Both the position numbers and the translations under genes were made by a program. From contig CAVRXU010000007.1 in the NCBI GenBank assembly GCA_963725155.1, positions 320,131 through 384,130 of the forward strand: a stretch of 64,000 nt of DNA. The letters run 5' to 3'. Every line of letters begins with the position of its first letter. Position 1 is the first letter of the stretch. Positions 1-64,000 of this stretch are shown here, one piece after another. Source of the stretch: an uncultured Microthrixaceae bacterium. Its GTDB lineage: Bacteria > Actinomycetota > Acidimicrobiia > Acidimicrobiales > DATDAH01. The notes under the pieces were generated by a model. It was not told where the DNA came from. It searched no databases and saw nothing but the letters and a program-made list of their open reading frames with translations.

Positions 1-2
1 TC

Positions 3-314
3 GAGCTCCGCCTGGCCCCCGCGGCCGAGACCCTCGCCGCTCTCCCCCAGGACCCGCCCATCGACCTGGCCTTCGTCGACGCCGACAAGGAGGGGTACCC
101 CGGGTATCTCGAGCTCCTGGCCGAGCGCCTGCGGCCGGGTGGGGTGATCGCCGTCGACAACACCTTGTGGGGTGGTGCCGTCGCCGACCCCGAGGTCACC
201 GACGCGACGACGCAGGGTCTCCGTGACCTGAACGACGGTCTGGTCGACGACGCCCGCTTCGACACGGTGCTGCTCCCCCTCGGTGACGGGCTGACCCTCC
301 TGCGCAAGCGCTGA
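3..314 (+). CDS. Class I SAM-dependent O-methyltransferase (Methyltransf_3 / caffeoyl-CoA OMT-like), C-terminal 103 aa; 5' end lies outside the window
   Basis: My own translation of frame 3 from nt 3 gives ELRLAPAAETLAALPQDPPIDLAFVDADKEGYPGYLELLAERLRPGGVIAVDNTLWGGAV...LPLGDGLTLLRKR, with stop TGA at 312-314. The FVDADK and DNTLW motifs are typical of this family. It is absent from the ORF track because it has no start codon in the window. Confidence 0.75.
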   Translation, partial: ELRLAPAAETLAALPQDPPIDLAFVDADKEGYPGYLELLAERLRPGGVIAVDNTLWGGAVADPEVTDATTQGLRDLNDGLVDDARFDTVLLPLGDGLTLLRKR

Positions 315-428
315 AGCGGGGGGCGTACGCGCGCGCCGAGTGGCGCGGTCTACTGTGTCCACCGTCACAAGCCGAGGGGTCGTTCTCCGGTGGGTGGCAG
401 CACCATTCGAGGACGCGGGGGAGCACAC

Positions 429-2150
429 ATGACGAGCTGGTCGGCACGACGCTGGATGCTGCGGATGGGAGCCCTGCTCCTGGCCTTCGGGCTGATCGCC
501 GCGGCATGCGGGGGCAGCGGCGACTCGGGCGGCGACGACGCCAGTGGCGACAACCCCCGGGGCGAGGAGTCCAGCGACCCCGACGACGGGGCCGAGCCGC
601 AGCGCGGTGGCTCGATCATCTTCGCCAGGGAGGCGGAGACCTCCAGCCCCTGGACACCCTCGGCCATGATCTGCGACGTGGCCTGCCACCAGGCCATCAA
701 GGGCATCTACGACACCTTGACCTGGCCCGACGCCGACGGCGAGGTCCACGGGATGCTGCTCGAGTCCATCGAGCCCAACGCCGACTTCACGGAGTGGACC
801 CTCACTCCCCGTGACGGCATCCAGTTCCACGACGGCACCCCCTGGGACGTGGCCGCCCTCGACACCCACTTCTCGACGATGCGGGACTCGGTGCTGGTCG
901 GCAACGTGTTCAACGACATCACGGACCAGCAGGTCCAGGGCAACACCCTGGTCCTGACGATGCGCAACCCGTGGACGCACTTCCCGCTGTTCCTGTCGGG
1001 TCAGCCGGGCTATGTGGCCTCGCCGACCTGGCTGGCCGCCGTGGCCGACGGCTCCGCCTCGGAGGCCGAGCCCGTCGGCACCGGGCCGTTCGAGTTCGAG
1101 GCCTACTCCCCCGGCGACAGCTTCTCGATGACCCGCAACGAGAACTACTGGCTGATCGCCCCCGACGGCGAGCCGTACCCGTACCTGGACGAGATCGAGT
1201 TCCTGGTGCAGGACGAGAACCAGACCCGGGACAACGCCATCATCTCCGGCGACATCGACATCACCCACATGGACTCGGGTGACTCCATCGAGCGCCTCCG
1301 TCAGGAGGCCGACAACGGCACGATCAACCTCTTCGAGATCGACCAGCGTCAGGAGACGGGCTACGTCCTGATCAACTCCTCGGACCCGAATGCCGCGGTC
1401 AGCGACGTCCGGATCCGTCAGGCCATGGCCTACGCGTTCGACCACGTGGTGGAGAACCAGTCCCGCAACGCCGGCATCTTCGAGATCGCCAACGGGCCCT
1501 TCTCCCCCGGCTCCATCGGCTACCTGGACGACACCGGCTTCCCGGAGTTCGACCTCGAACAGGCCACGGCTCTGGTGGACGAGTACGAGTCCGACACGGG
1601 CCGGGAGGCGACGATCGCCTACAAGACGACCACGGACCCGTTCAACCTGCAGACGGCCGAGCTCTACCGCGGCTTCTGGGAAGCGGCGGGCATGACCGTC
1701 ACCCTCGACCAGATCGAGCAGGGCGAGTTCATCACCCAGGCCCTGATCGGCAACTTCGAGGCCTTCGGCTGGCGCAACCACGGCGGCTTCGACCCCGACA
1801 CCCAGGAGGTGTGGTGGACGAGCGAGAACGCCCTCCCCGCCGGGGAGATCGCGTTGAACTTCGGCCGCATCGACGACCCGGTGATCGACGAGAACCTGGA
1901 CATCGTCCGGGAGAGCCAGGACCCGGCCGAGCGCCAGGCCGCGGCCGAGGAGATCAACCGGCAGTTCGGTGAGCAGGTGTACAACATCTGGACCAGCTGG
2001 ATCATCTGGGCCATCCCCTATCAGGACCGGGTCCACGGCGTGCAGACCCCGGTCGTCATGCCCGACGGGACACCCTCGACGGTGACGGGCATCGGGTTCA
2101 CCGGCGCCATCAACCTGCAGCAGCTCTGGGTGGACGACGCCGGCACCTGA
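429..2150 (+). CDS. ABC transporter substrate-binding lipoprotein, family 5 (peptide/nickel, OppA/DppA-like)
   Basis: ORF 390..2150. I place the start at ATG 429: MTSWSARRWMLRMGALLLAFGLIAAAC is a signal peptide plus lipobox, and a GGGGGAG RBS lies upstream. Size and sequence fit a family-5 SBP. It is the first gene of a 5-gene ABC operon. Confidence 0.85.
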   Translation: MTSWSARRWMLRMGALLLAFGLIAAACGGSGDSGGDDASGDNPRGEESSDPDDGAEPQRGGSIIFAREAETSSPWTPSAMICDVACHQAIKGIYDTLTWPDADGEVHGMLLESIEPNADFTEWTLTPRDGIQFHDGTPWDVAALDTHFSTMRDSVLVGNVFNDITDQQVQGNTLVLTMRNPWTHFPLFLSGQPGYVASPTWLAAVADGSASEAEPVGTGPFEFEAYSPGDSFSMTRNENYWLIAPDGEPYPYLDEIEFLVQDENQTRDNAIISGDIDITHMDSGDSIERLRQEADNGTINLFEIDQRQETGYVLINSSDPNAAVSDVRIRQAMAYAFDHVVENQSRNAGIFEIANGPFSPGSIGYLDDTGFPEFDLEQATALVDEYESDTGREATIAYKTTTDPFNLQTAELYRGFWEAAGMTVTLDQIEQGEFITQALIGNFEAFGWRNHGGFDPDTQEVWWTSENALPAGEIALNFGRIDDPVIDENLDIVRESQDPAERQAAAEEINRQFGEQVYNIWTSWIIWAIPYQDRVHGVQTPVVMPDGTPSTVTGIGFTGAINLQQLWVDDAGT

Positions 2151-2190
2151 TCGGAGCCCCTGACACGACGAGAGGACGGGGAACAGGACC

Positions 2191-3144
2191 GTGAGATACA
2201 TCCGACAGAAGGTGGTCCAACTCGCGGCCGTCCTCCTCTTGGTGACGTTTCTCACGTTCCTGCTCCTCAACCTCCTCCCCGGCGGGCCGGAGACCGCGGC
2301 CCTCGGGATCGGGGCCGACGAGCAGGCCCAGGCCGAGTTCCGGGCCGAACAGAACCTCGACGATCCGCTGATCGTGCGCTACGCGGACTGGCTCGGGGGC
2401 ATCCTCACCGGCGACCTGGGTGACTCCCTGATCAGCAACGTGCCCGTGACCGAGCTGCTCGGCCAGCGGCTCCCGGTCACGCTCCAGTTGATGTTCTACG
2501 CCACCTTCCTGGCGCTGATCATTGCGGTGCCGTTGGGGATCCTGACGGCGTACAAGGCCGACTCCATGTTCGACAAGTCGGCCAACACCATCGCCTTCGG
2601 CCTTCTGTCCCTGCCCAACTTCATCGTCGGCGTACTGCTGGTCTTCTTGTTCTCCATACGCCTCGGGTGGTTGCCGGCGACCGGCTCCACGCCATTCGGC
2701 GAGGACCCGGTCGAGCACTTCCGGCGCATGATCCTGCCCACGATCGCCCTGGCCGTCGGCCAGATCGCGGTCTACATGCGTCTGCTCCGCACCGACATGA
2801 TCTCCACCCTTCAGGAGGACTTCATCGGTGTGGCCCGGGCCAAGGGCATGCCCACCCGCCGGATCCTGCTGCGCCACGCCCTGCGTCCCTCGAGCTTCTC
2901 GCTGCTGACCGTCGTCGCCATCAACGTGGGCCAGCTCATCGGCGGCACCATCGTCATCGAGCGCATCTTCGCCATCCCCGGGCTGGGCAGCCTGCTGGTG
3001 GAGTCGATCTTCAGGCGGGACTACCTCGTGGTCCAGGGCTGCATCGTCATCGTGGCGGTGGGCTTCGTGCTCGTGAACTTCATCGTGGACATCCTGTACG
3101 CCGTGCTCGACCCGAGGATCCGCCATGCCCGCGCCATCGCCTGA
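2191..3144 (+). CDS. ABC transporter permease (OppB/DppB-like)
   Basis: 317-aa polytopic protein with the BPD_transp_1-type EAA region (FIGVARAKGMPTRRILLRHALRPS), in operon context. Confidence 0.85.
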   Translation: MRYIRQKVVQLAAVLLLVTFLTFLLLNLLPGGPETAALGIGADEQAQAEFRAEQNLDDPLIVRYADWLGGILTGDLGDSLISNVPVTELLGQRLPVTLQLMFYATFLALIIAVPLGILTAYKADSMFDKSANTIAFGLLSLPNFIVGVLLVFLFSIRLGWLPATGSTPFGEDPVEHFRRMILPTIALAVGQIAVYMRLLRTDMISTLQEDFIGVARAKGMPTRRILLRHALRPSSFSLLTVVAINVGQLIGGTIVIERIFAIPGLGSLLVESIFRRDYLVVQGCIVIVAVGFVLVNFIVDILYAVLDPRIRHARAIA

Positions 3145-4081
3145 AGCCGGAACGCTCCACGCCGGAGGCAGCGGTGGCATCATCACCGAGTCGTCGGCCG
3201 AGGTGGCCCTCGACGCCATACGGGAGGGCGACACCGAGCGCGAGGTCAAGAAGCTCGGCCTCGGCTTCTGGATCGCGGTGGGTTGGCTGGCCCTGCTCAT
3301 CACGCTGGCCGTCCTCGCTCCCGTCCTGCCCTTCATCGAGGACCCCAACGTCTCCAACGCCGACGCCCTCGAGGCTCCGCCGTCCGCCGAGCACTGGTTC
3401 GGAGGCGACGACATCGGCCGGGACGTCTTCTCCCGGGTGATCTGGGGTGGGCGGGTCTCCCTGTTCATCGGGCTGGCCGCCGTCTCGTTCGGCTTCGTGA
3501 TCGGGGGCACGATGGGGCTGACCGCCGGGTTCTACGGGGGGCGCTACGAACGGGTCGTCATCGGCGCGATGGACATCATGTTGGCCTTCCCCGCGCTCGT
3601 ACTCGCCCTGGCCCTGGTCACCTTCCTGTCGGAGCCCGGGACCCAGAACGCGACCCTGGGCACGGTCACCCTCGTCTTGACCATCCTGGCCATTCCCGCG
3701 CTCGCGCGGATCACGCGGGCGGCGACGTTGTCGTTCTCCCAACGCGAGTTCGTGACCGCATCCCGCGCCCTCGGGGCCCGCAACAGCCGGATCATCGCCC
3801 GGGAGATCCTGCCCAACGTGGTGCCCCCCATGGCGGCCTTCGCCCTCATCGCCATCGCCATCGTCATCGTGGCGGAGGGCGCCTTGAGCTTCCTCGGCTT
3901 GTCGGTGGCCTCCCCCACGGCCACGTGGGGCAACATCATCGAGCAGGGTCGCCAAGGCCTCGACGACACGCCATGGATCTCGCTCTTCCCGTGCGCCGTC
4001 ATGTTCCTCACCCTCCTGTCGTTCAACTACGTGGGCGACCAGCTCCGGCGCTACTTCGACGTGAAGGAGGTCAACCTCTGA
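3125..4081 (+). CDS. ABC transporter permease (OppC/DppC-like)
   Basis: 318-aa polytopic protein with the motif REFVTASRALGARNSRIIAREILPNV. It overlaps the upstream gene by 20 nt, and its stop overlaps the next start (TGATG). Confidence 0.85.
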   Translation: MPAPSPEAGTLHAGGSGGIITESSAEVALDAIREGDTEREVKKLGLGFWIAVGWLALLITLAVLAPVLPFIEDPNVSNADALEAPPSAEHWFGGDDIGRDVFSRVIWGGRVSLFIGLAAVSFGFVIGGTMGLTAGFYGGRYERVVIGAMDIMLAFPALVLALALVTFLSEPGTQNATLGTVTLVLTILAIPALARITRAATLSFSQREFVTASRALGARNSRIIAREILPNVVPPMAAFALIAIAIVIVAEGALSFLGLSVASPTATWGNIIEQGRQGLDDTPWISLFPCAVMFLTLLSFNYVGDQLRRYFDVKEVNL

Positions 4082-5169
4082 TGCGCAGGGGTCGACGGCA
4101 GGTCGTGCTGGCGCGGTCCGACGTCGACGCGAACGTCCCCCTCCTCGAGGTCGTGGACCTCCGTACCCACTTCCTGACCGAGACCGGAACCGTCCGGGCC
4201 GTCGACGGGGTCAGCTTCACCCTCGACCGGGGCCGGACGCTCGGGGTCGTCGGCGAGTCCGGCTCCGGCAAGACGATCCTGTCCCGGTCGATCATGGGCC
4301 TCCTCCCGACCCGCAACGTCGTGCGGACCGGCAGTGCGAAGTACGAGGGCACCGAGGTGGCCGGCGCCGGGCCCGAGGAGATGCGCGGCCTGTGGGGCAC
4401 CGAGATGGCCATGGTCTTCCAGGACCCGATGACCTCCCTCAACCCCGTGATGACCGTGGGCAACCAGATCACCGAGTCGTTGCGCTACCACCTCGACATG
4501 GAGAAGGGCGAGGCCCGGGAGACCGCCATCGCCCTCCTGCGCTCCGTGGGGATTCCCGAGCCGGCCCAGCGGGTGAAGGAGTACCCCCACCAGCTCTCCG
4601 GAGGCATGCGCCAGCGCGTGATGATCGCCATCGCCCTGGCCTGCGGCCCCCGCCTGCTGCTGGCGGACGAGCCCACCACTGCGCTCGACGTCACGGTCCA
4701 GGCCCAGATCCTGGACCTCCTTCAGGCCCAGCAGACCGAGCGCCACATGGCGATGATCCTGGTCACCCACGACCTCGGCGTCGTGGCCGGCCGGGCCGAC
4801 GACATCGCGGTGATGTACGCGGGCAAGGTGGTCGAGAAGGCACCGACCAACGTGCTCTTCAGCTCGACGCGACACCCGTACACCGAGGCCCTGCTGAAGT
4901 CGATCCCCAAGCTGGAGCACACCAGCCACACCCGGCTGGCGGTGATCCCGGGCCGACCGCCGGACCTGGTCTCGCCGCCCGAAGGCTGCAACTTCAGCCC
5001 TCGCTGTCCGTACGCCCAGCCCAAGTGCTTCGTGGAGGAACCCGAGCTCGAGCCCGGTCCCGGCGGAGGCCACGAGTTCGCCTGCTGGTTCCCGGTGGGC
5101 ACCCCGGAGGGCACCGAGGCCCTGGCCCGCAACGCGAACGCCGCCGCCGTCAGCGAAGGGGTCGCCTGA
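4081..5169 (+). CDS. ABC transporter ATP-binding protein (OppD/DppD-like)
   Basis: Real start is ATG 4081; the long ORF 3283..5169 is an upstream extension. Walker A GESGSGKT, signature LSGGMRQR, Walker [13 protein letters not shown], and the C-terminal oligopeptide-transporter motif [11 protein letters not shown] are present. Confidence 0.9.
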
Positions 5170-6602
5170 TGGCGGGCACCGGGACGGCCCACCTGCGCGA
5201 CCCGTCCGAGACCATCCTGCGAGCCGAGGACCTGGTGGTCGAGTTCCCCGTCGGCCGCACCGGCCTCAAGGTCCACGCCGTCTCGGGGATCAGCCTCGAC
5301 GTGAAGGAGGGCGAGACCCTCGGCCTCGTCGGGGAGTCCGGCTGCGGCAAGTCGACCACCGGCCGCGCCCTCATGCAGTTCCCCAGTCCCACCGGTGGCC
5401 GGGTCACCTTCGAAGGCGAGGAGCTGACCGCCCTGCACGGGGAGGATCTGCGCCACATCCGCACCCGGATGCAGATGATCTTCCAGGACCCGATCTCCTC
5501 GCTGAACCCGCGGCGCAAGGTCGGCGACATCGTGTCGGAGCCGCTGGCCATCTGGAGCCAGCCCGCCCGGCCGGACCGCGGACTGATGACCACGCTGGCC
5601 GCCATCCTGTGCTTCGGGATGGCGGTGGTCTTCGCCGTCCTGGCTGTGGTCTACGTCCTCCTCGCCGTCCTCCTGCTCACCGGGGCATGGGAGCGCTCGG
5701 CCACCCTGGGCCCGATCACCATCAAGAGCGCCGCCGTCGGCTTCTTCATCGGCTTCACCTCCGCAGGCGGGGCCGTCGCCTTCCGGGCCGTCGGCTACGG
5801 CATCTGGCGCCGGGACCCCGAAGGCCGGACCGAAGGGGTCACCGCCTTCGCCGCCTTCGCCACCCTCGGGTTGGTGGCCTGGGCGGTCATCGGCGTCTCC
5901 ATCCTCCTGTTCCTCGTCCCCGCCACCCTCCTCGCCCTGATCGTCATATTCCTCTACGGCCCCGGTGGCAGCCAGGACTTCCCGGGTGTCGGGCCGGAGG
6001 GCCAGGACCTGGTGGACGAGGTGCTGACCAGCGTCGGCCTCGATCCGACCGTGGCCCGGGCGAAGCGACCCCACGAGTTCTCCGGCGGCCAGTGCCAGCG
6101 CATCTCCATCGCCCGCGCCCTGGTGCTGGACCCCAAGCTCATCATCTGCGACGAGCCGGTGTCGGCCTTGGACGTGTCGGTGCAGGCCCAGATCCTGAAC
6201 CTCCTGGAGGACATGAAGGCCCGGTACGGCCTGACCCTCGTGTTCATCGCCCACGACCTGGCCGTGGTCAAGAACGTGAGTGACCGGGTCGCGGTGATGT
6301 ACCTCGGCAAGCTGTGCGAGGTCGCCCCCCCGGACCTCCTCTACGAGCGGCCCGCCCATCCGTACACCGACGCCCTCATCAAGGCCATCCCGGTGCCCGA
6401 CCCCGAGGTCCGGCCCGACGGGGTCTCCGAGAAGCTCCAGGGCGACCTGCCGTCCCCGGTGGCCCCGCCCAGCGGCTGCCACTTCCGGACCCGCTGTCCC
6501 AAGGCGCAGGACCGCTGCGCCGAGGAGGAGCCGATCATCCGCGCCGTCGGCGACGGCCAGTTCGTCGCCTGTCACTTCCCGCTGGTCGACGTCCCCGACT
6601 GA
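5169..6602 (+). CDS. ABC transporter ATP-binding protein (OppF/DppF-like) with a ~148-aa hydrophobic insertion between the Q-loop and the signature motif
   Basis: Start ATG 5169 overlaps the upstream stop (TGATG). Walker A GESGCGKST, Q-loop IFQDP, signature FSGGQCQR, Walker B LIICDEPVSALD and C-terminal GCHFRTRCP are present. The protein is 477 aa, versus about 330 aa expected. Confidence 0.85.
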   Translation: MAGTGTAHLRDPSETILRAEDLVVEFPVGRTGLKVHAVSGISLDVKEGETLGLVGESGCGKSTTGRALMQFPSPTGGRVTFEGEELTALHGEDLRHIRTRMQMIFQDPISSLNPRRKVGDIVSEPLAIWSQPARPDRGLMTTLAAILCFGMAVVFAVLAVVYVLLAVLLLTGAWERSATLGPITIKSAAVGFFIGFTSAGGAVAFRAVGYGIWRRDPEGRTEGVTAFAAFATLGLVAWAVIGVSILLFLVPATLLALIVIFLYGPGGSQDFPGVGPEGQDLVDEVLTSVGLDPTVARAKRPHEFSGGQCQRISIARALVLDPKLIICDEPVSALDVSVQAQILNLLEDMKARYGLTLVFIAHDLAVVKNVSDRVAVMYLGKLCEVAPPDLLYERPAHPYTDALIKAIPVPDPEVRPDGVSEKLQGDLPSPVAPPSGCHFRTRCPKAQDRCAEEEPIIRAVGDGQFVACHFPLVDVPD

Positions 6603-6648
6603 TCCGGGCCCCGGTGGGATCGGGGAACCGTCGTGCGAGGATGGCCCG

Positions 6649-7113
6649 ATGGCCCAAGCTCCCGCCCTCGAGATCGACAACGACCGCCACTACGAGGTGA
6701 CGATCCACACCAGCAAAGGTGACATCGTCATGGACCTCGACCCGGCCCTCGCCCCGGTGACGGTCAACCACTTCGTGGTCAACGCCCGCAACGGTTTCTA
6801 CGACGGCCTGACGTTCCACCGGGTCGTCCCCGGCTTCGTGATCCAGGGTGGCGACCCCTCCGGCAACGGCACCGGGGGACCCGGCTACAAGTTCGCCGAC
6901 GAGCCCGTCCAGGGCGAGTACCGCCTTGGCGCGGTGGCCATGGCCAATGCCGGCCCGGACACCAACGGCTCCCAGTTCTTCATCTGCATCGACGACTGCC
7001 GCAACAGCCTCGAGCCGCTCTACAACCTGTTCGGCTACGTGACCAGCGGGGTCGAGGTGGCCCAGGCCATCGCCGTGGGCGACACCATGACCTCGGTCTC
7101 GGTTGCCGAATGA
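6649..7113 (+). CDS. Peptidyl-prolyl cis-trans isomerase, cyclophilin type
   Basis: 154 aa with cyclophilin signatures FYDGLTFHRVVPGFVIQGGDP and GSQFFI. Confidence 0.9.
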   Translation: MAQAPALEIDNDRHYEVTIHTSKGDIVMDLDPALAPVTVNHFVVNARNGFYDGLTFHRVVPGFVIQGGDPSGNGTGGPGYKFADEPVQGEYRLGAVAMANAGPDTNGSQFFICIDDCRNSLEPLYNLFGYVTSGVEVAQAIAVGDTMTSVSVAE

Positions 7114-7310
7114 TCGGCGGGCCGAGCAGGCCTGCACCGCGATGAGCCGTCGGGCGAAGCGCCGTCGACCCTGACCCTGCCCCGCTCCGGCGGACCTTCA
7201 CCGTCCCGCCGGTCGATCTGCGTCGGACCCTGCGCGCCATCCGGCGCAGTGCCCACGACCCCACGACCCGGTGGGCCGGGGACGGTTTCTGGCGGGCGAC
7301 CCACACGGCC

Positions 7311-8084
7311 ATGGGACCGGCCACCCTGCATCTCCCCACCGACCCCGCGGGACCGGTCACCGATGTGATGGCCGAGGCCTGGGGGCCGGGGGCCGAGGCC
7401 GCCCTGGCCCGGGTACCGGGGATGGTCGGTGCGGTAGACCATCCCGAGGCCTTCGTGGCCCACCACCCGGCCGTGGCCGAAGTCGTGCGCCGCAGCCCGG
7501 GCCGGCGCCTGCCCGCCACCGGGACCCTGGTCGAGATCCTGGTCCCCACCATCCTGGAGCAGAAGGTCACCGGCCTGGAGGCCTGGGAGGCGTTCCGGGC
7601 CCTCTGCTGGAAGCACGGGTCCGATGCCCCTGGCCCGGCCCGCCTCCGGCTCCCTCCCCCGCCCGACCAGGTGGCCGAGATGGGCTACGCCGACTTCCAC
7701 CCGCTCGGCGTCGAACGGCGCCGGGCCGAGGTGATCCTGCGGGTCTGTCGCCGGTCGGACCGGTTCGAGGCTCTGCTCAGCCAGTCTCCGGTCGCCGCCC
7801 GCCGAACGCTGGAGCAGGTCCCCGGGGTGGGTCCCTGGACGTCGTCGTCGGCCACCCTGCTGGCCTTCGGTGACCCCGACGCCGTGGTCCTGGGCGACTT
7901 CCACCTCCCCCACATGGTCGTCAACGCGCTCACCGGGCGCCGGCGGGGCTCCGACGCCGAGATGCTCGAGCTGCTGGCTCCCTACACCGGCCAACGGGCT
8001 CGGGCGCAGGGGATCCTGGCCTCGCTCGGGGCCACCCCCCGGCGGGCTCCCCGCCTGGCCCCTCGGCGTTTCGCCCGGTACTGA
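7311..8084 (+). CDS. HhH-GPD superfamily DNA glycosylase (AlkA / 3-methyladenine glycosylase II-like); 5' end uncertain
   Basis: Helix-hairpin-helix region LEQVPGVGPWTSSSATLLAFGDPDAVVLGDFHLPH. Family-like N-terminal sequence (VDLRRTL...DPTTRW...FWRAT) continues in frame upstream to 7146 with no canonical start codon. Confidence 0.7.
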   Translation: MGPATLHLPTDPAGPVTDVMAEAWGPGAEAALARVPGMVGAVDHPEAFVAHHPAVAEVVRRSPGRRLPATGTLVEILVPTILEQKVTGLEAWEAFRALCWKHGSDAPGPARLRLPPPPDQVAEMGYADFHPLGVERRRAEVILRVCRRSDRFEALLSQSPVAARRTLEQVPGVGPWTSSSATLLAFGDPDAVVLGDFHLPHMVVNALTGRRRGSDAEMLELLAPYTGQRARAQGILASLGATPRRAPRLAPRRFARY

Positions 8085-8136
8085 TCCACAGGAATTCCCC
8101 AGGCAACGCCTCTTCCTTCCCACAGGCAGTGGTCTC

Positions 8137-8142
8137 TACTCT
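8137..8142 (+). promoter_or_regulatory. Candidate -10 hexamer (TACTCT, TANNNT type) placed for a leaderless transcript starting at ATG 8149
   Basis: It lies in the only relatively AT-rich intergenic stretch (8085-8148). There are 6 nt between the hexamer and the A of the ATG, and no SD-like sequence. Speculative. Confidence 0.25.
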
Positions 8143-8148
8143 CGGGCC

Positions 8149-8436
8149 ATGGTCGGCTACGAGGTGGTGTTCAAGGACAAGACGGTGGAGCGGATCTTCG
8201 GCGCCGACGCCTACGCCCAGGAAGGGCCGATGACGACCTTCTTCGAGCGGGCGCCGGGTCGTCAGGTCGTGGACTGCTGGAGCAACCGTGTGGCCAGCCT
8301 GCGCACCCAGGACATCCTGATCATCCGCCGTGAAGCAGGCTGCGCAGTGGGACCGGAGCAGCTCGGTGGACCTTCAGCTTCGGCGACGCCGGACGTGCTG
8401 AGCGAAGCGACGCCAGTCGACTGTCATGGCACGTAG
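8149..8436 (+). CDS. Hypothetical small protein (95 aa); the C-terminal ~28 aa are encoded by a repeat element
   Basis: Internal ATG of ORF 7870..8436. The N-terminal 60 aa (MVGYEVVFKDKTVERIFGADAYAQEGPMTTFFERAPGRQVVDCWSNRVASLRTQDILIIRRE) have protein-like composition. I recognise no family. Confidence 0.35.
   Translation: MVGYEVVFKDKTVERIFGADAYAQEGPMTTFFERAPGRQVVDCWSNRVASLRTQDILIIRREAGCAVGPEQLGGPSASATPDVLSEATPVDCHGT
8345..8425. repeat. Dispersed copy of the 99-bp GC-rich repeat family (see 25461-25763)
   Basis: By-eye alignment: gcgcagtgggaccggagcagctcggtggaccttcagcttcggcgacgccggacgtgctgagcgaagcgacgccagtcga versus the unit gcggagtcggagcggagcagctcagcggaccctcgggatcggcggcgccggagttgctgagcgaagcgaagccactcaga. 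Confidence 0.6.
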
Positions 8437-9542
8437 TTTCCCACCCACGCCAGCGCGCTGAGGGCGACGACCCCGGCCCCGCCGAGGGCCAGGGCGGCCC
8501 GGTCCAGTTCGGGGCGACGGGTGACCGTGGCGAGGGCCAGCACCAGGGGGAAGGCGTTCAGCCCGTACCGCTCGAGGGAGTTGAAGCTCTCGGCGCTGAG
8601 GGCCACGACCACCATCGGCACGGTGTAGACGGCGTAGCGCACGGGCCAGCGCCGCACCACGACCACGGTGAGGGCCACGAAGAGCAGGGCCATCGGGGGA
8701 TGGACGGCGTCACCGAGCCGGCTGGCGCTGACCATGTCCCCCGCGGCGTCGACCAGGCGGGAGAGCGGGTTGGTGATCGCGCCTCGGTACGGGCTCTGCT
8801 CGGTCAACGGGGCGAAGAACCCCGGACCGGTGGCCGCCGTGTAGAGGAGGTAGGCGCCGACGCCGATCGGGGCGCCGAGCACGGCGGCAGCTCGCCCCAG
8901 CCAGGCCCGGCCGTGCACGTCCCGCCAATCCCGGCTGACCTCCCAGAGGGCGGGCAGGGCGAGGAACAGGCCCAGGGGACGAGACAACCCGACGGCCACC
9001 CCGAGCGCGCCGGCCAGCCACCAGGCCTGGCGGCGCAGGGCGAGGAAGGCGCCGATGAGGCCGACGAGCATCACGGCCTCGGCGTAGCCCCAGACGAGCA
9101 CGAAGGCGCCGGGGAACAGGGCGAAGAACCAGGCCGCCCGACGGGCGAGCGCCTCGTCATCGGTCTCCTCGAGAGCCAGGCGGTACAGGAGCATCCCGGC
9201 CACGAGGGCGGCGCCGTTGGCCACGAGGATGAGGGCGAGGCCCTGGTTGCCGGCCAGGAGCCAGCCGAGCCCGCGACCCAGGAGCGGGAAGAGCGGGAAG
9301 AAGCGGACGGCCTCGGGAGGCAGCGGGCCGTAGCCGTCGGCGGCGATCGCGTCGTACCAGTCGCCGTCCCAGGCCAGGAGGTGCTGGTCCAGCTTGGGGG
9401 TGGCCCGGTGCGGGGCGAACTCGTCGGCCGCGGCGGCGACCAGGACGTAGGCCACGACCACGAGGACCCGAGCCACCACCCACGGCGGCAACGCGGCGGA
9501 CAGATCGGCCCGCCGCTCCGGCGTCCAGAGCCGGCGGATCAC
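8424..9542 (-). CDS. GT-C membrane glycosyltransferase, PIG-V / GT76-like mannosyltransferase family
   Basis: Polytopic protein. The motif LLAWDGDWYDAIAADGY...RFFPLFPLLGR is characteristic of PIG-V-like proteins. Start set at GTG 9542, which overlaps the upstream stop (GTGA). Confidence 0.6.
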   Translation of the reverse strand: MIRRLWTPERRADLSAALPPWVVARVLVVVAYVLVAAAADEFAPHRATPKLDQHLLAWDGDWYDAIAADGYGPLPPEAVRFFPLFPLLGRGLGWLLAGNQGLALILVANGAALVAGMLLYRLALEETDDEALARRAAWFFALFPGAFVLVWGYAEAVMLVGLIGAFLALRRQAWWLAGALGVAVGLSRPLGLFLALPALWEVSRDWRDVHGRAWLGRAAAVLGAPIGVGAYLLYTAATGPGFFAPLTEQSPYRGAITNPLSRLVDAAGDMVSASRLGDAVHPPMALLFVALTVVVVRRWPVRYAVYTVPMVVVALSAESFNSLERYGLNAFPLVLALATVTRRPELDRAALALGGAGVVALSALAWVGNYVP

Positions 9543-11182
9543 GGTGCTGGGTACTTGTGGAGGTTGGCGTTCTCGAAGTAGGTGTCGGAGTTGGCCTGCA
9601 GGGCGGGGCCGTTGCCCGGCCGGGCCTGGGCCAGGAGACGTTGGACCTCGGTGCACTGGGTCTCGAGGGTGATGTACTCCGGGCTCCACGCCAGCCAGAT
9701 GGTGTGGCCCTCGGCCTCAGCCAGCACGGCGGCGACGAACGCCTCGGGGTCGGAGGCGGCGTTCCGCTCGGCGTAGTCGACCCAGTCCACGAACTCGGGC
9801 GGGTCGAGATCGGGATAGGTCACCTCGGTGAAGTCACCGTCGAGGGCCCGGCTCCCGGCCGGACCGATCTGGTCCGGGCAGTAGACCACGAGGTCGCCGG
9901 CCGTCCCCCGCTCCTCGATGACCGACGCCAGAGCGTCCATCTGCGTGCGCTCGTTGGTGACCACGTCGATGACGCCGAACGCCGAGGTGGCCAGGAAGGC
10001 GAGCAGGGCGAGAACGAGGGCAAGGGTCCCGGTGAAGCGATGGAGGCCCCACGCCGCGCCGAGCACCACGAGCGGCGCCACCATCGCCAGGTAGCGCGGC
10101 GCGAAGCCGGAGTTGGTCAGGTAGCCGGCGGCCACCGCGATGAGGAGGGTCAGCGCCCCGATCAGGAGCTCGAGGCGGACATCGGGCCGGGTGCGCAGGT
10201 CGAGCTCGATGGTGGATCGGTCCCGGCTCCGCCCGAACAACCCGAGGACGAGGAGCAGGCCCAGCACCATCGAGAAGAGGATCCGCTCGGCGTTGTCGAC
10301 CCCGCCGAGGTCGGAGAAGAGCTGCGCCAGCACCTTCGTCGGTCGCTCGGGCTCGGCCCAGGGGGTCCCCGTGCTGCGGGCCTGCTCGAGGAAGCTGGGC
10401 AGCCACGGCAGGAAGAGGAGGCCGCCGGCGGCCACCGCGGCGATGACCCGGAGCCGGGCCGAGCGCTCCTCCCCCGTCGCCCGCCACCAGGCCACCACGA
10501 GGACGAGCCCGGTGGCCCCGAGGAGGTAGAAGGCCCAGTAGTGGGTCAGGAGGAGGGCGCCGGAGACGAGGGTCACGGGGATCAGGCGACCCCACGACGG
10601 CTGCTCCAGGGCCCGTTGCACGACGAGCCAGCCGACGAAGACCAGGAGCATGACCAGGGCGTACATGCGGGCTTCGGTGCCGTACCGGCTGGCGAAGGGC
10701 AGGGCCCCGAGCACGAGGAGGGTGAGCCAGCCCAGGGTGGCGCCGCCCGCCCGACGACCGACGAACCAGGCCACGGGCAGGGTGGCGACGGCGAGGAGGC
10801 CGGAAAGCGCACGGACCTCGACGTCGCCGACGCCGAAGAGCTCGGTCCAGACGTGGAGGAGGACGTAGTAGAGCGGGGGGTGCCCGTCGTGACGGAGGGC
10901 TTCGCCGATGTCGCCCAGGGGCAGCGTGGCGATGTTGACGCTGAGCGCTTCGTCCAGCCACAGGGCCGACGTGGTGAGGAATCGGGTCACCGAACCGACC
11001 ACGGCCACGACGAGGGCCAGGGCGACCAGCCATGTAGGCGGCGAGGGGGCGGACGGGGTACCGTCGGGGCCGCCGCGTCGCTCGCTCGCGCCGGTCCGTT
11101 CCTCTACGGACACGGGCCGGGACTGTACCGGCGTCGCCCCGTCCACCGTGGCCGCTCCGGGCGTCCTGCACGGCCCCGCCAC
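9539..11182 (-). CDS. GT-C membrane glycosyltransferase, GT39 / ArnT / PMT_2-like
   Basis: Polytopic N-terminal half with LWLDEALSVNIA...HDGHPPLYYVLLHVWTELFG...RALSGL. GTG 11113 is an alternative start that would leave an 89-bp divergent intergenic region. Confidence 0.65.
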   Translation of the reverse strand: MAGPCRTPGAATVDGATPVQSRPVSVEERTGASERRGGPDGTPSAPSPPTWLVALALVVAVVGSVTRFLTTSALWLDEALSVNIATLPLGDIGEALRHDGHPPLYYVLLHVWTELFGVGDVEVRALSGLLAVATLPVAWFVGRRAGGATLGWLTLLVLGALPFASRYGTEARMYALVMLLVFVGWLVVQRALEQPSWGRLIPVTLVSGALLLTHYWAFYLLGATGLVLVVAWWRATGEERSARLRVIAAVAAGGLLFLPWLPSFLEQARSTGTPWAEPERPTKVLAQLFSDLGGVDNAERILFSMVLGLLLVLGLFGRSRDRSTIELDLRTRPDVRLELLIGALTLLIAVAAGYLTNSGFAPRYLAMVAPLVVLGAAWGLHRFTGTLALVLALLAFLATSAFGVIDVVTNERTQMDALASVIEERGTAGDLVVYCPDQIGPAGSRALDGDFTEVTYPDLDPPEFVDWVDYAERNAASDPEAFVAAVLAEAEGHTIWLAWSPEYITLETQCTEVQRLLAQARPGNGPALQANSDTYFENANLHKYPAP

Positions 11183-11202
11183 GAACCCGAACCAGGTACC
11201 CG

Positions 11203-12728
11203 ATGACCCCGCCCCCCTCCCCTGACGCCCCCGACCAGCACGGCGCCGAGCCCGGTGCCGTGGTCATCATCGGCGCCGGCCCCGCCGGTCTGACCGCGGC
11301 CTACACCCTGGGCCAGCGGGGCGTCGCCTCCACGATCCTCGAGGCCGACGACGTCGTCGGCGGGATCAGCCGCACGGTCGAGCGCGACGGCTGGCGCTTC
11401 GACATCGGTGGGCACCGCTTCTTCACCAAGGTCAAGCCCGTCGAAGCCCTGTGGCACGAGATCCTCGCCGACGAGGACTTCATGCTCCGGCCCCGGATGA
11501 GCCGGATCTACTACGACGGGAAGTACTTCGACTACCCGCTCAAGGCCTTCAACGCCTTGCGCAACCTGGGCCTGATCGAGGCCTTCCTCTGCGTGATGTC
11601 CTACCTCTGGGTCCGGGTGCGGCCGCCCAAGAACCAGGACAAGTTCGAGGGCTGGGTGGCGTCCCGCTTCGGCTGGCGCCTCTACCGCACCTTCTTCAAG
11701 ACCTACACCGAGAAGGTCTGGGGCATCCCGGCCGAGGAGATGCCGGCGGACTGGGCCGCCCAGCGCATCAAGAACCTCTCCCTCTTCAAGGCGGTGATGA
11801 ACGCCCTCCTGCCCAAGCGCAACCAGAAGGAGATCACCAGCCTCATCGAGGAGTTCGAGTACCCGAAGTACGGCCCCGGGATGATGTGGGAGCGCTGCAC
11901 CGAGAAGGTCCAGGCCCAGGGGTCGTCGGTGCACATGCAGACCCGGGTGGAGGGGATCCGCCACGCCGACGGTCGGGCCGTCGCCGTCGTGGCCGGGGGC
12001 GACGAGTACCCCTGCGACCACGTGATCTCCTCGATGCCGTTCACCCAACTGCTCAAGGCGATGGACCCGCCGGTGCCGGCCGAGGTCCTCGCCGCGGCGG
12101 ACGACATCAGCTACCGCGACTTCCTCACCATCGCCCTGGTCGTGCCCGAGGAGGCCGGCTTCCCGGACAACTGGATCTACATCCACGCCCCCGACGTCAT
12201 GGTCGGGCGCATCCAGAACTTCGGCTCCTGGTCGCCGTACATGGTGAAGGAGGGCCGGACCTGCCTCGGCCTCGAGTACTTCGTCTTCGAGGGCGACGAG
12301 CTCGTGGACGGCGGCGGACGAGGCGCTCGTCGCCCAGGGCGACGCGGGAGCTGGTGACCCTCGGCCTCATCGCGGCCGACAAGGTCGAGGCCGGGTACGT
12401 GGTGCGGATGCCCAAGGCCTATCCCATCTACGACGAGACCTACGCCGACAACGTCGACGTGCTCCGGAGCTGGCTCGAGGCCAACACGCCCAACGTGCTC
12501 CCGGTCGGTCGCAACGGGATGCACAAGTACAACAACCAGGACCACTCGATGTACACGGCCATGCTGACCGTGGAGAACCTCTACGGCGCCGACCACGACA
12601 TCTGGGCCGTGAACGTCGAGGAGGAGTACCACGAGGAGGGCGAGGCGGTCGAGGAGATCCGGGAGTCCGGCACCGGTCGCGCCGCTCCGGTCATCCCCAA
12701 GGCGGCCGACCCCGCCCGTCGACACTGA
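11203..12728 (+). pseudogene. NAD(P)/FAD-dependent oxidoreductase (amine-oxidase / UDP-galactopyranose-mutase-like fold), reading frame broken near 12304 and 12344
   Basis: The N-terminal 366 aa (IIGAGPAGLTAAY dinucleotide motif) are in frame 1. The C-terminal part (RELVTLGLIAADKVEAGYVVRMPKAYPIYDE...GRNGMHKYNNQDHSM) is in frame 0. A short frame-2 bridge reads SWTAADEALVAQGD. Confidence 0.7.
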
Positions 12729-12748
12729 GCCCGGAGCCGGCGACCAGG

Positions 12749-13999
12749 GTGGCGAGCCGTGATCGGTTCTGGGTCAAGCTGGCGCTGATCGCCCTGCTCG
12801 CCCTCGCCGTCCGCGTGGGCTACATCGGCGTGGCCAAGTGGTCCGACGAGGTCGAGTTCAGCGACGCCTTGTACTACGCCACCCAGGCCCAGGTCCTGGC
12901 GGAAGGTGGGGGGTTCGACTCTCGGGACCACGAACGGCCGGCGGCCGACCATGCTCCCCTCACCCAGGTCTCCCAGGCGCCCACCGCGCTGGTCTTCGGC
13001 CGGAGCGTGCTGGCCCAACGCCTGGTGCAGGCCGTGTACGGGGCCTTGGCGGTCGTGGCCATCGCCCTCCTGGCCCGGAAGGTCACCGGCCAGGACCGCG
13101 TGGCCCTGTGGGCGGGGCTCGTAGCCGCCGTGTATCCCAACCTCTGGGCCAACGACGCCGTGATCATGGCCGAGACGCTCACCGTCTTGCTCGTCGCCGT
13201 CCTCCTGTGGGCGGTCTACGACTACGAGGACGCCCCGGGCGGGCGCCGAGCCGTTCTCGTCGGCGCCCTGGCGGGGCTGGCTGCGCTGTCCCGGGCCGAG
13301 CTGGCCCTGCTCGGGGTCCTCGCCTTCGCCCCCCTCGCCCTGACCGCCGTCGGGCCCTGGTCACGGCGCCTCGGGCACCTCGCCCTCGCCGGCCTCGCGG
13401 GCATGGTGGTCTTGGCCCCCTGGCTGGTCTACAACGCCGGTCGGTTCGACCGGACCGTCCTGATCTCCACCAACGACGGCCTGACCCTCGTCGGGGCCAA
13501 TTGCGACACCCAGTACGACGGCCCGGACCCTGGCCTGTGGGACATCGCCTGCCTCCCGGCGGGGTCCTTCACCGATGCGCAGAGCCGCGACCAGTCCGTG
13601 ATCAACGCCGACTATCGCCACGTCGCCGTGGAGTACGCGCTGGACAACATCGGGGACCTGCCGCGGGTGGCCGCGGTCCGGGTGGCCCGCACGTGGAGCC
13701 TCTATGACCCGGCGTCGATGGTGCGGTTCAACGAGAACGAGGGACGGGAGCCGCCGGTGGGTTGGGCGGGGTTCGTGTCCTTCTGGCTGCTCGTGCCCTT
13801 CGCGGTGGGCGGCGCGTTGGTGCTCCGGGAACGGCGGCGGACGATCTGGCCACTGCTGTCGACCGTGGTCGTGGTCACCGTCGTCTCGGCCCTGTTCTAC
13901 GGGTTGGTGCGCTTCCGGGCGCCGGCCGAGGTCGCCTTGGTGGTGTTCGCCGCGGTCGCGCTGGCCGAGCTCCAGGACCGTCGTAGCGTCCCGGCGTGA
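12749..13999 (+). CDS. GT-C membrane glycosyltransferase (ArnT/GT39-like), paralog 1 of 4
   Basis: GTG start. Polytopic. Shares motifs with the other three paralogs: YPNLWANDAVIMAETL, LSRAE, CDTQYDG...DIAC, VRFRAPAEVALV. Confidence 0.7.
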   Translation: MASRDRFWVKLALIALLALAVRVGYIGVAKWSDEVEFSDALYYATQAQVLAEGGGFDSRDHERPAADHAPLTQVSQAPTALVFGRSVLAQRLVQAVYGALAVVAIALLARKVTGQDRVALWAGLVAAVYPNLWANDAVIMAETLTVLLVAVLLWAVYDYEDAPGGRRAVLVGALAGLAALSRAELALLGVLAFAPLALTAVGPWSRRLGHLALAGLAGMVVLAPWLVYNAGRFDRTVLISTNDGLTLVGANCDTQYDGPDPGLWDIACLPAGSFTDAQSRDQSVINADYRHVAVEYALDNIGDLPRVAAVRVARTWSLYDPASMVRFNENEGREPPVGWAGFVSFWLLVPFAVGGALVLRERRRTIWPLLSTVVVVTVVSALFYGLVRFRAPAEVALVVFAAVALAELQDRRSVPA

Positions 14000-14844
14000 G
14001 CCGTCTCGCCCCGGTCGCCATGATCGGCCTGGCGATCGCCCTCCTGGTGGGCTGTGGCGACGACGGGACCGCGGGCTCGTCGCCGACATCCGGGCCGGCC
14101 GACATCGCGACGAGCCGGCCGACGACCAGCGTGGTCCCCACGACGGAGGCGCCCGTACCCCAGCCCTTGCCGGGCGGGAACCTGGAGGTGCTGGCGGTGG
14201 GCGATTCGGTCATGTTCGACGCGACGGCGGCCATCCAGGCCGCGCTCGGGGCGACGGGCGCGGCGACGGTCCGCGCCGAGTCGGCCTTCGGCCTGGGCTT
14301 CTCCGACGGCGCGGCCGTCCCGTTCGCCGATGCCGCCGACGAGATCCTCGAAGGTGATCCCGCCGACCAGGTCGTCGTGATGGTCGGCTCGTGGGACCAC
14401 CTCACCGCCCAACGCGATCCCGAGGCCTATGCCGCGGCCGTCCACGACGCGCTGACGACCCTCGCCGATGACGGTCGCTCGGTGCTCGTGCTCGGCGAGC
14501 CCCCCAGCGATCCGGCCAAGGGCGAGGAGTCGGCCCGCACGGTGGTCAACCAGACCCTCGAGGCCGAGGCCGCCACCGTCGCGGGGGTGACCTACCTGCC
14601 CACCGACGAGGTCATCGGGGACGCCGACGGCGAGTACGTGCTGCGGGACGACCGCGGCGCCCTCCTGCGCAAGCCCGACGGTCGCCACCTCTGCCCCGAG
14701 GGGGCCGAGCGCTTCGGGGCGGCCGTCGTGACCGCGCTGCGCGAGGAGTGGGCGCTCCCGGGTCCCGACCCGACCTGGGTCGACGGGGCCTGGCGCACGG
14801 ACCGCCGCTACGACGACCCGCCCGGGGGCTGTGCCGCCGCCTGA
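13996..14844 (+). CDS. SGNH-hydrolase-fold lipoprotein, paralog 1 of 4
   Basis: GTG 13996 overlaps the upstream stop (GTGA). Lipobox LLVGC, T/P/S-rich linker, block I VLAVGDSVM, block V DGRHLCPEG, and a C-terminal W..W...GGC tail. Confidence 0.7.
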   Translation: MSRLAPVAMIGLAIALLVGCGDDGTAGSSPTSGPADIATSRPTTSVVPTTEAPVPQPLPGGNLEVLAVGDSVMFDATAAIQAALGATGAATVRAESAFGLGFSDGAAVPFADAADEILEGDPADQVVVMVGSWDHLTAQRDPEAYAAAVHDALTTLADDGRSVLVLGEPPSDPAKGEESARTVVNQTLEAEAATVAGVTYLPTDEVIGDADGEYVLRDDRGALLRKPDGRHLCPEGAERFGAAVVTALREEWALPGPDPTWVDGAWRTDRRYDDPPGGCAAA

Positions 14845-16187
14845 CGGGCGGGCCAACGACGCAACAGGCCGTCGGCGCCGACTCCGGCGACGACCACGAG
14901 GGCCACATCGGCCGGGACCCGGTAGCGGGTGATGCCGAAGGTGATGGCTGCGGCCAGGGCGACGACCACGACCGTGCTGAGGACGGGGATGAGCGTGATG
15001 CCCCGCCGGTGGAGGAGCACGCCGCCATAGAGGCCGAGGGGCAGGAGGGCGTAGTAGGCCCAGAGCCCGACGGTCGACGCCGCCTTGCCCCGACCTTCCA
15101 GCCACCAGTTGAGGAACACGTTCTGGCCCGGCTTGAAGACGTCGAACACCCGGCCCACCCGGGCCACCGCCACCAGGGGCAGGCGGCTCAGGTGGTCGTA
15201 GAAGTAGTCGTCGGACTCGTCGAGCAACTCGGCCTCGCGGACGGACTCGTCGGCCTCGTCCAGTTCGAGGGGCGGATCGGTGCCGATGCAGTTGGCGTGG
15301 TAGCCGATGTACTCGCCGTAGTAGGTGCTGTCGCAGCTGGCGTCGCTCATCACCGATCCGGCGCTGTTGGTCAGGAACACGGGCTCGTCGAAGCGGATCA
15401 GGTTGAACGCCACCCACGGCAGGAGCACCAGGGCACCGACCACCGCGCCGACCGCGACGAACCCGAAGCGCTCCTTCCACGACCGCCCCGGTAGCCGCAG
15501 GGCCAGCAGGGCGACGAGCACGACGAAGAAGAAGATCCCTTCGGTGCGGGTGAGCGCAGCGGCGCCGGTCGCGGCGGCCAGGGCGGCCATGGACCCGGGG
15601 GTCGGCTGGTCCCAGAAGCGGTGAGCCAGCAGCAGCATCACGGCGATGATCAAGGCGTAGAGGGACTCCGCCTGCAGCATCCCGTCGTTGATCCAGAGCA
15701 TCGGGTACAGCGCGGCGGCGCCCGCGGCCAGGAGCCCGGCGCGGGGACCGGCCAGGCGGCGGGCCAGGACGCCGATGACCACGACGGTGGCCACCCCGAG
15801 GACCCCCGAGGCGAGCCGGTGCGTCGTCGCCGACTGGAGGCCCACGGCGGAGAGCAGCCCGAGGACGGTCGAATAGCCGGGGGGATGGGACGCGCTGTCG
15901 GCCAGCTGGTGGGTCTGGAGGAACCAGTAGGGGTGGGCGAACAGGTGGCCGTCACCGAGGAGCAGGCCCTGGACGTGGTAGTAGGTGGCGTCGCCGGCCA
16001 GGCGGAAACAGGAGCCCGCACCGGTCACCGGCGGGTCGCACGTGGGGCGCACGACGAGCACCAGGACCCAGCGCACGGCCAGCGCCACGGCCGCGATGGT
16101 GCCCAGCGCCCACGCGAAGGGTTTGGCCGCCGGCCCCGCGTCCCGCCAGAATCGCTGGGGTGAAGGCATCTCTGGCAACCGTAGCAA
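14808..16187 (-). CDS. GT-C membrane glycosyltransferase (ArnT/GT39-like), paralog 2 of 4
   Basis: Motifs YPMLWINDGMLQAESL, LTRTE, CDSTYYGEYIGYHANC, TRYRVPADVALV. The start could instead be ATG 16169. Confidence 0.7.
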   Translation of the reverse strand: MLRLPEMPSPQRFWRDAGPAAKPFAWALGTIAAVALAVRWVLVLVVRPTCDPPVTGAGSCFRLAGDATYYHVQGLLLGDGHLFAHPYWFLQTHQLADSASHPPGYSTVLGLLSAVGLQSATTHRLASGVLGVATVVVIGVLARRLAGPRAGLLAAGAAALYPMLWINDGMLQAESLYALIIAVMLLLAHRFWDQPTPGSMAALAAATGAAALTRTEGIFFFVVLVALLALRLPGRSWKERFGFVAVGAVVGALVLLPWVAFNLIRFDEPVFLTNSAGSVMSDASCDSTYYGEYIGYHANCIGTDPPLELDEADESVREAELLDESDDYFYDHLSRLPLVAVARVGRVFDVFKPGQNVFLNWWLEGRGKAASTVGLWAYYALLPLGLYGGVLLHRRGITLIPVLSTVVVVALAAAITFGITRYRVPADVALVVVAGVGADGLLRRWPARQAAAQPPGGSS

Positions 16188-16588
16188 TCGCCCTCCTGAC
16201 GCTCAGTGCGTGCGGGGGCGACGACGGTGGCGGCGGAACGGACTCCGACGGGACGACGGCGACGTCGGTGGCCGGTGCCGACCTCAGCTCCTACGACACC
16301 GTCAGCGACCTCAACGATGCCCTCGGCGCCGGTGGCGTCGAGTGTGAGTTGGAGTACGAGGGCCTGACCGATGAGATCCGCGAGCTCAGCCAGTGCACCA
16401 TCGACGGCGGCCAGGCCATCCTCACCATCTGGTACGACGCCGACCTCATGACCGAGTTCCTCGCCCCCGAAGGGGCCGATCCGCCCGTCGCAGTGGCCTA
16501 CGGCGAGGACTGGACGGTCGAGCTCACCGACCCCGCCACCGCTGCCACCGTGGCCGAGGCCGCCGGTGGCACCACCACCGACGGCTGA
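16160..16588 (+). CDS. Hypothetical lipoprotein
   Basis: GTG start. Signal peptide with lipobox (VKASLATVAIALLTLSAC) followed by a Gly/Asp-rich linker. No recognised domain. Confidence 0.5.
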   Translation: MKASLATVAIALLTLSACGGDDGGGGTDSDGTTATSVAGADLSSYDTVSDLNDALGAGGVECELEYEGLTDEIRELSQCTIDGGQAILTIWYDADLMTEFLAPEGADPPVAVAYGEDWTVELTDPATAATVAEAAGGTTTDG

Positions 16589-17282
16589 CGCCGGGCGGCA
16601 CGGCGCCCGGCTCCTCGTGGGGATCCTGGCGTTCGGGCTGAGCATCGGATCCGCCGGGCCGGTCGGCGCCCACGTCGAAGCGGTGCCCCCGTTCGAGGGG
16701 CCTCCAGGGGGTCCGAAGGTGGCCGCCGTGGGCGACAGCCTGCTCGGCCAGCTCGAGTCGGAGGGCCCCACCCATCCCACCTCGACCCGAGCCTTCACCC
16801 GCAGCCTGATCGACGAGGGCTGGCGGGCCTCGGTCAAGCACCGCAACGCCTGGCGCACCGCCCGGGTGCGCGTCCTGGCCCGACAGGCCGTGGACCGCGG
16901 CGCCGTGGTCGTCATCGTGTCGGCCGGCTCGGGTGACGTCCGCTGGGTGCGGGAGAGCGCCGACCCGAGCTACGCCCGATGGCTCGTGCGGCGGGCCGTC
17001 GGCCTGCTCCTGGACGATCTCGAGCCGCAGTGCGTGGTGTGGCCCACGATCCCCGTCGTCGGCGGTGCGGGCGAACGCCGGACGGCGCAGGTGGTGAACC
17101 AGGTGCTCCGCGCCGCCGACGAGGGGTCGAGCCGGGTCCGCAGCCCCGACTGGGCCGCCGTCGCCCGGAGCCACCCGGGACGCTTCATCGCTGACGGCGT
17201 GCACCTCTCGCGGGCCGGAGAGGCCGCCTTTCAGCGCACCCTCCTGCACGCCGCCCGCCGTTGCGTGACCGGGCTCCGATGA
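16566..17282 (+). CDS. Secreted SGNH/GDSL-family hydrolase
   Basis: Signal peptide, block I VAAVGDSLL, block V DGVHLSRAGEAAF. Confidence 0.55.
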   Translation: MAPPPTADAGRHGARLLVGILAFGLSIGSAGPVGAHVEAVPPFEGPPGGPKVAAVGDSLLGQLESEGPTHPTSTRAFTRSLIDEGWRASVKHRNAWRTARVRVLARQAVDRGAVVVIVSAGSGDVRWVRESADPSYARWLVRRAVGLLLDDLEPQCVVWPTIPVVGGAGERRTAQVVNQVLRAADEGSSRVRSPDWAAVARSHPGRFIADGVHLSRAGEAAFQRTLLHAARRCVTGLR

Positions 17283-18109
17283 GCCCGGTCCGTGGACTGG
17301 CTGCCGTCGCCACCGCGCTGCTGCTCGTCGGTTGCGGCGCGGACGACGGGGACACCGCCGCCGCCGGTCCGACCTCGACCGCGCCACCCGCGACCTCGGC
17401 GCCCGCACCGACCACTGCGGTCGATGTCCCCCGCGTCCTGATCGCCGGGGACTCGGTGATGGAGGAGGCGGCCGGTGCGCTGACCTACGCCATCGAGGCG
17501 ACCAGCGGCGCCCACGCCGCCTTCGCCCTCGGCCCGGACCTCCCCCGCGATGCCGCCGACATCGCCGTCTGGCAGGCCGCGCTCGACGAGCACCGCCCCG
17601 ACCTCGTCGTGGTCTCCGTCGGGCACTGGGAGTACCTGGAGGTGCTGGGTGACTTCGCCGAAGGTGACCGGTTGGCGCCGGGCACCTACGCCTCCGAGAT
17701 CCTGGATCCGTTCGCCGACCTGGTCACCGCGGACGGTGCCCGCCTCCTCTGGGTCGGGCCCCTGGTCATCGACGACCCCGATGAATCCGAGTTCGTGGAC
17801 GGGCTGCAGAGGGACTTCGAAGCCCTGGCCGAGCGCCGGGACGACGTCGACTTCGTCGACGCCGACACCTGGGTCGCGCCCGACGGCTTCCGCGCCACCC
17901 TGCCGGGGCCGGACGGGCAGCCGGTGCCGATCCGGCGGGCCGACGGCATCCATCTGTGCCCGGAGGGCCAAGTCCTGTTGGCCGAAGGCCTCCTGAGCGT
18001 GATCGCCGACGAGCTCGAGCTGACGCCGTCACCGACCTGGGCCGATGAGTGGCGGGCGGAGCAGCCGACCGAACCGGGCGGCTGTGCGCCCGACTACCAG
18101 GGCGACTGA
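17279..18109 (+). CDS. SGNH-hydrolase-fold lipoprotein, paralog 2 of 4
   Basis: ATG 17279 overlaps the upstream stop (ATGA). Lipobox LLVGC, T/P/A linker, VLIAGDSVM, DGIHLCPEG, and a C-terminal W..W...GGC tail. Confidence 0.7.
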   Translation: MSPVRGLAAVATALLLVGCGADDGDTAAAGPTSTAPPATSAPAPTTAVDVPRVLIAGDSVMEEAAGALTYAIEATSGAHAAFALGPDLPRDAADIAVWQAALDEHRPDLVVVSVGHWEYLEVLGDFAEGDRLAPGTYASEILDPFADLVTADGARLLWVGPLVIDDPDESEFVDGLQRDFEALAERRDDVDFVDADTWVAPDGFRATLPGPDGQPVPIRRADGIHLCPEGQVLLAEGLLSVIADELELTPSPTWADEWRAEQPTEPGGCAPDYQGD

Positions 18110-18115
18110 TCGCCG

Positions 18116-18940
18116 TCAGGCGGCGAGGACGGCGGGGACCTCGCGGGGCACGTCGGCCAGGCGCTGGCCCAGCGGCGGCCCGGCCCGGCCCGCCAGCAGG
18201 CGATCGATGCGGCGAAGCATCCGTTTGCGGCCGTACCAGAGGAGGGGGCTGAGCACTCGGCCGGTCCCCGGCACCACCCAGTACGGCTCACCGGGGTCGG
18301 CGTCGTAGGGATGGCAGTAGGTGAACGGCACCGAGCCCAGCGGCTTGTCCCGCAACCCGGCCCGGACCACGGGCCATGGGAGGACCCGCAGGTAGGTGCC
18401 ACCCACCACCGGGAGACCGAGGGGGCCGGCCTTGATGATCGGGGCGGGGAGCTCCAGGAGCCCGGACGGCCAGGTGAAGGGGTGACGGGGCAGGCCCGGG
18501 TAGCCGTACAGCGGGTTCCAGGCGGGGAGGATGCTCGAGGAGTAGGTGAAGCCGAGGTCGACGAGGACCTCGGTGGCCCAGACGGTCTCGGGCACCAGCG
18601 AGAACGTCGGGGCGCGGAAGCCGTTGACGTCCTGGTCGGCCACCTGAGCCAGTAGGGCGCGACCCCGGGCCGTCTCCTCGCGGAACACCTCAGGGGTGAG
18701 CTCGGTGATCGGGGTGTGGCGCCATCCGTGGAGGCCGAGCTCGTGGCCCTGGGCGGCGATCTCGCGCACGAGCTCCGGGTGGTCCCGGACGATCTCGCCG
18801 ACCACGAAGACCGTGCCCACGACGCCCCGGTCGGCGCAGAAGGCGAGTACCCGACGGGTGGCGTCCAGGAGGCGGAGCTCGGTCCCGTCGTCGGGCCGGT
18901 GGTCCTCGACGTCGAAGGTGAAGGTGAAGGGCGGGGTCAT
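18116..18940 (-). CDS. Polysaccharide deacetylase (CE4, DUF3473-type)
   Basis: N-terminus FTFTFDVEDH, GHELGLHGWRH, and a DUF3473-like C-terminal half. Confidence 0.75.
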   Translation of the reverse strand: MTPPFTFTFDVEDHRPDDGTELRLLDATRRVLAFCADRGVVGTVFVVGEIVRDHPELVREIAAQGHELGLHGWRHTPITELTPEVFREETARGRALLAQVADQDVNGFRAPTFSLVPETVWATEVLVDLGFTYSSSILPAWNPLYGYPGLPRHPFTWPSGLLELPAPIIKAGPLGLPVVGGTYLRVLPWPVVRAGLRDKPLGSVPFTYCHPYDADPGEPYWVVPGTGRVLSPLLWYGRKRMLRRIDRLLAGRAGPPLGQRLADVPREVPAVLAA

Positions 18941-18961
18941 GGCTCGAGAGGGCGGGCGCGC

Positions 18962-19882
18962 TCAGTAGGCGTCGAGGTCGAGGAACTCGAAGGTATCCAG
19001 GCGGAAGGTCTCCTGGGGGACCTCGTCGCTGAAGCTGTGGACGACCAGGTTCAGAGGAGCCGGTCGCAACCGGTGGGGCGGCTGGACGCCCCGCACCCGC
19101 ACGAGGGCGTTGTAGCCGGCGTACACGGCGGCGGGCGCCCGGTGGTACCGGCAGACGGCGGCGACGGCCTTGCGGGCCGACAGGGGCTGGTCCATCGATC
19201 GGGCGCCACGGGGGAAGAGCTTGAGGACCACGGCCATCGGCACCGGCCCGAAGGCCGACCGGGTGGACACGACGACGAGGTCGTCATCGGCGTGAACGAC
19301 GTAGTTCCCGTGAGGGCGGGCCAGGCGCCACGCCAGCCGATCCGGGGCGTAGCTGTTGGTCCAGTGAACGGCGTCGTGCTGGTCCAGGTCGGCGGCCAGG
19401 GCGGTGAACGTCGAGCCGGCCAAGAACGGCTCGTCGACGACGTGGTGGTCCCAGCCGGCGCCGCTCCCGGTGGGCACGGCCACCTTCACCGGCATGGGCC
19501 CGAGGAAGCGGTAGCTCAGGTACTTGACGGCCCCCGGCGTCGACTTCTCGTTGGGAACCCCGATGACCATCTGGCGGCCCTGGGCGGTGGCCTCGGCGAA
19601 GTTCCGCAACCCGAGCTCGGACCAGTACCCCTTGCGCTGGGTACCCCGTCGGGTGACGGCGTTGAGCGAGAAGAGGAAGGGCGCCTCGCCCGCGGCGTTG
19701 CGGTAGGTCTGGGGCACCAGGGCGTAGTGGGCGACCCTTACGCCGCCCTCGTCGGCCGCCGCCTGGATGGCCGGCCCGTCGGGGTTCTGGTCATAGAGCC
19801 ACGCGAGGTACGCGTCGTCGACGAACCGGGGATCGGGCAGCTCCGCGTTCAACAACTCGGTGTTGAGCTCGTTGTCGTTCAT
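18962..19882 (-). CDS. GNAT-fold acyltransferase (possibly FemAB-like / Acetyltransf_6)
   Basis: 306 aa. Candidate CoA-binding segment VTRRGTQRKGYWSELGL. Its start overlaps the upstream stop (ATGA). The family assignment is tentative. Confidence 0.45.
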   Translation of the reverse strand: MNDNELNTELLNAELPDPRFVDDAYLAWLYDQNPDGPAIQAAADEGGVRVAHYALVPQTYRNAAGEAPFLFSLNAVTRRGTQRKGYWSELGLRNFAEATAQGRQMVIGVPNEKSTPGAVKYLSYRFLGPMPVKVAVPTGSGAGWDHHVVDEPFLAGSTFTALAADLDQHDAVHWTNSYAPDRLAWRLARPHGNYVVHADDDLVVVSTRSAFGPVPMAVVLKLFPRGARSMDQPLSARKAVAAVCRYHRAPAAVYAGYNALVRVRGVQPPHRLRPAPLNLVVHSFSDEVPQETFRLDTFEFLDLDAY

Positions 19883-21279
19883 GCCGGGGCCTCCACGGGC
19901 TCGGGGTCCGGGTCGTCGGCGGGCTCAGGTTCGGCCATCGGCCAGCGTCGGCGCAACACCACCTCGAGGCCCACCGCCGCGGCCACCACCAGGGCCACGT
20001 CGGCGGGGATCCGGTACCGGGTGGTGCCGAACGTCCATGCCGCGGTGACCGAGATCATCACCGCCATCCCCACGAGGGGGCTGATGGGCAGGCCTCGCCG
20101 CTTGAGGGCGACCACGCCGCCCACGGCGAACGGGAGGAGGGCGTAGTAGGTGACCAGGGCCAACTCCGAGGTTCGTTTGCCCCGGGCCTCCAGCTGCCAG
20201 TTGAAGCGGACGTTCTGCAGCGGGCGGTAGAGGTCCCACATGCGGGCCACCCGGGCGACCATCACGACCGGGAGGCGACCGAGGTGGTCCCGGATGTAGG
20301 TCTGGGCCCGCTCTCCCGCCACGGCCGCCCGCTGGGACTCGTCGTAGCCCCGGAGCCGCTCCTGGGCCTCGGGCACGGTCAGGCCCTCGTCGGCCGCGTA
20401 GTCCTCGATCACGAAGCAGTTGCCGTAGAAGCCGAGCTGCTCGCCGTAGTAGGTGGCGTCGCAGCTGGCCGTGTCCAGCACCGGCCCGGGGGCGGTGGAC
20501 AGGGTGGTCGGGTCCTCGAAACGGGTCAGGTTCCAGGCCACCCAGGGGCCCAGGAGCAGGACCGCGGCGGCTCCGGCGAGGGCCACGTGCACGAGGCGCT
20601 CGCGCCAGGTTCGCACCGCGCCGAGGATCAGCGGCAGCGCCACGAGGGCGTACAGCAGAAGGGACTCGGCTCGGGTGAGTGCGGTCAGCGCGATCACGAG
20701 GCCCAGGAGGGCGATGCGCCGTCGGGTGGGGTCTCGCCGGTAGCGGTAGGCGGCCAGGATCGTGAGGGCGATCAGCAGCGTGGCCAGGCTCTCCACCTGG
20801 AGCAGGAAGTCGTTGATCCAGAGGTTCGGGTACAGGGCCCCGATGGCGGCGGCGATGAGCCCGGCTCGCCAACCGAGCAGGTCCCGTCCGATGAGGCCCA
20901 GCACCACGACGGTGAGCGCGCCGAGGAGGGCGGCTGCTAGTCGATGGGTGTCGACGCCCTGTCCGCCGAGGGCCGAGACCACTCCGAGGTACATCGGGAA
21001 CAGGGGCATCTTGTGGGCGCTGGGTCGCTCTTCACCGGTGCTGGCGTAGGTGAACGGGTCGATGAAGGGTTTGCCGTCGGCCAGCAGGTTCCCCACCTCG
21101 TGGAGGTAGCGGGGGTCGTTGACGACGTTCGCCCCGCCCGTGATGGCCAGGCACCCCGGCGGTCCGTCCTCGGCCGGGTCCCCGCACTCCGGGCGCATCT
21201 CCAGGATCCAGAACCACCGCAGGCCGAGCCCGAGCAGGGCGATGCCGGCCAGGGCGAAGGCGAAGCGTCGGTTGCTCAC
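19879..21279 (-). CDS. GT-C membrane glycosyltransferase (ArnT/GT39-like), paralog 3 of 4
   Basis: Start set at GTG 21279 (GTGA overlap with the upstream stop); the ORF-track extension to 21588 overlaps paralog 4. Motifs YPNLWINDFLLQVESL, LTRAE, CDATYYGEQLGFYGNC, TRYRIPADVALV. Confidence 0.7.
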   Translation of the reverse strand: MSNRRFAFALAGIALLGLGLRWFWILEMRPECGDPAEDGPPGCLAITGGANVVNDPRYLHEVGNLLADGKPFIDPFTYASTGEERPSAHKMPLFPMYLGVVSALGGQGVDTHRLAAALLGALTVVVLGLIGRDLLGWRAGLIAAAIGALYPNLWINDFLLQVESLATLLIALTILAAYRYRRDPTRRRIALLGLVIALTALTRAESLLLYALVALPLILGAVRTWRERLVHVALAGAAAVLLLGPWVAWNLTRFEDPTTLSTAPGPVLDTASCDATYYGEQLGFYGNCFVIEDYAADEGLTVPEAQERLRGYDESQRAAVAGERAQTYIRDHLGRLPVVMVARVARMWDLYRPLQNVRFNWQLEARGKRTSELALVTYYALLPFAVGGVVALKRRGLPISPLVGMAVMISVTAAWTFGTTRYRIPADVALVVAAAVGLEVVLRRRWPMAEPEPADDPDPEPVEAPA

Positions 21280-22589
21280 GCTTCGACGGGGGCGTCCCGC
21301 AGGGTCACCCAGGCCAGCCCCAGGCCGGCCAACATGCACAGTGCCACTTCTGCGGGGACCCGGTACCGGGTGATGCCGAAGGTGGTGGCGGCGGTGAAGG
21401 TGACGAGCACGAACGGAGAGACCAGGGGGATGATCGTCACCCGCCGCCGCCAGAGGAGCACGACTCCGGCCACCGCGATGGGCAGCATCAGGTAGTACTG
21501 GCCGAGGGCGAACCGGGCCTCGTCGAGCCCCCGACGTTCGAAGAACCGGTCGAATTCGACCCCCTGATCGGTCCGGTACACCTGCCACATCCGTCCCACG
21601 CGGGCGAGGGCCACGCGGGGCAGCGCCCCGAGGTGGTCCTCCATGTAGGCCGTGGCCTTCTCACGGTGGATGGTGTCGATCTGGGACTCATCGCCGGAGA
21701 ACTCGGCCGGGGCACAGTCGATGTTCCAGTAGCCGAAGAAGTCCCCGGAGTAGGTCTTGTCGCAGTTGCCGAAGGCCAGGACCCGGCCGCTGCCGGTCGC
21801 CAGGTAGGGCGGGGCCGGCTCCTCGAAGCGCAGGAGGTTGCTGATCATCCAGGGCGCCATCAGGGCCAGGGCGACCGTGCCCGAGACGATGGCCAATCCG
21901 GCCCGCTGGCCCCAGGTGCGGTCACGGAGCATGACGGCGAGGGGCAGGACCAGGCCGGGCAGGAGGAGGAGGCCCTCGCTGCGGGTGAGCGTGGCGATGC
22001 CCACGGCCCCGCCGAGGAGGGCGGCGCTCCGCCAGGACGGCGATCGCCAGAAGCGGTAACCGGCCAGGATCACCAACGCCGCGAGCCCGGCGTAGAGCGA
22101 CTCGGAGAGGATGAGCGCGTCGTTGATCCAGAGGTTGGGGTAGATGGCGGCCAGGAAGGCGGCCAGGAGCCCGGCCCGATCACCTCCTCGCTCCCCCAAC
22201 CCGGCCCAGCGCCCGATCATGCGGGCACCGATCCCGATCAGGCCGACGGCGGCTGCGCCGGCGATGCCGCTCGCCAGCCGATTGGAGAGCGGGCTGTCCA
22301 ATCCGATGAGGCCGTACGCCGCCAGGTAGAGCACGTAGCCCGGCGGGTGACCGGCCGAAGGCTCGTAGACGGGGGGGCCACCGGCCTCGATCGAGTCCCG
22401 CCACACGAACGGCTCGTAGAAGCCGCCGTGGTCCAGGAGCAGCTTGGCCTGGGTGTGGTAGGCGTAGTTGTCGTCGAGGTCCAGGGTCAGGTCGCCGTAG
22501 TGGGCGAAGACGGCGATCCAGCGGACGGCCAACGCCAGGAGGACGAGCAGGAGGAGGCGGGCGGGAAACCCGCGGAATCGGCTCCGCAT
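21276..22589 (-). CDS. GT-C membrane glycosyltransferase (ArnT/GT39-like), paralog 4 of 4
   Basis: Motifs YPNLWINDALILSESL, LTRSE, CDKTYSGDFFGYWNIDC, TRYRVPAEVALC. Confidence 0.7.
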   Translation of the reverse strand: MRSRFRGFPARLLLLVLLALAVRWIAVFAHYGDLTLDLDDNYAYHTQAKLLLDHGGFYEPFVWRDSIEAGGPPVYEPSAGHPPGYVLYLAAYGLIGLDSPLSNRLASGIAGAAAVGLIGIGARMIGRWAGLGERGGDRAGLLAAFLAAIYPNLWINDALILSESLYAGLAALVILAGYRFWRSPSWRSAALLGGAVGIATLTRSEGLLLLPGLVLPLAVMLRDRTWGQRAGLAIVSGTVALALMAPWMISNLLRFEEPAPPYLATGSGRVLAFGNCDKTYSGDFFGYWNIDCAPAEFSGDESQIDTIHREKATAYMEDHLGALPRVALARVGRMWQVYRTDQGVEFDRFFERRGLDEARFALGQYYLMLPIAVAGVVLLWRRRVTIIPLVSPFVLVTFTAATTFGITRYRVPAEVALCMLAGLGLAWVTLRDAPVEA

Positions 22590-22616
22590 GTCGGGCGCCA
22601 GTCTAGGGGCCGACCC

Positions 22617-23477
22617 TCACACGGGAGCCGGGCACTCCTCGGGCGCGTGGAGCTGTGGGGGCCGGCGCCACGGGCCCTGCTGCCAGCCGTAGACGGCGTC
22701 GACGTTCCACTGCCGGGCTATCTCGTCCAGTACCGGGGTGCCCAGCGCCACGACCCCGTCGGGGCAGATGTGGAGGCCGTCGGTCCGGCGCAGGCGCACC
22801 GGCATCCCGGTGGTGGGCGACACGACGATGTCGGCGTAACCCCCCTCCGGCCCCGACAGGTACTGGCCGCCGGGCAGGTAGTCCACGTCGTCGCGGGCGT
22901 CGGCGGCCCGGGCGAACACCGAGTTCAAGCCGACGAAGCGCTCGGTGGTCTCGGGGTCGTCGACCGCGGCCATGCCGATCCAGAGGACATTGGCCCCGTC
23001 CCGGGTGATGAGGTCGAGGAACGGGTCCACCACGCGGTTGCGGTATCGCTGGGGCCATCCGGGCTCGGCGGCAGCCGTCTCCCCGACCGTCTGGTCCTCC
23101 CAGAAGCCGACGAGGAGCACGATGAGGTCCGGATCGTGGGTCTGCAGCTCCTGGTTCCAGATGACGCGGTCGGCACCACCCCGGGCCAACGAGGGGGCCA
23201 GGACGAAGTGCCCGGTCGACTCGTGGGTGCCCTCGAGGGCCTGGATCAAGGCCGGGGCCACCTCGGCCATCACCGAGTCGCCGACGAAGGTCACCCGCAG
23301 GGGGTCGGCGGCTGTGGGCTGGCGCCCACCCGGTGGGAGGCTGGTGGTCGTCGGAGGCACCGTGGTGGTGGTCGTCGTCGGATCGGCAGCGGCCGAGCCG
23401 CCGTCGTCGGCGCAGGCGGCCGAGAGGGCGACGAGGAGCAGTACGAGCGCGACGGCTCGTCGGCAACGACCGGACAT
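22617..23477 (-). CDS. SGNH-hydrolase-fold lipoprotein, paralog 3 of 4
   Basis: Start ATG 23477 (MSGRCRRAVALVLLLVALSAAC lipobox), poly-Thr linker, VTFVGDSVM, DGLHICPDG, and a C-terminal W...W...EEC tail. The ORF-track extension to 23855 is rejected. Confidence 0.7.
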   Translation of the reverse strand: MSGRCRRAVALVLLLVALSAACADDGGSAAADPTTTTTTVPPTTTSLPPGGRQPTAADPLRVTFVGDSVMAEVAPALIQALEGTHESTGHFVLAPSLARGGADRVIWNQELQTHDPDLIVLLVGFWEDQTVGETAAAEPGWPQRYRNRVVDPFLDLITRDGANVLWIGMAAVDDPETTERFVGLNSVFARAADARDDVDYLPGGQYLSGPEGGYADIVVSPTTGMPVRLRRTDGLHICPDGVVALGTPVLDEIARQWNVDAVYGWQQGPWRRPPQLHAPEECPAPV

Positions 23478-23555
23478 CGTGGGGCAGCGTAGTGAGCCGC
23501 ACCCCCTGCTCGGCCGCGGGTCCCCGGGAGCCCACGCCCTAGGATCGGCGCCGAG

Positions 23556-24299
23556 ATGACGGAGCCGGAGACGAGTCCGGGCGCGAACCCGACGCTGGTG
23601 ATCATCCCGGCCTTCAACGAGGAGGATGCCCTCCCGGCGGTCCTGGCCGATCTGGCCACGCGCCCGAGCCTCGATGTGATCGTGGTCGACGACGGGTCCA
23701 CCGACCGGACGGCCGCAGTGGCCGCCGAGCAGGGGGTCACGGTCCTCTCCCTGCCGTTCAACCTCGGCATCGGCGGCGCCCTGCGCACCGGGTTCCTGTA
23801 CGCGGTGCGCAACGGCTACGACCGGGCCGTCCAGTTCGACGGCGACGGCCAGCACGACCCCGACGAGATCCCGACCCTCCTGGCCGCCCTCGACGAGGGC
23901 GCTGACATGGTCGTGGGCAGCCGCTTCGCCGGGAAATCCGCTTCCTACACCGTGAGTCGCGTGCGGGCCCGGGCCATGGGCGTCCTCCGCTTCACCATCA
24001 AGACCCTCTCCGGTCAGCAGTTCTCCGACACCAGCTCCGGGTTCCGGGCCTTCAACCGCGAGGTCCTCGAGTTCTTCGCCCGCACCTATCCCTCGGAGTA
24101 CATGGAGTCAGTGGAGGCCCTCCTCCTGGCCTGCGCCGAAGGGTTCCAGGTCGCCGAGGTCCCGGTGAACATGAGCGACCGCGAGGCGGGCACACCCTCC
24201 AACCGGCAATGGCGCCTCGTGTACCACTACCTGCGCCTCCTCGTGGTCCTCGTCGCGTCGGCCCCCCGTCGCGCCGTGGTGCGGGAGGCGAAGGCATGA
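23556..24299 (+). CDS. GT2 glycosyltransferase, polyprenyl-phosphate sugar synthase-like (DPM1/Ppm1/GtrB-type catalytic domain)
   Basis: LVIIPAFNEE...VIVVDDGSTDRT...FDGDGQHDP motifs. 247 aa, soluble. Translationally coupled to a DUF2304 membrane protein. Confidence 0.75.
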   Translation: MTEPETSPGANPTLVIIPAFNEEDALPAVLADLATRPSLDVIVVDDGSTDRTAAVAAEQGVTVLSLPFNLGIGGALRTGFLYAVRNGYDRAVQFDGDGQHDPDEIPTLLAALDEGADMVVGSRFAGKSASYTVSRVRARAMGVLRFTIKTLSGQQFSDTSSGFRAFNREVLEFFARTYPSEYMESVEALLLACAEGFQVAEVPVNMSDREAGTPSNRQWRLVYHYLRLLVVLVASAPRRAVVREAKA

Positions 24300-24691
24300 G
24301 TCCACGGGCCCAACTCCTGGTCATGGCCATCGTGGCCTTCTCGCTGCTCTTCATCCTGCGCCTGGTGCGCCGGCGCAAGCTGCAGGGCAAGTACGCCCTG
24401 CTCTGGGTGGGCGTCGGCCTGTTCCTCGGTGCCTTCGCTCTCGTCCCCGACGTCCTCGTGCCCATCTCCGACTGGGTGGGCATCGCCTACGAGCCGGCGG
24501 TGTTCTTCCTGGCCGCCATCGCCTTCCTCTTCCTGATGGTCGTCCACTTCTCCTTCGAGCTGTCCCGCTCCGAGGAGCGCACGAGGACGCTGGCCGAGGA
24601 GGTCGCCCTGCTCAAGGCCCGCATGGACAAGACCGATCCCCCGCTCGACCGGACCCCGACGGCGCCCGTCGACGACGCGCCGGAGGACTGA
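24296..24691 (+). CDS. DUF2304-family small membrane protein
   Basis: ATG 24296 overlaps the upstream stop (ATGA). Three or four TM helices, the RLVRRRKLQGKYALLW motif, and a C-terminal coiled segment. Typical partner of this GT2 type. Confidence 0.65.
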   Translation: MSPRAQLLVMAIVAFSLLFILRLVRRRKLQGKYALLWVGVGLFLGAFALVPDVLVPISDWVGIAYEPAVFFLAAIAFLFLMVVHFSFELSRSEERTRTLAEEVALLKARMDKTDPPLDRTPTAPVDDAPED

Positions 24692-24709
24692 GCCCCGCCT
24701 CGGCGGCCG

Positions 24710-25441
24710 CTATCGGGTCGATCGGGCGGTGACGATGAGGCCGTCGGCGACGAAGGGGGCCCAGAGCCGGCCGATGGTGCGCTCCAACCAGAGGACGAAG
24801 CGGCCGGCGAGGCCCAGGACCCGCTGGCGCAGCCCCGACCCGGGGGCGGCCTTCACGGCGGGTACGAATGTGGCCGTGGCCACGATCTCCCAGCCGTGGC
24901 GGCCCATGAGGTTGGACAGGGTGCGCCAGCTGAAGAGGACGACGTGGTCGGGATGGTTGATCTCGGCCCCCGCCATCGCGGCGAAGCCGTTGAGCAGGCC
25001 CGAGGCGTTGGGGGTGGTCAGGATGAGGGTGCCGCCGGGGGCCAGCAGGCGGTGCAGGCCGTCGAGGAACGAACCCGGATCGTCGAGGTGTTCGATGACC
25101 TCGCCGGCCACGACCACCTCCGCGGGATCGATGCCGAGGGCGTCGATCTGGTCGGGGTCCCGGCAGTCGGCCACGTAGGCCTCGTAGCCCTGCTCGGTGG
25201 CCAGGGCCACCCCCGCCTCGTCCAGGTCGATGCCGACCAGGCTGGTGGCGGACTCGGCCAGGTGGGCGTGGAGCCAGGTGCCGGCCTCGGCCTGCATCTC
25301 CTGGTAGCCGGCGTCGACGAAGCCGACGTGGATCACCCGACGCCCGCGGACCTGGCCGGCCACGTGGGGGATGCGCTGCACCAGCTGCGCCTTCGGCAGC
25401 CGGTGCACCATCTCGAGCTGAGCCTCGTCGGACGCGGACAC
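24710..25441 (-). CDS. Class I SAM-dependent methyltransferase
   Basis: GTG start at 25441. Motif I VIHVGFVDAG is atypical; LVGIDLD and the post-I/II region VVVAGEVIEHLDDPGSFLDGLHRLLAPGGTLILTTPN are present. Confidence 0.75.
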   Translation of the reverse strand: MSASDEAQLEMVHRLPKAQLVQRIPHVAGQVRGRRVIHVGFVDAGYQEMQAEAGTWLHAHLAESATSLVGIDLDEAGVALATEQGYEAYVADCRDPDQIDALGIDPAEVVVAGEVIEHLDDPGSFLDGLHRLLAPGGTLILTTPNASGLLNGFAAMAGAEINHPDHVVLFSWRTLSNLMGRHGWEIVATATFVPAVKAAPGSGLRQRVLGLAGRFVLWLERTIGRLWAPFVADGLIVTARSTR

Positions 25442-25460
25442 GGCCGGTCACCGTACCGGT

Positions 25461-25763
25461 AGCGTGACGTTGCGGAGTCGGAGCGGAGCAGCTCAGTGGA
25501 CCCTCGGGATCGGCGGCGCCGGAGTTGCTGAGCGAAGCGAAGCCACTCAGATGGGCTGGAGCGTGACGTTGCGGAGTCGGAGCGGAGCAGCTCAGCGGAC
25601 CCTCGGGATCGGCGGCGCCGGAGTTGCTGAGCGAAGCGAAGCCACTCAGATGGGCTGGAGCGTGACGTTGCGGAGTCGGAGCGGAGCAGCTCAGCGGACC
25701 CTCGGGATCGGCGGCGCCGGAGTTGCTGAGCGAAGCGAAGCCACTCAGATGTAGCTGTAGCGT
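25461..25763. repeat. Tandem repeat, 3.06 copies of a 99-bp unit
   Basis: Units at 25461-25559, 25560-25658 and 25659-25757, plus 6 nt of a fourth. The only difference is T versus C at 25497, apart from the 3' end of unit 3. The array lies between divergent start codons at 25441 and 25779. Confidence 0.95.
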
Positions 25764-25778
25764 GCTCCACCGCTCGTC

Positions 25779-28700
25779 GTGATGCCTCCCCGTACCTCCT
25801 CCGTCTTGACGCGCCTGCGCCGCAGCGTCCCGCTGCTGCTCCTGGCGGCCGTCACCTACCTGCCCCTGGTCTTCACCCAGCCGGGCCAGGTCGGCGCGGA
25901 CACGAAGACCTACCTGTACCTCGATCCGGGCCGCCTCCTGCGGGACGCCGCCTTCCTGTGGGATCCCGGGGTCGGCCTGGGCGGGGTGACCCACCAGGTC
26001 ATCGGCTACCTCTGGCCGATGGGGCCCTTCTACTGGTTCTTCGACGCCATCGGCGTGCCCGACTGGATGGCGCAGCGCCTGTGGCTGGGCAGTCTGATGT
26101 TCGCCGCGGGCGCGGGTGTCCTCTACCTCCTCCGCACCCTCGGCTGGCCCGACCGACCGGCCGACCACGACGACGCGAAGCCCTCTTCGGCGACCTGGTG
26201 GGACGCGGGCATGGTCGTGGCCGCCCTGGCCTACGCCCTGAGCCCATACGTCCTGGACTACGCGGCCCGGATCTCGGTGATCCTGCTGCCGTGGGCCGGG
26301 CTCCCGTGGCTCATCGCCTTCCTGGCCCGGGCCATCCGGGTCGGCGGGTGGCGCTACCCGGCGGCCTTCGCCCTGGTGACGCTGACCATCAGCAGCACCA
26401 ACCTGACCTCGGTCGTGCTCGTGGGCATCGGCCCGATCCTCTGGGTCGCCTTCGCGGTCTGGATCGAGCGGGAGGTGCCCTTCCGCCAGGCCTTGGGCGC
26501 GGTGTGGCGCACCGGGCTGCTGACCGTCGGCGTGTCCCTCTGGTGGTTCGTCGGTCTGGTCGTGGAAGGCCGCTACGGGATCCCCATCGTCCGCTACACC
26601 GAGACCTACCAGGCCGTGGCGGTGGCCTCCACGACCCCGGAGGTCATCCGCGGCCTCGGCTACTGGTTCTTCTACGGGAACGACAAGCTCGGCCAGTGGA
26701 TCATCCCGAGCATCCACTACATGCGCTACGGCATCCCGCTGTCGTTCGCCCTGCCGATCTTCGCCTTCCTCTCCGGTGCCCTGACCCGCTTCCGGCACCG
26801 GCTCTTCTTCATCACCCTGATCGTGATCGGGGCCGTGATGGCGGTCGGCGGCCACCCCTACGACGATCCGTCACCGGCAGGTGGCCTGCTGGTGGCATGG
26901 ACCAAGACCGACCTCGGGCTGGCCTTCCGGAGCACGGCCCGCGTGCTGCCGCTGCTCGTGCTGGGGACCTCAGTCCTCCTCGGCACGGGCGTGGTGGCCC
27001 TCGGGCGCCGACTCCCCCGCTTGGCCACGCCGATCGGGGTGCTGGCGGTGATCCTGGTCATCGCCAACCTGCCTGCGCCTTGGGTCGGCCAGATGGTGGA
27101 CCGGAACCTGCGCCGCGACGAGGACCTGCCCGACTACTGGGTCGACGCCGCCGCCCATCTCGACGCCCGGGACGACGGCACCCGCGTCCTCGAGCTACCG
27201 GGCACGGACTTCGCCGCCTACCGCTGGGGCAACACCGTCGACCCGATCACGCCGGGCCTGATGGACCGCCCGTACGTGGCCCGGGAGCTGATCCCCCTGG
27301 GCACACCGGTCGCCGCCAACCTGGTCAACGCCATCGACCGGCCGCTGCAGGAGGGCACCTTCGACCCCGACGCCTTGGCCCCCCTGGCCCGTCTCATCGG
27401 CGTGGGCGACATCGTGCTCCGCTCCGACCTCGAGTACGAGCGTTTCCGCACGCCCCGCCCGGAGACCACGTGGGCGCTGCTCCGGTCCGTCCCAGGGCTG
27501 GGTGAGCCGGTGGCCTTCGGCGAAGCGGTCGAGAACCAGCCCCGTGAACAGTTGCCGCTGTTGGACGAGATCGAGCTGGCCACCGACCAGACCCTCGAGG
27601 ACCCACCCCCCGTCGCCGTCTTCCCGGTCGATGACGCCGCCCCGATCGTGCGGGCCCTGCCCGCCGAGCATCCCATCGTGGTCTCCGGCGACGGTGACGG
27701 CCTGGTGGCCGCCACCGCGGCCGGGGTGATCGACCCCGACCGGGCGATCCTGTACAGCGCCGGCCTCCTCGACGAGGACGACCCAGCGATGTTCGACACC
27801 GTCCTGGACCAGGGCGCCGACGTCGTCATCACCGACTCCAACCGGCGTCGGGCCCGGCGCTGGGGGGCCATCCGGGAGAACGAGGGCTACACCGAGATGG
27901 CCGGCGAGGAGGCCCTCGAGTACGACGTGGGCGACGCCCGCCTCGACGTCTTCCCCGGCGCGTCCGACGACAGCTTCACGGTCGCCGTACAGCGCGGCGG
28001 GGCCACGATCCAGGCCAGCGCCTACGGCAACCCCGTCAGCTACACCCCAGGCGACCGGGCCTTCTTCGCCATGGACGGCGACCCCCGTACCGCCTGGAAG
28101 GTCGGGGCCTTCGCGAGGTCGAAGGCGAGTACCTCCGGATCACGACCGACGAACCGGTGACCACGGACCACATCGGCCTGACCCAGCCCCTGTCGACCGA
28201 CATCAACCGCTGGATCACCGAGGTCGAGCTGCGCTTCGACGGCGGCGATCCCGTGCGCGTGGACCTGACCGAGGCCTCCCGCACCCGTCCGGGCCAGGTC
28301 GTGGAGTTCCCCGAGCGGACCTTCCAGCGCCTCGACATCGAGATCCTGGCCGACACCATCGGCTTCCGGCCGAAGCTGGCCGGCGTCAGTGCGGTGGGCT
28401 TCTCCGAGGTCGATCTCGAGGGCCTGCAGCTCGAGGAGCTGATCCGTCCGCCGGTTGACCTCGTCGACGCCGTTGACGGCGATCTGACCGACCACCGCCT
28501 GAGCTACGTGCTCCAGCGCCAGCGCACCAACCCGGCCGAGCCCGTCCGGGTCGATGAGGAGCCGAGCATGCGCCGCCTGCTCGACGTCCCCGGTGAGCGG
28601 ACGTTCGAGCTCGACGGCGAGGCCCGCATCTCGGCCCAGGCCCCCGATCCGATGGTGGACCGCCTCCTGGGCCTGCCCGGCGCCGGCGCCGGTGGCCTCA

Positions 28701-30142
28701 CCGCCCGTTCCTCGGCCCATCTGGCCGGCTCGCTGGCCGCCCGGGCCTCCTCCGCGTTGGACGGGGACCCGTCGACCGCCTGGACGACGCCCTTCAACTC
28801 CCTCATGGGCCAGTACATGGAGGTCGAGTTGCCTGAGGCGCGGACCGTGGACCACCTGGACCTCCAGGTCGTGGCCGACGGCCGTCACTCGGTTCCCACC
28901 CGGATTCGCCTCACCGCAGGGGACGAATCCCGGGAGTTGACGGTGCCGCGGCTCCACGCCGGCGCCCGACCGGGGGCGGTGACCGACGTCCCGCTCGCGT
29001 TCGACCCCCTGGAGGGCGACACGTTCCGCCTCACCGTGCTCGAGGCTCGGCGGGCCACGACCATCGACTGGTACAGCGGTGGCCCCGCCATCCTCCCGAT
29101 CGGCATCGCCGAGATGGGCCTGCCCGGCGTCGTCCGGCCGGTGCCGCCCGAGGACGTGAGCGACCGCTGCCGCGACGACCTCCTGACCGTCGACGGCGAG
29201 CCGGTATCGGTCAGCCTCTCGGGCACGACCACCGATGCCGAGGCTCGACTGCCGCTCGCCCTCGAGGCCTGCGCCGGTCCCATCACGGCGTCGGGCGAGA
29301 CCGACCTCGTCGCCGCCGAGGGTCAGGACACTGGCCTGGACATCGACGCCCTCACCCTTTCCTCCGGTCCCGATGGCGGTGCCGCCGCTCCCGGGGTCAC
29401 GGGCACGGTGCCGCCCCCTCCATCGGTCGATCTCGAGACGCCCCACCTGCTCGAGTACCGGACCGAGGCCGACACCGACGAGCCGTACTGGTTGGCCGTC
29501 GGGCAGAGCTACGGGCCGGAATGGGCCGCCGATGCCGAGGGCGGCGAGATCCTCGGCCACGAGATCGTGTCCGGCTTCGCCAATGGCTGGTACGTCCAGC
29601 CCGACGGTGACGGTCCGGTCGCCGTGACCGTCACCTGGCCCCCGCAGCGACCGATCTGGCTGGCGATCGCGATCTCCCTCGTGGCGCTGTTGCTGTGCGG
29701 CATCGCCCTCGTGTTCGACCGCCGGCGGGCCAACCAGCCCGCCCGCGACCGGGCGCCGGCCATCACCCTGCTCTGGCCCCCGGCTCCGGAACGGCAGCTC
29801 GTGGCCGGTCGACCCGCCGTCGTGGCGATCGCCGGTGCCGCGGTCGGCGGCTGGTTGCTGGCCACGCCGGTGGTGGCCCTTGCCCTGGCCGTCGCCATGG
29901 CCGCGACGCTGCGGTGGCGGTGGGGCTCGCTCACCGTCCGCTTGGGCGCCGTGCTGGTCGTCCTCGGAGCCAGCCTCTACATCTTCACCAAGCAGTTGAC
30001 CGACAACCTGCCGCCGGACTTCGGCTGGCCCCAGAACTTCGACGCCGCCCACTGGGTGACCATGGGCGCCGTACTCGCCCTCGGCGTCGATGCTGTGGCC
30101 GAGTTGGTCCGGAGTCGGAGCCACTGGCGGATCGGGTCATGA
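25779..30142 (+). pseudogene. AftD-like / DUF3367 alpha-(1->3)-arabinofuranosyltransferase-family GT-C protein (~1450 aa), split by a -1 frameshift near 28115
   Basis: N-terminus ...YLPLVFTQPGQVGADTKTYLYLDPGRLL...WDPGVGLGGVTHQ is typical of this family. ORF 25779..28160 and ORF 28157..30142 join seamlessly (..DGDPRTAWKVGAFA|EVEGEYLRITTDEPVTTDHIGL..) if one base is restored. Confidence 0.7.
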
Positions 30143-31164
30143 AGCGGGTCGCGGTGGTCGTCGGTGTCCTGGTGGTCGTCGTCGTGCTGGCCGAGGTCGG
30201 GGCCCGGGCCTTTTCGCCCTACCTGCCTGAGCCATCCCTCTGGACCGACGACACCACCACCGTCAAGGTGGCCCAGCTCGACGCCCGGGCCTGTGTGGAC
30301 CTGGTCTTCGCCGGCAACTCGATGACCCGGGACGGCCTCGACCCGGTGGCGTTCGGCGAGGCCGACGCCGAGGACCGGATCACCTACAACGCCGCCCTCG
30401 ACGCCGCCACCCCCGCCCTGCTCCAGCGGTGGGTGCTGGACGAGGTCGATCCGCGGGTCGATCCCGACGGCGTCGTCCTCGGCCTCTCCAGCTTCGACCT
30501 GAACGACAACGCGGCCATCGGGCAGTCCGCCCTCGAGGCCTACGACAGTGCCCCCCTCAGCCGGGACGACATCTTCGGCCGGCTTCAGGCGCCCTTCATC
30601 GAGCACCTGGACCTGTTCCGCTACCGCAACCAGCTCCGGGACCCCGAGGTGGTCTGGGACGGCTTGGGGGCGTGGCGGGACGGTGACCGACAGCCCCGGC
30701 TGGGCCCTGATGGCCTGGAGGGGCTCCTGGGCCCGGAAGGTCAGGGTCTTTCGCGCCGCGACCTGAACTACGAGCCCAGCCCGCTGACGGAGCGCTTCGC
30801 CCAGAACGAGCTGCTCAACGACTTCCACCTCGGGGGGGAGCAGACCGAGGCGGCCGAGGACCTCCTGGCCGGCCTGGCCGACCGGGACGTCGACACCGCC
30901 GTGGTCGTCCTCCCGGTGACCCAGGACTACGTCGACCTCCACCCCGGGGGCAGGGCCCAGTACGACGAGTTCCTGGCCCTGGCCGAGCGCATCGCCACCG
31001 AGAACGGCGCCGAGTTCATCGACCTCCACGATCTGGCCCCCGACGACTCCTGGTTCGCCGACACCCACCACCTCAACGCCACCGGCTCCGCCGCCCTCAG
31101 CCAGGCCCTCCCCGCCCTCCTCGGCCCCGACTTCGCCCAGGGCAGCAGATGTGAAAGCGGCTGA
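30139..31164 (+). CDS. Membrane-anchored SGNH-like (DltD/AlgX-type) esterase or acyltransferase
   Basis: ATG 30139 overlaps the AftD-like stop (ATGA). N-terminal TM anchor, FAGNSMT (Ser block), and FADTHHLNATGSAALS (DxxH block). Confidence 0.45.
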   Translation: MKRVAVVVGVLVVVVVLAEVGARAFSPYLPEPSLWTDDTTTVKVAQLDARACVDLVFAGNSMTRDGLDPVAFGEADAEDRITYNAALDAATPALLQRWVLDEVDPRVDPDGVVLGLSSFDLNDNAAIGQSALEAYDSAPLSRDDIFGRLQAPFIEHLDLFRYRNQLRDPEVVWDGLGAWRDGDRQPRLGPDGLEGLLGPEGQGLSRRDLNYEPSPLTERFAQNELLNDFHLGGEQTEAAEDLLAGLADRDVDTAVVVLPVTQDYVDLHPGGRAQYDEFLALAERIATENGAEFIDLHDLAPDDSWFADTHHLNATGSAALSQALPALLGPDFAQGSRCESG

Positions 31165-31383
31165 GGGACCTTCCGCTTCGGTGCAGCCTGCTGAGCGCAG
31201 CGAAGCCAGTCAGTCAGATGTCACGGGAGCGAAGCACTCCGCCGACCTTCCGCCGGTGGGTGACGCTGCGCAGCGGAGCGGAGCGGCTCGGTGACCCCTG
31301 AGCTTCGGCGGAGCCGGACTTGCTGAGCGCAGCGAAGCCAGTCAGATGTAACTGAGCGCAGCGAAGCCAGTCACATGTAGCCG
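31145..31383. repeat. About 2.5 degenerate copies of the GC-rich repeat family, filling a convergent intergenic region
   Basis: The core gctgagcgcagcgaagccagtca occurs 3 times. The full left arm gtgacgctgcgcagcggagcggagcggctcggtgacccctgagcttcggcggagccgga occurs once. Confidence 0.7.
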
Positions 31384-32262
31384 TCACGCTTCGGGGCATT
31401 CCTCCGGAGGGAAGACCCAGCGCCAGTTGCGGTTGGACCAGTCCTCGGCCAGGGGGACGTCCCACTGGCGCTGGAGGTACCGGAGGACCGGGCGGGCCAG
31501 TCGCTCGGCGCCGTCGGCGCAGAGGTGCGTGGCGTCGAGGCGCCGGACGCGCTGGGGGGTGCCGCGGGGCCCCGGGAGGACGTCGGCCCAGCTCCCGTCG
31601 GGCCGGGCCAGGATGGTGTCACCCGGGATGTAGGTGAGGTCCGGGGAGTCGTGGGCCAGCTGGCGCACCGCCCGGTTCATCGACGACCACTCGAGTTGAC
31701 GGCGCGGGTCGATCGACGGGGGCATGGCGACCCACACGACGTCGGCGCCCTCGCTGGTCAGGAGGTCGAGGTAGGGATCGAGGTTCTCTCGCCGGTAGGC
31801 CCGCAGCCACGCCCGGGTGCCCAGGGGCTGCTCGCGGAGCGCGTCCTCGGCCATGCCCTCCCAGACGCCGATCATGATCACGACGACCTCGGGGTCGTAC
31901 TGGTCGAGCTGTCGGCGCCACAGGGTCCGCGTCACGTCCTCGCGGGGGATGCTCGGGGCGGCGACGAGGCGGGCGACGGCGTGACCCCCGTCCTGCAGCG
32001 TGGAGGAGATGGCCAGCGAGATGTCGGCCATGAGGGAGTCACCGGCCATGAGGACGCGGAGGGGGTCGTCGGCTGTGGGCCGCCGCCCGCCCGGTGGCGG
32101 CGGCGCGGTCGTGGTGGTGGGGCTGCTCGAGGTGGAGGAGGTGGTCGAGGCCGCCGGTGCGTCGACCGCCGTCGGGGCGGCCCTTTCGTCGCCTTCCCCG
32201 CAGGCGGTGGCCAGCAGGGCGACGGTGAGCAGCGCCACGACGAGCGGCGCCCGCCGCGTCAA
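31384..32262 (-). CDS. SGNH-hydrolase-fold lipoprotein, paralog 4 of 4
   Basis: TTG 32262 overlaps the upstream stop (TTGA). Lipobox LLATAC, S/T/P linker, VLMAGDSLM, DATHLCADG, and a C-terminal W...W...EEC tail. Confidence 0.65.
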   Translation of the reverse strand: MTRRAPLVVALLTVALLATACGEGDERAAPTAVDAPAASTTSSTSSSPTTTTAPPPPGGRRPTADDPLRVLMAGDSLMADISLAISSTLQDGGHAVARLVAAPSIPREDVTRTLWRRQLDQYDPEVVVIMIGVWEGMAEDALREQPLGTRAWLRAYRRENLDPYLDLLTSEGADVVWVAMPPSIDPRRQLEWSSMNRAVRQLAHDSPDLTYIPGDTILARPDGSWADVLPGPRGTPQRVRRLDATHLCADGAERLARPVLRYLQRQWDVPLAEDWSNRNWRWVFPPEECPEA

Positions 32263-32960
32263 CGTCCGAAGAGACGGATGCGTAGCAGGATCCACAGGGC
32301 GTCCACACCGTCGAGCCACGTGATCTTCTTGCCCTCCTCGCGGCTGCGGGCCTTGTAGCTGATGGGGACCTCGTAGATCCTCTCCCCCCGGCGTAGCAGT
32401 CCTCCGGTGACCTCGGCCTCGATCCCGAAGCCCGACGCCTTGGGCGCCACCTCCCGCCAGAGCTCGGTGGGGGCCACCTTGAGGCACGTCTCCACGTCCG
32501 ACAGCCACGCGTTGTAGAGGAGGCTGGCCCAGAACGCGACCAGCTTGTTGCCGAGCACGTACCAGAACGAGTAGGCGGCATTGCTGCCGAAGGAGCGGGT
32601 GCCGTAGACCACTCGGGCGTCCTCGTGCAGGATGGGGTGCAGCAGGTCGACGAAGTCGGCCGGGTCGTACTCGAGGTCGGCATCCAGGATCGTCAGCAGG
32701 TCCGAGGTCGCCTCGTCGAAGCCCCGACGCAGCGCCGCCCCCTTGCCCTGGTTGGGTTCCTGGCGGAACGTGCGGATCGTGTCGTCGGCGGCGACGAGGT
32801 CCTCGATCAGGTCCATGCAGCCGTCGGTGGAGCCGTCGTCGACGATGACCACCTCGCGGTCGACCGGCAGGTCCACGGCCAGCAGTCGCTCGAGCGCGAC
32901 CCGCAGCGTGGCCGCCTCGTTGTACACGGGCATGACGATGGTCAGGGACGAGGGCGTCAT
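32259..32960 (-). CDS. GT2 glycosyltransferase, polyprenyl-phosphate sugar synthase-like
   Basis: Start ATG 32960 (MTPSSLTIVMPVYNEA...). Motifs VVIVDDGSTDG and ILDADLEYDP. Confidence 0.75.
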   Translation of the reverse strand: MTPSSLTIVMPVYNEAATLRVALERLLAVDLPVDREVVIVDDGSTDGCMDLIEDLVAADDTIRTFRQEPNQGKGAALRRGFDEATSDLLTILDADLEYDPADFVDLLHPILHEDARVVYGTRSFGSNAAYSFWYVLGNKLVAFWASLLYNAWLSDVETCLKVAPTELWREVAPKASGFGIEAEVTGGLLRRGERIYEVPISYKARSREEGKKITWLDGVDALWILLRIRLFGR

Positions 32961-33117
32961 CGGTCTCCATCGGTCGGAGGGGGCAGGGGTGGAAGGGGTG
33001 CCGACCGACCGGCGGCAATTAGCATACGGAGGCTCGCAGGCCACCCCTTGGACGTTCTGGAGGCTTCCCATCGACACCGACAGCCGCGACAAGCTCGGCG
33101 ACCTCGCGGCGTCCTCC

Positions 33118-34229
33118 GGCCTTCGGCGGATCCACCTCCTGGCCTGGCGCGACCTCTACGACGTCGAGGCCGGCGGATCCGAGGTCCATGCCGCCGAGGT
33201 CGCCCGCCTCTGGTCCGAGGCCGGCATCGAGGTCACCATGCGGACCTCCTACGCCCAGGGCCATCCCCCCGAGGGCGTCCGTGACGGCTACCGGGTCATC
33301 CGCCGGGCGGGCCGCTACCTGGTGTTCCCCCGGGCCGCGCTGGCCGAGGCGACCGGGCGTCACGGGCCTCGCGACGGCCTGGTCGAGATCTGGAACGGCA
33401 TGCCCTTCCTGTCGCCGATCTGGTGCCGAGGCCCCCGCGTGGCCTGGCTGCACCACGTCCACGGAGCCATGTGGAAGATGGTCCTGCCCCCGAACCTGGC
33501 CGGGGTGGGCGAGCTCATCGAGTCCCGCATCGCCCCGCCGATCTACCGCCGCACCCGGGTCGTGACCCTCTCGGAGTCCTCCAAGCGGGAGATGATCGAC
33601 AAGCTGGGCTTTCGTGCGCAGCGAGTGGACGTGGTCCCCCCTGGCATCGACCCCCGCTTCCAGCCCGGCGGGAAGCGCTCCCCCGACCGCTGGTCGTCGC
33701 TGTGGGTCGCCTGGTGCCGGTCAAGCACTTCGACGGCCTCATCAGAACGATGCAGGAGGTCCGGCGCCACGTCCCGGACGCGGGCCTGACCATCGTCGGC
33801 GAGGGGTTCGAGCGCGAGGACCTCGATGCGCTGGTCCGGGACCTCGACGCCGAGAGCTGGGTCGACTTCGCCGGGAGGGTCTCCGACGACGGCTTGGTCG
33901 ATCTCTACCGACGGGCGTGGGTCGTGGCCAGCGCCTCCAGCCACGAGGGCTGGGGCATGACCCTGACCGAAGCCGCCGCCTGCGGCACCCCCGCTGTGGC
34001 CACCCGCATCTCGGGGCACGTCGACGCTGTGGAAGACGGGGTCGGCGGGCTGTTGGCGGACGATGAGCGTGAGCTCGCCGCCCACCTGGTCTCCGTGCTC
34101 ACCGACGCTGACCTCCGGGCCCGGTTGGGCGAGGGGGCCCGCCGGCGCGCCGCCACGCTGACCTGGGGCGCCACTGCGCTCCAGACGCTGCGGGTGCTGG
34201 CCGAAGAAGCCCGTCGCCGGCGGGGCTGA
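33118..34229 (+). pseudogene. GT4 (GT-B fold) glycosyltransferase, -1 frameshift near 33687; start codon unresolved
   Basis: The N-terminal half (RRIHLLAWRDLYDVEAGGSEVHAAEV...) is in frame 1. The C-terminal half (PLVVAVGRLVPVKHFD...SSHEGWGMTLTEAAACGTPAVA) is in frame 0. Confidence 0.65.
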
Positions 34230-34232
34230 GCG

Positions 34233-34907
34233 GTGACCGCCCCGCCCGTCGTCCTTGCCCACGGCTTCGCCGGCTCCGGTCGCCTGACCTGGGGCGACGC
34301 CGGCTGGCTGGAGCTCTTGGCCGACGAGGGGCGATCGGCCACGGCGGTCGACCTGCTGGGCCACGGCGACGCCCCCAAGCCCCGCGAGCCCGAGGCCTAC
34401 CGCGCCCTGGCCGAGCACCTGGCCGGGCTCTTGCCGGACGAGCCGGTCGACGGCATCGGGTTCTCGCTGGGCGCGGCCACCCTCCTGCAGGTGGCGATGG
34501 CCGAGCCGACACGCTTCCGGCGCCTCGTCCTGGCCGGGATCGGTGACGACCTCTTCGCCCCCCCCGACAGCGAGCCGGTGGCGGCCCTGATCGAGGCCGG
34601 CGGTGAGCTCCCCGAGTCACCGTTCGTGCGCCACCTCGTCGACCTGGCCTCGGCGCCGGGCACCGACCGGGAAGCATTCGTGGCCTGCCTGCGCCGTCCC
34701 CGGACACCGGTCGACGAGGCCACCTTGGCGGTGGTCGACGTCCCCGTGCTCGTCGTGCTGGGCGACCGTGACCACGTGGGGCCGGCCGATCGGCTGGTGG
34801 CCGCCCTTCCCGATGCCCGGCTCCAGGTCCTGCGGGGGGTGGACCACGGCCGGACGCCGGCGGCCATGGGCTTCCTCGACGCCGCGCTCCGGTTCATCGC
34901 GGCCTGA
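34233..34907 (+). CDS. Alpha/beta-fold hydrolase
   Basis: VVLAHGFAGSG, nucleophile elbow GFSLG, and C-terminal LGDRDH...VDHG. Confidence 0.75.
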   Translation: MTAPPVVLAHGFAGSGRLTWGDAGWLELLADEGRSATAVDLLGHGDAPKPREPEAYRALAEHLAGLLPDEPVDGIGFSLGAATLLQVAMAEPTRFRRLVLAGIGDDLFAPPDSEPVAALIEAGGELPESPFVRHLVDLASAPGTDREAFVACLRRPRTPVDEATLAVVDVPVLVVLGDRDHVGPADRLVAALPDARLQVLRGVDHGRTPAAMGFLDAALRFIAA

Positions 34908-35019
34908 GCGACCCGGCCCGGATCTCGGGCTCTCCGGCTCAAGGATCCTCGGGCGGCGCCGACGGAGATACCAGCGGCTTACTGGGCGGACCGCGCCCGG
35001 TGGTGCTGGAGGCGGTGTC

Positions 35020-36681
35020 ATGGAGCTGACCGACGATGGAGCGCGACGGCCGGGGCTGACACCCGCCCCGAACGACCCCCGCAAGCTCCGCGACATGCTG
35101 CTGGTGGTCGTCGTCTGTGCCGCCGTCGCCCTGGCCCTCGTGGCCGTCAACGCCGTCGACCACATCTATGCCGCTTTGGCCGCCAGGGACGCCACCGCCC
35201 TTCTCGTCGGCGCGATCCTCATCCCTGTCGGGGTGTCGGTCTTCGCCTTCCGTCGGTTCCAGGCCGCCGAGGAGGTCTGGAAGGAGACGGCTCGGCTGTC
35301 GATGCGGGACCCGCTCACCGGGTTGCCGACCCGTCGCTTCCTGAGCCAGCACTTCCGCGAGGTCGTCCGTCGGGTCCAGCGTCACGGTGGCCGGGTGGCG
35401 GTGTTCTTCTGCGACCTCGACAAGTTCAAGCAGATCAACGACACCTACGGCCACGAGATGGGCGACCGGGTGATGACCAAGGTGGCCGAGCGGCTGGCCG
35501 CCATCATCGAGGACGACGACATCCTCATCCGGTACGGGGGTGACGAGTTCGTCGTGATCAGCCCCAACGCCAGCACCCGCCTCACCGCCGAGCGGGCTGC
35601 CGACCGCCTGATCGAAGCCCTCGAATCGCCCTTCGCCGTCGGCGAGGACAAGATCCAGCTCTCGGTCTGCGTCGGAGTGGCCCTCACCGAGGAGCACTGC
35701 ACCGAGCCCGACGACGTCCTGCGGGACGCCGACAAGGCCATGTACAAGGCGAAGGCCGCCGGCGGCGGCCAGGTGGCCATCTACGACCGCTCGATGGCCA
35801 ACCGCATCACGCCGTCGACGGCCGAGCGGCGCCTGCGCATGGCGTTGGCCGAGGAGCAGTTCCGTCTCTACTACCAGCCGGTGGTGTCGCTGCAGACCCA
35901 GCGCATGGTGAAGGTCGAGGCCCTCATCCGCTGGGAGGATCCCGAGCGGGGCATCGTCAGCCCCGGCGAGTTCATCCCCGCGCTGGAGAACACCGGCCTC
36001 ATCGTCCCCGTCGGGACCTGGGTGCTGGAGCAGGCCTGTCGCCAGGCCCACGAATGGGCCAGCAACTACCGCCACCAGGCCCCGCTCATGGTCACGGTGA
36101 ACGTGTCGGCCCGCCAGTTGTCCCAGGCCGACTTCGGCGAGGTGCTGCGCCGGGTGCTGGGCGAGACCGGGGTCGACCCCGGGACCATCTGCCTGGAGAT
36201 CACCGAGGGGGCGGTCCTGGCCGACGTGGAAGCCGCGTGGTCGACGCTCCGCTCGATCAAGGCGCTCGGCGTCTACCTCGCCCTCGACGACTTCGGCACG
36301 GGGTTCTCGTCGCTCAGCTTCCTGCGCCAGTTCCGCCCGGACATCGTCAAGATCGACAAGTCCTTCGTCGACGGCCTCGGCCAGAGCCGGGAGGACACCA
36401 CGATCATCGAGCACGTGGTCGGCATGGCGCGCGGCCTCGGCATGGTGACCGTCGCCGAGGGCGTGGAGACGGCCGACCAGGTGCGCTACCTGCGGGGCCT
36501 CGAGTGCAACATGGCCCAAGGCTTCTTCTACAGCAAGCCCCAGCCCCCGTCGGTCATCGACCGGATCCTCGGCCAGCCCCCGGACGACCGCTGGCGTCGC
36601 GACCGGATCGCGGCCCAGGCGGCCCAGGCCCTGCCCGCCCCGGCCGTGACCCCGACCATGCGGACCCCCGCCCCCGCCTGA
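35020..36681 (+). CDS. Membrane-anchored GGDEF-EAL protein (c-di-GMP synthase/phosphodiesterase)
   Basis: ATG 35020. Two N-terminal TM helices. Intact YGGDEF and EALIRW motifs, plus DDFGTGFSSL and QGFFYSKP. Confidence 0.9.
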   Translation: MELTDDGARRPGLTPAPNDPRKLRDMLLVVVVCAAVALALVAVNAVDHIYAALAARDATALLVGAILIPVGVSVFAFRRFQAAEEVWKETARLSMRDPLTGLPTRRFLSQHFREVVRRVQRHGGRVAVFFCDLDKFKQINDTYGHEMGDRVMTKVAERLAAIIEDDDILIRYGGDEFVVISPNASTRLTAERAADRLIEALESPFAVGEDKIQLSVCVGVALTEEHCTEPDDVLRDADKAMYKAKAAGGGQVAIYDRSMANRITPSTAERRLRMALAEEQFRLYYQPVVSLQTQRMVKVEALIRWEDPERGIVSPGEFIPALENTGLIVPVGTWVLEQACRQAHEWASNYRHQAPLMVTVNVSARQLSQADFGEVLRRVLGETGVDPGTICLEITEGAVLADVEAAWSTLRSIKALGVYLALDDFGTGFSSLSFLRQFRPDIVKIDKSFVDGLGQSREDTTIIEHVVGMARGLGMVTVAEGVETADQVRYLRGLECNMAQGFFYSKPQPPSVIDRILGQPPDDRWRRDRIAAQAAQALPAPAVTPTMRTPAPA

Positions 36682-38115
36682 TCAGGCGGCCCGCGTCGCC
36701 TCGGTGTCCTCGTCGGTGGGCACCGCGAAGCCCTCCGACAGCCGCTTGAGCGGCGAGCCCGACCCCCGGAGCATCCCCAAGGAGCCGACGGCTTCACGGC
36801 GACGGCGCCAGACGGCGTCCAGGAAGCGACGCGAGGCCAGGTTCCGCACCGGCAGGTAGCCGATCTCCCAGATCATGAGCAGGCCCCAGAAGGCGAGGTC
36901 CTCGTTCACCCCACCGGGGCGCAGGGCCACCCGGATGCGCATGGAGCCGTGGACGAAGTGGAGGATCCGCTTGTCGATGGCGTCGGCCAACACCGCCGGG
37001 GCGACCCGGATCAAGTTGGCCCGGTCCGCCGGCGGGGTGGCCTGGCGCCAGACCCGACGGCGGCGACCGTCGACCACCCAGTACGGCTGCTCGTCGCTGG
37101 GGACCTCGAAGACGATCGGGCGCTTCAGCAGCATCCGTAGCGCCGGTCGGGGCACCGCCCGGAGAAACCCCGTGAGATGGTGCTCGAAGTCCGTGAAGGC
37201 GAGGTGCCGTTGGGCTTCATCGGCTGCCGTGGCGGCCAGGGTCGGGGCGATGGCCGCCGCCATCCGGGTCATCCGGGGCAGGCGGTCGTCCCACCAGCGG
37301 GTCCCGCTCACGTCGAAACCGTCCTCGTCGGACCAGGTGTCGCCTGGGCTCATGGCGACGAGCTCGGTGCGCCCCAGGCCGTCGGCCCGGTCGAAGGCCG
37401 CTCGCACCTCGTCGGGCGTGATCATCTCGGCGTTCATGGCCCAGGACTCGGGGTGGAGGAACGCCACCATGTTGGCGAAGGGCACCGCGAAGCGGGGCCG
37501 CAAGGTGCGGGTGGCGTCGATGAACTCGTCGAGGTAGGTCTGGCGCTTCAGAAGGGTCAGGTCCTCGGGGTCCTCGGCCTCGTACAGGTGGGGGTAGGAC
37601 TGGGCCCACGAGTGGGTCTTCAGCAGGAACGTCACCGGTCCGAAGTCCTCGGCGATCTGGCGCAGGGCCCGGCCCCGGATCTTGCAGTCGTTCAGGTCGG
37701 CCAGGACGGTGTCCCCGTCGGCCACGACGAACGCGGTGTCGTCGAAGCCGTACTGGTACGAGGCCACCCGCACGCCAGGGGCCAGCTCCCGGATCTCGCC
37801 GTGCGCCAACTCGTTCACGGTCCGGAAACCGAGCTCTCGCACTTCGTCGGCCATCACGTCCACACCGAAGCGGGCGCAGAGGACCTCGGCCCCCTTGTCG
37901 ACCCGGCGCATCGACGGGTAGTGGAAGTGGTCGAAGTGATGGTGCGTCAGGTAGATGACATCGGGTGCGAGGAGCTCGGGGGTCGGGTCGGCGTCGGCCG
38001 GGAAGTGCCACCAGGACCGCCAGTAGCAGGACCCGGTGAGCCAGGGGTCGACCAGGATCGTCGGCCCCGATGTCTCGATGCGCAGGCAGGCGTGCCCGAT
38101 GACGGTGAAGCGCAC
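36682..38115 (-). CDS. MBL-fold metallo-hydrolase with an uncharacterised ~250-aa C-terminal region
   Basis: MRFTVIGHACLRIE...LTHHHFDHF motif. The stop abuts the convergent GGDEF-EAL stop (TGATCA). Confidence 0.65.
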   Translation of the reverse strand: MRFTVIGHACLRIETSGPTILVDPWLTGSCYWRSWWHFPADADPTPELLAPDVIYLTHHHFDHFHYPSMRRVDKGAEVLCARFGVDVMADEVRELGFRTVNELAHGEIRELAPGVRVASYQYGFDDTAFVVADGDTVLADLNDCKIRGRALRQIAEDFGPVTFLLKTHSWAQSYPHLYEAEDPEDLTLLKRQTYLDEFIDATRTLRPRFAVPFANMVAFLHPESWAMNAEMITPDEVRAAFDRADGLGRTELVAMSPGDTWSDEDGFDVSGTRWWDDRLPRMTRMAAAIAPTLAATAADEAQRHLAFTDFEHHLTGFLRAVPRPALRMLLKRPIVFEVPSDEQPYWVVDGRRRRVWRQATPPADRANLIRVAPAVLADAIDKRILHFVHGSMRIRVALRPGGVNEDLAFWGLLMIWEIGYLPVRNLASRRFLDAVWRRRREAVGSLGMLRGSGSPLKRLSEGFAVPTDEDTEATRAA

Positions 38116-38206
38116 CCCGGCAGGCTACGGAGCCGAGCCGCGAGGCGAGGCGAACCAGCCGTTCACCGCGCGACGCTTGTCCGTGTCCGCGGGGTCCCAG
38201 GGGCGC

Positions 38207-39235
38207 TCAGGGAGCCACCGGGGCGCCATCGGCGGCGGCCGAGCGGTACAGGGCGTCCACCACACGATGGGCCCGGAGTGCCTCCCGCACGTCGGGCGAG
38301 GCCGGTCGACCGCCCGCCACCGCGGCCAGGAACTCGCCGTCGGGGTTGCCGCCCTCCGGCAACGCCGGGTCGAGGGCGGCCAGGAGGTCGGCCCCGTCGA
38401 GCGCCTGCTCGCCCTGCCCGGTCAGGGTCCAGCGCACGGGCCCGAACCAGTCGCCCTCGACGGTGACGTGGAGCCGCTCACAGAGGATCTCGACGTGGCG
38501 CAGGCTGGGGCGTTCCAGGACGTCGTGCCAGACCGACACCATCGAGCCCACCGCACCGGAGGCGAACGAGAAGCTCGCCGTCGCCGCGTCCTCGATGCCG
38601 TCGATGGCGTGGAACTCCCGGGTCCAGGCACTGACCTTCTCGATCGGTCCCACGAGCCACTCGAGGAGGTCGACGTCGTGGATCGAGTGCTCGATCACGG
38701 TCCCGGCCCCCGCCTTGGCCGGGTCGGCTCGCCAGTTCGAGCCGTACATGCCCTGGGTGGGGATGTACTGGTCGTCCCGGAGGACCACCGCCATGACCCG
38801 GCCCGCGTCCGGGTCGGCGAGCAGCTGGCGGGCCAGGGTGAACGCCGGGGATCGGCGCAGGACCAGGCCGACCTGGTTCGTGACGCCCGAACCCTCGACC
38901 AGAGCGCACAGGGCTTCGGCTCGGGCCAGGTCAGGGGCCAGCGGCTTCTCGCAGAACACCGCCTTGCCGGCGGCGACGGCCGTGGCGACGGCGGCGTGGT
39001 GGGCCGAGGTCCAGGTGCAGACGAACACGGCGTCGACCTGGTCGCACAAGCCCTCGACGGTGTCGGCCACCGTGGCGCCGGTGTCGGCGGCGAAGGCCGC
39101 GGCCCGTCGGGGGTCGGCGTCGTGCACCGCCACGATCTCGTTGGGCTGGGCGGACCCGGCCAGCATCATCAGGTGGAAGCGGGCGATGAAGCCGGTGCCG
39201 ACGAAGCCGACCCGGACGGGTGGGGCTTCGCTCAC
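38207..39235 (-). CDS. Gfo/Idh/MocA-family oxidoreductase
   Basis: GTG 39235 overlaps the SDR stop (GTGA). Motifs VRVGFVGTGFIARFH and AVFCEKPLA. The ORF-track extension to 40147 is rejected. Confidence 0.8.
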   Translation of the reverse strand: MSEAPPVRVGFVGTGFIARFHLMMLAGSAQPNEIVAVHDADPRRAAAFAADTGATVADTVEGLCDQVDAVFVCTWTSAHHAAVATAVAAGKAVFCEKPLAPDLARAEALCALVEGSGVTNQVGLVLRRSPAFTLARQLLADPDAGRVMAVVLRDDQYIPTQGMYGSNWRADPAKAGAGTVIEHSIHDVDLLEWLVGPIEKVSAWTREFHAIDGIEDAATASFSFASGAVGSMVSVWHDVLERPSLRHVEILCERLHVTVEGDWFGPVRWTLTGQGEQALDGADLLAALDPALPEGGNPDGEFLAAVAGGRPASPDVREALRAHRVVDALYRSAAADGAPVAP

Positions 39236-39972
39236 GTGTTCTGGGCCGTCATGCCACCGTCGACGCTGAGCACCGAGCCGTTGATGAACGAGGCGCCGGG
39301 GAGGACCAGCGCCCAGATGGCGTGGGCCACCTCGGTCGGCTCGCCGTAGCGGCCGGCGGGCACCCGGCGCCGGGCGAAGGTGGCCTTGGCCTCGTCGGGG
39401 ATGGCCTCGGTCATGCCCGTGCGGATGGGGCCGGGGCAGATGGCGTTCACCGTCACCCCTGAGCGGCCGAGCTCGACGGCCAGGGCCCGGGTGAGGCCGA
39501 CCACGCCGTGCTTGCTGGCGGTGTAGGCGGAGATGAACGGTGTGGCGCCGAGGGCCTCGCTGGAGGCCGTGTTGACGATGCGTCCGTCGCCGTTCCGGCG
39601 CAGGTCGTCGACACAGGCCCGGGCCAGCCGGGCCCCTGCGGTCAGGTTGACGGCGAGGGTGGTCTCCCACGCCTCGTCGAAGTTCGGCCCGTCGATGGCG
39701 GCAGGGAGGGACACGCCTGCGTTGTTGACCAGGATGTCGACCGGGCCCAGCTGCTCCCGGACCTCGGCGAGCACCGCGTCCACCGCGGCGGGATCGGTGA
39801 GGTCGACCGTCCACGCCCCACCACCGTCGGGCACGGGCGGCTCGGCGCGGTCGAGGGCGGCCACCTTGGCCCCGTCCTCGGCCAACAGGGCGGCCGTGGC
39901 CCGTCCGATCCCGCTGGCCGCACCGGTCACCACGGCCACGCGACCCGCGACCGAACGGAGGCCCGCGGACAT
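39232..39972 (-). CDS. SDR-family oxidoreductase (FabG-like)
   Basis: TGAASGIGRA and NNAG motifs, and the catalytic YTASKHG. Confidence 0.85.
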   Translation of the reverse strand: MSAGLRSVAGRVAVVTGAASGIGRATAALLAEDGAKVAALDRAEPPVPDGGGAWTVDLTDPAAVDAVLAEVREQLGPVDILVNNAGVSLPAAIDGPNFDEAWETTLAVNLTAGARLARACVDDLRRNGDGRIVNTASSEALGATPFISAYTASKHGVVGLTRALAVELGRSGVTVNAICPGPIRTGMTEAIPDEAKATFARRRVPAGRYGEPTEVAHAIWALVLPGASFINGSVLSVDGGMTAQNT

Positions 39973-39983
39973 ACTTGGACCTT

Positions 39984-40241
39984 ATGCGCATCGTCTGGGC
40001 CATCGTGACGACCGCGTTCTTCCTGATCCCTCTGGCGGTCACCGCCTGGGCCTTTCTCGACGCCGCCCGCCGTCCGTCGTGGGCCTGGAGCCTGGCCGGC
40101 CGCAGCCAGGTCACCTGGATGGCCTGCACCGCCCTCGGCGTGCTCACCGTGATCGGCGGCCTGGTCCTCTCCGGTTACTACCTGCTGATCGTCCGCCCGC
40201 AGATCGCCGCCGCCGAGGACGGAGACTTCCGCCAGCCGTGA
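39984..40241 (+). CDS. Small integral membrane protein (DUF2516-like)
   Basis: 85 aa with 3 hydrophobic helices and the motif AFLDAARRP. Start ATG 39984 is preferred over TTG 39975. Confidence 0.5.
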   Translation: MRIVWAIVTTAFFLIPLAVTAWAFLDAARRPSWAWSLAGRSQVTWMACTALGVLTVIGGLVLSGYYLLIVRPQIAAAEDGDFRQP

Positions 40242-40249
40242 GCCGCTGA

Positions 40250-40903
40250 TCAGCCGACCGTGGCGAAGGCGCGGACGGTGAAGGTGCCGGCGCCCTCGAT
40301 CTTGGGGGGAACGGCGGTGAAGGTGAAGCCGTCCTCGGGGAGGGCGTCGAGCGCCGTCAGGTGCTCGATGATGGGGATCTCGGCGCCGAGCAGCGTGGAG
40401 TGGACGGGCCGGGCCTTCTCCCCCGTGCCGTCGATGTTGAGGGAGTCGATGCCGACGCAGGCCACGCCCGCCGCGACCAAGGCGTCAGCCGAAGCGGCCG
40501 ACAGGTGGGGGTGGGCCTGGAAGTAGGCGTCGGTTCCCCACGTGGCCGAGTGGTCGGTCCGGACGATCACGGCGTGGCCGCCGAGACCCTCGAGCTCCTC
40601 GTCGGTCAGCTCGACGGTCGTCTGGCCCCGACGGTCGAGGCAGACCGCGGGGACGCCGGCCACCCGCTCCAGGGCCAGGCCGGTCAGGTCGTGGCCGTCG
40701 GCGTAGCGGTGGAACGGCACGTCCAGGTAGGTGCCGGTGTTGGTGCACATCGTCACCAGGCCGATCTGGAAGGTGTTGCCCGGCCCGTAGACGTCGATGG
40801 CCGCCTCGCGGCTGAGGTGGTCCTCCACGATCGGCACCGGCAGCCCCGGGTACGTGACCATCCCCGGGGAGATGACGTGGCTGAGGTCGATCAGGCGGAT
40901 CAT
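40250..40903 (-). CDS. Cyclase-family protein (kynurenine formamidase-like fold) with a degenerate metal motif
   Basis: Start ATG 40903 (MIRLIDLSH...). TNTGTYLDVPFH aligns to the family HxGTHxDxPxH motif with His->Asn and His->Tyr substitutions. Confidence 0.65.
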   Translation of the reverse strand: MIRLIDLSHVISPGMVTYPGLPVPIVEDHLSREAAIDVYGPGNTFQIGLVTMCTNTGTYLDVPFHRYADGHDLTGLALERVAGVPAVCLDRRGQTTVELTDEELEGLGGHAVIVRTDHSATWGTDAYFQAHPHLSAASADALVAAGVACVGIDSLNIDGTGEKARPVHSTLLGAEIPIIEHLTALDALPEDGFTFTAVPPKIEGAGTFTVRAFATVG

Positions 40904-40927
40904 CCCCCGATTCTGACCCCGCTCCCC

Positions 40928-40979
40928 CGTTCTGGCCTCCGATCTACCGGCCATGGCCGGTAGATCGGAGGCCAGAACG
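40928..40979. repeat. Perfect 52-bp palindrome (26-nt arms, no spacer, centre CCATGG)
   Basis: I checked base by base that 40928-40953 is the exact reverse complement of 40954-40979 (cgttctggcctccgatctaccggcca|tggccggtagatcggaggccagaacg). Confidence 0.95.
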
Positions 40980-40987
40980 AGGTGAGA

Positions 40988-43030
40988 TCAGAAGACGGGG
41001 TGCTCGCCGACCAGCTCGACCTGCTCGAGGGTGAGATCGGCCAGGAGCTCGTTGCCGAACTCGGTCATGTGGACGCCGTCGGCCAGGCGGACCACCTCGG
41101 GCTCGCCGTCGGGGCCGATGACCGACTCGGTGTAGGTGCCTCCCGGCGTGATGACCCGGCCCCAGTCCAGCGTCGGCACCGGTAGGTGCCGGTACATCCC
41201 GTTGAGGCGGCTCACGTGCTCCTCCAGGGGGCCGTAGAACCCGTTGGTCTGGACCGGAGGCGAGAGGACCCAGATGACCTGGGCCCCGCCCGCCCTCGCC
41301 CGTCGGATCAGGTCCCGCACTTCCCGGTCCCAGTTGGGGTACACGGCCTCGCTGTTGGGCAGGACCTCGTGGCCGTCCGGGTCGACGTAGACCTGGTCGG
41401 TGGATTGGGTGTAGTCACAGCAGGCTTCCATGACCACGACGTCGGGATCGAACCGGGTGACCCAGTCGTCGATCTGGCGGGCCCAGTCACCTTGAGGTTG
41501 GAGCGGCCCGGTGCTCGGCCCTCCGGCGTAGCCGGTGGCGATCCCCTGATCGTCGAACACGCCCCGGAACACCTCGTAGGCCTGGCCCATCACCGAGTCG
41601 CCGACGAGCAGCACGCGGTCGACGGTGGGCACCGTGCTGCTGTCGGCGGCGTCAGGGGTGGCCGCCAGGAGCTCCTCGGGGTCCTGGGGCGGCGGGGAGG
41701 CGTCGAGGATCGCACCGAGGCTGTCGTCCTGGCGCTCGTCGGTGCTGGTGCCCAGGGCCACGACGCCGATGACGATGACCAGGACGGCGGCGGGCGCCAC
41801 CAGTCGGTACCGGGGCCCGACCAGGACCTGCCGGGTCCGCACCGGCTGCTCGACGAAGCGGAACGAGAGAACGGCCGCACCGATGGTCACGGCCAGGCGC
41901 AGCCCGAACAGCGGCCAGATGGCCAGCCCGGTCCGCTCGGGGCTGAGCCACAGGTAGATGGGCCAGTGGAGGAGGTAGACGCCGTAGGAGATGCGGCCCA
42001 GCTGACGGAGCGGTTCGGTGGCGACGGCCCGCTGGACCGGCCCCGGCACCAGGAGGACGGCGAGGAGCACGGCCGTGGTCAGCGCGTAGAACGTGAAGCC
42101 GCCCTGGTAGAGCCACGGCGAGATCTGTTCGACGGTCATCCACCAGTAGGTGGTGACCAGGAGCACGACGACGCCCGCCGCCGTCAGTGCCCGGCGCGGG
42201 ATGCGGGTCAGCAGGTGCGGGCGGGCGGCCAGGAGCACGGCGAGCAGGGCCCCCACGAGCAGCTCGGCGGCTCTGGTGTCGGTGCCGTAGTAGACCCGGG
42301 CGGGGTCGGTGCCCGGGGTGTACAGGCTCATCATCAGCAGGGTCGAGCCCAGGGTCAGCGCCCCGAGGACCATGAAGACCAGGCGCCGTGAGCCTCGACC
42401 GAAGGCCAGCAGGCCGGCCATGAGCAGTGGGAAGAACAGGTAGTACTGCTCCTCGATGGCCAGCGACCAGAAGTGCTGGACCGGCGAGGGGGCCGTGAAC
42501 AGGTCGGCGTAGGACTGGTCGGCCAGGATGAAGCGCCAGTTGGCCACGTAGGCCAGCGCCGCGATCACATCGCCCGGTAGCTCGGCCAGCTGGTCCGCCG
42601 TGGCCACGAACGGCCCGAAGAGGACGACGATGCCGGCCAGGGTCAGCAGCGAGGCGGGCATCAGGCGCCGGAACCGCCGGCTCCAGAAGCCCGGCAGGGA
42701 GACGCGGCTGGTGCGGCTGAACTCGGCCAGCAACAGGGTCGTGATCAGGTAGCCCGAGAGGGTGAAGAAGGTGGAGACCCCGAGGTAGCCCCCCTTGGCC
42801 CAGGTGAACCCGGCGTGGAAGAGGAGCACGCCGGCGACGGCCAGTCCTCGCAGGCCGTCGATGGCCGGCTGGTAGGTGAGCGCGGCCGAAGGGGGTGGGC
42901 TCGTCGCCCCGGGTGCCGGGGGGCGCACGGGGAGGCGCGGCAGTCGGACCCCGGCCCGTCGCCGGGTCCGGAGGTCGATGAGGACCGGTTCGGTCCGCCG
43001 ATGCGGGGTGGGGGTGTCGACCACGGCCAC
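40988..43030 (-). CDS. Acyltransferase family 3 (OafA/YrhL-type) membrane protein fused to a C-terminal SGNH domain
   Basis: AIDGLRGLAVAGVLLFH...YLGVSTFFTLSGYLIT, about 10 TM helices, then VLLVGDSVM ... LADGVHMTEFG. Confidence 0.8.
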   Translation of the reverse strand: MAVVDTPTPHRRTEPVLIDLRTRRRAGVRLPRLPVRPPAPGATSPPPSAALTYQPAIDGLRGLAVAGVLLFHAGFTWAKGGYLGVSTFFTLSGYLITTLLLAEFSRTSRVSLPGFWSRRFRRLMPASLLTLAGIVVLFGPFVATADQLAELPGDVIAALAYVANWRFILADQSYADLFTAPSPVQHFWSLAIEEQYYLFFPLLMAGLLAFGRGSRRLVFMVLGALTLGSTLLMMSLYTPGTDPARVYYGTDTRAAELLVGALLAVLLAARPHLLTRIPRRALTAAGVVVLLVTTYWWMTVEQISPWLYQGGFTFYALTTAVLLAVLLVPGPVQRAVATEPLRQLGRISYGVYLLHWPIYLWLSPERTGLAIWPLFGLRLAVTIGAAVLSFRFVEQPVRTRQVLVGPRYRLVAPAAVLVIVIGVVALGTSTDERQDDSLGAILDASPPPQDPEELLAATPDAADSSTVPTVDRVLLVGDSVMGQAYEVFRGVFDDQGIATGYAGGPSTGPLQPQGDWARQIDDWVTRFDPDVVVMEACCDYTQSTDQVYVDPDGHEVLPNSEAVYPNWDREVRDLIRRARAGGAQVIWVLSPPVQTNGFYGPLEEHVSRLNGMYRHLPVPTLDWGRVITPGGTYTESVIGPDGEPEVVRLADGVHMTEFGNELLADLTLEQVELVGEHPVF

Positions 43031-43042
43031 GGGAGCGACAAC

Positions 43043-43903
43043 CTACAAGCCGGCCGGCGGTGGCCCATAGCACCCGCGGAGCTGATCGCGCAGGGCGAGG
43101 ACCCGGGCCCGGCTCGAGAACACCAGGGGCCGGCGGGCGGGGCACAGGGTCTGGGAGAGCAGTTGCAGGACGGCGGTCGTGAACCGGATGACCAGGGCGT
43201 AGCGCCCGAAGTGCTCTCGGGTGAGGAGGAGGGTGTTGCGCAGCTGCAGGTAGTCGACGACCGCCACCGAGGCGCTCAGATCCGGGTTCGTGACCCGTGC
43301 GCCTCGGACCAGCCCGATCTCCCAGCCCCGCGCCCGGGCCCGGAGGCCGAGATCCGCTTCCTCGCAGTAGCTGAAGTACCGCTCGTCGAACAGCCCGACG
43401 TCCTGGAGGCAGGCTCGACGGGCGAACAGGAGGGTGCCGTGCGGGTAGTCGACGGGCTCCCACCCCTCGGTGACCGCTCCCGGCCGGAACAGGGTGCCGA
43501 AGTAGCGGTCGACCACCGGGCTCAGGCCGTCGCCGACGTCGGCGCTGGCCAGCCCCGCCCGGGGGCGGGGGGCGACGGCGTGCAACAACCCCTCGATGCA
43601 GTCAGGGGCCGGGAGGGCGTCGTGGGGACAGAGCGCCACCCACTCCCCCGCGCCTGAATCCAACCAGTGGCGCAGCCCGACGTTGGCCCCCGGGCCGAAG
43701 CCCAGGTTCCGGTCATGGGGCAGGAACACGTCGCCCGGCCGCTCGGCCACCATCGCGGCCACGAGGTCACGGGCCGCCACGTCCGAACCGGCGTCGACGA
43801 CGACGAGGCGGATGGGAACCGTCTGGGCCCGGAGGGCCGCCAGCGTGGCCCGAGCCCGCTCGGCGCGGTTGCGGTGGACGACGACGACCGTGAGCGGCGA
43901 CAC
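43043..43903 (-). CDS. GT2 glycosyltransferase (rhamnosyltransferase-like)
   Basis: VVVVHRNR...VVVDAGS...NLGFGPGANVG...CEEADLGLRA. Confidence 0.7.
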   Translation of the reverse strand: MSPLTVVVVHRNRAERARATLAALRAQTVPIRLVVVDAGSDVAARDLVAAMVAERPGDVFLPHDRNLGFGPGANVGLRHWLDSGAGEWVALCPHDALPAPDCIEGLLHAVAPRPRAGLASADVGDGLSPVVDRYFGTLFRPGAVTEGWEPVDYPHGTLLFARRACLQDVGLFDERYFSYCEEADLGLRARARGWEIGLVRGARVTNPDLSASVAVVDYLQLRNTLLLTREHFGRYALVIRFTTAVLQLLSQTLCPARRPLVFSSRARVLALRDQLRGCYGPPPAGL

Positions 43904-43918
43904 GAACGCCGGAGGCTA

Positions 43919-43965
43919 ACTACGCTGCGGCGTCGGAGCGAAGCAGCTCGGCCGAGGATCGTCGC
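43919..43965. repeat. Partial (left-arm) copy of the GC-rich repeat family, followed by a small hairpin gctgcc-gta-ggcagc
   Basis: acgctgcggcgtcggagcgaagcagctcggccgaggatcg versus the unit acgttgcggagtcggagcggagcagctcagcggaccctcgggatcg. Confidence 0.5.
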
Positions 43966-44021
43966 AAGCTGCCGTAGGCAGCAGGAGCCGCGCGGGCGGC
44001 GACGAGGGGCATGGCCCGCAC

Positions 44022-44633
44022 TCAGGCGCCGGCGCGGGCCATGGCGTGACGGACGACTTCGATGAGGGTGGACCGCACGGACTCGCGGTCCCGGGCGTCC
44101 ATGAGGATCATGGGGACGCCGCCTCCGACCTGGAGCGCCTCGCGGACCTCCTCGACGGCATGGGCGACCTGGCCGTGGAAGCAGTTGATGGCGATCACGA
44201 AGGGCACGTTGCGGGACTCGAAGTAGTCGATGGCGGGGAAGCAGTCGGCCAACCGCGTGGTGTCGACCAGGACCACCGCGCCCACGGCCCCCCGGACGAG
44301 GTCGTCCCACATGAAGCGGAACCGCGCCTGGCCCGGCGTGCCGAACAGGTAGAGGACCAGCTCGGGCCCGAGGCCCACGCGACCGAAGTCCATGGCCACG
44401 GTCGTGGACCGCTTGTCCTCGGCCCCGGTCATGTCATCCACCCCAGCACTGATCTGGGTGATGGCGGCCTCGGTGGTCAGGGGTTCGATCTCGGAGATGG
44501 CGCCGACCAGCGTCGTCTTGCCGACCGCGAAGCCTCCCGCCACGATCATCTTCACGGGCAGGGGCACGGTCAGGGTCGTGTCCGGCCCCACCGGGTCCTG
44601 CACTGTCGTCATTTCAGAGTTGCCGGAGGCCAT
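44022..44633 (-). CDS. cvnD: Conservon GTPase CvnD (MglA-like small ATP/GTP-binding protein)
   Basis: P-loop GGFAVGKTT and FGTPGQ motifs. Fourth position in a cvnABCD-type operon. ATG 44612 is an alternative start. Confidence 0.8.
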   Translation of the reverse strand: MASGNSEMTTVQDPVGPDTTLTVPLPVKMIVAGGFAVGKTTLVGAISEIEPLTTEAAITQISAGVDDMTGAEDKRSTTVAMDFGRVGLGPELVLYLFGTPGQARFRFMWDDLVRGAVGAVVLVDTTRLADCFPAIDYFESRNVPFVIAINCFHGQVAHAVEEVREALQVGGGVPMILMDARDRESVRSTLIEVVRHAMARAGA

Positions 44634-44979
44634 CGAGCACCCTTTCCAGCAGTTCGATGTCGGGTCGGTCGTCCCGACTGGTTCGGGGTCGGCTGGTTGC
44701 CACCAACCCCTCGGATTTGAGGTCGCCCACGATCACCATGGCCACGCCGAGGGCGACCTTGAGATGGGCGGAGATCTCGGCCACGGACAGCGGGTGGGCA
44801 CAGAGGTCGACCACCTGCCTGCGTTCGAGGACGAGCCGGGGCAGGGCCCTCTGGCCCGTGGCGGTCGTCTGGATGATGGTCTCGTACGGCAGGTCGATCG
44901 TGCTGGGCGTCCGTCCGCCGGTGATGGCGTACGGACGAACGCGGGCCGCCAGCCCCCGATCCCAACCGGTTTCGGTCAC
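44614..44979 (-). CDS. cvnC: Conservon protein CvnC (DUF742)
   Basis: GTG 44979 overlaps the cvnB stop (GTGA). Motifs VRPYAITGGRT, SVAEISAHL and LLERVLDGLRQL. Confidence 0.75.
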   Translation of the reverse strand: MTETGWDRGLAARVRPYAITGGRTPSTIDLPYETIIQTTATGQRALPRLVLERRQVVDLCAHPLSVAEISAHLKVALGVAMVIVGDLKSEGLVATSRPRTSRDDRPDIELLERVLDGLRQL

Positions 44980-45398
44980 TGCGGAAGCGAGCCCTGCAGT
45001 TCCGCACGAAGTTCGGGGGTCAGGACCGAGCCGGCCTTGTCCACCAGGACGGCCATCTCGTAGCCCACGAGGCCGACATCGCACTCGGCGGTGGCCATGA
45101 CCGCGAGGCTGGACCCGTCGCTGATCCCGGTGACGAAGAGGAAGGCCCGCTCCATCTCGATGATGATCTGGGTGACGGCACCGCCGCCGAAGCGGCCCGC
45201 CGCGCCGTAGGCCAGGCCGATCAGGCCGGACGCCACCGCCGCGAACCGGTCGGCACCGTCCCGGTCCAGGCCCTCCGACACCGCCATCGGCAGGCCGTCG
45301 GCCGACACCACGAGGGCGTCCTTGACGCCGGGCACCTGCCCGACGAAGTTGCCGATCAGCCAGTTGATGTTCTGGGCGGCACTGCTGAGGTTGGGCAT
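44976..45398 (-). CDS. cvnB: Conservon protein CvnB (roadblock/LC7 domain)
   Basis: 140 aa. Motifs NWLIGNFVGQVPGV.DALVVSADGL and AAVASGL. Confidence 0.8.
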   Translation of the reverse strand: MPNLSSAAQNINWLIGNFVGQVPGVKDALVVSADGLPMAVSEGLDRDGADRFAAVASGLIGLAYGAAGRFGGGAVTQIIIEMERAFLFVTGISDGSSLAVMATAECDVGLVGYEMAVLVDKAGSVLTPELRAELQGSLPQ

Positions 45399-45401
45399 CG
45401 G

Positions 45402-48032
45402 TCAATCCTCCGTACCGGGCGCTTGGCGTCCGTCCTGCATCCCTCGGCGATAGCGGGAGAGCATCGCTCGGACCTCTTCGGGTGAGCGGCGCGTCGACGC
45501 CGTGTGGGCGCCGTTCGCGGTCGACGCCGTCGGCGGTTTGGCGTCATCGGTGAGCGTGGCCCGCGGTTGGCGCCGGGCCAGGGGGGCCGCCGCCGCAGGG
45601 GCCGGTGGCGCCGGGGTCGGCGTCGGGGCGGGCGAGGCGGTGGCCGGAGCCTCCATGGAGGCCAGTTCACCGTCGAGCCAGTCGGGGGCCGGTGCCCAAC
45701 CCGGGTCGGCCTCCGGGCCGACAGGCGGAGCGGACGCCGACTCCGCCGTCGGGGCGGCGACAGGGCCATCCGGGGCCGGCGGTGGCGCCGGGAAGCCGTC
45801 GGTGGTGTCAGCTGTCCCCGCCAGGTCGGCGAAGATGTCGTCGGTCGGGGCATCGGCCTGCTGGCCCCAGAACGCCTCGTGGAGGTCGGCGTCGGTGGCC
45901 GTTGGCGTGGCTGGGCCGGAATCGACCAGCGAGGCCAAGCCGCGCTCGAAGTCCTCACCGGCGGGCAGCGCGTCGGAGAGGGAGGCCGGGGCGTCCGGAA
46001 CGGCGCCCGCGGGCGCCGCCAGGGCGTACGGGGTGCTCTCCACGACCAGGGGACGGGGCTCGTCGGCCGGTGGGGCGGCCGGGAGCCCGGCCGTGCCGTT
46101 GAGGGCCGGATCGGTCGCCGGGGCGATCCTGCTGTCGACATCGGCCTGACCGGCGAGGACCGATGCGGGCAGCTGCAGGAGGGCGGTGATGCCCCCGGCG
46201 GGAGAAGCGGCGAGGCGGACGCTGACCTGGAGGCGACGGGCCAGGCGACCGACCACGATGAAGCCGAGGGAACGGGAGAGGGCCAGCCCGACGGGGGGCG
46301 GCGACTCGAGCAAGGCGTTGGCTTCGGCCAGCTGGTCGGGGCTCATCCCGATCCCGCGGTCGGCCACGGTCACCGCGTAGCCACCGTCCGGCGTCCGGGC
46401 CCCGAGCACCTCGACGACGCTGTCGGGTGGGGAGAACTGCGTGGCGTTCTCCATGAGCTCGGAGAGGAGGTGGGCGAGGTCCACGGCGGCATTGCCGCCG
46501 ACCGTCGTCTCGTCGAGGGACAGCAGGTGGATCCGGGTGAAGTCCTCGACCTCGCCGATGGCCACGCGGACGACATCGGCCAGCTCGACCGGCCTCGCCC
46601 GCCGCCGGGGCGGCTCGGCCCCGGCCAGGACCAGCAGGCTCTCGGCGTTGCGCCGCATCCGGGTGGCCAGGTGATCCAGCTTGAACAGGTTCTCGAGTTG
46701 GTCGGGATCCTGCTCCTGGGCCTCCAGGCTGTCGATGAACTCGATCTGTCGGTCGAGCAGCGACTGGTTCCGGCGGGCCAGGTTGACGAAGATGTCGGCG
46801 ATTCCGCGGCGCAGCAGCGCGGCCTGCTCTTCGGCGACCTCGCTGGTGACCTGCTGGATGACGTTGAACGCCTCGGCCAGCTGGCCGATCTCGTCGCTGG
46901 AGTCCACCTCGAGGGGGACGAGGGGCTCGGCTTGGACGCTCTGCTCGCCCGGGGAGCGCAGGTCCTCGACCAGGCGGGGCAGTTCGACGGTGGCCAGCTG
47001 GTTGGCCGCCACCGTCAGGCGCTGCAGGCGACGGTTGATGCGACGGGCCAGGAGGCTGGCCAGCAGGATGGAGAGGATGACGGCCGCGGCCGTGCCGATC
47101 AGGTACAGGCGGGCGGACTTGCCGGCCTCGAAGGCGGCGGCGTCGGCGGTGGCGATGGTGGCCTCGAGCGAGCTGCGCTCGGCCGAGCGCACCGTGGTCA
47201 ACCAGCCGGCGGCCGACGACTGCCAGTCGTCCGGGGCCACGCCCGGTACACCGGAACCGCCGATCACCCCGTCTTCCATGACCTGGGCCATGAGGGCATC
47301 GGCGTCGCGCACGGACTCGTCGGCCATGGCGTTGCGCACGCCCGTGGTCATCGAGGCGTCCTGGGACTCCTTCAAGCGAGCGAGCTGGAGCTCCTCCTCG
47401 CTCTCCAGTGCGGCCAGGCTCTCGTAGTCGCCGGGTCGGAACCGACCGACGGTCGCGATGCCGGCGATCTCGGCCGAGCGCATCGCCCTGGCCTCCTTGG
47501 CCTTCGACAGGGTGAGGCTGTCGGTCAGGGTCGAGCTCAGCTCGGGGAGGCCACTGCGGGAGGCGAGGGCGGCTTCCAGTTCGAGGAGCGAGTCGATGGC
47601 GCTCGTGTAGGTGTCGAGAACGACCTCGGGGGCCGCGCTGCCGTCGTCGATCGAGGCGCGCAGGCCCTCGACGGTCTCCATCTGGCCCCCGGCGGCGTCG
47701 AGGCGCCGGGCGACGTTCTCCTCGCCGACCGCGGCCCGGGGGGCGGCGAACGCCTCGACGGCGGTGTTGGTGGTCTGGCGCTGCTCGGCCAGCTGGTCGG
47801 CGACCTCGTCGTCGCCGTGGACCAGGCGCATCGACAGGAGGCGCTCCATCTGGAGCTCATGGGCGAGGCCGGTGCTGGCCGCGGCCAGGCGGGCGCCGTC
47901 CTCTGTCTGCTGGGCCCGGTTGGCGTCGTCCAGGCGCTGGCTGGCGCCGAGGCTGGCCACGGCCACCAGGACCACAGCGGGCACGGCGATGAGGGCCAGC
48001 AACTTGGACCCGACGTTGGCGTTTCTCTGCAT
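45402..48032 (-). CDS. cvnA: Conservon sensor-kinase-like protein CvnA (N-terminal extracytoplasmic sensor, TM, HAMP, HATPase_c, Pro/Ala-rich tail)
   Basis: N-terminal TM helix, a ~290-aa helical sensor region, a second TM helix plus HAMP, the ATPase region LSELMENATQFSPP...DRGIGM, a ~250-aa P/A-rich linker, and the conserved end RSPEEVRAMLSRYRRG. Confidence 0.8.
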   Translation of the reverse strand: MQRNANVGSKLLALIAVPAVVLVAVASLGASQRLDDANRAQQTEDGARLAAASTGLAHELQMERLLSMRLVHGDDEVADQLAEQRQTTNTAVEAFAAPRAAVGEENVARRLDAAGGQMETVEGLRASIDDGSAAPEVVLDTYTSAIDSLLELEAALASRSGLPELSSTLTDSLTLSKAKEARAMRSAEIAGIATVGRFRPGDYESLAALESEEELQLARLKESQDASMTTGVRNAMADESVRDADALMAQVMEDGVIGGSGVPGVAPDDWQSSAAGWLTTVRSAERSSLEATIATADAAAFEAGKSARLYLIGTAAAVILSILLASLLARRINRRLQRLTVAANQLATVELPRLVEDLRSPGEQSVQAEPLVPLEVDSSDEIGQLAEAFNVIQQVTSEVAEEQAALLRRGIADIFVNLARRNQSLLDRQIEFIDSLEAQEQDPDQLENLFKLDHLATRMRRNAESLLVLAGAEPPRRRARPVELADVVRVAIGEVEDFTRIHLLSLDETTVGGNAAVDLAHLLSELMENATQFSPPDSVVEVLGARTPDGGYAVTVADRGIGMSPDQLAEANALLESPPPVGLALSRSLGFIVVGRLARRLQVSVRLAASPAGGITALLQLPASVLAGQADVDSRIAPATDPALNGTAGLPAAPPADEPRPLVVESTPYALAAPAGAVPDAPASLSDALPAGEDFERGLASLVDSGPATPTATDADLHEAFWGQQADAPTDDIFADLAGTADTTDGFPAPPPAPDGPVAAPTAESASAPPVGPEADPGWAPAPDWLDGELASMEAPATASPAPTPTPAPPAPAAAAPLARRQPRATLTDDAKPPTASTANGAHTASTRRSPEEVRAMLSRYRRGMQDGRQAPGTED

Positions 48033-48156
48033 GGTGTCGCCCTTGCTCGATCAGCGGCGCCCGAGACGCAACCGGGCGCTCTCCCCATCGGCCCCCCAGT
48101 GCGCTTCTTGAGCGGCGGGAGGAGCGTCGCCGACGGCACCGGAGGGTCGCAGTAAC

Positions 48157-48885
48157 TTGAACCCGATGACCGAGGCGACGGTGCCGACAGAGGGATCGTT
48201 GGACTCGCTGAGCGTCGACGCCGTCCTCCAGTCTCTGGCCGACGAGCGCCGTACCGGGCTGTTGCGCCTCCACGGCGCCGAGCCCCACGTCGTGGCCCTG
48301 GCCGACGGCCGGATCTACCTCGCGACCAGCGCCTCGGGCGCGTCGATCCACCAGATCGTGGTCGGATCGGGTGCCGCCCCGGAGACGGCCTGGGCCGACG
48401 CCGGCCTGACCGGGGACGAGATCGCGGCCGCGCTCGACGACGACGAACGGGTGGACAGCGACCGCCTGCGCACGGTCCTGTTGGAGCACGTGGTGGCAAC
48501 CGTGGCCGAGCTGTTGGCCCCGGGCACCGAGCGCTACGAGTTCCTGGCGGACCAGGTCCACCAGCTGGGGCCCCGGTTCTGCTTCTCGGTCGACGAGGTG
48601 CTGGCCGATGCTCGGCAGCGCCTGGCCACCTGGAGCTCCATCAGCACCACCCTCCCGTCCACCGGGACGCGGATCCACCGCTCCCCCACCCTGCCCCGGG
48701 ACGCGGTGTCGGCGTCGCTCTCCGCCGTCGAATGGCAGGTCCTCTCGGCCATGCCCACCGAGGGCACGGTCGCCGAGGTCATCGCCGCGTCGGGGCTCAG
48801 CGCCTTCACGGTGTTCGACGTCCTCCACCGCCTCGTCCGCCGCGGCCTGGTCCAAGCAGTGGTTGAGGACGCCGCCACCCCATGA
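48157..48885 (+). CDS. DUF4388 (PatA-N-terminal/PATAN-like) domain protein
   Basis: LDSLSVDAVLQSLADERRTGLLRLHGAEPHVVALADGRIYLA is the typical DUF4388 opening. A winged-helix-like C-terminus is present. Confidence 0.6.
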   Translation: MNPMTEATVPTEGSLDSLSVDAVLQSLADERRTGLLRLHGAEPHVVALADGRIYLATSASGASIHQIVVGSGAAPETAWADAGLTGDEIAAALDDDERVDSDRLRTVLLEHVVATVAELLAPGTERYEFLADQVHQLGPRFCFSVDEVLADARQRLATWSSISTTLPSTGTRIHRSPTLPRDAVSASLSAVEWQVLSAMPTEGTVAEVIAASGLSAFTVFDVLHRLVRRGLVQAVVEDAATP

Positions 48886-50042
48886 GGGGGGCGCGCCTCG
48901 CGGCAGTGGTGCTCCTCCTGACCCTGGGCGCCTGTGACCGGGACGCCGTGCGGGTCGACGGCCAGGCCGTGGCCGCCGCCGTCCCTCGGCGGGCTGAGGC
49001 CCCGGGCGGACCGGGCCTGCCCCGGGCGGGAGCCGCGCCCGCAAGTGGTCGGGGCCTCGGCTCGGGCAAACCCATCACGTTCGCCTTCGGTGGCGACGTC
49101 AACTTCGAGGGCACCCCGCGCACGCTCCTCGCCGAGGACCCCGCCGCCCTGTTCGCGGGGGTGACCGACGCCCTGCGGGCCGATGTCACCATGGTCAACC
49201 TCGAGACGGCGATCACCGAGCGGGGCAGGGCGGAGCCCAAGGAGTTCAACTTCCGGGCACCGGCTTCAGCGTTCGCCGCCCTGCGCACGGCGGGCGTGGA
49301 CGTCGTCACCCTGGCCAACAACCACGGGCTGGACTTCGGTCAGGAGGGGTTGCTCGACACTCTCGACGCCGCCGACGACCTCGCCACCGGCCTGCCCCTC
49401 GTCGGCGCCGGCCACGACACCGCTGAGGCCTATTCGGCCTTCCGGGTGACCCTGCGGGGCCAGCGCATCTCGATCCTCGGGGCATCCCGGGTGACCGACG
49501 GGGACCTGGTCGACGGCTGGACGGTGACCGACGACCGGCCGGGCATCGCCGTGGCCGAGGACCCCACCCGCCTGCTCGAGGCCGTGCGGGCCGAGCGGGC
49601 CCACGCCGACACCCTGGTCGTCTACCTCCACTGGGGACGGGAGCGGGTGAACTGCCCCATCGACGACCAGCCCGAGATGGCCGACGCCCTGATCGCCGCC
49701 GGCGCCGACGTCGTGGTCGGCAGCCACGCCCATGTCCCCCTCGGGGGTGGCCTGCGGAACGGTGCCTACGTCCACTACGGCCTCGGCAACTTCCTGTTCG
49801 GCAGCGCCGGCGGGCCGTCGGCCGAATCCGGCGTGCTCCGGCTGACGTTGACGGGCCGCCGGGTGGACGCCGCCGAGTGGGTCCCGGTACACCTGAGGGG
49901 CGGCGTGCCCGAGACCCTGACCGGTTCCGCGGGCGAGCGGGCCCACGCCGCGTGGGAGGACCTGCGCCCGTGCGCCCAACTCGAGGCGGGCACCGAACGG
50001 ACCGGCACCGACCGTGGCGCCGGAGAGGAGACGGATGGCTGA
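48882..50042 (+). CDS. CapA-family metallophosphatase lipoprotein (poly-gamma-glutamate/capsule-associated family)
   Basis: ATG 48882 overlaps the upstream stop (ATGA). Lipobox LTLGAC. Motifs FAFGGDV, NLETAIT, FNFRAP, LANNHGLDFG and GSHAH. Confidence 0.8.
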   Translation: MRGARLAAVVLLLTLGACDRDAVRVDGQAVAAAVPRRAEAPGGPGLPRAGAAPASGRGLGSGKPITFAFGGDVNFEGTPRTLLAEDPAALFAGVTDALRADVTMVNLETAITERGRAEPKEFNFRAPASAFAALRTAGVDVVTLANNHGLDFGQEGLLDTLDAADDLATGLPLVGAGHDTAEAYSAFRVTLRGQRISILGASRVTDGDLVDGWTVTDDRPGIAVAEDPTRLLEAVRAERAHADTLVVYLHWGRERVNCPIDDQPEMADALIAAGADVVVGSHAHVPLGGGLRNGAYVHYGLGNFLFGSAGGPSAESGVLRLTLTGRRVDAAEWVPVHLRGGVPETLTGSAGERAHAAWEDLRPCAQLEAGTERTGTDRGAGEETDG

Positions 50043-51330
50043 GGACCAGGGCCCGAGGGCCACTGCCCGGCGCCTGTTGGGCCACCTCGACGGGTCGCCG
50101 ACGCCCTACCACGCCGTGGATCGGGCCGCCGGGCTGCTCGCCGCGGCCGGATTCGTCGAGCGGGACGAACGGGCGGCGTGGGCAGCCGGCGACCCGACCC
50201 GTTGGTTCGTGCGGCGGGGAGGAGCCCTCGTGGCCGCTGTGTGGCCCTCAGCCCTGCCCTCCGAAGCTCCCCTGCGCATCGTCGGGGCCCACACCGACAG
50301 CCCGAACCTCCGCCTCAAGCCCAAGCCCCTGTCGTCGTCCGCGGGCTGGCAGCGCCTGGCCGTCGAGGTCTACGGCAGTCCCCTGCTCAACAGCTGGCTC
50401 GACCGGGACCTTGGCCTGGCCGGCCGGGTGTCGGTCCAGCGGGGCGACGGGACCGCGGTGGTGCTCGTACACCTGGACGGCGCGATCGCCCGCATCCCTC
50501 AGCTGGCGATCCACCTCGATCGGGAGGTCAACCAGACCGGTCTGGTCCTCAACCCTCAGCACCATTTGCTGCCGCTCTGGGCCCCGGATGGTGAGGCCGG
50601 CGTGCTCGACGCCGTCGCCGTGGCCGCGAGCTGCGCGGTGGACGACCTGATCGCCTGGGACCTCATGCTCCACGATGTCCAGCCCGCGGCCCTCACCGGG
50701 CCGGGCGATGAGCTGCTGGTCAGCGGTCGCCTGGACAACCTGGTCAGCTGCTTCGCCGCCGTCGAGGCGCTGACCGAGACGCCTGAGGACCCGGACGCCG
50801 TCGGCGTGGTCTGCCTGTTCGACCACGAAGAGGTGGGCTCGGTCTCCCGGACCGGAGCCGGCGGCGAGCTCCTTCCCGGCCTGATCGAGCGGGCCCACCG
50901 GGCCCGGGGTGGGGAGCGGGACGAACTGGCCCGGGCCCTGTCCGGATCGGCGTGTGTCTCCGCCGACATGGCCCACGCCACGCATCCCAACTACCCCGAC
51001 CGGCATGACCCCGGTCACGCCGTGGACCTCAACGGCGGGCCAGTGGTGAAGGTCAACGCCTCGCAGCGCTACGCCAGTGATGCCGACAGCGTCGTGCCGT
51101 TCCTGGAGGCCGCCGACCGGGCCGAGGTGCCGGTGCAGCGGTTCGTGAGCCGCAGTGACCTGCCCTGTGGATCGACGATCGGCCCGGTGACCGCCGCTCG
51201 CCTTGGCGTGGCCACCGTCGATGTGGGTGTCCCCCAGTGGGCCATGCACTCCGCCCGCGAGACCGCGGGGGCACTGGATCCCGACCTGCTCCGGCGGGCC
51301 CTCGGGTCGTTCCTCGCCCCTCCGCCCTGA
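50035..51330 (+). CDS. M18-family aminopeptidase (aspartyl aminopeptidase-like)
   Basis: SPTPYHAV, GAHTDSPNLRLKP, DNLVSCF, FDHEEVGS and HSARE motifs. ATG 50035 is preferred; it overlaps the CapA 3' end by 8 nt. Confidence 0.85.
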   Translation: MAEDQGPRATARRLLGHLDGSPTPYHAVDRAAGLLAAAGFVERDERAAWAAGDPTRWFVRRGGALVAAVWPSALPSEAPLRIVGAHTDSPNLRLKPKPLSSSAGWQRLAVEVYGSPLLNSWLDRDLGLAGRVSVQRGDGTAVVLVHLDGAIARIPQLAIHLDREVNQTGLVLNPQHHLLPLWAPDGEAGVLDAVAVAASCAVDDLIAWDLMLHDVQPAALTGPGDELLVSGRLDNLVSCFAAVEALTETPEDPDAVGVVCLFDHEEVGSVSRTGAGGELLPGLIERAHRARGGERDELARALSGSACVSADMAHATHPNYPDRHDPGHAVDLNGGPVVKVNASQRYASDADSVVPFLEAADRAEVPVQRFVSRSDLPCGSTIGPVTAARLGVATVDVGVPQWAMHSARETAGALDPDLLRRALGSFLAPPP

Positions 51331-51391
51331 CGGCGAGGCCGACCGGCCCATCGCCGCCAGGAGGGCGCGCTGAGCGTGGGAAGCTGACCCC

Positions 51392-53266
51392 ATGAGCCAT
51401 CCCCTCGATCCGCTGACTGCGGAGGAGATCGCCCGGGTGGGCGCGGCCGTGCGGGACCACGTCCCCGACACGGACCTGCTGTTCTCGTCCATCACCCTCG
51501 CCGAGCCCGCCAAGGAGTCGGCCCCGGCTGATCGGCCGGGACCTCCCCCATCGAGAGCAGCCCGGGTGGTGGTGGTCGACGGTCCCCACGGGGTGATCGA
51601 GGCCGTGGTGACCACCGACGGGCAGGTGTGCGAGTGGACTCCGGTCGCCGACGTGCGACCGCCCCTCCTGTTCAGCGAGGCCTTCAACGCCATGGAGGCC
51701 GTGCGGGCCGACGCGCGCTGGCAGGCGGCGGTGGCTCGGCGGGGCATCACCGATGTCACCGCGGTCCAGATCGACCCGTGGCCGGCGGGCGCCTACGAGG
51801 ACTTCGCTGAGCGCAACACCCGGATCACCCGCTGTCTGGCGTACCACCGGCAGGATCCCGCGGACAACGGCTACGCCCGCCCCATCGAGGGGGTCGTGGC
51901 CGTGGTCGACATGGTCACCGCCGAAGTGCTGGCCGTCGAAGACCACGGTGTCGTCGCCCTGCCCGCCGACCCGGGCCGCTACGACGCCGACCACGTTGGT
52001 CCCCTCCGGGACGGCCTCAAGCCACTGGAGATCAGCCAGCCGCAGGGGGTCAGCTTCACCGTCGACGGCAACCACTTGTCCTGGCAGCGCTGGGACCTCC
52101 GGGTGGGGATGGACCCGGTCGAGGGCCTCGTGCTCTACGACGTCGGCTACCAGGACGGCGACCGACGGCGGCCGGTGCTGGCCCGGGCCGCTCTCTCCGA
52201 GATGGTCGTGCCGTACGGATCGCCAGAGCCGGCGCACCGCTGGAAGAACGCCTTCGACGCCGGCGAGTGGGGCCTCGGGCGCTTCGTGAACTCCCTGACG
52301 GAGGGCTGTGACTGCCTCGGCGAGATCACCTATCTGGACGCGGTGATGGCCGACGAGCAGGGCAACCCCTGGATCGTGGAGCAGGCCATCTGCCTCCACG
52401 AGGAGGATGACGGGATCGCCTGGAAGCACCAGGACCTGAACACCGGCAACGTCGAGGTCCGTCGCTCCCGGCGCTTCGTCATCTCCGCCATCTTCACCGT
52501 CGGCAACTACGAGTACGCGTTCTACTGGAGGTTCTACCTCGACGGTTCGATCGAGCTGGAGGTCCGCCTCACCGGCATCATCCAGCCCTGCGCCTTCGAA
52601 GGCGAGCCGCCGGCCGGCATGGTCGCCGTGGCCCCGGGTCTCGCCGCCGCCCACCACCAGCACCTGTTCTGTGTCCGCCTCGACCTCGACGTCGACGGCG
52701 GGGCGAACTCGGTCTACGAAGTGGACGTCGTGCCCACGGGCGGTGGTGACGACGACCCGTGGGCCAACGGCATCGAGGTCCGGTCCACGCTGCTGGCCTC
52801 CGAGGCTCGAGCCCAACGGGACGTGGACCCGTCGCGCAGCCGGGTCTGGAAGGTCGTCAACCCCGGCTCGCTCAACGGCCTCGGCCAGCCCGTCGGCTAC
52901 AAGCTGCTCCCGGCGGCGACCCCGACCCTGCTCGCCGGCCCAGGGTCGGTCGTGCGCAACCGGGCCCGGTTCGCCACCCACAACCTCTGGGTCACGCCCT
53001 ACGACCCGGCGGAGACCCGGGCCGCGGGGCCGTATCCCAACCAACACATCGGTGGTGACGGCCTACCGGCGTGGACCGCCGCCGACCGCCCGCTGGTGGA
53101 CACCGACGTCGTCCTGTGGCACAGCTTCGGCCTGACCCACGTCGTCCGCCCCGAGGACTGGCCGGTCATGCCCGTGGAACGGACCGGGTTCTGGCTCGTG
53201 CCCGTGGGCTTCTTCGACCGGAACCCGGCGCTGGACATCCCCCCGCCCGCCCACTGCGAGCCCTGA
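51392..53266 (+). CDS. Copper-containing primary-amine oxidase (TPQ cofactor)
   Basis: TPQ consensus TVGNYEYAFYW, Cu ligands HHQHLF, and C-terminal WHSFGLTH. Confidence 0.9.
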   Translation: MSHPLDPLTAEEIARVGAAVRDHVPDTDLLFSSITLAEPAKESAPADRPGPPPSRAARVVVVDGPHGVIEAVVTTDGQVCEWTPVADVRPPLLFSEAFNAMEAVRADARWQAAVARRGITDVTAVQIDPWPAGAYEDFAERNTRITRCLAYHRQDPADNGYARPIEGVVAVVDMVTAEVLAVEDHGVVALPADPGRYDADHVGPLRDGLKPLEISQPQGVSFTVDGNHLSWQRWDLRVGMDPVEGLVLYDVGYQDGDRRRPVLARAALSEMVVPYGSPEPAHRWKNAFDAGEWGLGRFVNSLTEGCDCLGEITYLDAVMADEQGNPWIVEQAICLHEEDDGIAWKHQDLNTGNVEVRRSRRFVISAIFTVGNYEYAFYWRFYLDGSIELEVRLTGIIQPCAFEGEPPAGMVAVAPGLAAAHHQHLFCVRLDLDVDGGANSVYEVDVVPTGGGDDDPWANGIEVRSTLLASEARAQRDVDPSRSRVWKVVNPGSLNGLGQPVGYKLLPAATPTLLAGPGSVVRNRARFATHNLWVTPYDPAETRAAGPYPNQHIGGDGLPAWTAADRPLVDTDVVLWHSFGLTHVVRPEDWPVMPVERTGFWLVPVGFFDRNPALDIPPPAHCEP

Positions 53267-53326
53267 TCGTTCTGGTTGCACCCAGCCGCGGCGGACCGCG
53301 GGGAGATGCAACCAGAACGGTGATCA
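53264..53326. terminator. Nested hairpin spanning the convergent stop codons; likely bidirectional terminator
   Basis: cgttctggttgca (53268-53280) pairs with tgcaaccagaacg (53307-53319). The outer tgatc/gatca arms contain both stop codons. The loop contains ccgcgg-cgga-ccgcgg. There is no U-tract. Confidence 0.55.
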
Positions 53327-53677
53327 GCTGAGCTCGTCGACGCCGATCGGGCGCATGGCCAGGTCGATGGCGGTCCAGAGGGTGCGGGAGATGGGTTGGA
53401 AGATCAGCGGCGTCAGCGCGGCCACACCCACGCAGACCCACAGGAGCGCGGCGGGCGGCGAGTCCGGGTAGCTGGCGGTGAAGCCGCCGACGATCACGCC
53501 GAGCAGCACCAGCAGGGCCAGGATCGTGTTCATGGCGATGGCGCCGATCCAGTGGCCCTCGATGCGTTCGAAGTGCAGGTCGCAGCGGGGGCAGTCGTCC
53601 TTCATGATCAGCCACCAGGTGAACACGTGGCCCGACCCGCAGAGCGGGCAGCGGCGCCCGAAGGCCCGCCCGATCAT
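53324..53677 (-). CDS. DUF983-family membrane protein (Cys4 zinc-ribbon plus 2 TM helices)
   Basis: CPLCG...CPRCD followed by HWIGAIAMN and two TM helices. The start is uncertain: ATG 53677 or an upstream GTG. Confidence 0.6.
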   Translation of the reverse strand: MIGRAFGRRCPLCGSGHVFTWWLIMKDDCPRCDLHFERIEGHWIGAIAMNTILALLVLLGVIVGGFTASYPDSPPAALLWVCVGVAALTPLIFQPISRTLWTAIDLAMRPIGVDELS

Positions 53678-53767
53678 GCGCCCGGTCGTCGGAGGGTCCA
53701 GCGCGTACGGCGGGTGCACCACGACGCGGAACCTACCTGTCCGCCGTCGGCCACTACCTTGCCCGGC

Positions 53768-54970
53768 ATGTGCGACACCGTGGTCGTGGTCGGCGACGAC
53801 GGCGTGCTGTTCGCCAAGAACAGCGACCGCGACGCCAACGAGGGCCAGGGCCTGGAATGGCACCCGGCCGCCGACCACGAGGCCGGGAGCTCCCTGGCCT
53901 GCACCGGGATCGAGGTGCCGCAGGTGGCCCGCACCCACGCCGTCCTGCTCAGTCGCCCGTTCTGGATGTGGGGGGCGGAGATGGGGGCCAACGAGCACGG
54001 CGTCGTCATCGGCAACGAGGCGGTCTTCACCAACCAGCCCGAGTCCGACACCGGTCTCCTCGGCATGGACCTGCTCCGGCTGGCCCTCGAACGGGCCTCC
54101 AGCGCCCCCGAGGCGGTGTCGGTGATGATCGACCTGCTCGAGCGACACGGCCAAGGCGGCGGCTGCGGGCACGAGGACAGGACCTTCACCTACCACAACA
54201 GCTTCCTGGTGGCCGATCGCAGTCGAGCGGTGGTCCTCGAGACGGCGGGCGCCCAGTGGGCCACCGAAGAGGTGGCGCACGGTGCCCGCAGCATCTCCAA
54301 CGGGCTCACCATCGCCGGGTTCGCCGACGACTACAGCGACACGCTCCGCACCCGGGTGTCGAGCTGCCGCCACCGCCGGGCCATCACCCAGGAGCGGGCC
54401 GAGCACGTCGTGGCCCCCGAGTCCCTGATGACCCTGCTGCGGGACCACGGGCCCGGTCGATCCGGGCCGCGGTACTCCTGGCTGAACGGGGGCATGGCCG
54501 CCCCCTGCATGCACGGGGGAGGCATGGTGGCCAACTCCCAGTCGACGGCCAGTTGGGTGGCCGATCTCCGCGACGGCGACCGGCACTGGGTCACCGGCAC
54601 GGCCGCCCCCTGCACCGGGCTGTTCAAGCCGGTGACGGTGGCCGACCCCGTCGACATGGGCCCATTCCCGGCCGACGTCGACGACGCCAGCCGCTGGTGG
54701 CGGCACGAGCACCTCCACCGTCGGGCCGTAGCCAACCCGGACGAGCTCTACCCCCGCTTCACCGCCGAGCGGGACCGCACCGAGCTGTCCTGGCTGGCTG
54801 ACCCCCCGGCCGGGGCCGAGGCGTTCGCCACCGCTGATGACCTCCTCGACCGCTGGACCCGGGCGGTCACCTTCGACCCCGTTCCCGATGTCCGTCCCGT
54901 GTGGGCCCGCCGCTACTGGGCCAAGCGCAACCAGCGGGCCGGCCTCGGCAACCTGGCCGAGGCCGCGTGA
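53768..54970 (+). CDS. Ntn-hydrolase, peptidase C69 / secernin-like
   Basis: Begins MCDTVVV..GVLFAKNSDRDANEGQ, with the Cys2 nucleophile pattern of C69/secernin. Confidence 0.65.
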   Translation: MCDTVVVVGDDGVLFAKNSDRDANEGQGLEWHPAADHEAGSSLACTGIEVPQVARTHAVLLSRPFWMWGAEMGANEHGVVIGNEAVFTNQPESDTGLLGMDLLRLALERASSAPEAVSVMIDLLERHGQGGGCGHEDRTFTYHNSFLVADRSRAVVLETAGAQWATEEVAHGARSISNGLTIAGFADDYSDTLRTRVSSCRHRRAITQERAEHVVAPESLMTLLRDHGPGRSGPRYSWLNGGMAAPCMHGGGMVANSQSTASWVADLRDGDRHWVTGTAAPCTGLFKPVTVADPVDMGPFPADVDDASRWWRHEHLHRRAVANPDELYPRFTAERDRTELSWLADPPAGAEAFATADDLLDRWTRAVTFDPVPDVRPVWARRYWAKRNQRAGLGNLAEAA

Positions 54971-55917
54971 CGGGCACCTCCGTCGAGGCGATCCTCGACC
55001 AGGCCTTCGTCGGTCAGCCGTCGCCGGCGCTGGCCACCACCCTGGCCGTGCTCGCGGTGCAGGGGGGTGAGGTCGTGGCCGAGCGCTACGGCGACGATGT
55101 GGCCGCCCACACGACCTTGATCTCCTGGTCGATGGCCAAGAGCATCACGCAGGCCCTCGTCGGCTTCGCCGTGGCCGATGGCCGCCTCGACGTCCACGCC
55201 CCGGCCCCTGTGCCCGAGTGGTCCGCGTCCGACGATCCCCGGCGGGCGATCACCGTGGACCAGCTGCTGCGCATGTGCTCGGGGCTCGTGTTCTGCGAGG
55301 ACTACGTGGACGAGCGGGTGTCGGACGTCATGACGATGCTCTTCGGCGAGGGGCAGGAGGACACCGCGGCGTTCGCCGCGGGGTTCCCGCTCGGTCACGA
55401 GCCCGGGACCGTGTTCAACTACTCGAGCGGGACCACCAACATCGTCGCCCGCATCGTCGGTGACCTCTACGGCGGCCGCCCCGGTGTGGAGGCCCTGCTG
55501 GCCGACCGCCTGTTCGGGCCCCTGGGCATGACGTCAGCCGTCGCCAAGTTCGACCCCGCGGGGACGTTCGTCGGCTCGTCCTACGTGTACGCCACGGCCC
55601 GGGACTTCGCCCGCTTCGGCGAGCTCTACCTCGATGAGGGCGAGGCCGATGGGCGTCAGGTCCTGCCCGCGTCGTGGATCGACTACGCCAGAACGGAGTC
55701 GCCGGTCCCGTCGGCCGCCGGCGAGCAGCCGTACGGGGCCCACTGGTGGCGGTTCCCGCCGGTCCCGGGGAGCTTCGCGGCCCAGGGTTACCAGGGTCAG
55801 CGGACGCTGGTGGTCCCCGACCTCGACCTCGTGGTCGTGCGCCTCGGGATCACACCGGTGGAGCTGAAGGCGAATCTGGACGGCTGGCTGACGGCACTGG
55901 TGGACGCCCTGCGCTGA
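54967..55917 (+). CDS. Serine hydrolase, beta-lactamase (class C / DD-peptidase) family
   Basis: GTG 54967 overlaps the upstream stop (GTGA). SxxK motif SMAKS and the YSSG region. Confidence 0.75.
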   Translation: MTGTSVEAILDQAFVGQPSPALATTLAVLAVQGGEVVAERYGDDVAAHTTLISWSMAKSITQALVGFAVADGRLDVHAPAPVPEWSASDDPRRAITVDQLLRMCSGLVFCEDYVDERVSDVMTMLFGEGQEDTAAFAAGFPLGHEPGTVFNYSSGTTNIVARIVGDLYGGRPGVEALLADRLFGPLGMTSAVAKFDPAGTFVGSSYVYATARDFARFGELYLDEGEADGRQVLPASWIDYARTESPVPSAAGEQPYGAHWWRFPPVPGSFAAQGYQGQRTLVVPDLDLVVVRLGITPVELKANLDGWLTALVDALR

Positions 55918-57091
55918 GGTCGAGGAGCCGGGCGTCGTCGCCCGGGGCGCCGATCAGGCTGACGCCGACCGGGACGCCGTCGACGACGACAGCCGGCACG
56001 GTCACCGTGGGCAGTCCGCCCAGCGAACCCACCACGGACGACGACGCCGCGATCCGCCGGGCCTCAGCGACCTCGGTGGCGTCGGCATCGCGCCGGGGTG
56101 GTCGGCCCGCTGCCGGGGCCAGCGCGACGTCGCCCGGCCGCAGGACGGCGGTGAGGTGGCGGCGAAGGTCGTCTCGGACCGCCATGGCCCGGGCATGGGC
56201 CGCCGGTGTGACCTGGAGGGCATGGGCGATGCGCTCGCCGACACCGGGGCCGAACTGTGGGTGGGCTTCGATGATCCACGTCTGATGGGCCGCCGCGAAC
56301 TCAGGGCCCTGGACATCCCGCACGACCATGGTCAGGTCGGGCAGGGACCAGTTGTCGGGAGTGAGGTCGACGGTGTCGGTCGGGTCGAAGGTGGCCACCA
56401 CTTCCAGCAGGGCCTCGCTGAGCCTCGGGTCGAGTAGGGCGAAGGCCTCCGTGGCCACGAGCACCCGGCCGCTCATCGTCGTCGCTGGCGCCACGCCGGT
56501 CACGGCCCCGGCCGCGGTCCGGAGCAGACGGGGGTCCCGGGCCAGCAGGCCGACCGTATCGAGGCTGGCGGCCAGGGGGTGGACCCCATCGAGGGGGACG
56601 CGGCCGTGGGTGGGGCGCCAGCCATAGAGGCCGCAGTACGACGCGGGGACCCGGATCGAGCCCAGCGTGTCACTGCCGAGGCCCAGGTCGGCCAGCCCCC
56701 CCGCCACTGCCGCCGCGCTCCCGCTGGAGGACCCGCCGGGATCGTGATCGGGAGCGACTGGGTTCACGGGCATCCCGTAGGGGCTGTCCCGACCGGAGAG
56801 GCTGTAGGCCATCTCTGCCGTGTGGGCCCGTCCGACCAGGGTGGCTCCCGCGGCGAGGAGCCGTTCGACCGCGGTCGCATCGGCTTCCGCCGGTGGATGC
56901 GTGGCCGCCCAGCTGGGCTGGCCGGCGCCGGTGACCCGGCCGCGGAGAGCGAAGAGGTCCTTCGCCACGAAGGTGACACCGGCGAGCGGCCCGGTCGGAT
57001 CCCCGGGGACAGGGACGAAGGCCTCGTCGATGAGCGCGCCGTATGGGTCCACGGGCTCAGACCGTGGGCCGCAGGTCGTCGCAGAGGTCAT
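55850..57091 (-). CDS. Amidase (amidase-signature family)
   Basis: GGSSSGSAAAVA...GSDTLGSIRVPASYCG signature. Confidence 0.85.
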   Translation of the reverse strand: MTSATTCGPRSEPVDPYGALIDEAFVPVPGDPTGPLAGVTFVAKDLFALRGRVTGAGQPSWAATHPPAEADATAVERLLAAGATLVGRAHTAEMAYSLSGRDSPYGMPVNPVAPDHDPGGSSSGSAAAVAGGLADLGLGSDTLGSIRVPASYCGLYGWRPTHGRVPLDGVHPLAASLDTVGLLARDPRLLRTAAGAVTGVAPATTMSGRVLVATEAFALLDPRLSEALLEVVATFDPTDTVDLTPDNWSLPDLTMVVRDVQGPEFAAAHQTWIIEAHPQFGPGVGERIAHALQVTPAAHARAMAVRDDLRRHLTAVLRPGDVALAPAAGRPPRRDADATEVAEARRIAASSSVVGSLGGLPTVTVPAVVVDGVPVGVSLIGAPGDDARLLDLSAGRPPVPSASRPDSPSAPPV

Positions 57092-57135
57092 CCGCCCGGC
57101 TCGCTGGGTACGTAAAGTTGATCGTGCGCTTCGAC

Positions 57136-58017
57136 ATGGACCGATACAAGCTCATGACGGACCGGCTGCGCTGGGACGACCTCGACATGGAGGGGTTCGC
57201 CACCGACCGGCTGGCCGAGGAGGATCTGCGCAGCCTCCGCTACGCGCACGACGTCGAGTACCACACGGCGTGCTACCTCCGGGACCTGTTGTCGACCCGG
57301 GCCCACGACGAGAGCCGGCTGACCGCCTTCCTCACCTTCTGGGCCTGGGAGGAGTTCTGGCACGGCGAGGCGATCGCCACCGTCCTCCGGGCCCACGGTG
57401 AGGCCGCCGGCGACGACCGGATCAACCCCCTGCGGCGGCGCCTCGGACTCCGCACCCGCCTCGGCCCAGCCATCTGGTCGCTCGCTTCCCTGGCCATGAA
57501 GGACCTGCCCGCGGTGCACATGACCTGGGGCGCAGTGAACGAATGGACGACCCAGGCCGCTTACGCCCGCCTCTCGGCCAGGGCGGGGCACCCGGTGCTG
57601 ACCGAGCTCCTGTCGCGGATCATGAAGCAGGAGGGGCGCCACATCGACTTCTACGCCTCTGAGGCGTGCTTGCGCCTCGAGCGGTCCCGGTCGGCTCGGG
57701 CCCTGACCCGCTGCGCCCTGCGCAGGGCCTGGACGCCCGTCGGCGCCGGGGTGCTGCCTGATCGCGAAGTGGCCTTCGTGGTGCAGTACCTCTTCGACAA
57801 CCCCGAGGGCCACGCCATGGTGGCTCGCATCGACCGGCGCATCGACCGCCTGCCCGGCCAGGAAGGCCTCGGGCTCCTCAGCAACGCGTTGACGACCTGG
57901 CGGGACACGGCCGCTCAGCTGCAGGTGCTCGGATCGACCGACTCCAACCGGTCCCAACGAATGGCCGACGAGTCCGGGCGGACCCACATCACCCGGTCCG
58001 TGCCACACGCCGCGTAG
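57136..58017 (+). CDS. Ferritin-like di-iron protein (acyl-ACP-desaturase-like fold)
   Basis: Two ExxH motifs (WEEFWHGEA, KQEGRHIDFY). Start ATG 57136. Confidence 0.55.
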   Translation: MDRYKLMTDRLRWDDLDMEGFATDRLAEEDLRSLRYAHDVEYHTACYLRDLLSTRAHDESRLTAFLTFWAWEEFWHGEAIATVLRAHGEAAGDDRINPLRRRLGLRTRLGPAIWSLASLAMKDLPAVHMTWGAVNEWTTQAAYARLSARAGHPVLTELLSRIMKQEGRHIDFYASEACLRLERSRSARALTRCALRRAWTPVGAGVLPDREVAFVVQYLFDNPEGHAMVARIDRRIDRLPGQEGLGLLSNALTTWRDTAAQLQVLGSTDSNRSQRMADESGRTHITRSVPHAA

Positions 58018-59813
58018 GCGGCCTCGCCGAACGTCCCGTGGGCCAGCCGGTAGGGCCGGTAGCCCCAGCCAAGGAGGTCGGCGGGCGCCAGCTCTCGCCA
58101 GGGCTGGGCGACGACGTCAGGCTGGAGCGTGCCGATCGAGTAGGCGAAGTCGTACTTGTTGTGGCCGGGCAGCACGAGGGCCTCGGTGGCCGGAGGGGCC
58201 TTGGCGATCCGTTCGTCGCTCTTGCCCAACAGGTCGACGGCAGGGCGGTGCGACACATATTGGGTGGCGCCGGCGGCCACGACCGCCACGCTGGCGTCAG
58301 GCTCGGTGATCGCCGCGATCTGCTCGCCCAGGACGCTGTAGTCGGCGGCCCGGTCGATCCCACCGAAGGCGAGGCTGGGGGCGGCGACGGCCCCGGCCAG
58401 CGTCAGGACCGCGACCACCACGAGGCCGAGGCGGTCGCGACCCACCTCTGACCGTCGCAGCCAGAGCCCGGCCACGAGCCCCACGATCAGCACGGGCACG
58501 GCGACGCCCAGCCAGGTCCCGCCGGGGGCGAGGGCGACCACTGACAGATCCGGGCGCGGCGCCTCGAGCACGGTCAGGTAGATCACGGCCGGCCCAGAGG
58601 CGGCCAGCGCCAGGACCCAGGCCAGGCCCCGCCGCTCCCCGGCGGTGACCGTCGCGGTCGGCGGACCCGCTCGGAGCACGGCGACGGCGAGGACCAACAG
58701 GAGGACCAGGCTCGGGGTGAGATACCGGTTGGGGATGAGGAAGTACTCCCATGCGTCCCCGCCCGCGGACACGCCGTAGAGGGCGCCGAGACCGGCCAGG
58801 AGCCCGAGCAGGCGGGCGCCGTCCTGGCCGACAGGGTCGAGCCGGCGCCGACCGAGGGCGACGATGACGAGGGGCGCCGCCAGGTAGCCGGCGACGGTGA
58901 CCGCGGTGACCACGAGGCCCCGGTCGAGGCGGGCCCCGAGAGCGAAGCCGGCGAGCTTCAGGTAGTAGGTGTTGGGCACCGGGTCGCCGTAGTAGGCGAG
59001 GCGGAACGCGATGGTCGCGGCGGTCGTGAGCACGGTCACCGCCGCGATGCCGACGGCCAGGCGGAGCGGGCGCCGGCACGGGCGGCGCACCCCCAACCAG
59101 GCCACCAGTCCGCCGGCGACGACCACGAAGTCGGACCGGATGACGATCCCCAGGACCAGCGCCGCACCGAGCACGAGCCCGTCGCGCCGTCCGCCACCCT
59201 CGGCGCGGGCGAGGCGCAGCGTGGCGTTGACCACGACCAGGCTCAGCAGGACGAGCAGCCCCACCTCCATGCCCCGCAGGGTCCACCAGAGCAGGGGGAA
59301 GCAGGTGGCCACGGCCACGACGGAGAGGAAGCGGGTCATCGGATCGACCGCACCGGTCAGCAGGGCGACGGTGGTGCGGGCCTGCAACGCCGTGGCCCAG
59401 ACGACCAGCAGGCCGAGAGCGACCACCGTGAGGACCACGGCGTCCCCCGACAGCCCCACCCGGTGCAGGAGGGCCATGACCAGGGTCCAACCCAGGTTCG
59501 TCATCCCCTCGGTCCGGGGCGCTCCGGCGAACCACACCAGCTCGCCGGTCTCGGCCAGCGTGCGGGCGTAGGACATCGAGATCATGACGTCGTCGAACAG
59601 GGTCCAGTGCAGGCGGCCGTCGGCACTGCGCCACGCCCCCTCCCGCAGGACCATCAGGGCCAACGCGAACGACGGCAGGAGGCCGGCCAGCACCGGTCGG
59701 CGGGGCACCCATCCGGGCCGGTCGGGCGTGGGCCCGGTCGAGGCCGGTGGCGGCTCGAGCGGGACGGCGGCCTCCGGGGCCCGGTCCAACACCCCCTGTG
59801 CTCCCTGAGCCAC
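57915..59813 (-). CDS. Polytopic membrane protein, possible GT-C-type glycosyltransferase (function unknown)
   Basis: More than 12 hydrophobic segments. N-terminal loop motif FDDVMISMSYARTLAETGELVW...RTEGMTNLGW. The family is not recognised with confidence. Confidence 0.5.
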   Translation of the reverse strand: MAQGAQGVLDRAPEAAVPLEPPPASTGPTPDRPGWVPRRPVLAGLLPSFALALMVLREGAWRSADGRLHWTLFDDVMISMSYARTLAETGELVWFAGAPRTEGMTNLGWTLVMALLHRVGLSGDAVVLTVVALGLLVVWATALQARTTVALLTGAVDPMTRFLSVVAVATCFPLLWWTLRGMEVGLLVLLSLVVVNATLRLARAEGGGRRDGLVLGAALVLGIVIRSDFVVVAGGLVAWLGVRRPCRRPLRLAVGIAAVTVLTTAATIAFRLAYYGDPVPNTYYLKLAGFALGARLDRGLVVTAVTVAGYLAAPLVIVALGRRRLDPVGQDGARLLGLLAGLGALYGVSAGGDAWEYFLIPNRYLTPSLVLLLVLAVAVLRAGPPTATVTAGERRGLAWVLALAASGPAVIYLTVLEAPRPDLSVVALAPGGTWLGVAVPVLIVGLVAGLWLRRSEVGRDRLGLVVVAVLTLAGAVAAPSLAFGGIDRAADYSVLGEQIAAITEPDASVAVVAAGATQYVSHRPAVDLLGKSDERIAKAPPATEALVLPGHNKYDFAYSIGTLQPDVVAQPWRELAPADLLGWGYRPYRLAHGTFGEAAYAACGTDRVMWVRPDSSAIRWDRLESVDPSTCS

Positions 59814-59958
59814 GACCCGGATCCTCCCTGGCCCGCCAGGACAGGCGGTCGGACCTCCTGTCGGCGGCCACCCGGCGCCGGTGAGGCCTGAGAAGCCCGT
59901 TCATCCGTGCCCGGCGGCGCCCCTGGCTAGCCTGACCCCTTCACAGGAGGGGTACGCG

Positions 59959-61314
59959 ATGAGTGATTCGATCCAGCTGGTCACCGAGGTCCCGGGGCCC
60001 AGGAGCCTCGAACTGGTGGCCCGTCGGGAAGCCGCCGTGCCCAGCGGGGCGGCCAAGCTGACCCCGCTCGGCATCGCCTCGGCCCGCGGGTCGGTGGTCG
60101 TCGACCTCGACGGCAACCACCTCATCGACCTGGCGGGGGGCATCGGTGTCCTGGCCGTGGGCCACACGCCACCCAACGTCGTCCAGGCCGTGCAGGAGCA
60201 AGCCGCGGACCTCATCCACATCTGCAACATCGTGGCCTCCACGGAGTCCTACCTCGACGTGGCCGAACGGCTCAACGAGATCACGCCCGGGGACTTCGAC
60301 AAGCGCACCCTGCTCTGCAACACGGGGGCCGAGGCGGTCGAGGCCGCCGTGGGCATCGCCCGCTACGCCACCGGCCGTCAGGGCGTGGTCGTGTTCGAAG
60401 GGGCCTACCACGGTCGTTCGAACTTGACCCTGGCCATGACCAGCAAGTTCGGGCTGTTCAAGAAGGGCTTCGCCCCCTTCGCTCCCGAGATCTACCGGTT
60501 GCCGTTCCCTGACCTCTACCGCCGCCCCAGCCAGTTCACCGAGGACGAGTGGGTCGCCCACGCCGTCAGCCAGTTGGACCGGGCGATGGTGGCCCAGGTC
60601 GACCCGTCCCACGTGGCCGCGGTCGTCATCGAGCCCGTCCTGGGCGAGGGTGGGTTCGTCCCCGCCCCGGCCCCGTTCCTGCAGCGGCTCCGGGAGCTGT
60701 GCGACCAGCACGGCATGGTGCTGATCGCCGACGAGATCCAGGCCGGGTTCGGTCGGACGGGCAAGCTCTTCGCCATCGAGCACGCCGGCGTCGTCCCCGA
60801 CATGGTGACCACGGCCAAGTCCCTGGCCGCGGGGATGCCGCTGGCCGCCGTCACCGGTCGAGCCGAGCTCATGGATGCCCCGCACCCGGGTGGTCTCGGG
60901 GGGACCTATTCGGGCAACCCACTGGCGTGCGTCGCCGCCGTCGAGGCCATCGACACGATCCGGGAGCCTGCCTTCCTGGCCCGTGCCGTGGCCGTGGGCG
61001 ACCGGATCCGTGGCCACCTCGAGGCCATCCAGGCCGAGCACCCCGACCTCGTCGGCGACGTGCGGGGTTTGGGGGCGATGCTGGTCATGGAGCTGGTGAC
61101 CGACACCGAGTCCAAGACCCCCGACCCTGACGCCACCGTGGCGGTGACGCTGGCCACGCTGGAGCGGGGTGTCATCACCATCCGGGCCGGCCTCTACTCC
61201 AACTGCGTGCGCTTCCTGCCCCCGCTGACGATCAGCGACGAGGAGATCGACGAGGCCATGGCCGTCGTGGCCGAGGCCGTCCGGGTGGCGGCGAAGGAAC
61301 GGGCCCATGGCTGA
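59959..61314 (+). CDS. Class-III PLP aminotransferase (4-aminobutyrate / omega-amino acid transaminase-like)
   Basis: AGGAGG RBS at 59945-59950. Motifs GGIGVLAVGH, FEGAYHGRS, DEIQAGFGRTG and TTAKSLA (PLP Lys). Confidence 0.85.
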   Translation: MSDSIQLVTEVPGPRSLELVARREAAVPSGAAKLTPLGIASARGSVVVDLDGNHLIDLAGGIGVLAVGHTPPNVVQAVQEQAADLIHICNIVASTESYLDVAERLNEITPGDFDKRTLLCNTGAEAVEAAVGIARYATGRQGVVVFEGAYHGRSNLTLAMTSKFGLFKKGFAPFAPEIYRLPFPDLYRRPSQFTEDEWVAHAVSQLDRAMVAQVDPSHVAAVVIEPVLGEGGFVPAPAPFLQRLRELCDQHGMVLIADEIQAGFGRTGKLFAIEHAGVVPDMVTTAKSLAAGMPLAAVTGRAELMDAPHPGGLGGTYSGNPLACVAAVEAIDTIREPAFLARAVAVGDRIRGHLEAIQAEHPDLVGDVRGLGAMLVMELVTDTESKTPDPDATVAVTLATLERGVITIRAGLYSNCVRFLPPLTISDEEIDEAMAVVAEAVRVAAKERAHG

Positions 61315-62389
61315 TCAGCCGATCCGGGTCCTCGAGCTCACCGGCTCGCCGACGGAGGTGGGTCGGGCCCACGGCAGCGCGTACGCCGCCGAGATCCGGG
61401 AGTACACCGACGAGCGGGTCCACCTGTCCTCGGACGGGGTGTGGGCCGGCCACGCCGTGACCCACGACGAGGTCATCGCCCTGGCCGAGGCCTGCCTGCC
61501 GGCCCACGAGGCCTACGCCCCCGAGCTCTACGCCGAGATGCTGGCCATGGCCGACGGGGCCGGCCTGTCCCCCGCCGAAGCCGTCATCGTCGGCGGCTTC
61601 ACCGACTTCATCGACACGGTGCGGGCGTCGGGCGGGAACCCGGCGCCGGAGGACAGCTGTACGGCCGCGCTCGTCCCCGCGGACGCCGGGGGTGGCGAGC
61701 CCTGGTTCGCCCAGACCTGGGACATGCACGACACGGCGACGCCCTACATCGTGATGCTCCGCACCCGGGTGACCGGGCGGCCCGAGGCGCTGGTGTTCAC
61801 CACGGTCGGGTGCCTCGGCCAGATCGGGATGAACGAGCACGGCCTCTGCGTCGGCATCAACAACCTCACCGCGGCCGACGGCAAGGTCGGCGTGACCTGG
61901 CCGTTCGTCGTCCGGAAGGCGCTGGCCCAAACCTCCATCGACGACGCCCTGGCCTGCATCACGGGGGCCGACCTGGCCGGCGGCCACAACTTCCTCCTCC
62001 TCGACGCCGAAGGTCGGGGCTACGACGTCGAGGCCATGCCGACGGCCACCCACGTCATCGAGCTGCACGACGAGCCCCTGGTCCACACCAACCACTGCGT
62101 CGCCGAGATCACCCAGGCCGTCCAAGGGCCGCGGGCCCCGGTGCGCATCGCCTCCTCCGAGCACCGCTACGCCCGCGCTGTCGAGCTCCTGGGCAAGCGC
62201 CCCCTCGACGAGCAGTCCCTCATGGCCCTGACCCACGACGAGGAAGCCATCTGCGAACGGCCCGAGCCGCCCTATGACGTCATGTCCTGCGGGGCGACGG
62301 TCATGCGCCCGGTCACCCGTGACCTCTGGGCCGTGTGGGGCCTCCCGGTCGAGAACGAGTACGAGCACTTCACCATCGGAAATGAATGA
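61307..62389 (+). CDS. C45-family Ntn peptidase / acyl-CoA:6-APA acyltransferase-like
   Basis: The DSCTA nucleophile segment, HTNH, and size (360 aa) fit the AAT/C45 family. Confidence 0.65.
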   Translation: MADQPIRVLELTGSPTEVGRAHGSAYAAEIREYTDERVHLSSDGVWAGHAVTHDEVIALAEACLPAHEAYAPELYAEMLAMADGAGLSPAEAVIVGGFTDFIDTVRASGGNPAPEDSCTAALVPADAGGGEPWFAQTWDMHDTATPYIVMLRTRVTGRPEALVFTTVGCLGQIGMNEHGLCVGINNLTAADGKVGVTWPFVVRKALAQTSIDDALACITGADLAGGHNFLLLDAEGRGYDVEAMPTATHVIELHDEPLVHTNHCVAEITQAVQGPRAPVRIASSEHRYARAVELLGKRPLDEQSLMALTHDEEAICERPEPPYDVMSCGATVMRPVTRDLWAVWGLPVENEYEHFTIGNE

Positions 62390-63014
62390 GATCAGGTACG
62401 TCACCCTCACGGCGGACCTGGCGCCGGCGTGTCACCGCCTGGAGATCTCGGCGTTTCCCTCCGCCGATCCCGCCGGCCTCCTGAGCGAGGAGGACATCCG
62501 GATCTTCGCCGAGATCTTCCCGGAGGGCTTCTTCGTGGCCCTCGACGGTGACGAGCCCGTCGGCCAGGGGGCGGGGATCTTCGTCGACTTCGACTTCGAG
62601 ACCCAGATCCAGCACACGATCACCTCGCTGTGCGGGCCCCACCAGTGCGACAACCACGATCCGGACGCCGACTGGTACTACGGCGTCGACATCGTGGTCT
62701 CGGCCGAGCACCGCGGCCGCGGCATCGGCCGGAAGCTCTACGACCTGCGCAAGGACCTCGTCCAACGCCACGACAAGCGCGGCATCATCGCCGGCGGCGA
62801 CCTGCCCGGCTACCCCGAGCACGCCGGGGCCATGGACATCGAGACCTACGTGGCCAAGGTGGTGGCGGGTGAGCTGACCGATCCGACGTTGACCATGCAG
62901 CTCCGCAACGGCTTCGAGGTCCGGGGCGTGATCCACGACTACCTGCCCCACGAGCACGGCGAAGACCACGCCAGCCTCATCGTCTGGGAGAACCCCGACT
63001 ACTCCGGCGCCTGA
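62382..63014 (+). CDS. GNAT-family N-acetyltransferase
   Basis: VSAEHRGRGIGRKLY acetyl-CoA-binding motif. Confidence 0.75.
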   Translation: MNEIRYVTLTADLAPACHRLEISAFPSADPAGLLSEEDIRIFAEIFPEGFFVALDGDEPVGQGAGIFVDFDFETQIQHTITSLCGPHQCDNHDPDADWYYGVDIVVSAEHRGRGIGRKLYDLRKDLVQRHDKRGIIAGGDLPGYPEHAGAMDIETYVAKVVAGELTDPTLTMQLRNGFEVRGVIHDYLPHEHGEDHASLIVWENPDYSGA

Positions 63015-63018
63015 GCCC

Positions 63019-64000
63019 GTGCTCCTGCACGACCTGCCGGCGACGGCGGATCCGGCCGCCCGAGCGCTCATGTTCGGCGACGAGCACTGGTCGTTCGCCC
63101 GTCTCACCGCCGAGATCGACCGGGTGGCCGCCGCGGTGTCGGCGCGCACGGACGCGGGCGACCGGGTGGCCCTCATCGGCCGCAACCGCCTGGCCTACGT
63201 CGCCGCCCTCTACGGCATCCCGGCGGCCGGTCGGATCGCCGTCCCCCTGAACCACCGCCTCGCCCCTCCGGAGATCGCCGCCCAGGCCGAGCACGTCGGT
63301 GCCGCCTTCGTGATCGGTGACCGCGGCGACGACCGGCTCCCCGGGGCCATCCCCTGGGCCGACTGGTCAGTGGCGGTCGACGCCTCGCCGGAGGGCGCTC
63401 TCCGGCAGGGGCCGACGCCGGACGATCCGGCCTGGATCCTCTTCACCAGCGGGACCACGGGCCGGCCCAAGGGTGCGGTCCTGACCCATCGGAACCTGCT
63501 CGCCGCCGTCGAGGGGGCGAACGCCGCCCGGCCGGTGGCCGACGACGACGTCTACGGCTTCTGCTTCTCGCTCTGCCACGTGGCCGCCTACAACGTGTTC
63601 TGCCTCCACGCGGCCGGCCGCCCCGTCGTGGTCATGGAGGGCTTCGACCCGGCCGAGCTCGGCCGGGTCGTCGAGCGGGAGCAGGTGACGACCGTCTCGC
63701 TTGCCCCCACCATGCTCACGATGCTGCTCGACCACCTCCGCGACGACGCGGGAGCCGGTCGCAACGCGTTCGCGACGCTGCGCCAGTTGGCGTACGGCGC
63801 ATCGTCCATGGCCCCCGAGCTCCTCCGGCGGGGCGCGGAGACGCTCGGTGTTGGCTTCGCCCAGGGCTACGGGATGACCGAGCTGTCGGGCAACGCCGTC
63901 TTCCTCGACGCCGATGGGCACCGGTCTGCGCTCACCGACCGGCCCCACCTCCTGAAGGCGGCAGGCAAGCCCAGCCCGGTGGCCGAGGTCCGCATCGCCG
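63019..64000 (+). CDS. AMP-dependent synthetase/ligase (acyl-CoA synthetase family), 5' part; continues beyond the window
   Basis: My own translation from GTG 63019 gives VLLHDLPATADPAARALMFGDEHWSF...ILFTSGTTGRPKGAVLTH...GYGMTE, with no stop before 64000. Not in the ORF track. Confidence 0.8.
   Translation, partial: MLLHDLPATADPAARALMFGDEHWSFARLTAEIDRVAAAVSARTDAGDRVALIGRNRLAYVAALYGIPAAGRIAVPLNHRLAPPEIAAQAEHVGAAFVIGDRGDDRLPGAIPWADWSVAVDASPEGALRQGPTPDDPAWILFTSGTTGRPKGAVLTHRNLLAAVEGANAARPVADDDVYGFCFSLCHVAAYNVFCLHAAGRPVVVMEGFDPAELGRVVEREQVTTVSLAPTMLTMLLDHLRDDAGAGRNAFATLRQLAYGASSMAPELLRRGAETLGVGFAQGYGMTELSGNAVFLDADGHRSALTDRPHLLKAAGKPSPVAEVRIA

What the first reader, a model, noticed from the sequence alone, without database searches (positions are those of the whole stretch)
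8424..34229. A 26-kb extracytoplasmic glycan-assembly island dominated by GT-C transferases with polyprenyl-phosphate-sugar-type GT2 donors
Seven GT-C-type polytopic transferases lie within 22 kb: one PIG-V-like, one GT39-like, four close paralogs and one AftD-like. Alongside them are two small soluble DPM1/Ppm1-like GT2 enzymes, one of which is ATGA-coupled to a DUF2304 membrane protein. The island also holds a GT4, an FAD oxidoreductase, a SAM methyltransferase, a CE4 deacetylase, a GNAT and six SGNH-type proteins. There is no Wzx/Wzy/ABC exporter and no sugar-nucleotide synthesis gene in the island. This composition argues for stepwise decoration of a wall-bound polymer on the outer face of the membrane from lipid-linked monosaccharide donors. 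That is the logic of mycobacterial arabinogalactan/LAM assembly (Emb/Aft/Mpt enzymes using DPA/PPM). The GT2 + GT-C + deacetylase combination also parallels the PpgS (Rv3631) / Rv3779 route that adds GalN to arabinogalactan. The polymer made here is unknown.
Basis: partly seen in the sequence, partly recalled or inferred. Interest (0 to 1): 0.6.

Follow-up and report, generated by a model that had tools for sequence, protein, structure and literature searches.

The report
Acidimicrobiia GT-C envelope-glycan locus
This is a real, conserved but uncharacterised gene cluster of uncultured soil Acidimicrobiia that most likely builds a cell-envelope sugar polymer outside the membrane, and its conserved heart includes an overlooked enzyme that probably makes a furanose (five-membered-ring) sugar donor.

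Summary
Seven GT-C transferases lie in 21.7 kb, with two polyprenyl-phosphate-type GT2 enzymes (one ATGA-coupled to DUF2304), a GT4, a CE4 deacetylase, a methyltransferase and six SGNH proteins. No exporter is present.

Corrections:
- The window comes from a Microthrixaceae-like acidimicrobial genome. The locus is ancestral and syntenic, not an acquired island.
- Three genes are split by frameshifts unique to this sequence: the AftD-like gene (g27+g28, about 1440 aa when repaired), the GT4, and the "FAD oxidoreductase" (g11+g12).
- That oxidoreductase is a UDP-galactopyranose-mutase-like flavoenzyme, so "no sugar-nucleotide gene" is wrong.
- The "GNAT" (g20) could not be verified.

Across 44 acidimicrobial loci the conserved core is UGM-like + GT4 + AftD-like, often with a PpgS/GacI-like GT2 (± DUF2304), a second GT2 and an AT3-SGNH acyltransferase. 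The four PMT_2 paralogs, SGNH lipoproteins, CE4/g20 and the methyltransferase are an expansion specific to this lineage.

The best reading is extracytoplasmic assembly and O-acylation of a probably furanose-containing envelope glycan from polyprenyl-phosphate sugars. The product, acceptor and flippase are unknown. It is a new variant of a known logic, of moderate interest.

The parts
8424..9542 (-). g9: small GT-C (372 aa), PIG-V/GT87-like, GTGA-coupled to g10
   Evidence: It has no Pfam hit of its own. The only weak hits are the NCBIfam AZOBR_p60025 family at 2e-5 and GT87 at E=0.32. Homologs carry PF04188. The model has pLDDT 89, and its top 38 PDB hits are all GT-C.
9539..11008 (-). g10: PMT_2-type GT-C (489 aa), not a paralog of the other four
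   Evidence: PMT_2 scores 38.8 bits against a 26.1 cut-off. It has no BLAST similarity to g13/15/21/22.
11203..12728 (+). g11+g12: a single UDP-galactopyranose-mutase-like flavoenzyme (PRK07208 family, about 505 aa), split by two 1-nt insertions at about 12303 and 12342
   Evidence: - g11 and g12 match consecutive parts of NF005548.
- The intact ortholog matches TcUGM 4DSG at E=7e-21 nearly end to end.
- UGMs are the top fold hits.
- The hallmark residues are conserved.
- The indels are mapped.
12749..13999 (+). g13: PMT_2 GT-C paralog, GTGA-coupled to g14
   Evidence: PMT_2 scores 51.1 bits. Paralogy is shown and the coupling.
13996..14844 (+). g14: DUF459 SGNH lipoprotein (LVGC lipobox, P/T-rich linker)
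   Evidence: DUF459 scores 64 bits. The lipobox, GDS and DxxH motifs are shown.
14808..16169 (-). g15: PMT_2 GT-C paralog
   Evidence: PMT_2 scores 44.9 bits. It is 45% identical to g21. It is present in L001 and absent from L002.
16268..16588 (+). g16: conserved small acidic protein (106 aa), function unknown, usually next to a DUF459 gene
   Evidence: It matches a 102-aa ORF in L002, L005 and L008-L011. It has no family hit.
16617..17282 (+). g17: divergent SGNH-type protein (221 aa)
   Evidence: It has no Pfam hit. It carries block I VGDSLLG and block V DGVH. An ortholog is present in L001.
17261..18109 (+). g18: DUF459 SGNH lipoprotein (start approximate)
   Evidence: DUF459 scores 50 bits. 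The LVGC lipobox is shown, and the L002 ortholog of 272 aa.
18116..18940 (-). g19: CE4 deacetylase + DUF3473, no signal peptide (cytoplasmic)
   Evidence: Polysacc_deac_1 and DUF3473 are both hit. The best NCBIfam model is the XrtA-system polysaccharide deacetylase at 175 bits against a 276 cut-off. No TM segment is predicted.
   Evidence: It has no Pfam, NCBIfam or PDB hit. It travels with the CE4 gene in L001, L002, L008-L011, L010, L014 and L026.
19879..21279 (-). g21: PMT_2 GT-C paralog
   Evidence: PMT_2 scores 43 bits. Paralogy is shown.
21276..22589 (-). g22: PMT_2 GT-C paralog, GTGA-coupled to g21
   Evidence: PMT_2 scores 27.7 bits against a 26.1 cut-off.
22617..23480 (-). g23: DUF459 SGNH protein with an N-terminal signal and a near-lipobox (start approximate), first gene of the g23-g19 operon
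   Evidence: DUF459 scores 85.7 bits. The N-terminus and motifs are shown.
23556..24299 (+). g24: PpgS/GacI-like polyprenyl-phosphate glycosyltransferase (GT2)
   Evidence: - Glycos_transf_2 scores 99 bits.
- The best NCBIfam model is PpgS, at 102 bits against a 370 cut-off.
- It carries a DGDGQ motif.
- Its PDB relatives are ArnC, DPMS and GtrB.
24296..24691 (+). g25: DUF2304 3-TM partner (GacJ/Rv3632/WpsB-like), ATGA overlap with g24
   Evidence: DUF2304 scores 80.5 bits. The start is set by orthologs, the ATGA is verified and three TM segments are predicted.
24710..25441 (-). g26: SAM methyltransferase (Methyltransf_23)
   Evidence: Identified. It is related to the MTase domain fused to a UGM-like domain in P0427.
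25461..25764 (.). 99-bp tandem repeat x3.1 in the divergent g26/g27 promoter region
   Evidence: TRF reports 98% matches. The motif recurs at 31322-31348. There is no fold signal and no Rfam hit.
25779..30142 (+). g27+g28: a single AftD-family GT-C (about 1440 aa: N-terminal GT-C, F5/8-C and CBM_AftD modules, 4 C-terminal TM segments), split by a 1-nt deletion at 28113
   Evidence: - GT-C_AftD scores 311.7 bits and CBM_AftD is also hit.
- M. abscessus AftD (6W98) matches at E=2.5e-30.
- The frameshift is shown against fused relatives.
- Topology is shown.
30139..31164 (+). g29: DltD-like SGNH protein with an N-terminal TM anchor, ATGA-coupled to the AftD-like gene
   Evidence: DltD and Lipase_GDSL_2 hits appear. 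GNS and DxxH motifs are shown and the coupling.
31384..32262 (-). g30: DUF459 SGNH protein (signal, S/T/P-rich linker), TTGA-coupled to g31
   Evidence: DUF459 scores 84.9 bits.
32259..32960 (-). g31: DPM1/AglJ-like GT2, a probable second polyprenyl-phosphate sugar synthase
   Evidence: Glycos_transf_2 scores 105.7 bits. The best PDB match is DPMS over residues 6-211. Its motif is DADLE, a DxDxE variant.
33184..34229 (+). GT4 (about 350 aa), split by a 1-nt deletion at 33685 in a C-run
   Evidence: Glycos_transf_1 scores 117.8 bits. The frame switch against the L002 350-aa ortholog is shown and the indel. A homolog lies within 10 kb of the AftD-like gene in 41 of 44 loci.
34233..34907 (+). g33: alpha/beta hydrolase, a possible accessory gene
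   Evidence: Abhydrolase_1/6 hits. It lies near the AftD-like gene in 18 of 44 loci.
40988..42829 (-). g40: AT3-DUF459 fused O-acyltransferase (SucT/OafA-like architecture), a core partner lying outside the stated coordinates
   Evidence: Acyl_transf_3 and DUF459 are both hit. The best NCBIfam model is SucT, at 86 bits against a 1275 cut-off. It lies near the AftD-like gene in 15 of 44 loci and is adjacent in L006.
43043..43903 (-). g41: GT2c, a soluble GT2 without a DxDxQ motif (likely a Leloir transferase), a core partner lying outside the stated coordinates
   Evidence: GT2 Pfam hits. The best NCBIfam model is GlfT1, weak at 42 bits. No motif is found. It lies near the AftD-like gene in 18 of 44 loci, often between the UGM-like gene and the GT4.

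Best explanation
The locus is an ancestral acidimicrobial cell-envelope glycan assembly pathway.

Proposed steps:
1. In the cytoplasm, the UGM-like flavoenzyme converts a UDP-pyranose into a UDP-furanose (inferred).
2. The GT4 and the motif-less GT2c act as Leloir enzymes that build or prime a lipid-linked acceptor (inferred).
3. The PpgS/GacI-like GT2, held at the membrane by its DUF2304 partner, and the DPM1-like GT2 load sugars onto polyprenyl phosphate (strongly inferred from family, motif and gene coupling).
4. An unidentified flippase moves these lipids outward.
5. The AftD-family GT-C, guided by its carbohydrate-binding modules, together with the other six GT-Cs, transfers the sugars to the growing polymer on the outer face.
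6. Six exported SGNH proteins and the AT3-DUF459 acyltransferase add or trim O-acyl groups.
7. The cytoplasmic CE4/g20 pair and the methyltransferase tailor precursors.

The minimal and oldest version is UGM-like + GT2 + GT2c + GT4 + AftD-like. This lineage added four PMT_2 paralogs, each paired with an SGNH protein, which implies a more heavily decorated product. The product is probably a furanose-containing heteroglycan or lipoglycan, but its sugars and anchor are unknown. In this particular sequence the mutase, the GT4 and the AftD-like gene carry frameshifts, so the pathway is either recently inactivated or the assembly has errors.
For: Family assignments:
- Six GT-Cs are assigned by curated Pfam scores and the seventh by fold.
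- AftD family: 311.7 bits; 6W98 at E=2.5e-30; equivalents of M. abscessus E251 and D474 are conserved as E275 (invariant) and D488 (at least 90%) in 21 acidimicrobial homologs (residues from bioRxiv 10.1101/2019.12.22.885152). The repaired length and topology match the family description.
- g24: DxDxQ motif, ArnC/DPMS/GtrB as its only solved relatives, PpgS as best NCBIfam model, and an ATGA-coupled DUF2304. GacJ, Rv3632 and WpsB are experimentally shown activators of such GT2s (10.1101/180810; PMC10821137; PMC3485146).

UGM-like enzyme:
- It aligns nearly end to end with TcUGM (E=7e-21). Oxidases match only the FAD motif.
- UGMs are the top fold hits, with TM up to 0.81.
- Equivalents of H63, R182, R327, Y453 and N457 are conserved in 110-123 of 126 diverse representatives (residue roles from PMC3322874).
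- The domain is found fused to an NDP-sugar epimerase, GFO/IDH/MocA, GT2, GT4, GT2+PMT_2 and a methyltransferase.

Conservation:
- Full synteny in 85-96% relatives.
- In 44 acidimicrobial loci: GT4 41/44, UGM-like 22/44 (always with GT4), PpgS-like GT2 23/44, at least one other GT-C 30/44.
- A five-gene minimal module lies among housekeeping genes.

SGNH proteins: all six carry catalytic motifs and export signals, and GT-C/SGNH and GT2/SGNH gene pairs overlap by 4 nt.
Against: - No flippase (Wzx, GtrA, MATE or SMR type), no initiating phosphoglycosyl transferase, no LCP ligase and no DPA-pathway gene were found in the window. Acceptor, anchor and export are therefore unassigned.
- All equivalog-level NCBIfam cut-offs fail: PpgS 102/370, SucT 86/1275, Pmt 38/800, GlfT1 42/330.
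- The UGM-like enzyme has no Pfam GLF hit. Protoporphyrinogen oxidases are close second fold matches (TM 0.75). The Asn-207 equivalent, which contacts the galactose C4-OH, is not conserved.
- UGM-like and PpgS-like genes co-occur in only 12 of 44 loci, so the link between them is not obligatory.
- Nothing is known experimentally about acidimicrobial envelope glycans.
- Three core genes are frameshifted here, so the pathway may not work in this organism.
Confidence: 0.55

Rival explanations
1. Lactococcal-PSP-type logic. The GT2+DUF2304 pair does not make a monosaccharide donor. It primes a polyprenyl-monophosphate-HexNAc that the cytoplasmic GT4 and GT2c extend, using the UDP-furanose from the mutase, into an oligosaccharide. 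That oligosaccharide is flipped, and GT-C enzymes polymerise it and ligate it en bloc onto another polymer. The remaining GT-Cs add side chains.
For: - WpsA/WpsB are GacI/GacJ homologs whose GlcNAc-P-C55 product is extended by cytoplasmic GTs, including a Galf step fed by Glf. The product is then transferred by a GT-C enzyme (PMC10821137).
- Here a cytoplasmic GT4 is the most constant partner (41/44).
- GT2c lacks the polyprenyl-P motif, and its best model is GlfT1.
- The mutase always co-occurs with the GT4, but with the PpgS-like GT2 in only 12 of 22 loci.
Against: - No Wzx-type flippase and no Wzy/WpsI-like polymerase is present.
- The locus has two polyprenyl-P-type GT2s and seven GT-Cs, which suits monosaccharide donors better.
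- AftD-family enzymes characterised so far transfer single Araf residues.
- The GlfT1 hit is weak and N-terminal only (42 bits against 330).
Confidence: 0.2
2. Protein O-glycosylation. The PMT_2 paralogs are Pmt-like enzymes that use polyprenyl-P-sugars from g31/g24 to glycosylate the Pro/Thr/Ser-rich linkers of exported proteins, including the SGNH lipoproteins encoded next to them. Only the AftD-like core would make a polysaccharide.
For: - g13 has weak hits to PMT (PF02366, E=0.002) and to NCBIfam Pmt (E=9e-10). g15 and g21 have weak STT3-type hits.
- g14, g18, g23 and g30 have lipoprotein or signal N-termini followed by P/T/S-rich linkers.
- These genes are translationally coupled or adjacent to PMT_2 or GT2 genes.
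- My own knowledge, not checked here: actinobacterial Pmt mannosylates such linkers using polyprenyl-P-mannose from Ppm1.
Against: - P/T-rich linkers are common in actinobacterial exported proteins.
- The Pmt equivalog score fails badly (38 against 800).
- At 416-466 aa, the paralogs have no room for the large luminal MIR-type domain of GT39 Pmts.
- The SGNH, AT3, CE4 and methyltransferase content is typical of polysaccharide tailoring.
Confidence: 0.12
3. The FAD enzyme is not a sugar mutase. It is an oxidoreductase of the PPOX/CrtI superfamily that acts on the lipid carrier or some other substrate, and the locus uses only ordinary pyranose donors.
For: - Automatic annotations call it protoporphyrinogen oxidase or NAD(P)/FAD oxidoreductase.
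- An NCBIfam PPOX model hits residues 193-426 at 79 bits.
- M. xanthus PPOX is a close fold match (TM 0.75).
- There is no Pfam GLF hit.
Against: - Solved PPOX sequences match only the N-terminal FAD motif (1SEZ at E=2e-5, residues 20-74), whereas UGMs align end to end.
- UGM-specific residues are near-invariant across the family: the GGH loop, both arginines, the tyrosines and NQDHS.
- All fusion partners found are sugar-nucleotide or glycosyltransferase enzymes.
Confidence: 0.13

Closest known systems
Mycobacterial arabinan assembly (AftD with Emb/AftA-C, DPA donor; SucT acylation)
   Same: - The AftD-family GT-C has the same architecture: N-terminal GT-C domain, F5/8-C and CBM modules, C-terminal TM segments, about 1400 aa.
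- Two of the three proposed catalytic acidic residues are conserved.
- Several GT-Cs sit in one pathway.
- An AT3-type acyltransferase has SucT as its best model.
- There is no dedicated exporter in the locus.
   Different: - The class is different (Acidimicrobiia).
- The E475 equivalent is an invariant proline.
- No UbiA/DprE1/DprE2 gene is in the window.
- The conserved neighbours are a GT4 and a UGM-like mutase, which I did not see described for mycobacterial aftD.
- Donor sugar and acceptor are unknown, and ACP binding is untestable here.
GacI/GacJ/GacK/GacL (Streptococcus), PpgS/Rv3632/Rv3779 (M. tuberculosis) and WpsA/WpsB/WpsG/WpsJ (Lactococcus) multi-component transmembrane glycosylation
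   Same: - A soluble GT2 with a DxDxQ motif is translationally coupled to a 3-TM DUF2304 protein.
- GT-C transferases lie in the same locus.
- PpgS is the best-scoring curated model.
- A deacetylase is present, as the GalN route would need.
   Different: - No Wzx-type (or any) flippase gene.
- The PpgS equivalog cut-off is not met (102 against 370).
- Seven GT-Cs instead of one.
- The CE4 is of the XrtA-associated DUF3473 type and is paired with an unknown protein.
- The sugar is unknown.
Eukaryote-type UDP-galactopyranose mutase (T. cruzi, A. fumigatus UGM)
   Same: - About 500 aa with a three-domain fold (TM 0.73-0.81).
- Conserved features: the GGH flavin loop, equivalents of Arg-182 and Arg-327, the diphosphate tyrosines, and Asn-457/Gln-458/Asp/His/Ser.
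   Different: - About 20-22% identity.
- It belongs to a very large bacterial family (NCBIfam PRK07208, named 'hypothetical protein') with no characterised member that I could find.
- The Asn-207 and Asn-163 equivalents differ, so the sugar may not be galactose.
- There is no Pfam GLF hit.
Three-component pentofuranose addition systems (GT136; Kelly et al. 2024, PMC11127046)
   Same: A lipid-linked furanose donor made in the cytoplasm, followed by extracytoplasmic transfer by a GT-C enzyme that carries a CBM.
   Different: - In those systems the donor comes from PRPP through a UbiA-type synthase with a MATE flippase.
- Here there is no such synthase or flippase. Any furanose would come from a UDP-sugar mutase.

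Membership tests
AftD family (Pfam PF11847 GT-C_AftD / former DUF3367) | Significant match to the family profile and to solved AftD | tested here: met
   311.7 bits against a 26 cut-off. 6W98/6WBX match at E=2.5e-30 over residues 20-584.
AftD family (Pfam PF11847 GT-C_AftD / former DUF3367) | Architecture: N-terminal polytopic GT-C, long periplasmic region with CBMs, C-terminal TM bundle, about 1400 aa | tested here: met
   The architecture fits after repairing the 28113 frameshift. The protein is then about 1440 aa, with 9 N-terminal TM segments, F5/8-C plus CBM_AftD, and 4 C-terminal TM segments. The family description is from 10.1101/2019.12.22.885152.
AftD family (Pfam PF11847 GT-C_AftD / former DUF3367) | Conserved putative catalytic residues E251, D474, E475 (M. 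abscessus numbering) | tested here: inconclusive
   E251 aligns with E275 (invariant in 21 homologs). D474 aligns with D488 (at least 90%). E475 aligns with P489 (an invariant proline). The mapping uses a numbering offset that I inferred from the alignment.
AftD family (Pfam PF11847 GT-C_AftD / former DUF3367) | Arabinofuranosyl transfer from decaprenyl-phospho-arabinose; ACP binding | not testable with these tools
   No UbiA/DprE1/DprE2-type gene was found among the annotated window genes. The rest of the genome was not available.
GacI/GacJ - PpgS/Rv3632 type polyprenyl-phosphate HexNAc synthase pair | GT2 (GT-A) enzyme with the DxDxQ motif of polyprenyl-phosphate glycosyltransferases | tested here: met
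   g24 carries DGDGQ at residues 95-99. Its only PDB relatives are ArnC, DPMS and GtrB. g31 has DADLE, a DxDxE variant.
GacI/GacJ - PpgS/Rv3632 type polyprenyl-phosphate HexNAc synthase pair | Co-transcribed small 3-TM DUF2304 partner | tested here: met
   DUF2304 scores 80.5 bits. The ATGA overlap is verified, three TM segments are predicted, and the pairing is conserved in relatives.
GacI/GacJ - PpgS/Rv3632 type polyprenyl-phosphate HexNAc synthase pair | Equivalog-level similarity to PpgS (NCBIfam NF058614) | tested here: not met
   102.4 bits against a 370 cut-off. It is the best hit but is not an equivalog, so the sugar specificity is open.
Multi-component transmembrane glycosylation system (GT2 + flippase + GT-C) | Dedicated flippase (Wzx, GtrA, SMR/ArnEF or MATE type) in the locus | tested here: not met
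   No such Pfam family is found in any island ORF, and no intergenic gap exceeds about 340 bp. None is in the minimal module either.
UDP-galactopyranose mutase (EC 5.4.99.9) | Similarity in sequence and fold to solved UGMs over the whole length | tested here: met
   4DSG matches at E=7e-21, residues 21-464 against 11-454. The top 22 Foldseek hits are UGMs, TM 0.70-0.81. PPOX follows closely at 0.75.
UDP-galactopyranose mutase (EC 5.4.99.9) | Active-site residues: flavin-loop His, two conserved Arg, diphosphate Tyr, Asn-457 | tested here: met
   Counts out of 126 representatives: H73 120, R190 123, R338 123, Y408 115, Y444 112, N446 110. Residue roles are from PMC3322874.
UDP-galactopyranose mutase (EC 5.4.99.9) | Galactose-specific contacts (Asn-207 to C4-OH) and a Pfam GLF domain | tested here: not met
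   The Asn-207 equivalent is a variable E/D or other residue. There is no GLF hit at E<=0.01.
UDP-galactopyranose mutase (EC 5.4.99.9) | Pyranose/furanose interconversion of a UDP-sugar | not testable with these tools
   This needs an enzyme assay.
PMT_2 / GT39-GT83-like GT-C | Pfam PMT_2 above the gathering score | tested here: met
   g10 38.8, g13 51.1, g15 44.9, g21 43.0 and g22 27.7 bits, against 26.1.
PMT_2 / GT39-GT83-like GT-C | Protein O-mannosyltransferase equivalog (NF058602) | tested here: not met
   g13 scores 38 bits against an 800 cut-off. No PDB sequence hit.
PIG-V / GT-C (g9) | Pfam PF04188 match | tested here: inconclusive
   g9 itself has no hit, while many homologs at about 50% identity do. 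The GT-C fold is supported by the model.
AT3-SGNH O-acyltransferase (OafA/SucT-like) | Fused Acyl_transf_3 membrane domain and extracytoplasmic SGNH domain | tested here: met
   g40 has Acyl_transf_3 at 84 bits and DUF459 at 65.5 bits, with 10 TM segments. The SucT equivalog is not met (86 against 1275).
   g20 has no Pfam hit up to E=5, no NCBIfam hit and no meaningful PDB hit.

The most novel reading that the evidence does not exclude
The minimal module forms a DPA-independent route to extracytoplasmic furanosylation. The UGM-like enzyme makes a UDP-furanose (Galf, GalfNAc or similar). The PpgS-like GT2 (± DUF2304) loads it onto polyprenyl phosphate. The AftD-family GT-C then polymerises or attaches it outside the membrane. 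That would be the first polyprenyl-phospho-hexofuranose donor. It would also assign a function to the very large bacterial PRK07208 'hypothetical protein' family and to AftD homologs outside the mycolata.
Probability: 0.2. Interest if true: 0.8.

Novelty: new variant of a known kind. Interest (0 to 1): 0.5.

Why it matters
AftD homologs were known to occur in many actinobacterial orders that lack arabinogalactan, but what they do there is unknown. I found nothing on the envelope glycans of Acidimicrobiia, a class that is abundant in soil and water and mostly uncultured.

This locus supplies a concrete, conserved five-gene module (mutase-like enzyme, two GT2s, GT4, AftD-like) that can be tested in cultured relatives such as Aquihabitans.

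It also flags a very large protein family as probable nucleotide-sugar pyranose/furanose mutases. That family has more than 14,000 50%-identity clusters at E<=0.001, and pipelines label its members 'protoporphyrinogen oxidase' or 'hypothetical'. If confirmed, many bacterial glycan loci would need re-annotation, and a new origin for furanose donors of GT-C enzymes might emerge.

Tried and rejected
- **Exact-sequence look-up** of the AftD-like ORF found nothing, which fits its being frameshifted.
- **Horizontally acquired island:** rejected. GC content is uniform, the flanks are syntenic, and the minimal module sits among housekeeping genes.
- **Genuine split AftD (GT-C and CBM as separate proteins):** rejected. 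Five relatives read through the junction with one extra base.
- **Frameshifts as general assembly noise:** no uncompensated frameshift turned up in the flanks I could compare, but without reads this stays open.
- **g20 as a GNAT:** no support from Pfam (to E=5), NCBIfam or PDB.
- **The 99-bp tandem repeat as a structured RNA:** the fold is no better than shuffles, and there is no Rfam hit.
- **PDB sequence searches** for the PMT_2 paralogs, g10 and GT2c found nothing.
- **Literature searches** for PRK07208, AftD with Acidimicrobiia, DUF3367 outside mycobacteria, and lipid-linked galactofuranose found no prior description.
- **My GC3 gene caller** failed on lower-GC relatives, so I used longest ORFs instead.

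Full report
**What is in the sequence.** The window is 72% GC throughout, so I called genes by third-position GC and annotated them with Pfam and NCBIfam.
- Five polytopic proteins pass the PMT_2 gathering score: g10, g13, g15, g21 and g22.
- g27 scores 311.7 bits on GT-C_AftD.
- g9 has no family hit of its own. Its homologs carry PF04188 (PIG-V). A confident model (pLDDT 89, pTM 0.90) matches only GT-C enzymes in its top 38 PDB hits, although TM-scores are modest at 0.45-0.52.
- g13, g15, g21 and g22 are paralogs at 33-45% identity, and g10 stands apart.
- The two soluble GT2s are g24 and g31. The g24 stop overlaps the DUF2304 start as ATGA.
- A CE4+DUF3473 deacetylase, a Methyltransf_23 enzyme and a GT4 are present.
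- There are six SGNH-type proteins: four DUF459, one DltD-like, and g17, which is recognisable only by its GDS and DxxH blocks. All six have catalytic motifs and export signals. Two have canonical lipoboxes, and several have Pro/Thr/Ser-rich linkers.
- There is no exporter and no space for a hidden gene.

**Corrections to the observation.** Comparison with relatives shows that three 'gene pairs' are single genes broken by indels unique to this sequence.
- The AftD-like gene is g27+g28, about 1440 aa when repaired. It lacks one A at 28113 that L001, L002, L007, L008, L009 and L011 all have.
- The GT4 spans 33184-34229 and lacks one C in a C-run at 33685.
- The 'FAD oxidoreductase' is g11+g12 with two single-base insertions 39 nt apart. 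The stretch between them still encodes the conserved peptide once the frame is restored.
- In the flanks I could compare, every indel that is not a multiple of three is compensated within a few bases.

The only uncompensated frameshifts seen therefore fall in what turn out to be the three core genes. Without reads I cannot separate recent coordinated inactivation from consensus errors. It has no Pfam, NCBIfam or PDB support.

**Where it comes from.** The best AftD-like homologs are acidimicrobial. The species-representative genome scan returned 548 relatives, and the best 80 are essentially all labelled as Acidimicrobiia or unclassified actinobacterial MAGs. They include a 96%-identical soil MAG and 87-89%-identical Microthrixaceae MAGs. 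Close relatives share the whole locus and its flanks: the Opp/Dpp transporter and cyclophilin on the left, and GGDEF-EAL, MBL, GFO/IDH/MocA and SDR genes on the right. This is a stable chromosomal locus, not an acquired island.

**The conserved core.** I mapped every island protein onto 44 acidimicrobial loci of at least 20 kb.
- A GT4 lies within 10 kb of the AftD-like gene in 41 loci, and ends within 400 bp upstream of it in 31.
- The FAD enzyme is present in 22 loci, always with the GT4. At 60-71% identity it is the best-conserved component.
- The PpgS-like GT2 is in 23 loci, a third GT2 ('GT2c', g41 in the window) in 18, and an AT3-DUF459 acyltransferase (g40) in 15.
- At least one other GT-C is present in 30 loci.
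- A compact version is seen in L005/L006.
- A five-gene minimal module (UGM-like, GT2a, GT2c, GT4, and an intact 1481-aa AftD-like ORF) lies between pyruvate kinase and glutamate synthase in L038.
- The PMT_2 paralogs, standalone DUF459 genes, CE4/g20, the DltD-like gene and the methyltransferase occur together only in the window's clade. Their number varies even among close relatives: g14/g15 are absent from L002 and g18 from L001.
- In the window, g40 and g41 have moved 7-9 kb to the right of the stated interval.

**The FAD enzyme is UGM-like.**
- The intact ortholog passes the cut-off of NCBIfam PRK07208.1-4, which is named only 'hypothetical protein'.
- Against solved structures it aligns almost end to end with T. 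cruzi UGM (E=7e-21) and A. fumigatus UGM (about 1e-18). Amine oxidases and PPOX match only the N-terminal FAD motif.
- Its model (pLDDT 78, pTM 0.80) finds UGMs as the top 22 hits (TM 0.70-0.81), with M. xanthus PPOX next at 0.75. Fold alone is therefore not decisive.
- The residues settle it better. Equivalents of His-63 (GGH loop), Arg-182, Arg-327, the diphosphate tyrosines and Asn-457 are conserved in 110-123 of 126 representatives at 36-62% identity. Their roles are documented in PMC3322874.
- The Asn-207 equivalent, which contacts the galactose C4-OH, is not conserved, so the sugar may differ.
- The domain also occurs fused to an NDP-sugar epimerase/dehydratase, GFO/IDH/MocA, GT2, GT4, a methyltransferase, polytopic membrane domains, and GT2+PMT_2 in a single protein.
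- Public annotations mostly say 'protoporphyrinogen oxidase', and I found no paper on the family.

**The donors.**
- g24 has the DxDxQ motif proposed as the hallmark of polyprenyl-phosphate glycosyltransferases (PMC10821137; motif found).
- Its only solved relatives are ArnC, DPMS and GtrB, and PpgS is its best curated model, though far below the equivalog cut-off.
- DUF2304 proteins (GacJ, Rv3632, WpsB) are experimentally shown activators of such GT2s (10.1101/180810; PMC3485146).
- g31 best matches DPMS over its whole length and has a DxDxE variant of the motif.
- g41 has neither motif nor solved relatives. Its best model, weakly, is GlfT1.

**AftD family membership.** The profile score, the match to 6W98, the repaired length and the topology all fit the description by Tan et al.. 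Mapping their candidate catalytic residues through the alignment gives E251 to an invariant E275, D474 to D488 (at least 90% conserved), and E475 to an invariant proline. Donor and acceptor cannot be read from sequence, and no DPA-pathway gene is in the window.

**How it most likely works.**
- *Shown by family evidence:* two cytoplasm-facing polyprenyl-phosphate sugar synthases, seven GT-C enzymes, and six exported SGNH enzymes plus an AT3-SGNH acyltransferase (GT-C enzymes have outward-facing active sites, by established knowledge).
- *Inferred:* a UDP-furanose from the mutase; priming or extension by the GT4 and GT2c in the cytoplasm; flipping by an unidentified protein; stepwise transfer outside; O-acylation by the SGNH/AT3 set; precursor tailoring by CE4/g20 and the methyltransferase.
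- The 4-nt overlaps g13-g14, g28-g29 and g31-g30, and the adjacency g23-g22, suggest that each added transferase comes with its own SGNH partner.

I give this overall logic 0.55. The main rivals are:
- a lactococcal-type route, in which the GT2+DUF2304 product is extended to an oligosaccharide before flipping (0.2);
- protein O-glycosylation by the PMT_2 paralogs (0.12);
- a non-mutase role for the FAD enzyme (0.13).

The most novel reading still open is a polyprenyl-phospho-hexofuranose donor feeding the AftD-like enzyme (0.2).

**Verdict.** The kind of system is known: multi-component GT-C glycosylation with AftD-family enzymes. The conserved UGM-like/GT4/AftD-like core in Acidimicrobiia, the lineage-specific GT-C/SGNH expansion and the unrecognised mutase-like family are new. 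I rate it as moderately interesting.

Noticed in passing
window 25461-25764 and 31322-31379: A 99-bp unit is repeated 3.1 times at 98% identity in the divergent promoter region between the methyltransferase and the AftD-like gene. Its core motif GCTGAGCGAAGCGAAGCCACTCAGATG recurs (2 mismatches) in the g29/g30 intergenic region. The 96% relative L007 has a single copy at that second site. No RNA fold signal and no Rfam hit.
   Followed up: partly
window ~12303, ~12342, 28113, 33685: All uncompensated frameshifts found in the window fall in the three most conserved core genes (UGM-like, AftD-like, GT4). The coding sequence around them is otherwise intact, and only the GT4 indel lies in a homopolymer. 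This could be recent coordinated loss of the pathway or assembly error.
   Followed up: partly
proteins P0363, P0365, P0369, P0371, P0372, P0427, P0430, P0468, P0486 (relatives of window 11203-12728): The PRK07208/UGM-like domain occurs fused to an NDP-sugar epimerase, GFO/IDH/MocA, GT2, GT4, a methyltransferase, 9-11-TM membrane domains, and GT2+PMT_2 in one 1409-aa protein. The family has more than 14,000 50%-identity clusters at E<=0.001 and is mostly annotated as protoporphyrinogen oxidase.
   Followed up: partly
window 13996-14844, 17261-18109, 22617-23480, 31384-32262: The four DUF459 proteins have lipoprotein-type or signal N-termini followed by Pro/Thr/Ser-rich linkers. From memory, actinobacterial Pmt O-glycosylates sequences of this kind. 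Each lies next to a PMT_2 or GT2 gene.
   Followed up: no
window 35020-36681; also L001, L002, L003, L006 and 13 of 44 loci: A GGDEF-EAL protein lies just downstream of the locus and recurs near the AftD-like gene in distant Acidimicrobiia. This hints at c-di-GMP control of the envelope glycan.
   Followed up: no
window 44022-48032; L003 18712-22530: A conservon-like set (NIT-HAMP histidine kinase, Roadblock/LC7, ATP_bind_1 GTPase) lies about 10-14 kb downstream of the AftD-like gene. A similar set (NIT/HAMP, HATPase, DUF742) lies near the AftD-like gene in Aquihabitans daechungensis.
   Followed up: no
window 16268-16588: A small acidic 106-aa protein with no TM segment and no family is conserved as a 102-aa ORF next to DUF459 genes in close and distant relatives (L002, L005/L006, L008-L011, L010, L026).
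   Followed up: no
window 18116-19882: The cytoplasmic CE4+DUF3473 deacetylase (best model: XrtA-system polysaccharide deacetylase) always travels with the unknown 306-aa protein g20. From memory, XrtA/PEP-CTERM loci pair this deacetylase with a FemAB-family protein, so g20 may be a very divergent counterpart. Not tested.
   Followed up: no

What the first reader, a model, noticed from the sequence alone, without database searches (positions are those of the whole stretch)
13996..32262. Four lipid-anchored SGNH paralogs that resemble the detached periplasmic domain of the local AT3-SGNH acyltransferase
The lipoproteins at 13996-14844, 17279-18109, 22617-23477 and 31384-32262 (277-293 aa) share a common plan. 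Each has a lipobox (LVGC, LVGC, SAAC, ATAC) and a Thr/Pro/Ser-rich linker. Each has block I (VLAVGDSVM, VLIAGDSVM, VTFVGDSVM, VLMAGDSLM). Each has block V with an adjacent Cys (DGRHLCPEG, DGIHLCPEG, DGLHICPDG, DATHLCADG). Each ends in a C-terminal W-x(2-4)-W...(G/E)(G/E)-C tail, which suggests a disulfide tying the C-terminus to the catalytic His loop. The same motif order forms the C-terminal domain of the AT3 protein at 40988-43030 (VLLVGDSVM ... LADGVHMTEFG), but that domain lacks both Cys. Three of the four sit directly next to a transferase: a GTGA overlap with GT-C paralog 1, 27 nt upstream of paralog 4, and a TTGA overlap with GT2 32259-32960. In OafA/OatA-type enzymes the SGNH domain performs the final extracytoplasmic acyl transfer. 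Here it appears detached, lipid-anchored and multiplied. That suggests residue-specific O-acylation or de-acylation stations, possibly served by the single AT3 domain.
Basis: partly seen in the sequence, partly recalled or inferred. Interest (0 to 1): 0.68.

Follow-up and report, generated by a model that had tools for sequence, protein, structure and literature searches.

The report
Lipid-anchored PatB-like acyl-transfer enzymes, multiplied
Four membrane-tethered enzymes in a cell-wall sugar-polymer gene cluster of an uncultured Acidimicrobiales bacterium belong to an undescribed branch of a family that adds acyl groups to wall polymers. In other microbes the same domain is fused to the membrane protein that supplies the acyl group.

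Summary
All four ORFs are full-length Pfam DUF459 (PatB family) SGNH proteins with lipoboxes, an intact Ser/Asp/His triad and two conserved Cys.

- The family prototype, PatB, is already a free-standing enzyme, so detachment alone is not unusual.
- The local AT3 C-terminal domain is the poorest match to the four proteins.
- AT3 homologues in other genomes do carry C-terminal domains of exactly this subtype. One compact syntenic cluster encodes GT-C, AT3 and a P1-like domain as a single 1186-aa ORF.

The subtype has three marks:
- The block III oxyanion Asn is replaced by Trp (GxND becomes GxW[E/D]).
- A Cys sits two residues after the catalytic His.
- A 25-30 aa C-terminal tail ends in a second Cys. 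The two Cys are present together or absent together across about 150 representatives.

The gene cluster is conserved across Microthrixaceae and Iamiaceae MAGs. It holds one to four copies, and P1 is gained and lost together with one GT-C gene.

My best reading is extracytoplasmic O-acyltransferases for a GT-C/AftD-like glycan, plausibly fed by the AT3. An esterase role is not excluded. I rate it a new variant of a known kind, of moderate to high interest.

The parts
13996..14844 (+). P1: DUF459 (PatB-family) SGNH lipoprotein of the Trp subtype. Lipobox LLVGC, GDS, block III GSWDH, DGRHLC, tail ...RYDDPPGGC.
   Evidence: Pfam DUF459 E 1.4e-17 and PF19040 37.4 bits, above its cut-off. GTGA overlap with the upstream GT-C gene. 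Closest relatives outside its own orthologues include the C-terminal domains of AT3 fusions: P0211 at 39% identity and 125 bits, P0212 at 107 bits.
17279..18109 (+). P2: DUF459 lipoprotein. Lipobox LLVGC, GDS, GHWEY, DGIHLC, tail ...EPGGC.
   Evidence: Pfam DUF459 E 7.9e-16. ATGA overlap with the upstream SGNH gene. The orthologue clade has 99% bootstrap support.
22617..23477 (-). P3: DUF459 lipoprotein. Lipobox LSAAC, GDS, GFWED, DGLHIC, tail ...APEECP. First gene of the run P3, GT-C, GT-C, U306, deacetylase.
   Evidence: Pfam DUF459 E 1.5e-24. AF2 model has mean pLDDT 87, with domain and tail above 90. Best fold matches are PatB entries 7trr, 7tjb and 8tlb. The next GT-C gene starts 27 nt downstream.
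31384..32262 (-). P4: DUF459 lipoprotein. Lipobox LATAC, GDS, GVWEG, DATHLC, tail ...PPEECP. By position it is the ancestral copy, lying between the GT4/GT2 genes and the DltD-like gene.
   Evidence: Pfam DUF459 E 6.1e-24. TTGA overlap with the GT2 gene 32259-33092. The single-copy gene in distant genomes occupies this position.
40988..43030 (-). AT3 (Acyl_transf_3) membrane acyltransferase fused to a divergent DUF459 domain. Block III is EACCDY, block V is DGVHMT, and there is no tail.
   Evidence: Pfam results. The N-domain resembles SucT (NCBIfam E 1e-31, below cut-off). AT3 homologues lie inside the cluster in L018-L023 and L029.
12749..13999 (+). GT-C (PMT_2) glycosyltransferase GTC1, translationally coupled to P1.
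   Evidence: Pfam PMT_2 E 2e-13. GTGA overlap with P1.
14808..16187 (-). GT-C (PMT_2) GTC2, convergent with P1. It is gained and lost together with P1.
   Evidence: Pfam. Present together with P1 in 4 of 4 close loci and absent together in 7 of 7.
16566..17282 (+). A further exported SGNH protein (GDS ... DGVH) that is not DUF459. It is coupled to P2.
   Evidence: Translation. Weak match to the DUF459 profile. It replaces P2 in L005 and L017.
18116..22589 (-). The rest of the P3 operon: GT-C GTC4 (21276-22589), GT-C GTC3 (19879-21339 or 21588), conserved unknown U306 (18962-19882) and a polysaccharide deacetylase (18116-18940).
   Evidence: Pfam. The gene order is conserved in L001, L005-L011 and L020-L023.
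32259..33092 (-). GT2 glycosyltransferase, translationally coupled to P4.
   Evidence: Pfam Glycos_transf_2 E 5e-30. TTGA overlap with P4. The GT2-P4 pair is conserved in all lineages with 45% identity or more.
25779..31164 (+). AftD-like GT-C split into two ORFs (25779-28160 and 28157-30142), followed by a DltD-like membrane-anchored SGNH gene (30139-31164).
   Evidence: Pfam GT-C_AftD E 1e-92, plus CBM_AftD and DltD/GDSL_2. The split is a frameshift relative to the intact 1457-aa orthologue.

Best explanation
**What they are.** P1-P4 are four diverged paralogs (30-40% identity) of an undescribed actinobacterial branch of the PatB/DUF459 SGNH family. Each is exported, lipid-anchored to the outer face of the cytoplasmic membrane and held away from it by a Thr/Pro/Ser linker.

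**What marks the branch.**
- The Ser (GDS) and Asp-x-x-His triad is kept.
- The block III oxyanion Asn is replaced by an almost invariant Trp (GxND becomes GxW[E/D]).
- A C-terminal tail of about 25-30 residues is added. Its last Cys most likely forms a disulfide with the Cys two residues after the catalytic His.

**What they do (inferred).** They belong to a conserved Acidimicrobiales gene cluster that builds an extracytoplasmic glycan. That cluster holds GT-C enzymes (several PMT_2-type and one AftD-like), GT2 polyprenyl-phosphate-sugar synthase-like enzymes, a deacetylase and a methyltransferase.

The most likely mechanism is the last step of O-acylation:
1. An AT3 membrane protein carries the acyl group across the membrane as an acyl-enzyme, as OatA does.
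2. The SGNH Ser takes the acyl group.
3. The SGNH domain passes it to a sugar hydroxyl.

Each paralog would be specialised for a different acceptor and physically associated with a particular GT-C or GT2 step.

**Shown versus inferred.** Shown: family, fold, motifs, synteny and the fusions. Inferred: the disulfide, the direction of the reaction, the AT3 as donor and the acceptor.
For: **Family and fold**
- Pfam DUF459 matches over the full profile for all four proteins.
- A profile search of PDB sequences finds PatB at E 1e-17, with GDS and DGxH aligned to PatB Ser133 and Asp302/His305.
- The AF2 model has pLDDT 87, and PatB structures are its top five fold matches, with target-normalised TM-score 0.68-0.73.

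**Subtype**
- In the alignment, canonical TM-anchored DUF459 proteins have GxND, H-L-T, no tail and no Cys. The lipoprotein clade has GxWE, H-L-C-P and the tail Cys.
- An exhaustive profile search gave 253 cluster representatives at E<=1e-30.
- Among the best 150, 124 of 126 Trp-type proteins have both Cys and 2 have neither. All 12 Asn-type proteins have neither.

**Pathway linkage**
- The same gene order occurs in 26 loci from Microthrixaceae, Iamiaceae and other Acidimicrobiales MAGs.
- P1 and GTC2 are present together in 4 of 4 close loci and absent together in 7 of 7.
- Start/stop overlaps couple P1, P2 and P4 to their upstream genes.

**AT3 link**
- The AT3 gene lies inside the cluster in L018-L023.
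- Trp/Cys-type domains are fused to AT3 in P0175, P0211 and P0208. In P0120, P0191 and P0164 they follow an AT3 plus a second SGNH domain.
- The AT3 parts of these fusions match the window's AT3 at E 1e-83 to 1e-110. Their C-domains match P1 or P3 at 90-114 bits, against 15-28 bits for the window's own AT3 C-domain.
- L029 is a compact syntenic cluster in which GT-C, AT3 and a P1-like domain form one open 1186-aa ORF.
- In AT3-SGNH enzymes the SGNH domain performs the final transfer (PMC12148441, PMC9558356).
Against: - There is no biochemical evidence of any kind. All relatives come from uncultured organisms and are annotated as hypothetical.
- The block III Asn contributes to the oxyanion hole in PatB (Asn196; PMC12148441). 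Its loss could mean altered or reduced catalysis.
- The local AT3 has its own fused domain, so it does not obviously need detached partners.
- The tree does not resolve whether the lipoproteins derive from AT3-fused domains. Bootstrap support for a lipoprotein-plus-AT3 grouping is only 51%.
- The two GT-C fusions are singletons from metagenomes. P0153 keeps a lipobox-like junction, so it may be a read-through of two coupled genes.
- The window carries two frameshifts in cluster genes. The cluster may be partly decayed, or the assembly may contain indel errors.
Confidence: 0.55

Rival explanations
1. They are O-acyl esterases. In this reading they play the role Ape1 plays in the PatA/PatB/Ape1 system, or they act as maturation de-acylases. 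They would trim or edit acyl groups that the AT3-DUF459 enzyme places on the glycan or on lipid-linked intermediates.
For: Most SGNH proteins are hydrolases, and the triad is intact. The cluster also contains another de-acylating enzyme, a polysaccharide deacetylase. The local AT3 already has its own transfer domain. PatB itself was first named Ape2 and thought to be an esterase (PMC9487903).
Against: The same subtype sits at the C-terminus of AT3 proteins, sometimes as their only SGNH domain (P0175, P0211). That position is the transferase position in OatA and OafA. The nearest solved relatives are transferases. Replacing the polar oxyanion Asn with a bulky Trp does not suggest an optimised hydrolase, although this last point is inference.
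Confidence: 0.25
2. They are acyltransferases that do not use the AT3. The donor would be an unlinked MBOAT-type partner, as PatA is for PatB, or an ester lipid of the membrane they are anchored to.
For: The family prototype PatB takes its acetyl group from an MBOAT C-terminal acyl-Tyr (PMC12148441). Lipid anchoring places the active site next to membrane lipids. The local AT3 domain is the most distant relative of the four.
Against: The 64-kb window holds no MBOAT and no ORF ending in the FxYxxF shuttle motif. Several independent fusions join this subtype to AT3. The AT3 gene is embedded in the cluster in distant lineages.
Confidence: 0.12
3. They are true PatB orthologues that O-acetylate peptidoglycan MurNAc.
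For: PatB is the best match by sequence and by fold. NCBIfam PatB gives E 3e-10 for P3.
Against: The NCBIfam score is 39.8 bits against a cut-off of 580. Identity is 16-22%. There is no patA or ape1 gene nearby. The context is a GT-C/AftD-like glycan cluster, and the four paralogs have different neighbours. The oxyanion Asn is missing.
Confidence: 0.04
4. They are catalytically inert glycan-binding or scaffold subunits of GT-C complexes, that is, pseudo-enzymes.
For: The oxyanion Asn is lost and block II is degenerate in P1 and P2. A few family members have GDG in place of GDS (6 of 150). A Trp in the active-site cleft could stack on a sugar ring.
Against: Ser, Asp and His are invariant in all four proteins and in almost all of about 130 Trp-type representatives, across very deep divergence. 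That pattern points to selection on catalysis.
Confidence: 0.04

Closest known systems
PatB (peptidoglycan O-acetyltransferase B; Pfam DUF459/PF04311; PDB 7tjb, 7trr, 8tlb)
   Same: Same Pfam family and same fold, including the region of the beta-hairpin 'wings'. The Ser-Asp-His triad is in the same blocks, and the block II residue lies at the same spacing from the catalytic Ser (+28). Both are free-standing, membrane-tethered extracytoplasmic proteins.
   Different: Identity is only 16-22%. These proteins have a lipobox anchor where PatB has an N-terminal TM helix. Block III Asn196 is replaced by Trp. A Cys pair and a C-terminal tail of about 25-30 aa are added. No MBOAT (PatA) or Ape1 lies nearby. 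The genomic context is a GT-C glycan cluster rather than a peptidoglycan O-acetylation operon, and there are four paralogs.
AT3-SGNH O-acyltransferases (OatA, OafA/OafB; mycobacterial SucT)
   Same: An AT3 protein with a fused SGNH-type domain is part of the system. Its N-domain resembles SucT (NCBIfam E 1e-31). Domains of the lipoprotein subtype occur fused to homologous AT3 proteins elsewhere. SucT acylates GT-C-built arabinan, a comparable setting.
   Different: Here the Trp/Cys-type domains are separate genes, lipid-anchored and multiplied. The fused domains of OatA and OafA belong to PF19040, not DUF459. No detached SGNH partner of an AT3 has been demonstrated (PMC9558356 poses this as an open question).
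MBOAT/SGNH two-component acylation systems (DltB-DltX-DltD, AlgI-AlgJ/AlgX, WssH-WssI)
   Same: The logic is the same: a membrane acyl translocator plus a separate extracytoplasmic SGNH transferase. A DltD-like SGNH gene also sits in this cluster.
   Different: The window holds no MBOAT and no FxYxxF shuttle motif. The candidate translocator here is an AT3.

Membership tests
SGNH hydrolase superfamily | Block I GDS with the nucleophile Ser | tested here: met
   GDS is invariant in P1-P4 and in all aligned homologues.
SGNH hydrolase superfamily | Block V D-x-x-H (catalytic Asp and His) | tested here: met
   DGRH, DGIH, DGLH and DATH, aligned to PatB D302 and H305.
SGNH hydrolase superfamily | Block III G-x-N-D (oxyanion Asn) | tested here: not met
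   The four proteins read GSWD, GHWE, GFWE and GVWE. The Trp aligns column for column with the Asn of canonical DUF459 proteins (GANDG, GGNDA). This placement rests on alignment and on the secondary structure of the model.
SGNH hydrolase superfamily | Block II Gly or other backbone donor | tested here: inconclusive
   P3 and P4 have APS[L/I], with the Ser at the same +28 spacing as PatB Ser161. P1 has FGLGF and P2 has GPDLP. The geometry could not be checked without coordinates.
SGNH hydrolase superfamily | Alpha/beta/alpha SGNH fold | tested here: met
   The AF2 model has pLDDT above 90 over the domain. Its top 24 Foldseek hits are SGNH enzymes.
PatB / DUF459 (PF04311) | Score above the Pfam gathering threshold over the whole domain | tested here: met
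   58-87 bits against a cut-off of 27.2, covering profile positions 1-196 of 197.
PatB / DUF459 (PF04311) | Equivalog-level identity with PatB (NCBIfam NF045704) | tested here: not met
   The best score is 39.8 bits against a cut-off of 580.
PatB / DUF459 (PF04311) | Partner MBOAT (PatA) with a C-terminal FxYxxF acyl-Tyr shuttle motif | tested here: not met
   The window has no MBOAT domain and no ORF with the motif in its last 12 residues. The rest of the genome was not available.
PatB / DUF459 (PF04311) | Acetyl transfer to peptidoglycan through an acetyl-Ser intermediate | not testable with these tools
   This needs biochemistry.
AT3-SGNH fused acyltransferases (PF01757 + PF19040) | SGNH domain covalently fused to an AT3 membrane domain | tested here: not met
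   P1-P4 are separate 276-292-aa ORFs with their own signal peptides. Homologous domains are fused to AT3 in other genomes.
AT3-SGNH fused acyltransferases (PF01757 + PF19040) | Match to PF19040 above threshold | tested here: inconclusive
   P1 (37.4 bits) and P4 (35.3 bits) exceed the cut-off of 27. P2 (19.5) and P3 (15.9) do not. DUF459 is the stronger match for all four.
Bacterial lipoproteins | Signal peptide with a lipobox and an invariant +1 Cys | tested here: met
   Each has a positively charged n-region, a hydrophobic core and one of L-V-G-C, S-A-A-C or A-T-A-C. The lipobox Cys is invariant in alignment A3 and is present in most full-length homologues.
Bacterial lipoproteins | Lgt/Lsp processing and actual lipidation | not tested
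   The genome outside the window was not available. An LGT gene lies two genes upstream of the AT3 fusion gene in L028, but that is a different organism.

The most novel reading that the evidence does not exclude
The cluster encodes a distributed acyl relay. One AT3 translocator, through its acyl-enzyme intermediate, feeds several detached, lipid-anchored Trp-type SGNH transferases. Each transferase is docked to a particular GT-C or GT2 step, so the glycan is acylated position by position as it is assembled. This would be the first AT3 shown to work with free-standing SGNH partners. It would also define a new SGNH active-site design, with Trp in place of the oxyanion Asn and a disulfide-stapled tail on the catalytic His loop.
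Probability: 0.3. Interest if true: 0.8.

Novelty: new variant of a known kind. Interest (0 to 1): 0.6.

Why it matters
**An open question in the AT3 field.** The 2022 review of AT3 proteins (PMC9558356) asks whether AT3 membrane acyltransferases ever work with separate SGNH partners. This system offers a concrete case that can be tested. The same domain subtype occurs free and lipid-anchored, fused to AT3, and fused to both GT-C and AT3, all within homologous gene clusters.

**A sizeable uncharacterised branch of the PatB family.** At least 250 clusters at 50% identity belong to it. Its active site is altered, which bears on how SGNH enzymes favour transfer over hydrolysis.

**A wall about which little is known.** The cluster points to acyl-decorated, GT-C-built envelope glycans in Acidimicrobiia. 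My literature searches found no papers on this class's wall polysaccharides, and the class is abundant in soil, water and activated sludge (Microthrixaceae).

Tried and rejected
1. **Further DUF459 copies in the window.** A profile scan of all six frames found only the four lipoproteins and the AT3 domain. It also gave one weak hit, which turned out to be a different SGNH protein at 16566-17282.
2. **A local MBOAT or DltX-like acyl shuttle.** I annotated most ORFs in the window with Pfam and scanned for a C-terminal FxYxxF motif. Neither search found anything.
3. **Phylogeny to decide whether the lipoproteins derive from an AT3-fused domain.** The NJ tree groups the lipoproteins with the AT3-fused domains, but with only 51% bootstrap support. 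The origin is left unresolved. The first bootstrap script timed out.
4. **Homologue search with the local AT3 C-domain.** It returned mostly gene fragments from short contigs. The one free-standing 302-aa hit on a long contig (P0072) lies in a frameshift-ridden region of a long contig, so it is not a real detached copy.
5. **Measuring the Cys-Cys distance in the AF2 model.** Coordinates are not exposed by the tool, so I used covariation of the two Cys instead.
6. **Taxonomic breadth through AFDB.** The library was not available. Cluster look-ups gave no organism names for the fusion proteins.
7. **True PatB orthology.** Rejected on the NCBIfam score, the genomic context and the missing Asn.
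8. **First genome scan.** It failed because alignment A2 had no conserved stretch long enough to search with. I repeated it with the narrower alignment A3.

Full report

Yes. Each has these features in order:
- a short positively charged N-terminus and a hydrophobic core;
- a lipobox (LLVGC, LLVGC, LSAAC, LATAC);
- a low-complexity Thr/Pro/Ser/Ala linker;
- block I, GDS[V/L]M;
- block V, D-x-x-H-[L/I]-C;
- a C-terminal W-x(2-4)-W...[E/G][E/G]-C tail.

Third-position GC is 0.88-0.93, as expected for genuine genes in this 72% GC sequence. All four match Pfam DUF459 (PF04311) from profile position 1 to 196 of 197, with E from 8e-16 to 1.5e-24.

The AT3 protein at 40988-43030 has Acyl_transf_3 at residues 56-388 and DUF459 at 472-669, with E 7e-18.

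The junctions hold at base level:
- GTGA overlap between GT-C and P1;
- TTGA overlap between GT2 and P4;
- 27 nt between P3 and the next GT-C;

**2. What family is it?**

DUF459 is the PatB family. A profile built from the five domains finds N. gonorrhoeae PatB (7tjb, 7trr) at E 1e-17, C. jejuni PatB (8tlb) and the DUF459 entry 8gr2. GDS aligns to PatB Ser133, and DGxH aligns to Asp302 and His305.

An AlphaFold2 model of P3 has mean pLDDT 87. The catalytic domain and the C-terminal tail are above 90, and the linker is disordered. The five PatB-family entries are its best fold matches, with target-normalised TM-score 0.68-0.73. Generic SGNH esterases follow, and OatA and OafA domains are not among the significant hits.

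The reference point is therefore PatB, a free-standing periplasmic O-acetyltransferase. [quoted passage not shown] It is not the OafA/OatA type of domain.

**3. A distinct subtype**

Canonical DUF459 proteins from the same bacterial class (P0059-P0063, P0065, P0066) are anchored by a TM helix. They look like PatB:
- block II S[S/T]GL;
- block III GxND;
- block V DG[I/T]HL[T/S];
- no tail and no Cys.

The lipoprotein clade differs at each point:
- block III is G-x-W-[E/D], so the oxyanion Asn (Asn196 in PatB) is replaced by Trp;
- block V is followed by Cys-Pro;
- the chain is extended by a conserved tail, W..G.WR....P[E/G][E/G]C.

An exhaustive HMMER search of 1.84 billion cluster representatives gave 5570 hits at E<=1e-3 and 253 at E<=1e-30. 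Among the best 150:
- 124 of 126 Trp-type sequences have both Cys, and the other two have neither and no tail;
- all 12 Asn-type sequences have neither Cys;
- seven of the ten sequences with another residue at the Asn position also carry both Cys.

The mature lipoproteins contain only these two Cys. This all-or-none pattern, together with the confidently modelled tail, is what a disulfide between the tail end and the catalytic His loop predicts. I could not measure the distance because model coordinates are not exposed, so the disulfide remains an inference.

Ser, Asp and His are invariant across the clade. That argues for retained catalysis.

**4. Context and conservation**

The window is a cell-envelope glycan locus running from about 8.4 kb to 34.2 kb, plus 41-44 kb:
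- a PIG-V-like membrane protein;
- five PMT_2-type GT-C genes;
- an AftD-like GT-C with its CBM;
- three GT2 genes, one of them followed by a DUF2304 gene;
- a GT4;
- a polysaccharide deacetylase;
- a methyltransferase;
- an FAD amine-oxidase-like protein.

Besides the four lipoproteins and the AT3 fusion, it holds two further SGNH proteins (16566-17282 and the DltD-like 30139-31164).

Homologues of P3 and P1 come only from metagenomes and from MAGs named Acidimicrobiales, Microthrixaceae or Iamiaceae. All are annotated as hypothetical.

In 26 fetched loci the gene order is conserved: GT4, GT2, P4, DltD-like, AftD, MTase, DUF2304, GT2, P3, GT-C, GT-C, U306, deacetylase, P2 or the other SGNH, (GT-C, P1), GT-C, oxidase, GT-C.

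Copy number ranges from one in the most distant genomes, where the single gene sits at the P4 position, to four in the window, L009 and L011. P1 and the GT-C gene 14808-16187 are present together in 4 of 4 close loci and absent together in 7 of 7. They behave as one module.

**5. Relation to the AT3**

Direct similarity between the lipoproteins and the local AT3 C-domain is weak. Identity is 24-25%. BLAST gives 47-48 bits for P4, 39 bits for P2 and nothing for P1 or P3. That domain also has a third kind of block III (EACCDY) and no tail. A bootstrapped NJ tree does not resolve the three groups; support for lipoproteins plus AT3-fused domains is 51%.

Three lines of evidence nevertheless connect the subtype to AT3.
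- **Position in the cluster.** In distant relatives (L018-L023) the AT3 gene lies inside the cluster, next to the GT2, AftD and GT4 genes and a few kb from the single lipoprotein gene.
- **Fusions elsewhere.** Among the top representatives, Trp/Cys-type domains form the C-terminus of AT3 proteins (P0175, P0211, P0208). In P0120, P0191 and P0164 they follow an AT3 plus a second SGNH domain. The AT3 parts match the window's AT3 at E 1e-83 to 1e-110. Their C-domains score 90-114 bits against P1 or P3, but only 15-28 bits against the window's own AT3 C-domain. P1 is closer to these fused domains (up to 39% identity, 125 bits) than to P2-P4 (55-68 bits).
- **A compact syntenic cluster.** L029 has the order GT-C, oxidase, GT-C, deacetylase, X, U306, GT2, DUF2304, GT4, AftD. 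X is a single open 1186-aa ORF containing a GT-C, an AT3 and a P1-like domain.

A second protein, P0153, joins a GT-C to a Trp-type domain. It keeps a lipobox-like junction, so it could be a read-through of two coupled genes.

It is not supported by the local AT3 domain that prompted it.

**6. Mechanism**

By analogy with OatA/OafA and PatA/PatB, the SGNH Ser takes an acyl group from an acyl-Tyr on the membrane translocator and passes it to a sugar hydroxyl (PMC12148441). The Trp-type domain occupies that position in the AT3 fusions. The window has no MBOAT and no FxYxxF shuttle motif. I therefore favour O-acyl transfer with the AT3 as donor, and paralogs specialised for different acceptors and tied to particular GT-C or GT2 steps.

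The resemblance of the AT3 N-domain to mycobacterial SucT (NCBIfam E 1e-31, below cut-off), together with the AftD-like GT-C, makes acylation of an arabinan-like polymer a reasonable analogy. The acyl group and the glycan themselves are unknown.

An esterase role, editing acyl groups installed by the AT3 fusion, is the main rival. Sequence alone cannot exclude it. The Asn-to-Trp change might exclude water or provide a stacking platform for a sugar, but that is speculation.

**7. Novelty and verdict**

The superfamily, the family and the translocator-plus-detached-SGNH logic are all known. New here are:
- the Trp/Cys-tail subtype, with at least 250 clusters at 50% identity and no literature found;
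- its lipid-anchored, multiplied form inside a GT-C glycan cluster;
- the fusion evidence linking a detached SGNH to an AT3, a link the AT3 review treats as an open question (PMC9558356).

I rate it a new variant of a known kind, with interest 0.6.

Caveats:
- Everything here is computational.
- The organisms are uncultured.
- The window shows frameshifts in the AftD-like and GT4 genes relative to intact orthologues. Either the assembly has indel errors or this copy of the cluster is decaying. The four lipoprotein genes are intact.

Noticed in passing
window 25779-30142 (junction near 28157): The AftD-like GT-C is split into two overlapping ORFs in different frames. The closest relative (L004) has one 1457-aa ORF that is 95% and 89% identical to the two halves. 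This is a frameshift, caused either by an assembly indel or by a pseudogene.
   Followed up: partly
window 32815-34229 (shift near 33640-33690): The GT4 glycosyltransferase is also broken by a frameshift relative to the intact 390-aa orthologue in L002. tblastn switches from frame 3 to frame 2.
   Followed up: partly
window 16566-17282 (+): A fifth exported SGNH protein (VAAVGDSLL ... IADGVHLS) that is not DUF459 and has no Pfam hit. Its stop overlaps the P2 start (ATGA). In L005 and L017 it occupies the place of P2.
   Followed up: partly
window 30139-31164 (+): A membrane-anchored DltD-like SGNH protein with GNS in place of GDS in block I and DTHH in block V. It is conserved immediately downstream of the AftD-like gene in every locus that covers this position, yet no MBOAT (DltB-like) partner is present in the window.
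   Followed up: no
window 18962-19882 (-): A 306-aa cytoplasmic protein (U306) with no Pfam match. It is strictly conserved between the GT-C pair and the polysaccharide deacetylase in nearly all related loci, including the compact cluster L029.
   Followed up: no
window 11203-12728 (+): An FAD amine-oxidase-like protein and a 124-aa ORF with no Pfam hit, which overlaps its stop by 4 nt, are followed by GT-C GTC1 and P1 in an apparent operon. The oxidase is conserved next to GT-C genes in all related clusters. It might act on a lipid-linked sugar donor.
   Followed up: no
window 23430-23477 and 32215-32262; homologues P0020, P0025, P0027: The n-regions of P3, P4 and many of their orthologues contain twin arginines followed by a hydrophobic stretch (CRRAVAL, TRRAPLVV, ARRFVAL). 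This resembles a Tat signal. Tat export of a folded protein would complicate the disulfide idea.
   Followed up: no
L018, L021, L023 (AT3 C-terminal domains): The AT3-fused domains of distant relatives also have Trp at block III (VGAWEIF). They carry a different set of four Cys (FCE...DTC and LCPxEDC) and no tail. Loss of the Asn is therefore wider than the lipoprotein clade.
   Followed up: partly
window 44022-48032 (-): A conservon-like signalling set lies just beyond the AT3/GT2 pair: a NIT-HAMP histidine kinase, a Roadblock/LC7 protein and an ATP_bind_1 GTPase. A GGDEF-EAL protein (34603-36681) sits between the two halves of the glycan locus.
   Followed up: no
proteins P0120, P0191, P0164: Some AT3 proteins carry two extracytoplasmic SGNH domains in tandem: a PF19040-type domain followed by a Trp/Cys-type DUF459 domain. 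This architecture might mean a two-step relay or two separate acceptor specificities.
   Followed up: partly

Follow-up and report, generated by a model that had tools for sequence, protein, structure and literature searches.

The tandem array between a methyltransferase gene and an AftD-like gene in the 64,000-nt stretch of uncultured Microthrixaceae DNA analyzed here (the window) consists of three head-to-tail copies of a dispersed, non-coding structured interspersed repeat of ~97 nt. This repeat was recently inserted in the divergent promoter region and amplified there in tandem, and it probably acts at the DNA level. The hairpin repeat family is previously undescribed and absent from curated libraries; it is defined here in an uncultured, environmentally abundant actinobacterial lineage from covariation, empty and filled sites, and unusual in situ conservation.

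Layout of the array and its flanking genes

TRF identifies 25461-25764 as, by a wide margin, the strongest tandem array in the window (period 99, 3.1 copies, 98% matches, 0 indels, score 578), in agreement with the 3 x 99-bp array of the original prediction. The three units of this family (D1) lie on the plus strand at 25461-25559, 25560-25658, and 25659-25757, and each is matched by the family covariance model (25463-25560, 84.3 bits; 25562-25659, 83.9 bits; 25661-25758, 92.2 bits). Units 1 and 2 differ at a single position, 25497 (T/C), where the T of unit 1 is also the allele of unit 1 in a contig of the same species, L033. This had been taken as the sole difference within the array, which holds for units 1 and 2 and fails for unit 3: the latter shares only 94% identity with unit 1, its last nine bases being ATGTAGCTG in place of ATGGGCTGG. 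Unit 3 keeps the ancestral 3' end ...CAGATGTAGCTG, and the last unit of L033 ends likewise.

A 7-bp direct duplication, TAGCGTG, brackets the array on both sides. The left copy (25460-25466, plus strand) is identified from the sequence and from empty sites in L034 and L039-L043; the right copy (25758-25764, plus strand) lies 17 nt before the AftD ATG at 25782, a placement with respect to the gene that element-free relatives share. The terminal AGCGTG, previously read as 6 nt of a fourth unit, belongs instead to this duplication. On the left, the sequence ACCGTACCGGTAGCGT (25450-25465, plus strand) is the remnant of a perfect 16-bp palindrome, ACGCTACCGGTAGCGT, which is conserved in five element-free relatives (L039-L043). 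Searched for elsewhere, the palindrome was present at the orthologous site only, and a role as regulon motif is therefore without evidence.

The 337-bp gap between GTG 25441 (minus strand) and GTG 25779 (plus strand) was correctly given, and the identities of both flanking genes are confirmed. The minus-strand gene (24710-25441) encodes a class I SAM-dependent methyltransferase (Pfam Methyltransf_23, 1.3e-16; homologues), with an alternative start 10 codons downstream that several homologue annotations use. The plus-strand gene (25779-30142) encodes an AftD-like GT-C glycosyltransferase (Pfam GT-C_AftD, 1e-92), with ATG 25782 as its probable start. In L033 this is a single gene of 1453 aa; in the window, a 1-nt deletion at 28112 relative to L033 divides it into two ORFs.

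A simple sigma-70 and terminator consensus scan of 25300-25900 found no site, and the promoter assignments made here (TANNNT hexamers, near-leaderless starts) are readings of the sequence, including its conservation in relatives. The left TAGCGTG contains TAGCGT, a TANNNT -10-like hexamer directed into the array, and ACCGTACCGGTAGCGT read on the minus strand contains TACGGT, 8 nt upstream of the methyltransferase GTG. That both promoters must lie within or across the array, as originally argued, does not follow: the control region of the relatives would fit in 39-74 bp and, since the insertion duplicated TAGCGT(G), a -10-like hexamer would have been kept outside the array beside each gene. Insertion may have been tolerated at this locus because one TANNNT hexamer is left next to either gene. 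The array would then separate the two core promoters and replace their upstream regions, and a second AftD transcript, with a structured leader of ~310 nt, may also start from the left TAGCGT copy.

The array is non-coding. Whichever frame is read, its G+C content stays at 0.66-0.70 in each codon position (methyltransferase gene: 0.75/0.46/0.95). The 3n periodicity noted originally is accidental, since non-3n periods occur elsewhere (100 in L033; the periods of the other arrays are 73, 79, 96, 97, and about 114) and no codon-position G+C signal is present.

Spread, context, and folding of the repeat family

The repeat had been treated as locus-specific. It is not, as the unit recurs elsewhere in the window and belongs to a dispersed structured family. 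In the window a 26-nt core is found five times, where the expectation from 100 shuffles is 0.00. A single copy on the plus strand at 8333-8430 (85.6 bits, covariance model) lies between convergent genes, as does a plus-strand compound site at 31136-31383, in which a partial copy (31136-31221) is followed by one complete copy (31259-31355) and by an additional hairpin made of P3 only (31350-31377). A contig of 90% identity, SMAG_U91, has one copy at the site orthologous to this compound site. A degenerate remnant of the 5' half (43918-43991, plus strand), recognized by a weak covariance-model hit (E = 0.53) and by alignment, sits in the gap between two minus-strand genes. Two further candidates were rejected: the weak covariance-model hit at 53282-53360 of the window gave no convincing alignment, and an apparent second element in L030 (7146-7233) is an unrelated short repeat.

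Core-pattern searches returned 32 loci in genomes, of which 31 belong to six MAG species, and 67 loci in metagenomes; the covariance model returned 109 copies at E <= 1e-10. Each MAG has 2 to 7 exact-core sites plus diverged copies, and paralogous copies are 74-89% identical. The hosts form a clade of uncultured soil Microthrixaceae/Acidimicrobiales, represented by the six MAG species and metagenome contigs. Rfam 15 gave no match in the whole window, with only chance-level hits under 15 bits for 25400-25800 at E <= 10, and the family had no match in plasmid or phage collections.

Among 51 sites with confident gene calls on both flanks, 26 are convergent, nine (+,+), nine (-,-), and seven divergent, so that 44/51 are convergent or co-directional. 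Orientation relative to transcription is random (at co-directional sites the element is sense in nine cases and antisense in nine, a small count), and on three large contigs element orientations are mixed within tens of kb. Element termini often hold the stop codons of the flanking genes. Orientation relative to replication was assessed from local GC skew, which had a positive sign for the element strand at 31/42 sites; since local skew tracks gene strand here, this test is confounded and was set aside.

One strand of the element is predicted to fold into three hairpins that are kept by compensatory changes. P1 is formed by GCUGC/GCAGC enclosing a GC-GGA-GC mini-hairpin, P2 is CGGC-NNN-GCCG, and P3 is GA[C/G]U...A[G/C]UC enclosing GCU-GA-GC-G(C/A)A-GC-GA-AGC. 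In unit 2 of the array, where the structure is backed by covariation, these correspond to the P1 stem 25568-25572 with 25587-25591 (inner GC-GGA-GC hairpin, 25576-25583), P2 at 25610-25620 (CGGC-GGC-GCCG), and P3 at 25621-25647 (GAGT..GCT-GA-GC-GAA-GC-GA-AGC..ACTC). All three were recovered by RNAalifold. In MAFFT alignment A3, 91.2% of cells pair, compared with 22-57% when the partners are slid; 31 cells are compensatory, and the observed value was reached by 0/500 shuffles. For 102 distinct copies, 91.6% of cells pair, with compensatory change at 16/26 pairs and 98 compensatory cells versus 31 +/- 4 in shuffles; alignment A4 was fitted to the model. At pair 70-158, for example, 64 copies have C-G and 37 have G-C.

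The two GC-GNA-GC hairpin tips match the motif of a DNA mini-hairpin of very high stability. In P3 the loop reads GCA in 79 copies, GAA in 21, and GGA in one, the P1 inner loop is GGA in 87 copies, and a tandem GA/GA is found in 102/102. The modeled strand has 50 G.U pairs versus 21 A.C; G.U/G.T wobbles are compatible with RNA or DNA alike. A closing stem, P0, is weak (65% paired) and may be a by-product of the TGA/TCA stop codons of convergent genes within the element termini. Nearest-neighbor folding of both strands with RNA and DNA parameters gave no stability beyond that of shuffles (Z-scores 0 to +2); the structure is therefore argued from covariation, and folding energy is not counted as evidence. 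An RNAfold stem in the window units, GCUCAGCGG with UUGCUGAGC, was rejected as a general stem because its 5' partner lies in a variable segment and is mostly not complementary across copies. Long-range pairing of 5' GCTGCGC with 3' GCGCAGC was also rejected, the C/A variation at the loop position being uncompensated. Across 22 orthologous pairs, divergence is 2.1% in the stems, 32% in the variable segment, and ~11% in the flanks.

Insertion history and rival explanations

The element is absent from the methyltransferase/AftD site in eleven orthologous contigs from sister species. L034-L037 and L039-L044 give no covariance-model hit and have start-codon gaps of 39-74 bp, and in element-free relatives the start codons flank the conserved 16-bp palindrome. 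The empty site reads ...TAGCGTG/CTCC..., against ...TAGCGTG-[array]-TAGCGTG-CTCC... when filled. L033 is identical to the window over 2.7 kb of flank but for one 1-nt indel, and has two units with a period of 100 and small indels in unit 1; the two-versus-three-unit difference is one between two assemblies, and the L033 indels could be consensus errors. Because sister species are empty and the same-species assembly has two units, the array is a recent insertion that was later amplified like a VNTR. The recent origin and VNTR behavior put forward originally are thus both upheld, the latter also by copy numbers of 0 to 4 at the orthologous sites of other family members.

The element entered a divergent control region of 39-74 bp directly beside the palindrome. 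Slipped-strand mispairing or unequal recombination, favored by the hairpins and by the direct repeat on the two flanks, may have raised the unit number from one to two to three; the repeated unit would comprise the element and one copy of the duplicated target, and a 1-nt deletion would have reduced the 100-bp period to 99 before the last duplication. The apparent promoter VNTR represents the recent invasion of a very compact divergent control region in front of a cell-envelope glycosyltransferase gene, with copy number varying among co-occurring strains; for that reason the locus could be used to mark strains, and offers a possible natural experiment in how far promoters tolerate insertion.

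Mobility is indicated by L038, in which a single copy lies at the same palindrome but its 5' junction differs, and by L007 and L027, whose elements occupy the same spacer ~45 nt apart and in opposite orientation. In L031 the element is flanked by a direct repeat of 8 bp, CGGCGGTC. Target duplications were sought at all copies, and no consistent repeat was found; older copies, and most copies overall, are without a flanking direct repeat, and the 7-bp TAGCGTG duplication is seen at the one datable insertion only. In a search for further filled/empty pairs, the other "empty" sites proved to be eroded remnants.

In the reading we favor, the family would act as REP elements do: its DNA, folded as a single strand or as a cruciform, would be recognized by a putative sequence- and structure-specific protein. 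Action at the DNA level is suggested, indirectly, by the GC-GNA-GC loops, the random orientation, the invariant P3 sequence, and the slow stems, which at orthologous sites evolve about five times more slowly than the flanking genes. HUH/Y1 enzymes (RAYT, IS200-type) do not make direct 7-bp duplications, which speaks against this reading, and a tblastn search of ~0.7 Mb of fetched DNA with an IS200 TnpA query, a weak test, gave nothing below E = 0.5. It is tempting to go further, tentatively, and propose a new Actinomycetota DNA element, a GC-GNA-GC three-hairpin module with a putative dedicated reader protein that integrates at palindromes, is kept by the host, and spares promoters; this is possible, and on balance we doubt it. 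Two apparently separate events struck the same 16-bp palindrome, and the enrichment of convergent gene ends, where terminator palindromes lie, would fit such integration. Strong purifying selection would then maintain the element in the host, and duplication of a -10 box within the 7 bp would allow entry into a promoter without silencing either gene. Should the DNA mini-hairpin reading be true, it would tie a well-studied physico-chemical motif to a genome-wide element and point to a putative hairpin-recognizing protein.

The folded strand could instead be RNA, either a 3'-UTR or intercistronic module or a multicopy small-RNA gene, which at this locus would provide a long structured AftD leader; variants are a bidirectional terminator lacking a U-tract and a block to 3' exonucleases. 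Strong, strand-specific covariation, the excess of G.U over A.C, and strong in situ stem conservation all speak for an RNA, as do the location of half of the sites between convergent genes with stop codons within the element ends, and the placement of the array on the AftD sense strand with the left TAGCGT directed into it. However, co-directional sites are nine sense versus nine antisense, and a complementary transcript would be unable to form the GNA loops or wobble pairs. GNA triloops closed by C-G are moreover of DNA type, not the usual GNRA/UNCG tetraloops of RNA, the folding energy is no better than that of shuffles, no U-tract or terminator-like site and no conserved promoter in or before the unit were found, and an Rfam match is absent even at E = 10. 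We consider this explanation rather unlikely; were it correct, the family would be a new Rfam candidate. An ordinary MITE, that is, an insertion-sequence deletion derivative whose ends are recognized by a DDE transposase and which leaves a target-site duplication of fixed length, would account for the 7-bp TAGCGTG duplication at the only datable insertion, the 8-bp repeat in L031 (CGGCGGTC), the short inverted termini (GTGAC...GTCAC) of many copies, and independent insertions within one spacer. It is unlikely given that these termini extend over about 5 bp and are paired in 65% of cells, that most copies lack a flanking direct repeat, and that the strong conservation is internal, in the hairpins, and not at the ends. 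Inspection of ~0.7 Mb of fetched DNA (a weak test) revealed neither a parent element nor a transposase, and the paralogues are old (74-89% identity) yet maintain their structure in situ, unlike a dead MITE.

The remaining explanations concern the locus itself. A regulatory VNTR that arose from duplicated native promoter DNA and tunes methyltransferase and AftD expression is suggested by the position of the array between two divergent genes and by the copy-number difference between near-identical strains. Such a native origin is contradicted by the dispersed family and the empty orthologous sites: the unit is foreign, absent from eleven orthologous contigs and present at >100 unrelated sites, and only 7/51 family sites are divergent, making this very unlikely. 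An over-expanded or collapsed repeat is suggested by a source that is probably a long-read metagenome assembly, by the 1-nt indel in the window AftD gene relative to L033, by the small indels in L033 unit 1, and by a short-read contig whose end falls ~30 nt inside the array (48 nt upstream of the methyltransferase start). Assembly error is nevertheless highly improbable, as two independent assemblies each contain an array, and the flanks and the terminal unit are the same in both, independent records L001 and L094 share an identical three-unit array, several sites in other MAGs and metagenomes have arrays of two to four units, and a 300-bp array is far shorter than long reads. Finally, an ORF open across all three units could in principle make the array a coding repeat of 33 codons, either as a repetitive small protein (96 aa, 25464-25754) or as an N-terminal extension. 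The flat G+C across codon positions and the non-3n periods (100 in L033, and others elsewhere) contradict this reading, the ORF stops 24 nt before the AftD start, and a Pfam hit is absent; we attach almost no probability to it.

Comparison with known repeat systems

The family behaves like REP or MIRU elements and is a member of neither. MIRUs are sequences of ~40-100 bp, interspersed in tens of copies per genome, with G+C-rich internal inverted repeats, strain-variable tandem copies, and orthologous sites that are either empty or filled, with a short direct repeat (PMC3184786, PMC12548453). The likeness to MIRUs in the original prediction holds for an interspersed, ~100-bp actinobacterial element (units of ~97-99 nt) with G+C-rich hairpins, a direct repeat at the filled site, and variable copy number (0, 2, or 3 here, 0-4 elsewhere). 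It fails for position within operons in gene orientation and for ORF coupling to flanking genes. MIRUs lie inside polycistronic operons, oriented with the genes, whereas 26/51 family sites are convergent and co-directional copies are 9 sense/9 antisense; a MIRU ORF overlaps flanking stop and start codons, whereas the array ORF ends at 25754, 24 nt before AftD. The family in addition has three covarying hairpins with GNA loops and periods that are not multiples of 3. MIRUs occur in Mycobacterium and the present family in Acidimicrobiia, the two being compared by description.

REP elements are extragenic and hairpin-forming, are located mostly downstream of genes between convergent or co-directional ORFs, and occur in clusters reiterated in tandem with flanking DNA; their stems include G.T pairs, the structure is specific to one DNA strand, and their conservation suggests protein recognition (PMC3733652). 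The family shares with REP/BIME sequences its extragenic position (44/51 sites convergent or co-directional), one-strand hairpins, G.T pairs in the stems, and tandem reiteration. However, a REP is a single palindrome of 20-40 bp, in contrast to a 97-nt module of three hairpins, and more than 90% of REPs have a GTAG/CGTC tag. GTAG is found in 9/102 family copies, the 3' tag being more often GTCA (29), GTGA (21), or GTTA (10), and GTAA in seven. REPs often form inverted dimers and usually exceed 100 copies, whereas the family consists mostly of singletons or direct tandems, with 2 to 7 exact-core sites in each MAG. The single datable family insertion has a 7-bp duplication, and no RAYT (TnpA-REP) was found, in what was a weak test. 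The REP survey did not report Actinobacteria (PMC3733652).

The inverted repeats of a MITE match those of its parent insertion sequence, whereas the family has a terminal complementarity of 5 bp that is 65% paired. Pneumococcal BOX and enterobacterial ERIC sequences are non-autonomous intergenic repeats, ~100-130 nt long or modular, with stable predicted structures, and sub-modules of this type can duplicate in tandem. The P3-only copy at 31350-31377 resembles such a sub-module duplication, although there is no sequence relationship and the phyla differ. To our knowledge, neither a GNA-triloop architecture nor such in situ stem conservation has been described for BOX or ERIC.

A physical parallel is the d(GCGNAGC) mini-hairpin, whose stability is exceptional in DNA and far lower in RNA (PMC13037366, PMC3201870). 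The motif is physico-chemical in nature and does not define a repeat family; phage origins, the priming site ssiA, and the promoters of phage N4 are known to contain it. The P3 tip (GC-GCA-GC or GC-GAA-GC) and the inner P1 hairpin (GC-GGA-GC) match it exactly, and the window units contain two overlapping GCGAAGC motifs (GCGAAGCGAAGC), which suggests that mini-hairpins may form in these elements.

The array locus and its orthologues

The tandem array noted in the divergent methyltransferase/AftD gap stands. Tandem Repeats Finder places it at 25461-25764 with a period of 99, 3.1 copies, 98% matches, no indels and a score of 578; the runner-up anywhere in the window scores 107. The 337-bp gap that holds it separates ORFs starting at GTG 25441 (minus strand) and GTG 25779 (plus strand); by Pfam, the first encodes a class I SAM methyltransferase and the second an AftD-type GT-C glycosyltransferase. 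Units 1 and 2 differ solely at 25497, and unit 3 is 94% identical to unit 1, its 3' end reading ...CAGATGTAGCTG rather than ...CAGATGGGCTGG. The array is non-coding: G+C content is flat (0.66-0.70 at every codon position, against 0.70-0.75/0.46-0.50/0.94-0.95 in the adjoining genes), and a 96-aa ORF running through it has no Pfam match. Annotations of several close methyltransferase homologues are shorter by 10 codons and GACGAGG precedes ATG 25411, so that the true start within 25411-25441, and hence the leader length, may differ from that given by GTG 25441.

A same-species contig, L033 (ENA ERZ25039524 contig_12150), encodes a methyltransferase protein identical to that of the window. The two sequences are identical over window positions 25760-28532 save one 1-nt indel, and 98.9-99.7% identical outside this range. 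The L033 array comprises two units of period 100, with ATGTGGCTGG at its internal junction compared with ATGGGCTGG at both internal junctions of the window; a 1-nt deletion before the last duplication therefore accounts for the window's period of 99 instead of 100. Copy number thus differs between near-identical strains, two units against three as read from assemblies, in keeping with the VNTR-like change originally predicted. A strain-level gene insertion or deletion also adjoins the array, L033 carrying an extra 321-aa AbiEi_4/DUF559 gene (L033 3825-4790) between the methyltransferase and DUF2304 genes, which are 19 bp apart in the window (~24691-24710). The AftD-like gene (25779-30142), a single 1453-aa gene in L033, has a 1-base deletion at 28112 in the window (GGGCCTTC-GCGAGG vs GGGCCTTCAGCGAGG), giving ORFs of 793 and 661 aa; the deletion is an indel error of long-read sequencing or else a genuine frameshift in this envelope glycosyltransferase.

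The element is missing from eleven more orthologous contigs, whose methyltransferases are 86-95% identical: none has a covariance-model match, and the two start codons lie 39-74 bp apart. The element entered this control region recently. Five of the element-free contigs (L039-L043) contain a perfect 16-bp palindrome, ACGCTACCGGTAGCGT, and L034 a one-base variant; no further match was found in the window with two mismatches allowed, and no exact match at non-orthologous fetched loci. The palindrome halves are outward-facing TANNNT hexamers; the GTG of the methyltransferase is 8 nt from one, and the ATG of AftD 15-18 nt from the other. The hexamers may represent back-to-back -10 elements of near-leaderless promoters or, alternatively, an operator. 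Comparison of the empty site, ...CCG(C/G)TAGCGTG/CT... (the slash marking the insertion point), with the window, ...CCGGTAGCGTG-[array]-TAGCGTG-CTCC..., shows that the array is bracketed by a 7-bp direct duplication, TAGCGTG, and that the repeated unit is the element plus one copy of TAGCGTG. At both internal junctions the hexamer is GAGCGT and no longer TANNNT.

The same palindrome holds one element in the more distant species represented by L038, with a common 3' junction (GATGTAGCGG/TAGCGTG) and a different 5' junction. This suggests that either a second insertion was targeted to the palindrome, or the insertion is old and was lost precisely from the other genomes. Four relatives (L035, L036, L037 and L044) carry an unrelated 27-32-nt G+C-rich insertion (CGCCYGCCCCCAGGGGTCGGGCCCGCC) at the palindrome centre, flanked by repeated CCGGT, and the palindrome therefore appears to be an insertion hot spot.

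A dispersed family with conserved hairpins

The repeat is not specific to this locus, more copies being present in the window, in other MAGs and in metagenome contigs. The 99-nt unit recurs at 8331-8429 (74%) and 31256-31354 (67%), with partial copies beside the second, and a 26-nt core occurs five times in the window where none is expected. A scan of one genome per prokaryotic species with the 22-nt core GCTGAGCGMAGCGAMGCCASTC returned 32 loci, 31 of them in five uncultured Microthrixaceae MAG species and one Acidimicrobiales MAG; 67 metagenome contigs match the core pattern. Several core loci are tandemly arrayed, at spacings of 73, 79, 96 and 97 bp, which, with the period of 100 in L033, makes the 3n periodicity an accident. 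The window is ~90% identical across 8 kb to the Acidimicrobiales SMAG_U91 contig, and its source is thus a member of the same clade (Microthrixaceae, Acidimicrobiia).

Within the window, every copy of the family lies on the plus strand. A compound site downstream of the AftD operon (31136-31383, plus strand) comprises a partial copy, a full copy and an extra hairpin of the P3 type alone (31350-31377). The orthologous sites in SMAG_U91 (L030) and in L108 hold a single copy, indicating that the P3 hairpin can duplicate alone. A degenerate 5' half (ACGCTGCGGCGTCGGAGCGAAGCAGC..., 43918-43991, plus strand) forms part of the gap between two minus-strand genes. Elsewhere, one copy (L105 2734-2893) has a 66-nt insertion exactly in the P3 loop, and the only inverted pair noticed is at L107 1221-1318 (minus) and 1361-1457 (plus), 43 nt apart. 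An isolated perfect hairpin with the P3 core, GACTGGCTGAGCGCAGCGAAGCCAGTC, follows a terminator-like hairpin directly behind a stop codon in the alphaproteobacterium Rhodopseudomonas rhenobacensis (L011 4487-4513); chance could account for it, the database being expected to yield about one match, as could convergence or a local REP. The window also contains direct repeats of 68-80% identity (14899-15056, 19991-20148 and 21340-21497) with companions at 15684-15743, 20809-20868 and 22119-22178, marking three paralogous minus-strand genes of ~440-570 aa upstream of a glycosyltransferase cluster.

An alignment of 35 copies has an invariant core and clear covariation, and RNAalifold recovered three hairpins from it. 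With a four-stem structure that we specified, 91.2% of cells in a MAFFT alignment pair, against 22-57% with partners slid by 1 to 3 columns; there are 31 compensatory cells, and none of 500 shuffles reached the observed value. A covariance model built from this alignment and run on ~654 kb of fetched DNA detected 109 copies at E <= 1e-10. Among the 102 distinct copies, in an alignment fitted to the model, 91.6% of cells pair, two-sided changes occur at 16 of the 26 pairs, and there are 98 compensatory cells (shuffles, 31 +/- 4; slid controls, 10-39); the MAFFT alignment, which is independent of the model, gave the same picture. Covariation is clearest at one pair, with C-G in 64 copies and G-C in 37. 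P0, the terminal stem, is weak at 65% paired and may be no more than a reflection of the TGA/TCA stop codons of convergent genes in the element ends. The P3 loop is GCA in 79 copies, GAA in 21 and GGA in one, always closed by C-G and stacked on an invariant tandem GA/GA, and in 87 of 102 copies P1 has GC-GGA-GC as its inner hairpin. The modelled strand has 50 G.U pairs against 21 A.C mismatches, so the fold is strand-specific. It is covariation, not energy, that supports the structure: nearest-neighbour folding of single copies, with RNA or DNA parameters, gave stabilities no greater than those of shuffled sequence.

Spread, constraint and possible function

The element is thus a dispersed, non-coding, strand-specifically structured repeat, and it has inserted independently more than once. 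L007 and L027, with flanks ~91% identical, carry it in the same spacer in opposite orientations ~45 nt apart, which implies independent insertions. Candidate empty sites outside the array locus were eroded remnants, none of them clean. The only search for a protein partner or mobilising enzyme, tblastn with an IS200 transposase query, gave no match in the fetched DNA. Amplification in tandem is characteristic of the family: when all fetched loci were compared by anchoring on their flanks, orthologous sites had 1 vs 3, 1 vs 2, 1 vs 4 and 0 vs 3 units. Periods vary across the family, and in some arrays the unit is an internal fragment, for example one of 79 nt in L001; slippage or unequal recombination fits this better than serial transposition.

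The family is old, since paralogues in a single MAG share 74-89% identity; the similarity between orthologous copies is about that of their flanks, which are mostly coding. Differences are uneven within the element: in 22 orthologous pairs, P1-P3 stem positions differ at 2.1%, the variable segment at 32%, P0 at 27%, and loops, linkers and tails at 16%. Purifying selection therefore acts on resident copies and not only on a master copy. Pairing survived three two-sided changes in these orthologues, and a pair was lost at each of nine one-sided ones.

Gene calls beside elements came from a crude home-made codon-position G+C test over 300 nt on each side. By this test, the 51 sites with confident calls on both sides comprise 26 convergent, nine co-directional sense, nine co-directional antisense and seven divergent (18, eight, nine and four, respectively, in a smaller first set). 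Divergent promoter sites, including the array locus, are a minority. Stop codons of flanking genes often fall within the first or last few bases of the element, and in 15 of 27 cases the downstream convergent gene's stop is 4 or 11 nt inside the element's 3' end.

The main rival to a role for the element as DNA is a possible one at the RNA level, as a terminator, 3'-end protector or small RNA. The sites that bear on it are the 18 co-directional ones, where the even split between sense and antisense shows that element orientation is not tied to transcription. This lack of bias, together with GNA triloops closed by C-G, favours recognition of the hairpins as folded DNA, the GCGNAGC 'mini-hairpin' motif being extraordinarily stable as DNA and considerably less so as RNA (PMC13037366, PMC3201870). 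The invariant P3 sequence with covarying flanking pairs points the same way, and a protein would read the structure as REP partners read REP elements. Amplification probably proceeds through slippage at the hairpins and between the direct repeats on either side. Insertion at the array locus was probably tolerated because the duplication restores a -10-like hexamer beside AftD and leaves the palindrome and methyltransferase hexamer intact opposite. The left TAGCGT copy, which points into the array with its native upstream context preserved, could yield an AftD transcript with a structured leader of ~310 nt, in which case copy number could matter for AftD.

Comparison with known repeat families

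Rfam gave no match over the whole window at gathering thresholds and chance-level matches only over the array at E <= 10, and plasmid and phage collections contained no match to the element. MIRUs occupy operons in gene orientation, with ORFs coupled to their neighbours (PMC3184786, PMC12548453), whereas family sites are mostly convergent with mixed orientation and the array has no codon-position G+C signal. REP elements are single 20-40-bp palindromes with a GTAG or CGTC tag (PMC3733652); the family element has three hairpins, with GTAG in nine of 102 copies, and Actinobacteria are not reported in that REP survey. Inverted termini of the MITE kind are limited to a 5-bp complementarity that pairs in 65% of cells. 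The picture for target duplication is mixed: the 7-bp TAGCGTG surrounds the array, and older copies have no consistent flanking duplication. Membership of the MIRU or REP families is therefore unsupported, and the family, which behaves like MIRU-VNTRs and REP/BIME clusters, is filed as a structured interspersed intergenic repeat.
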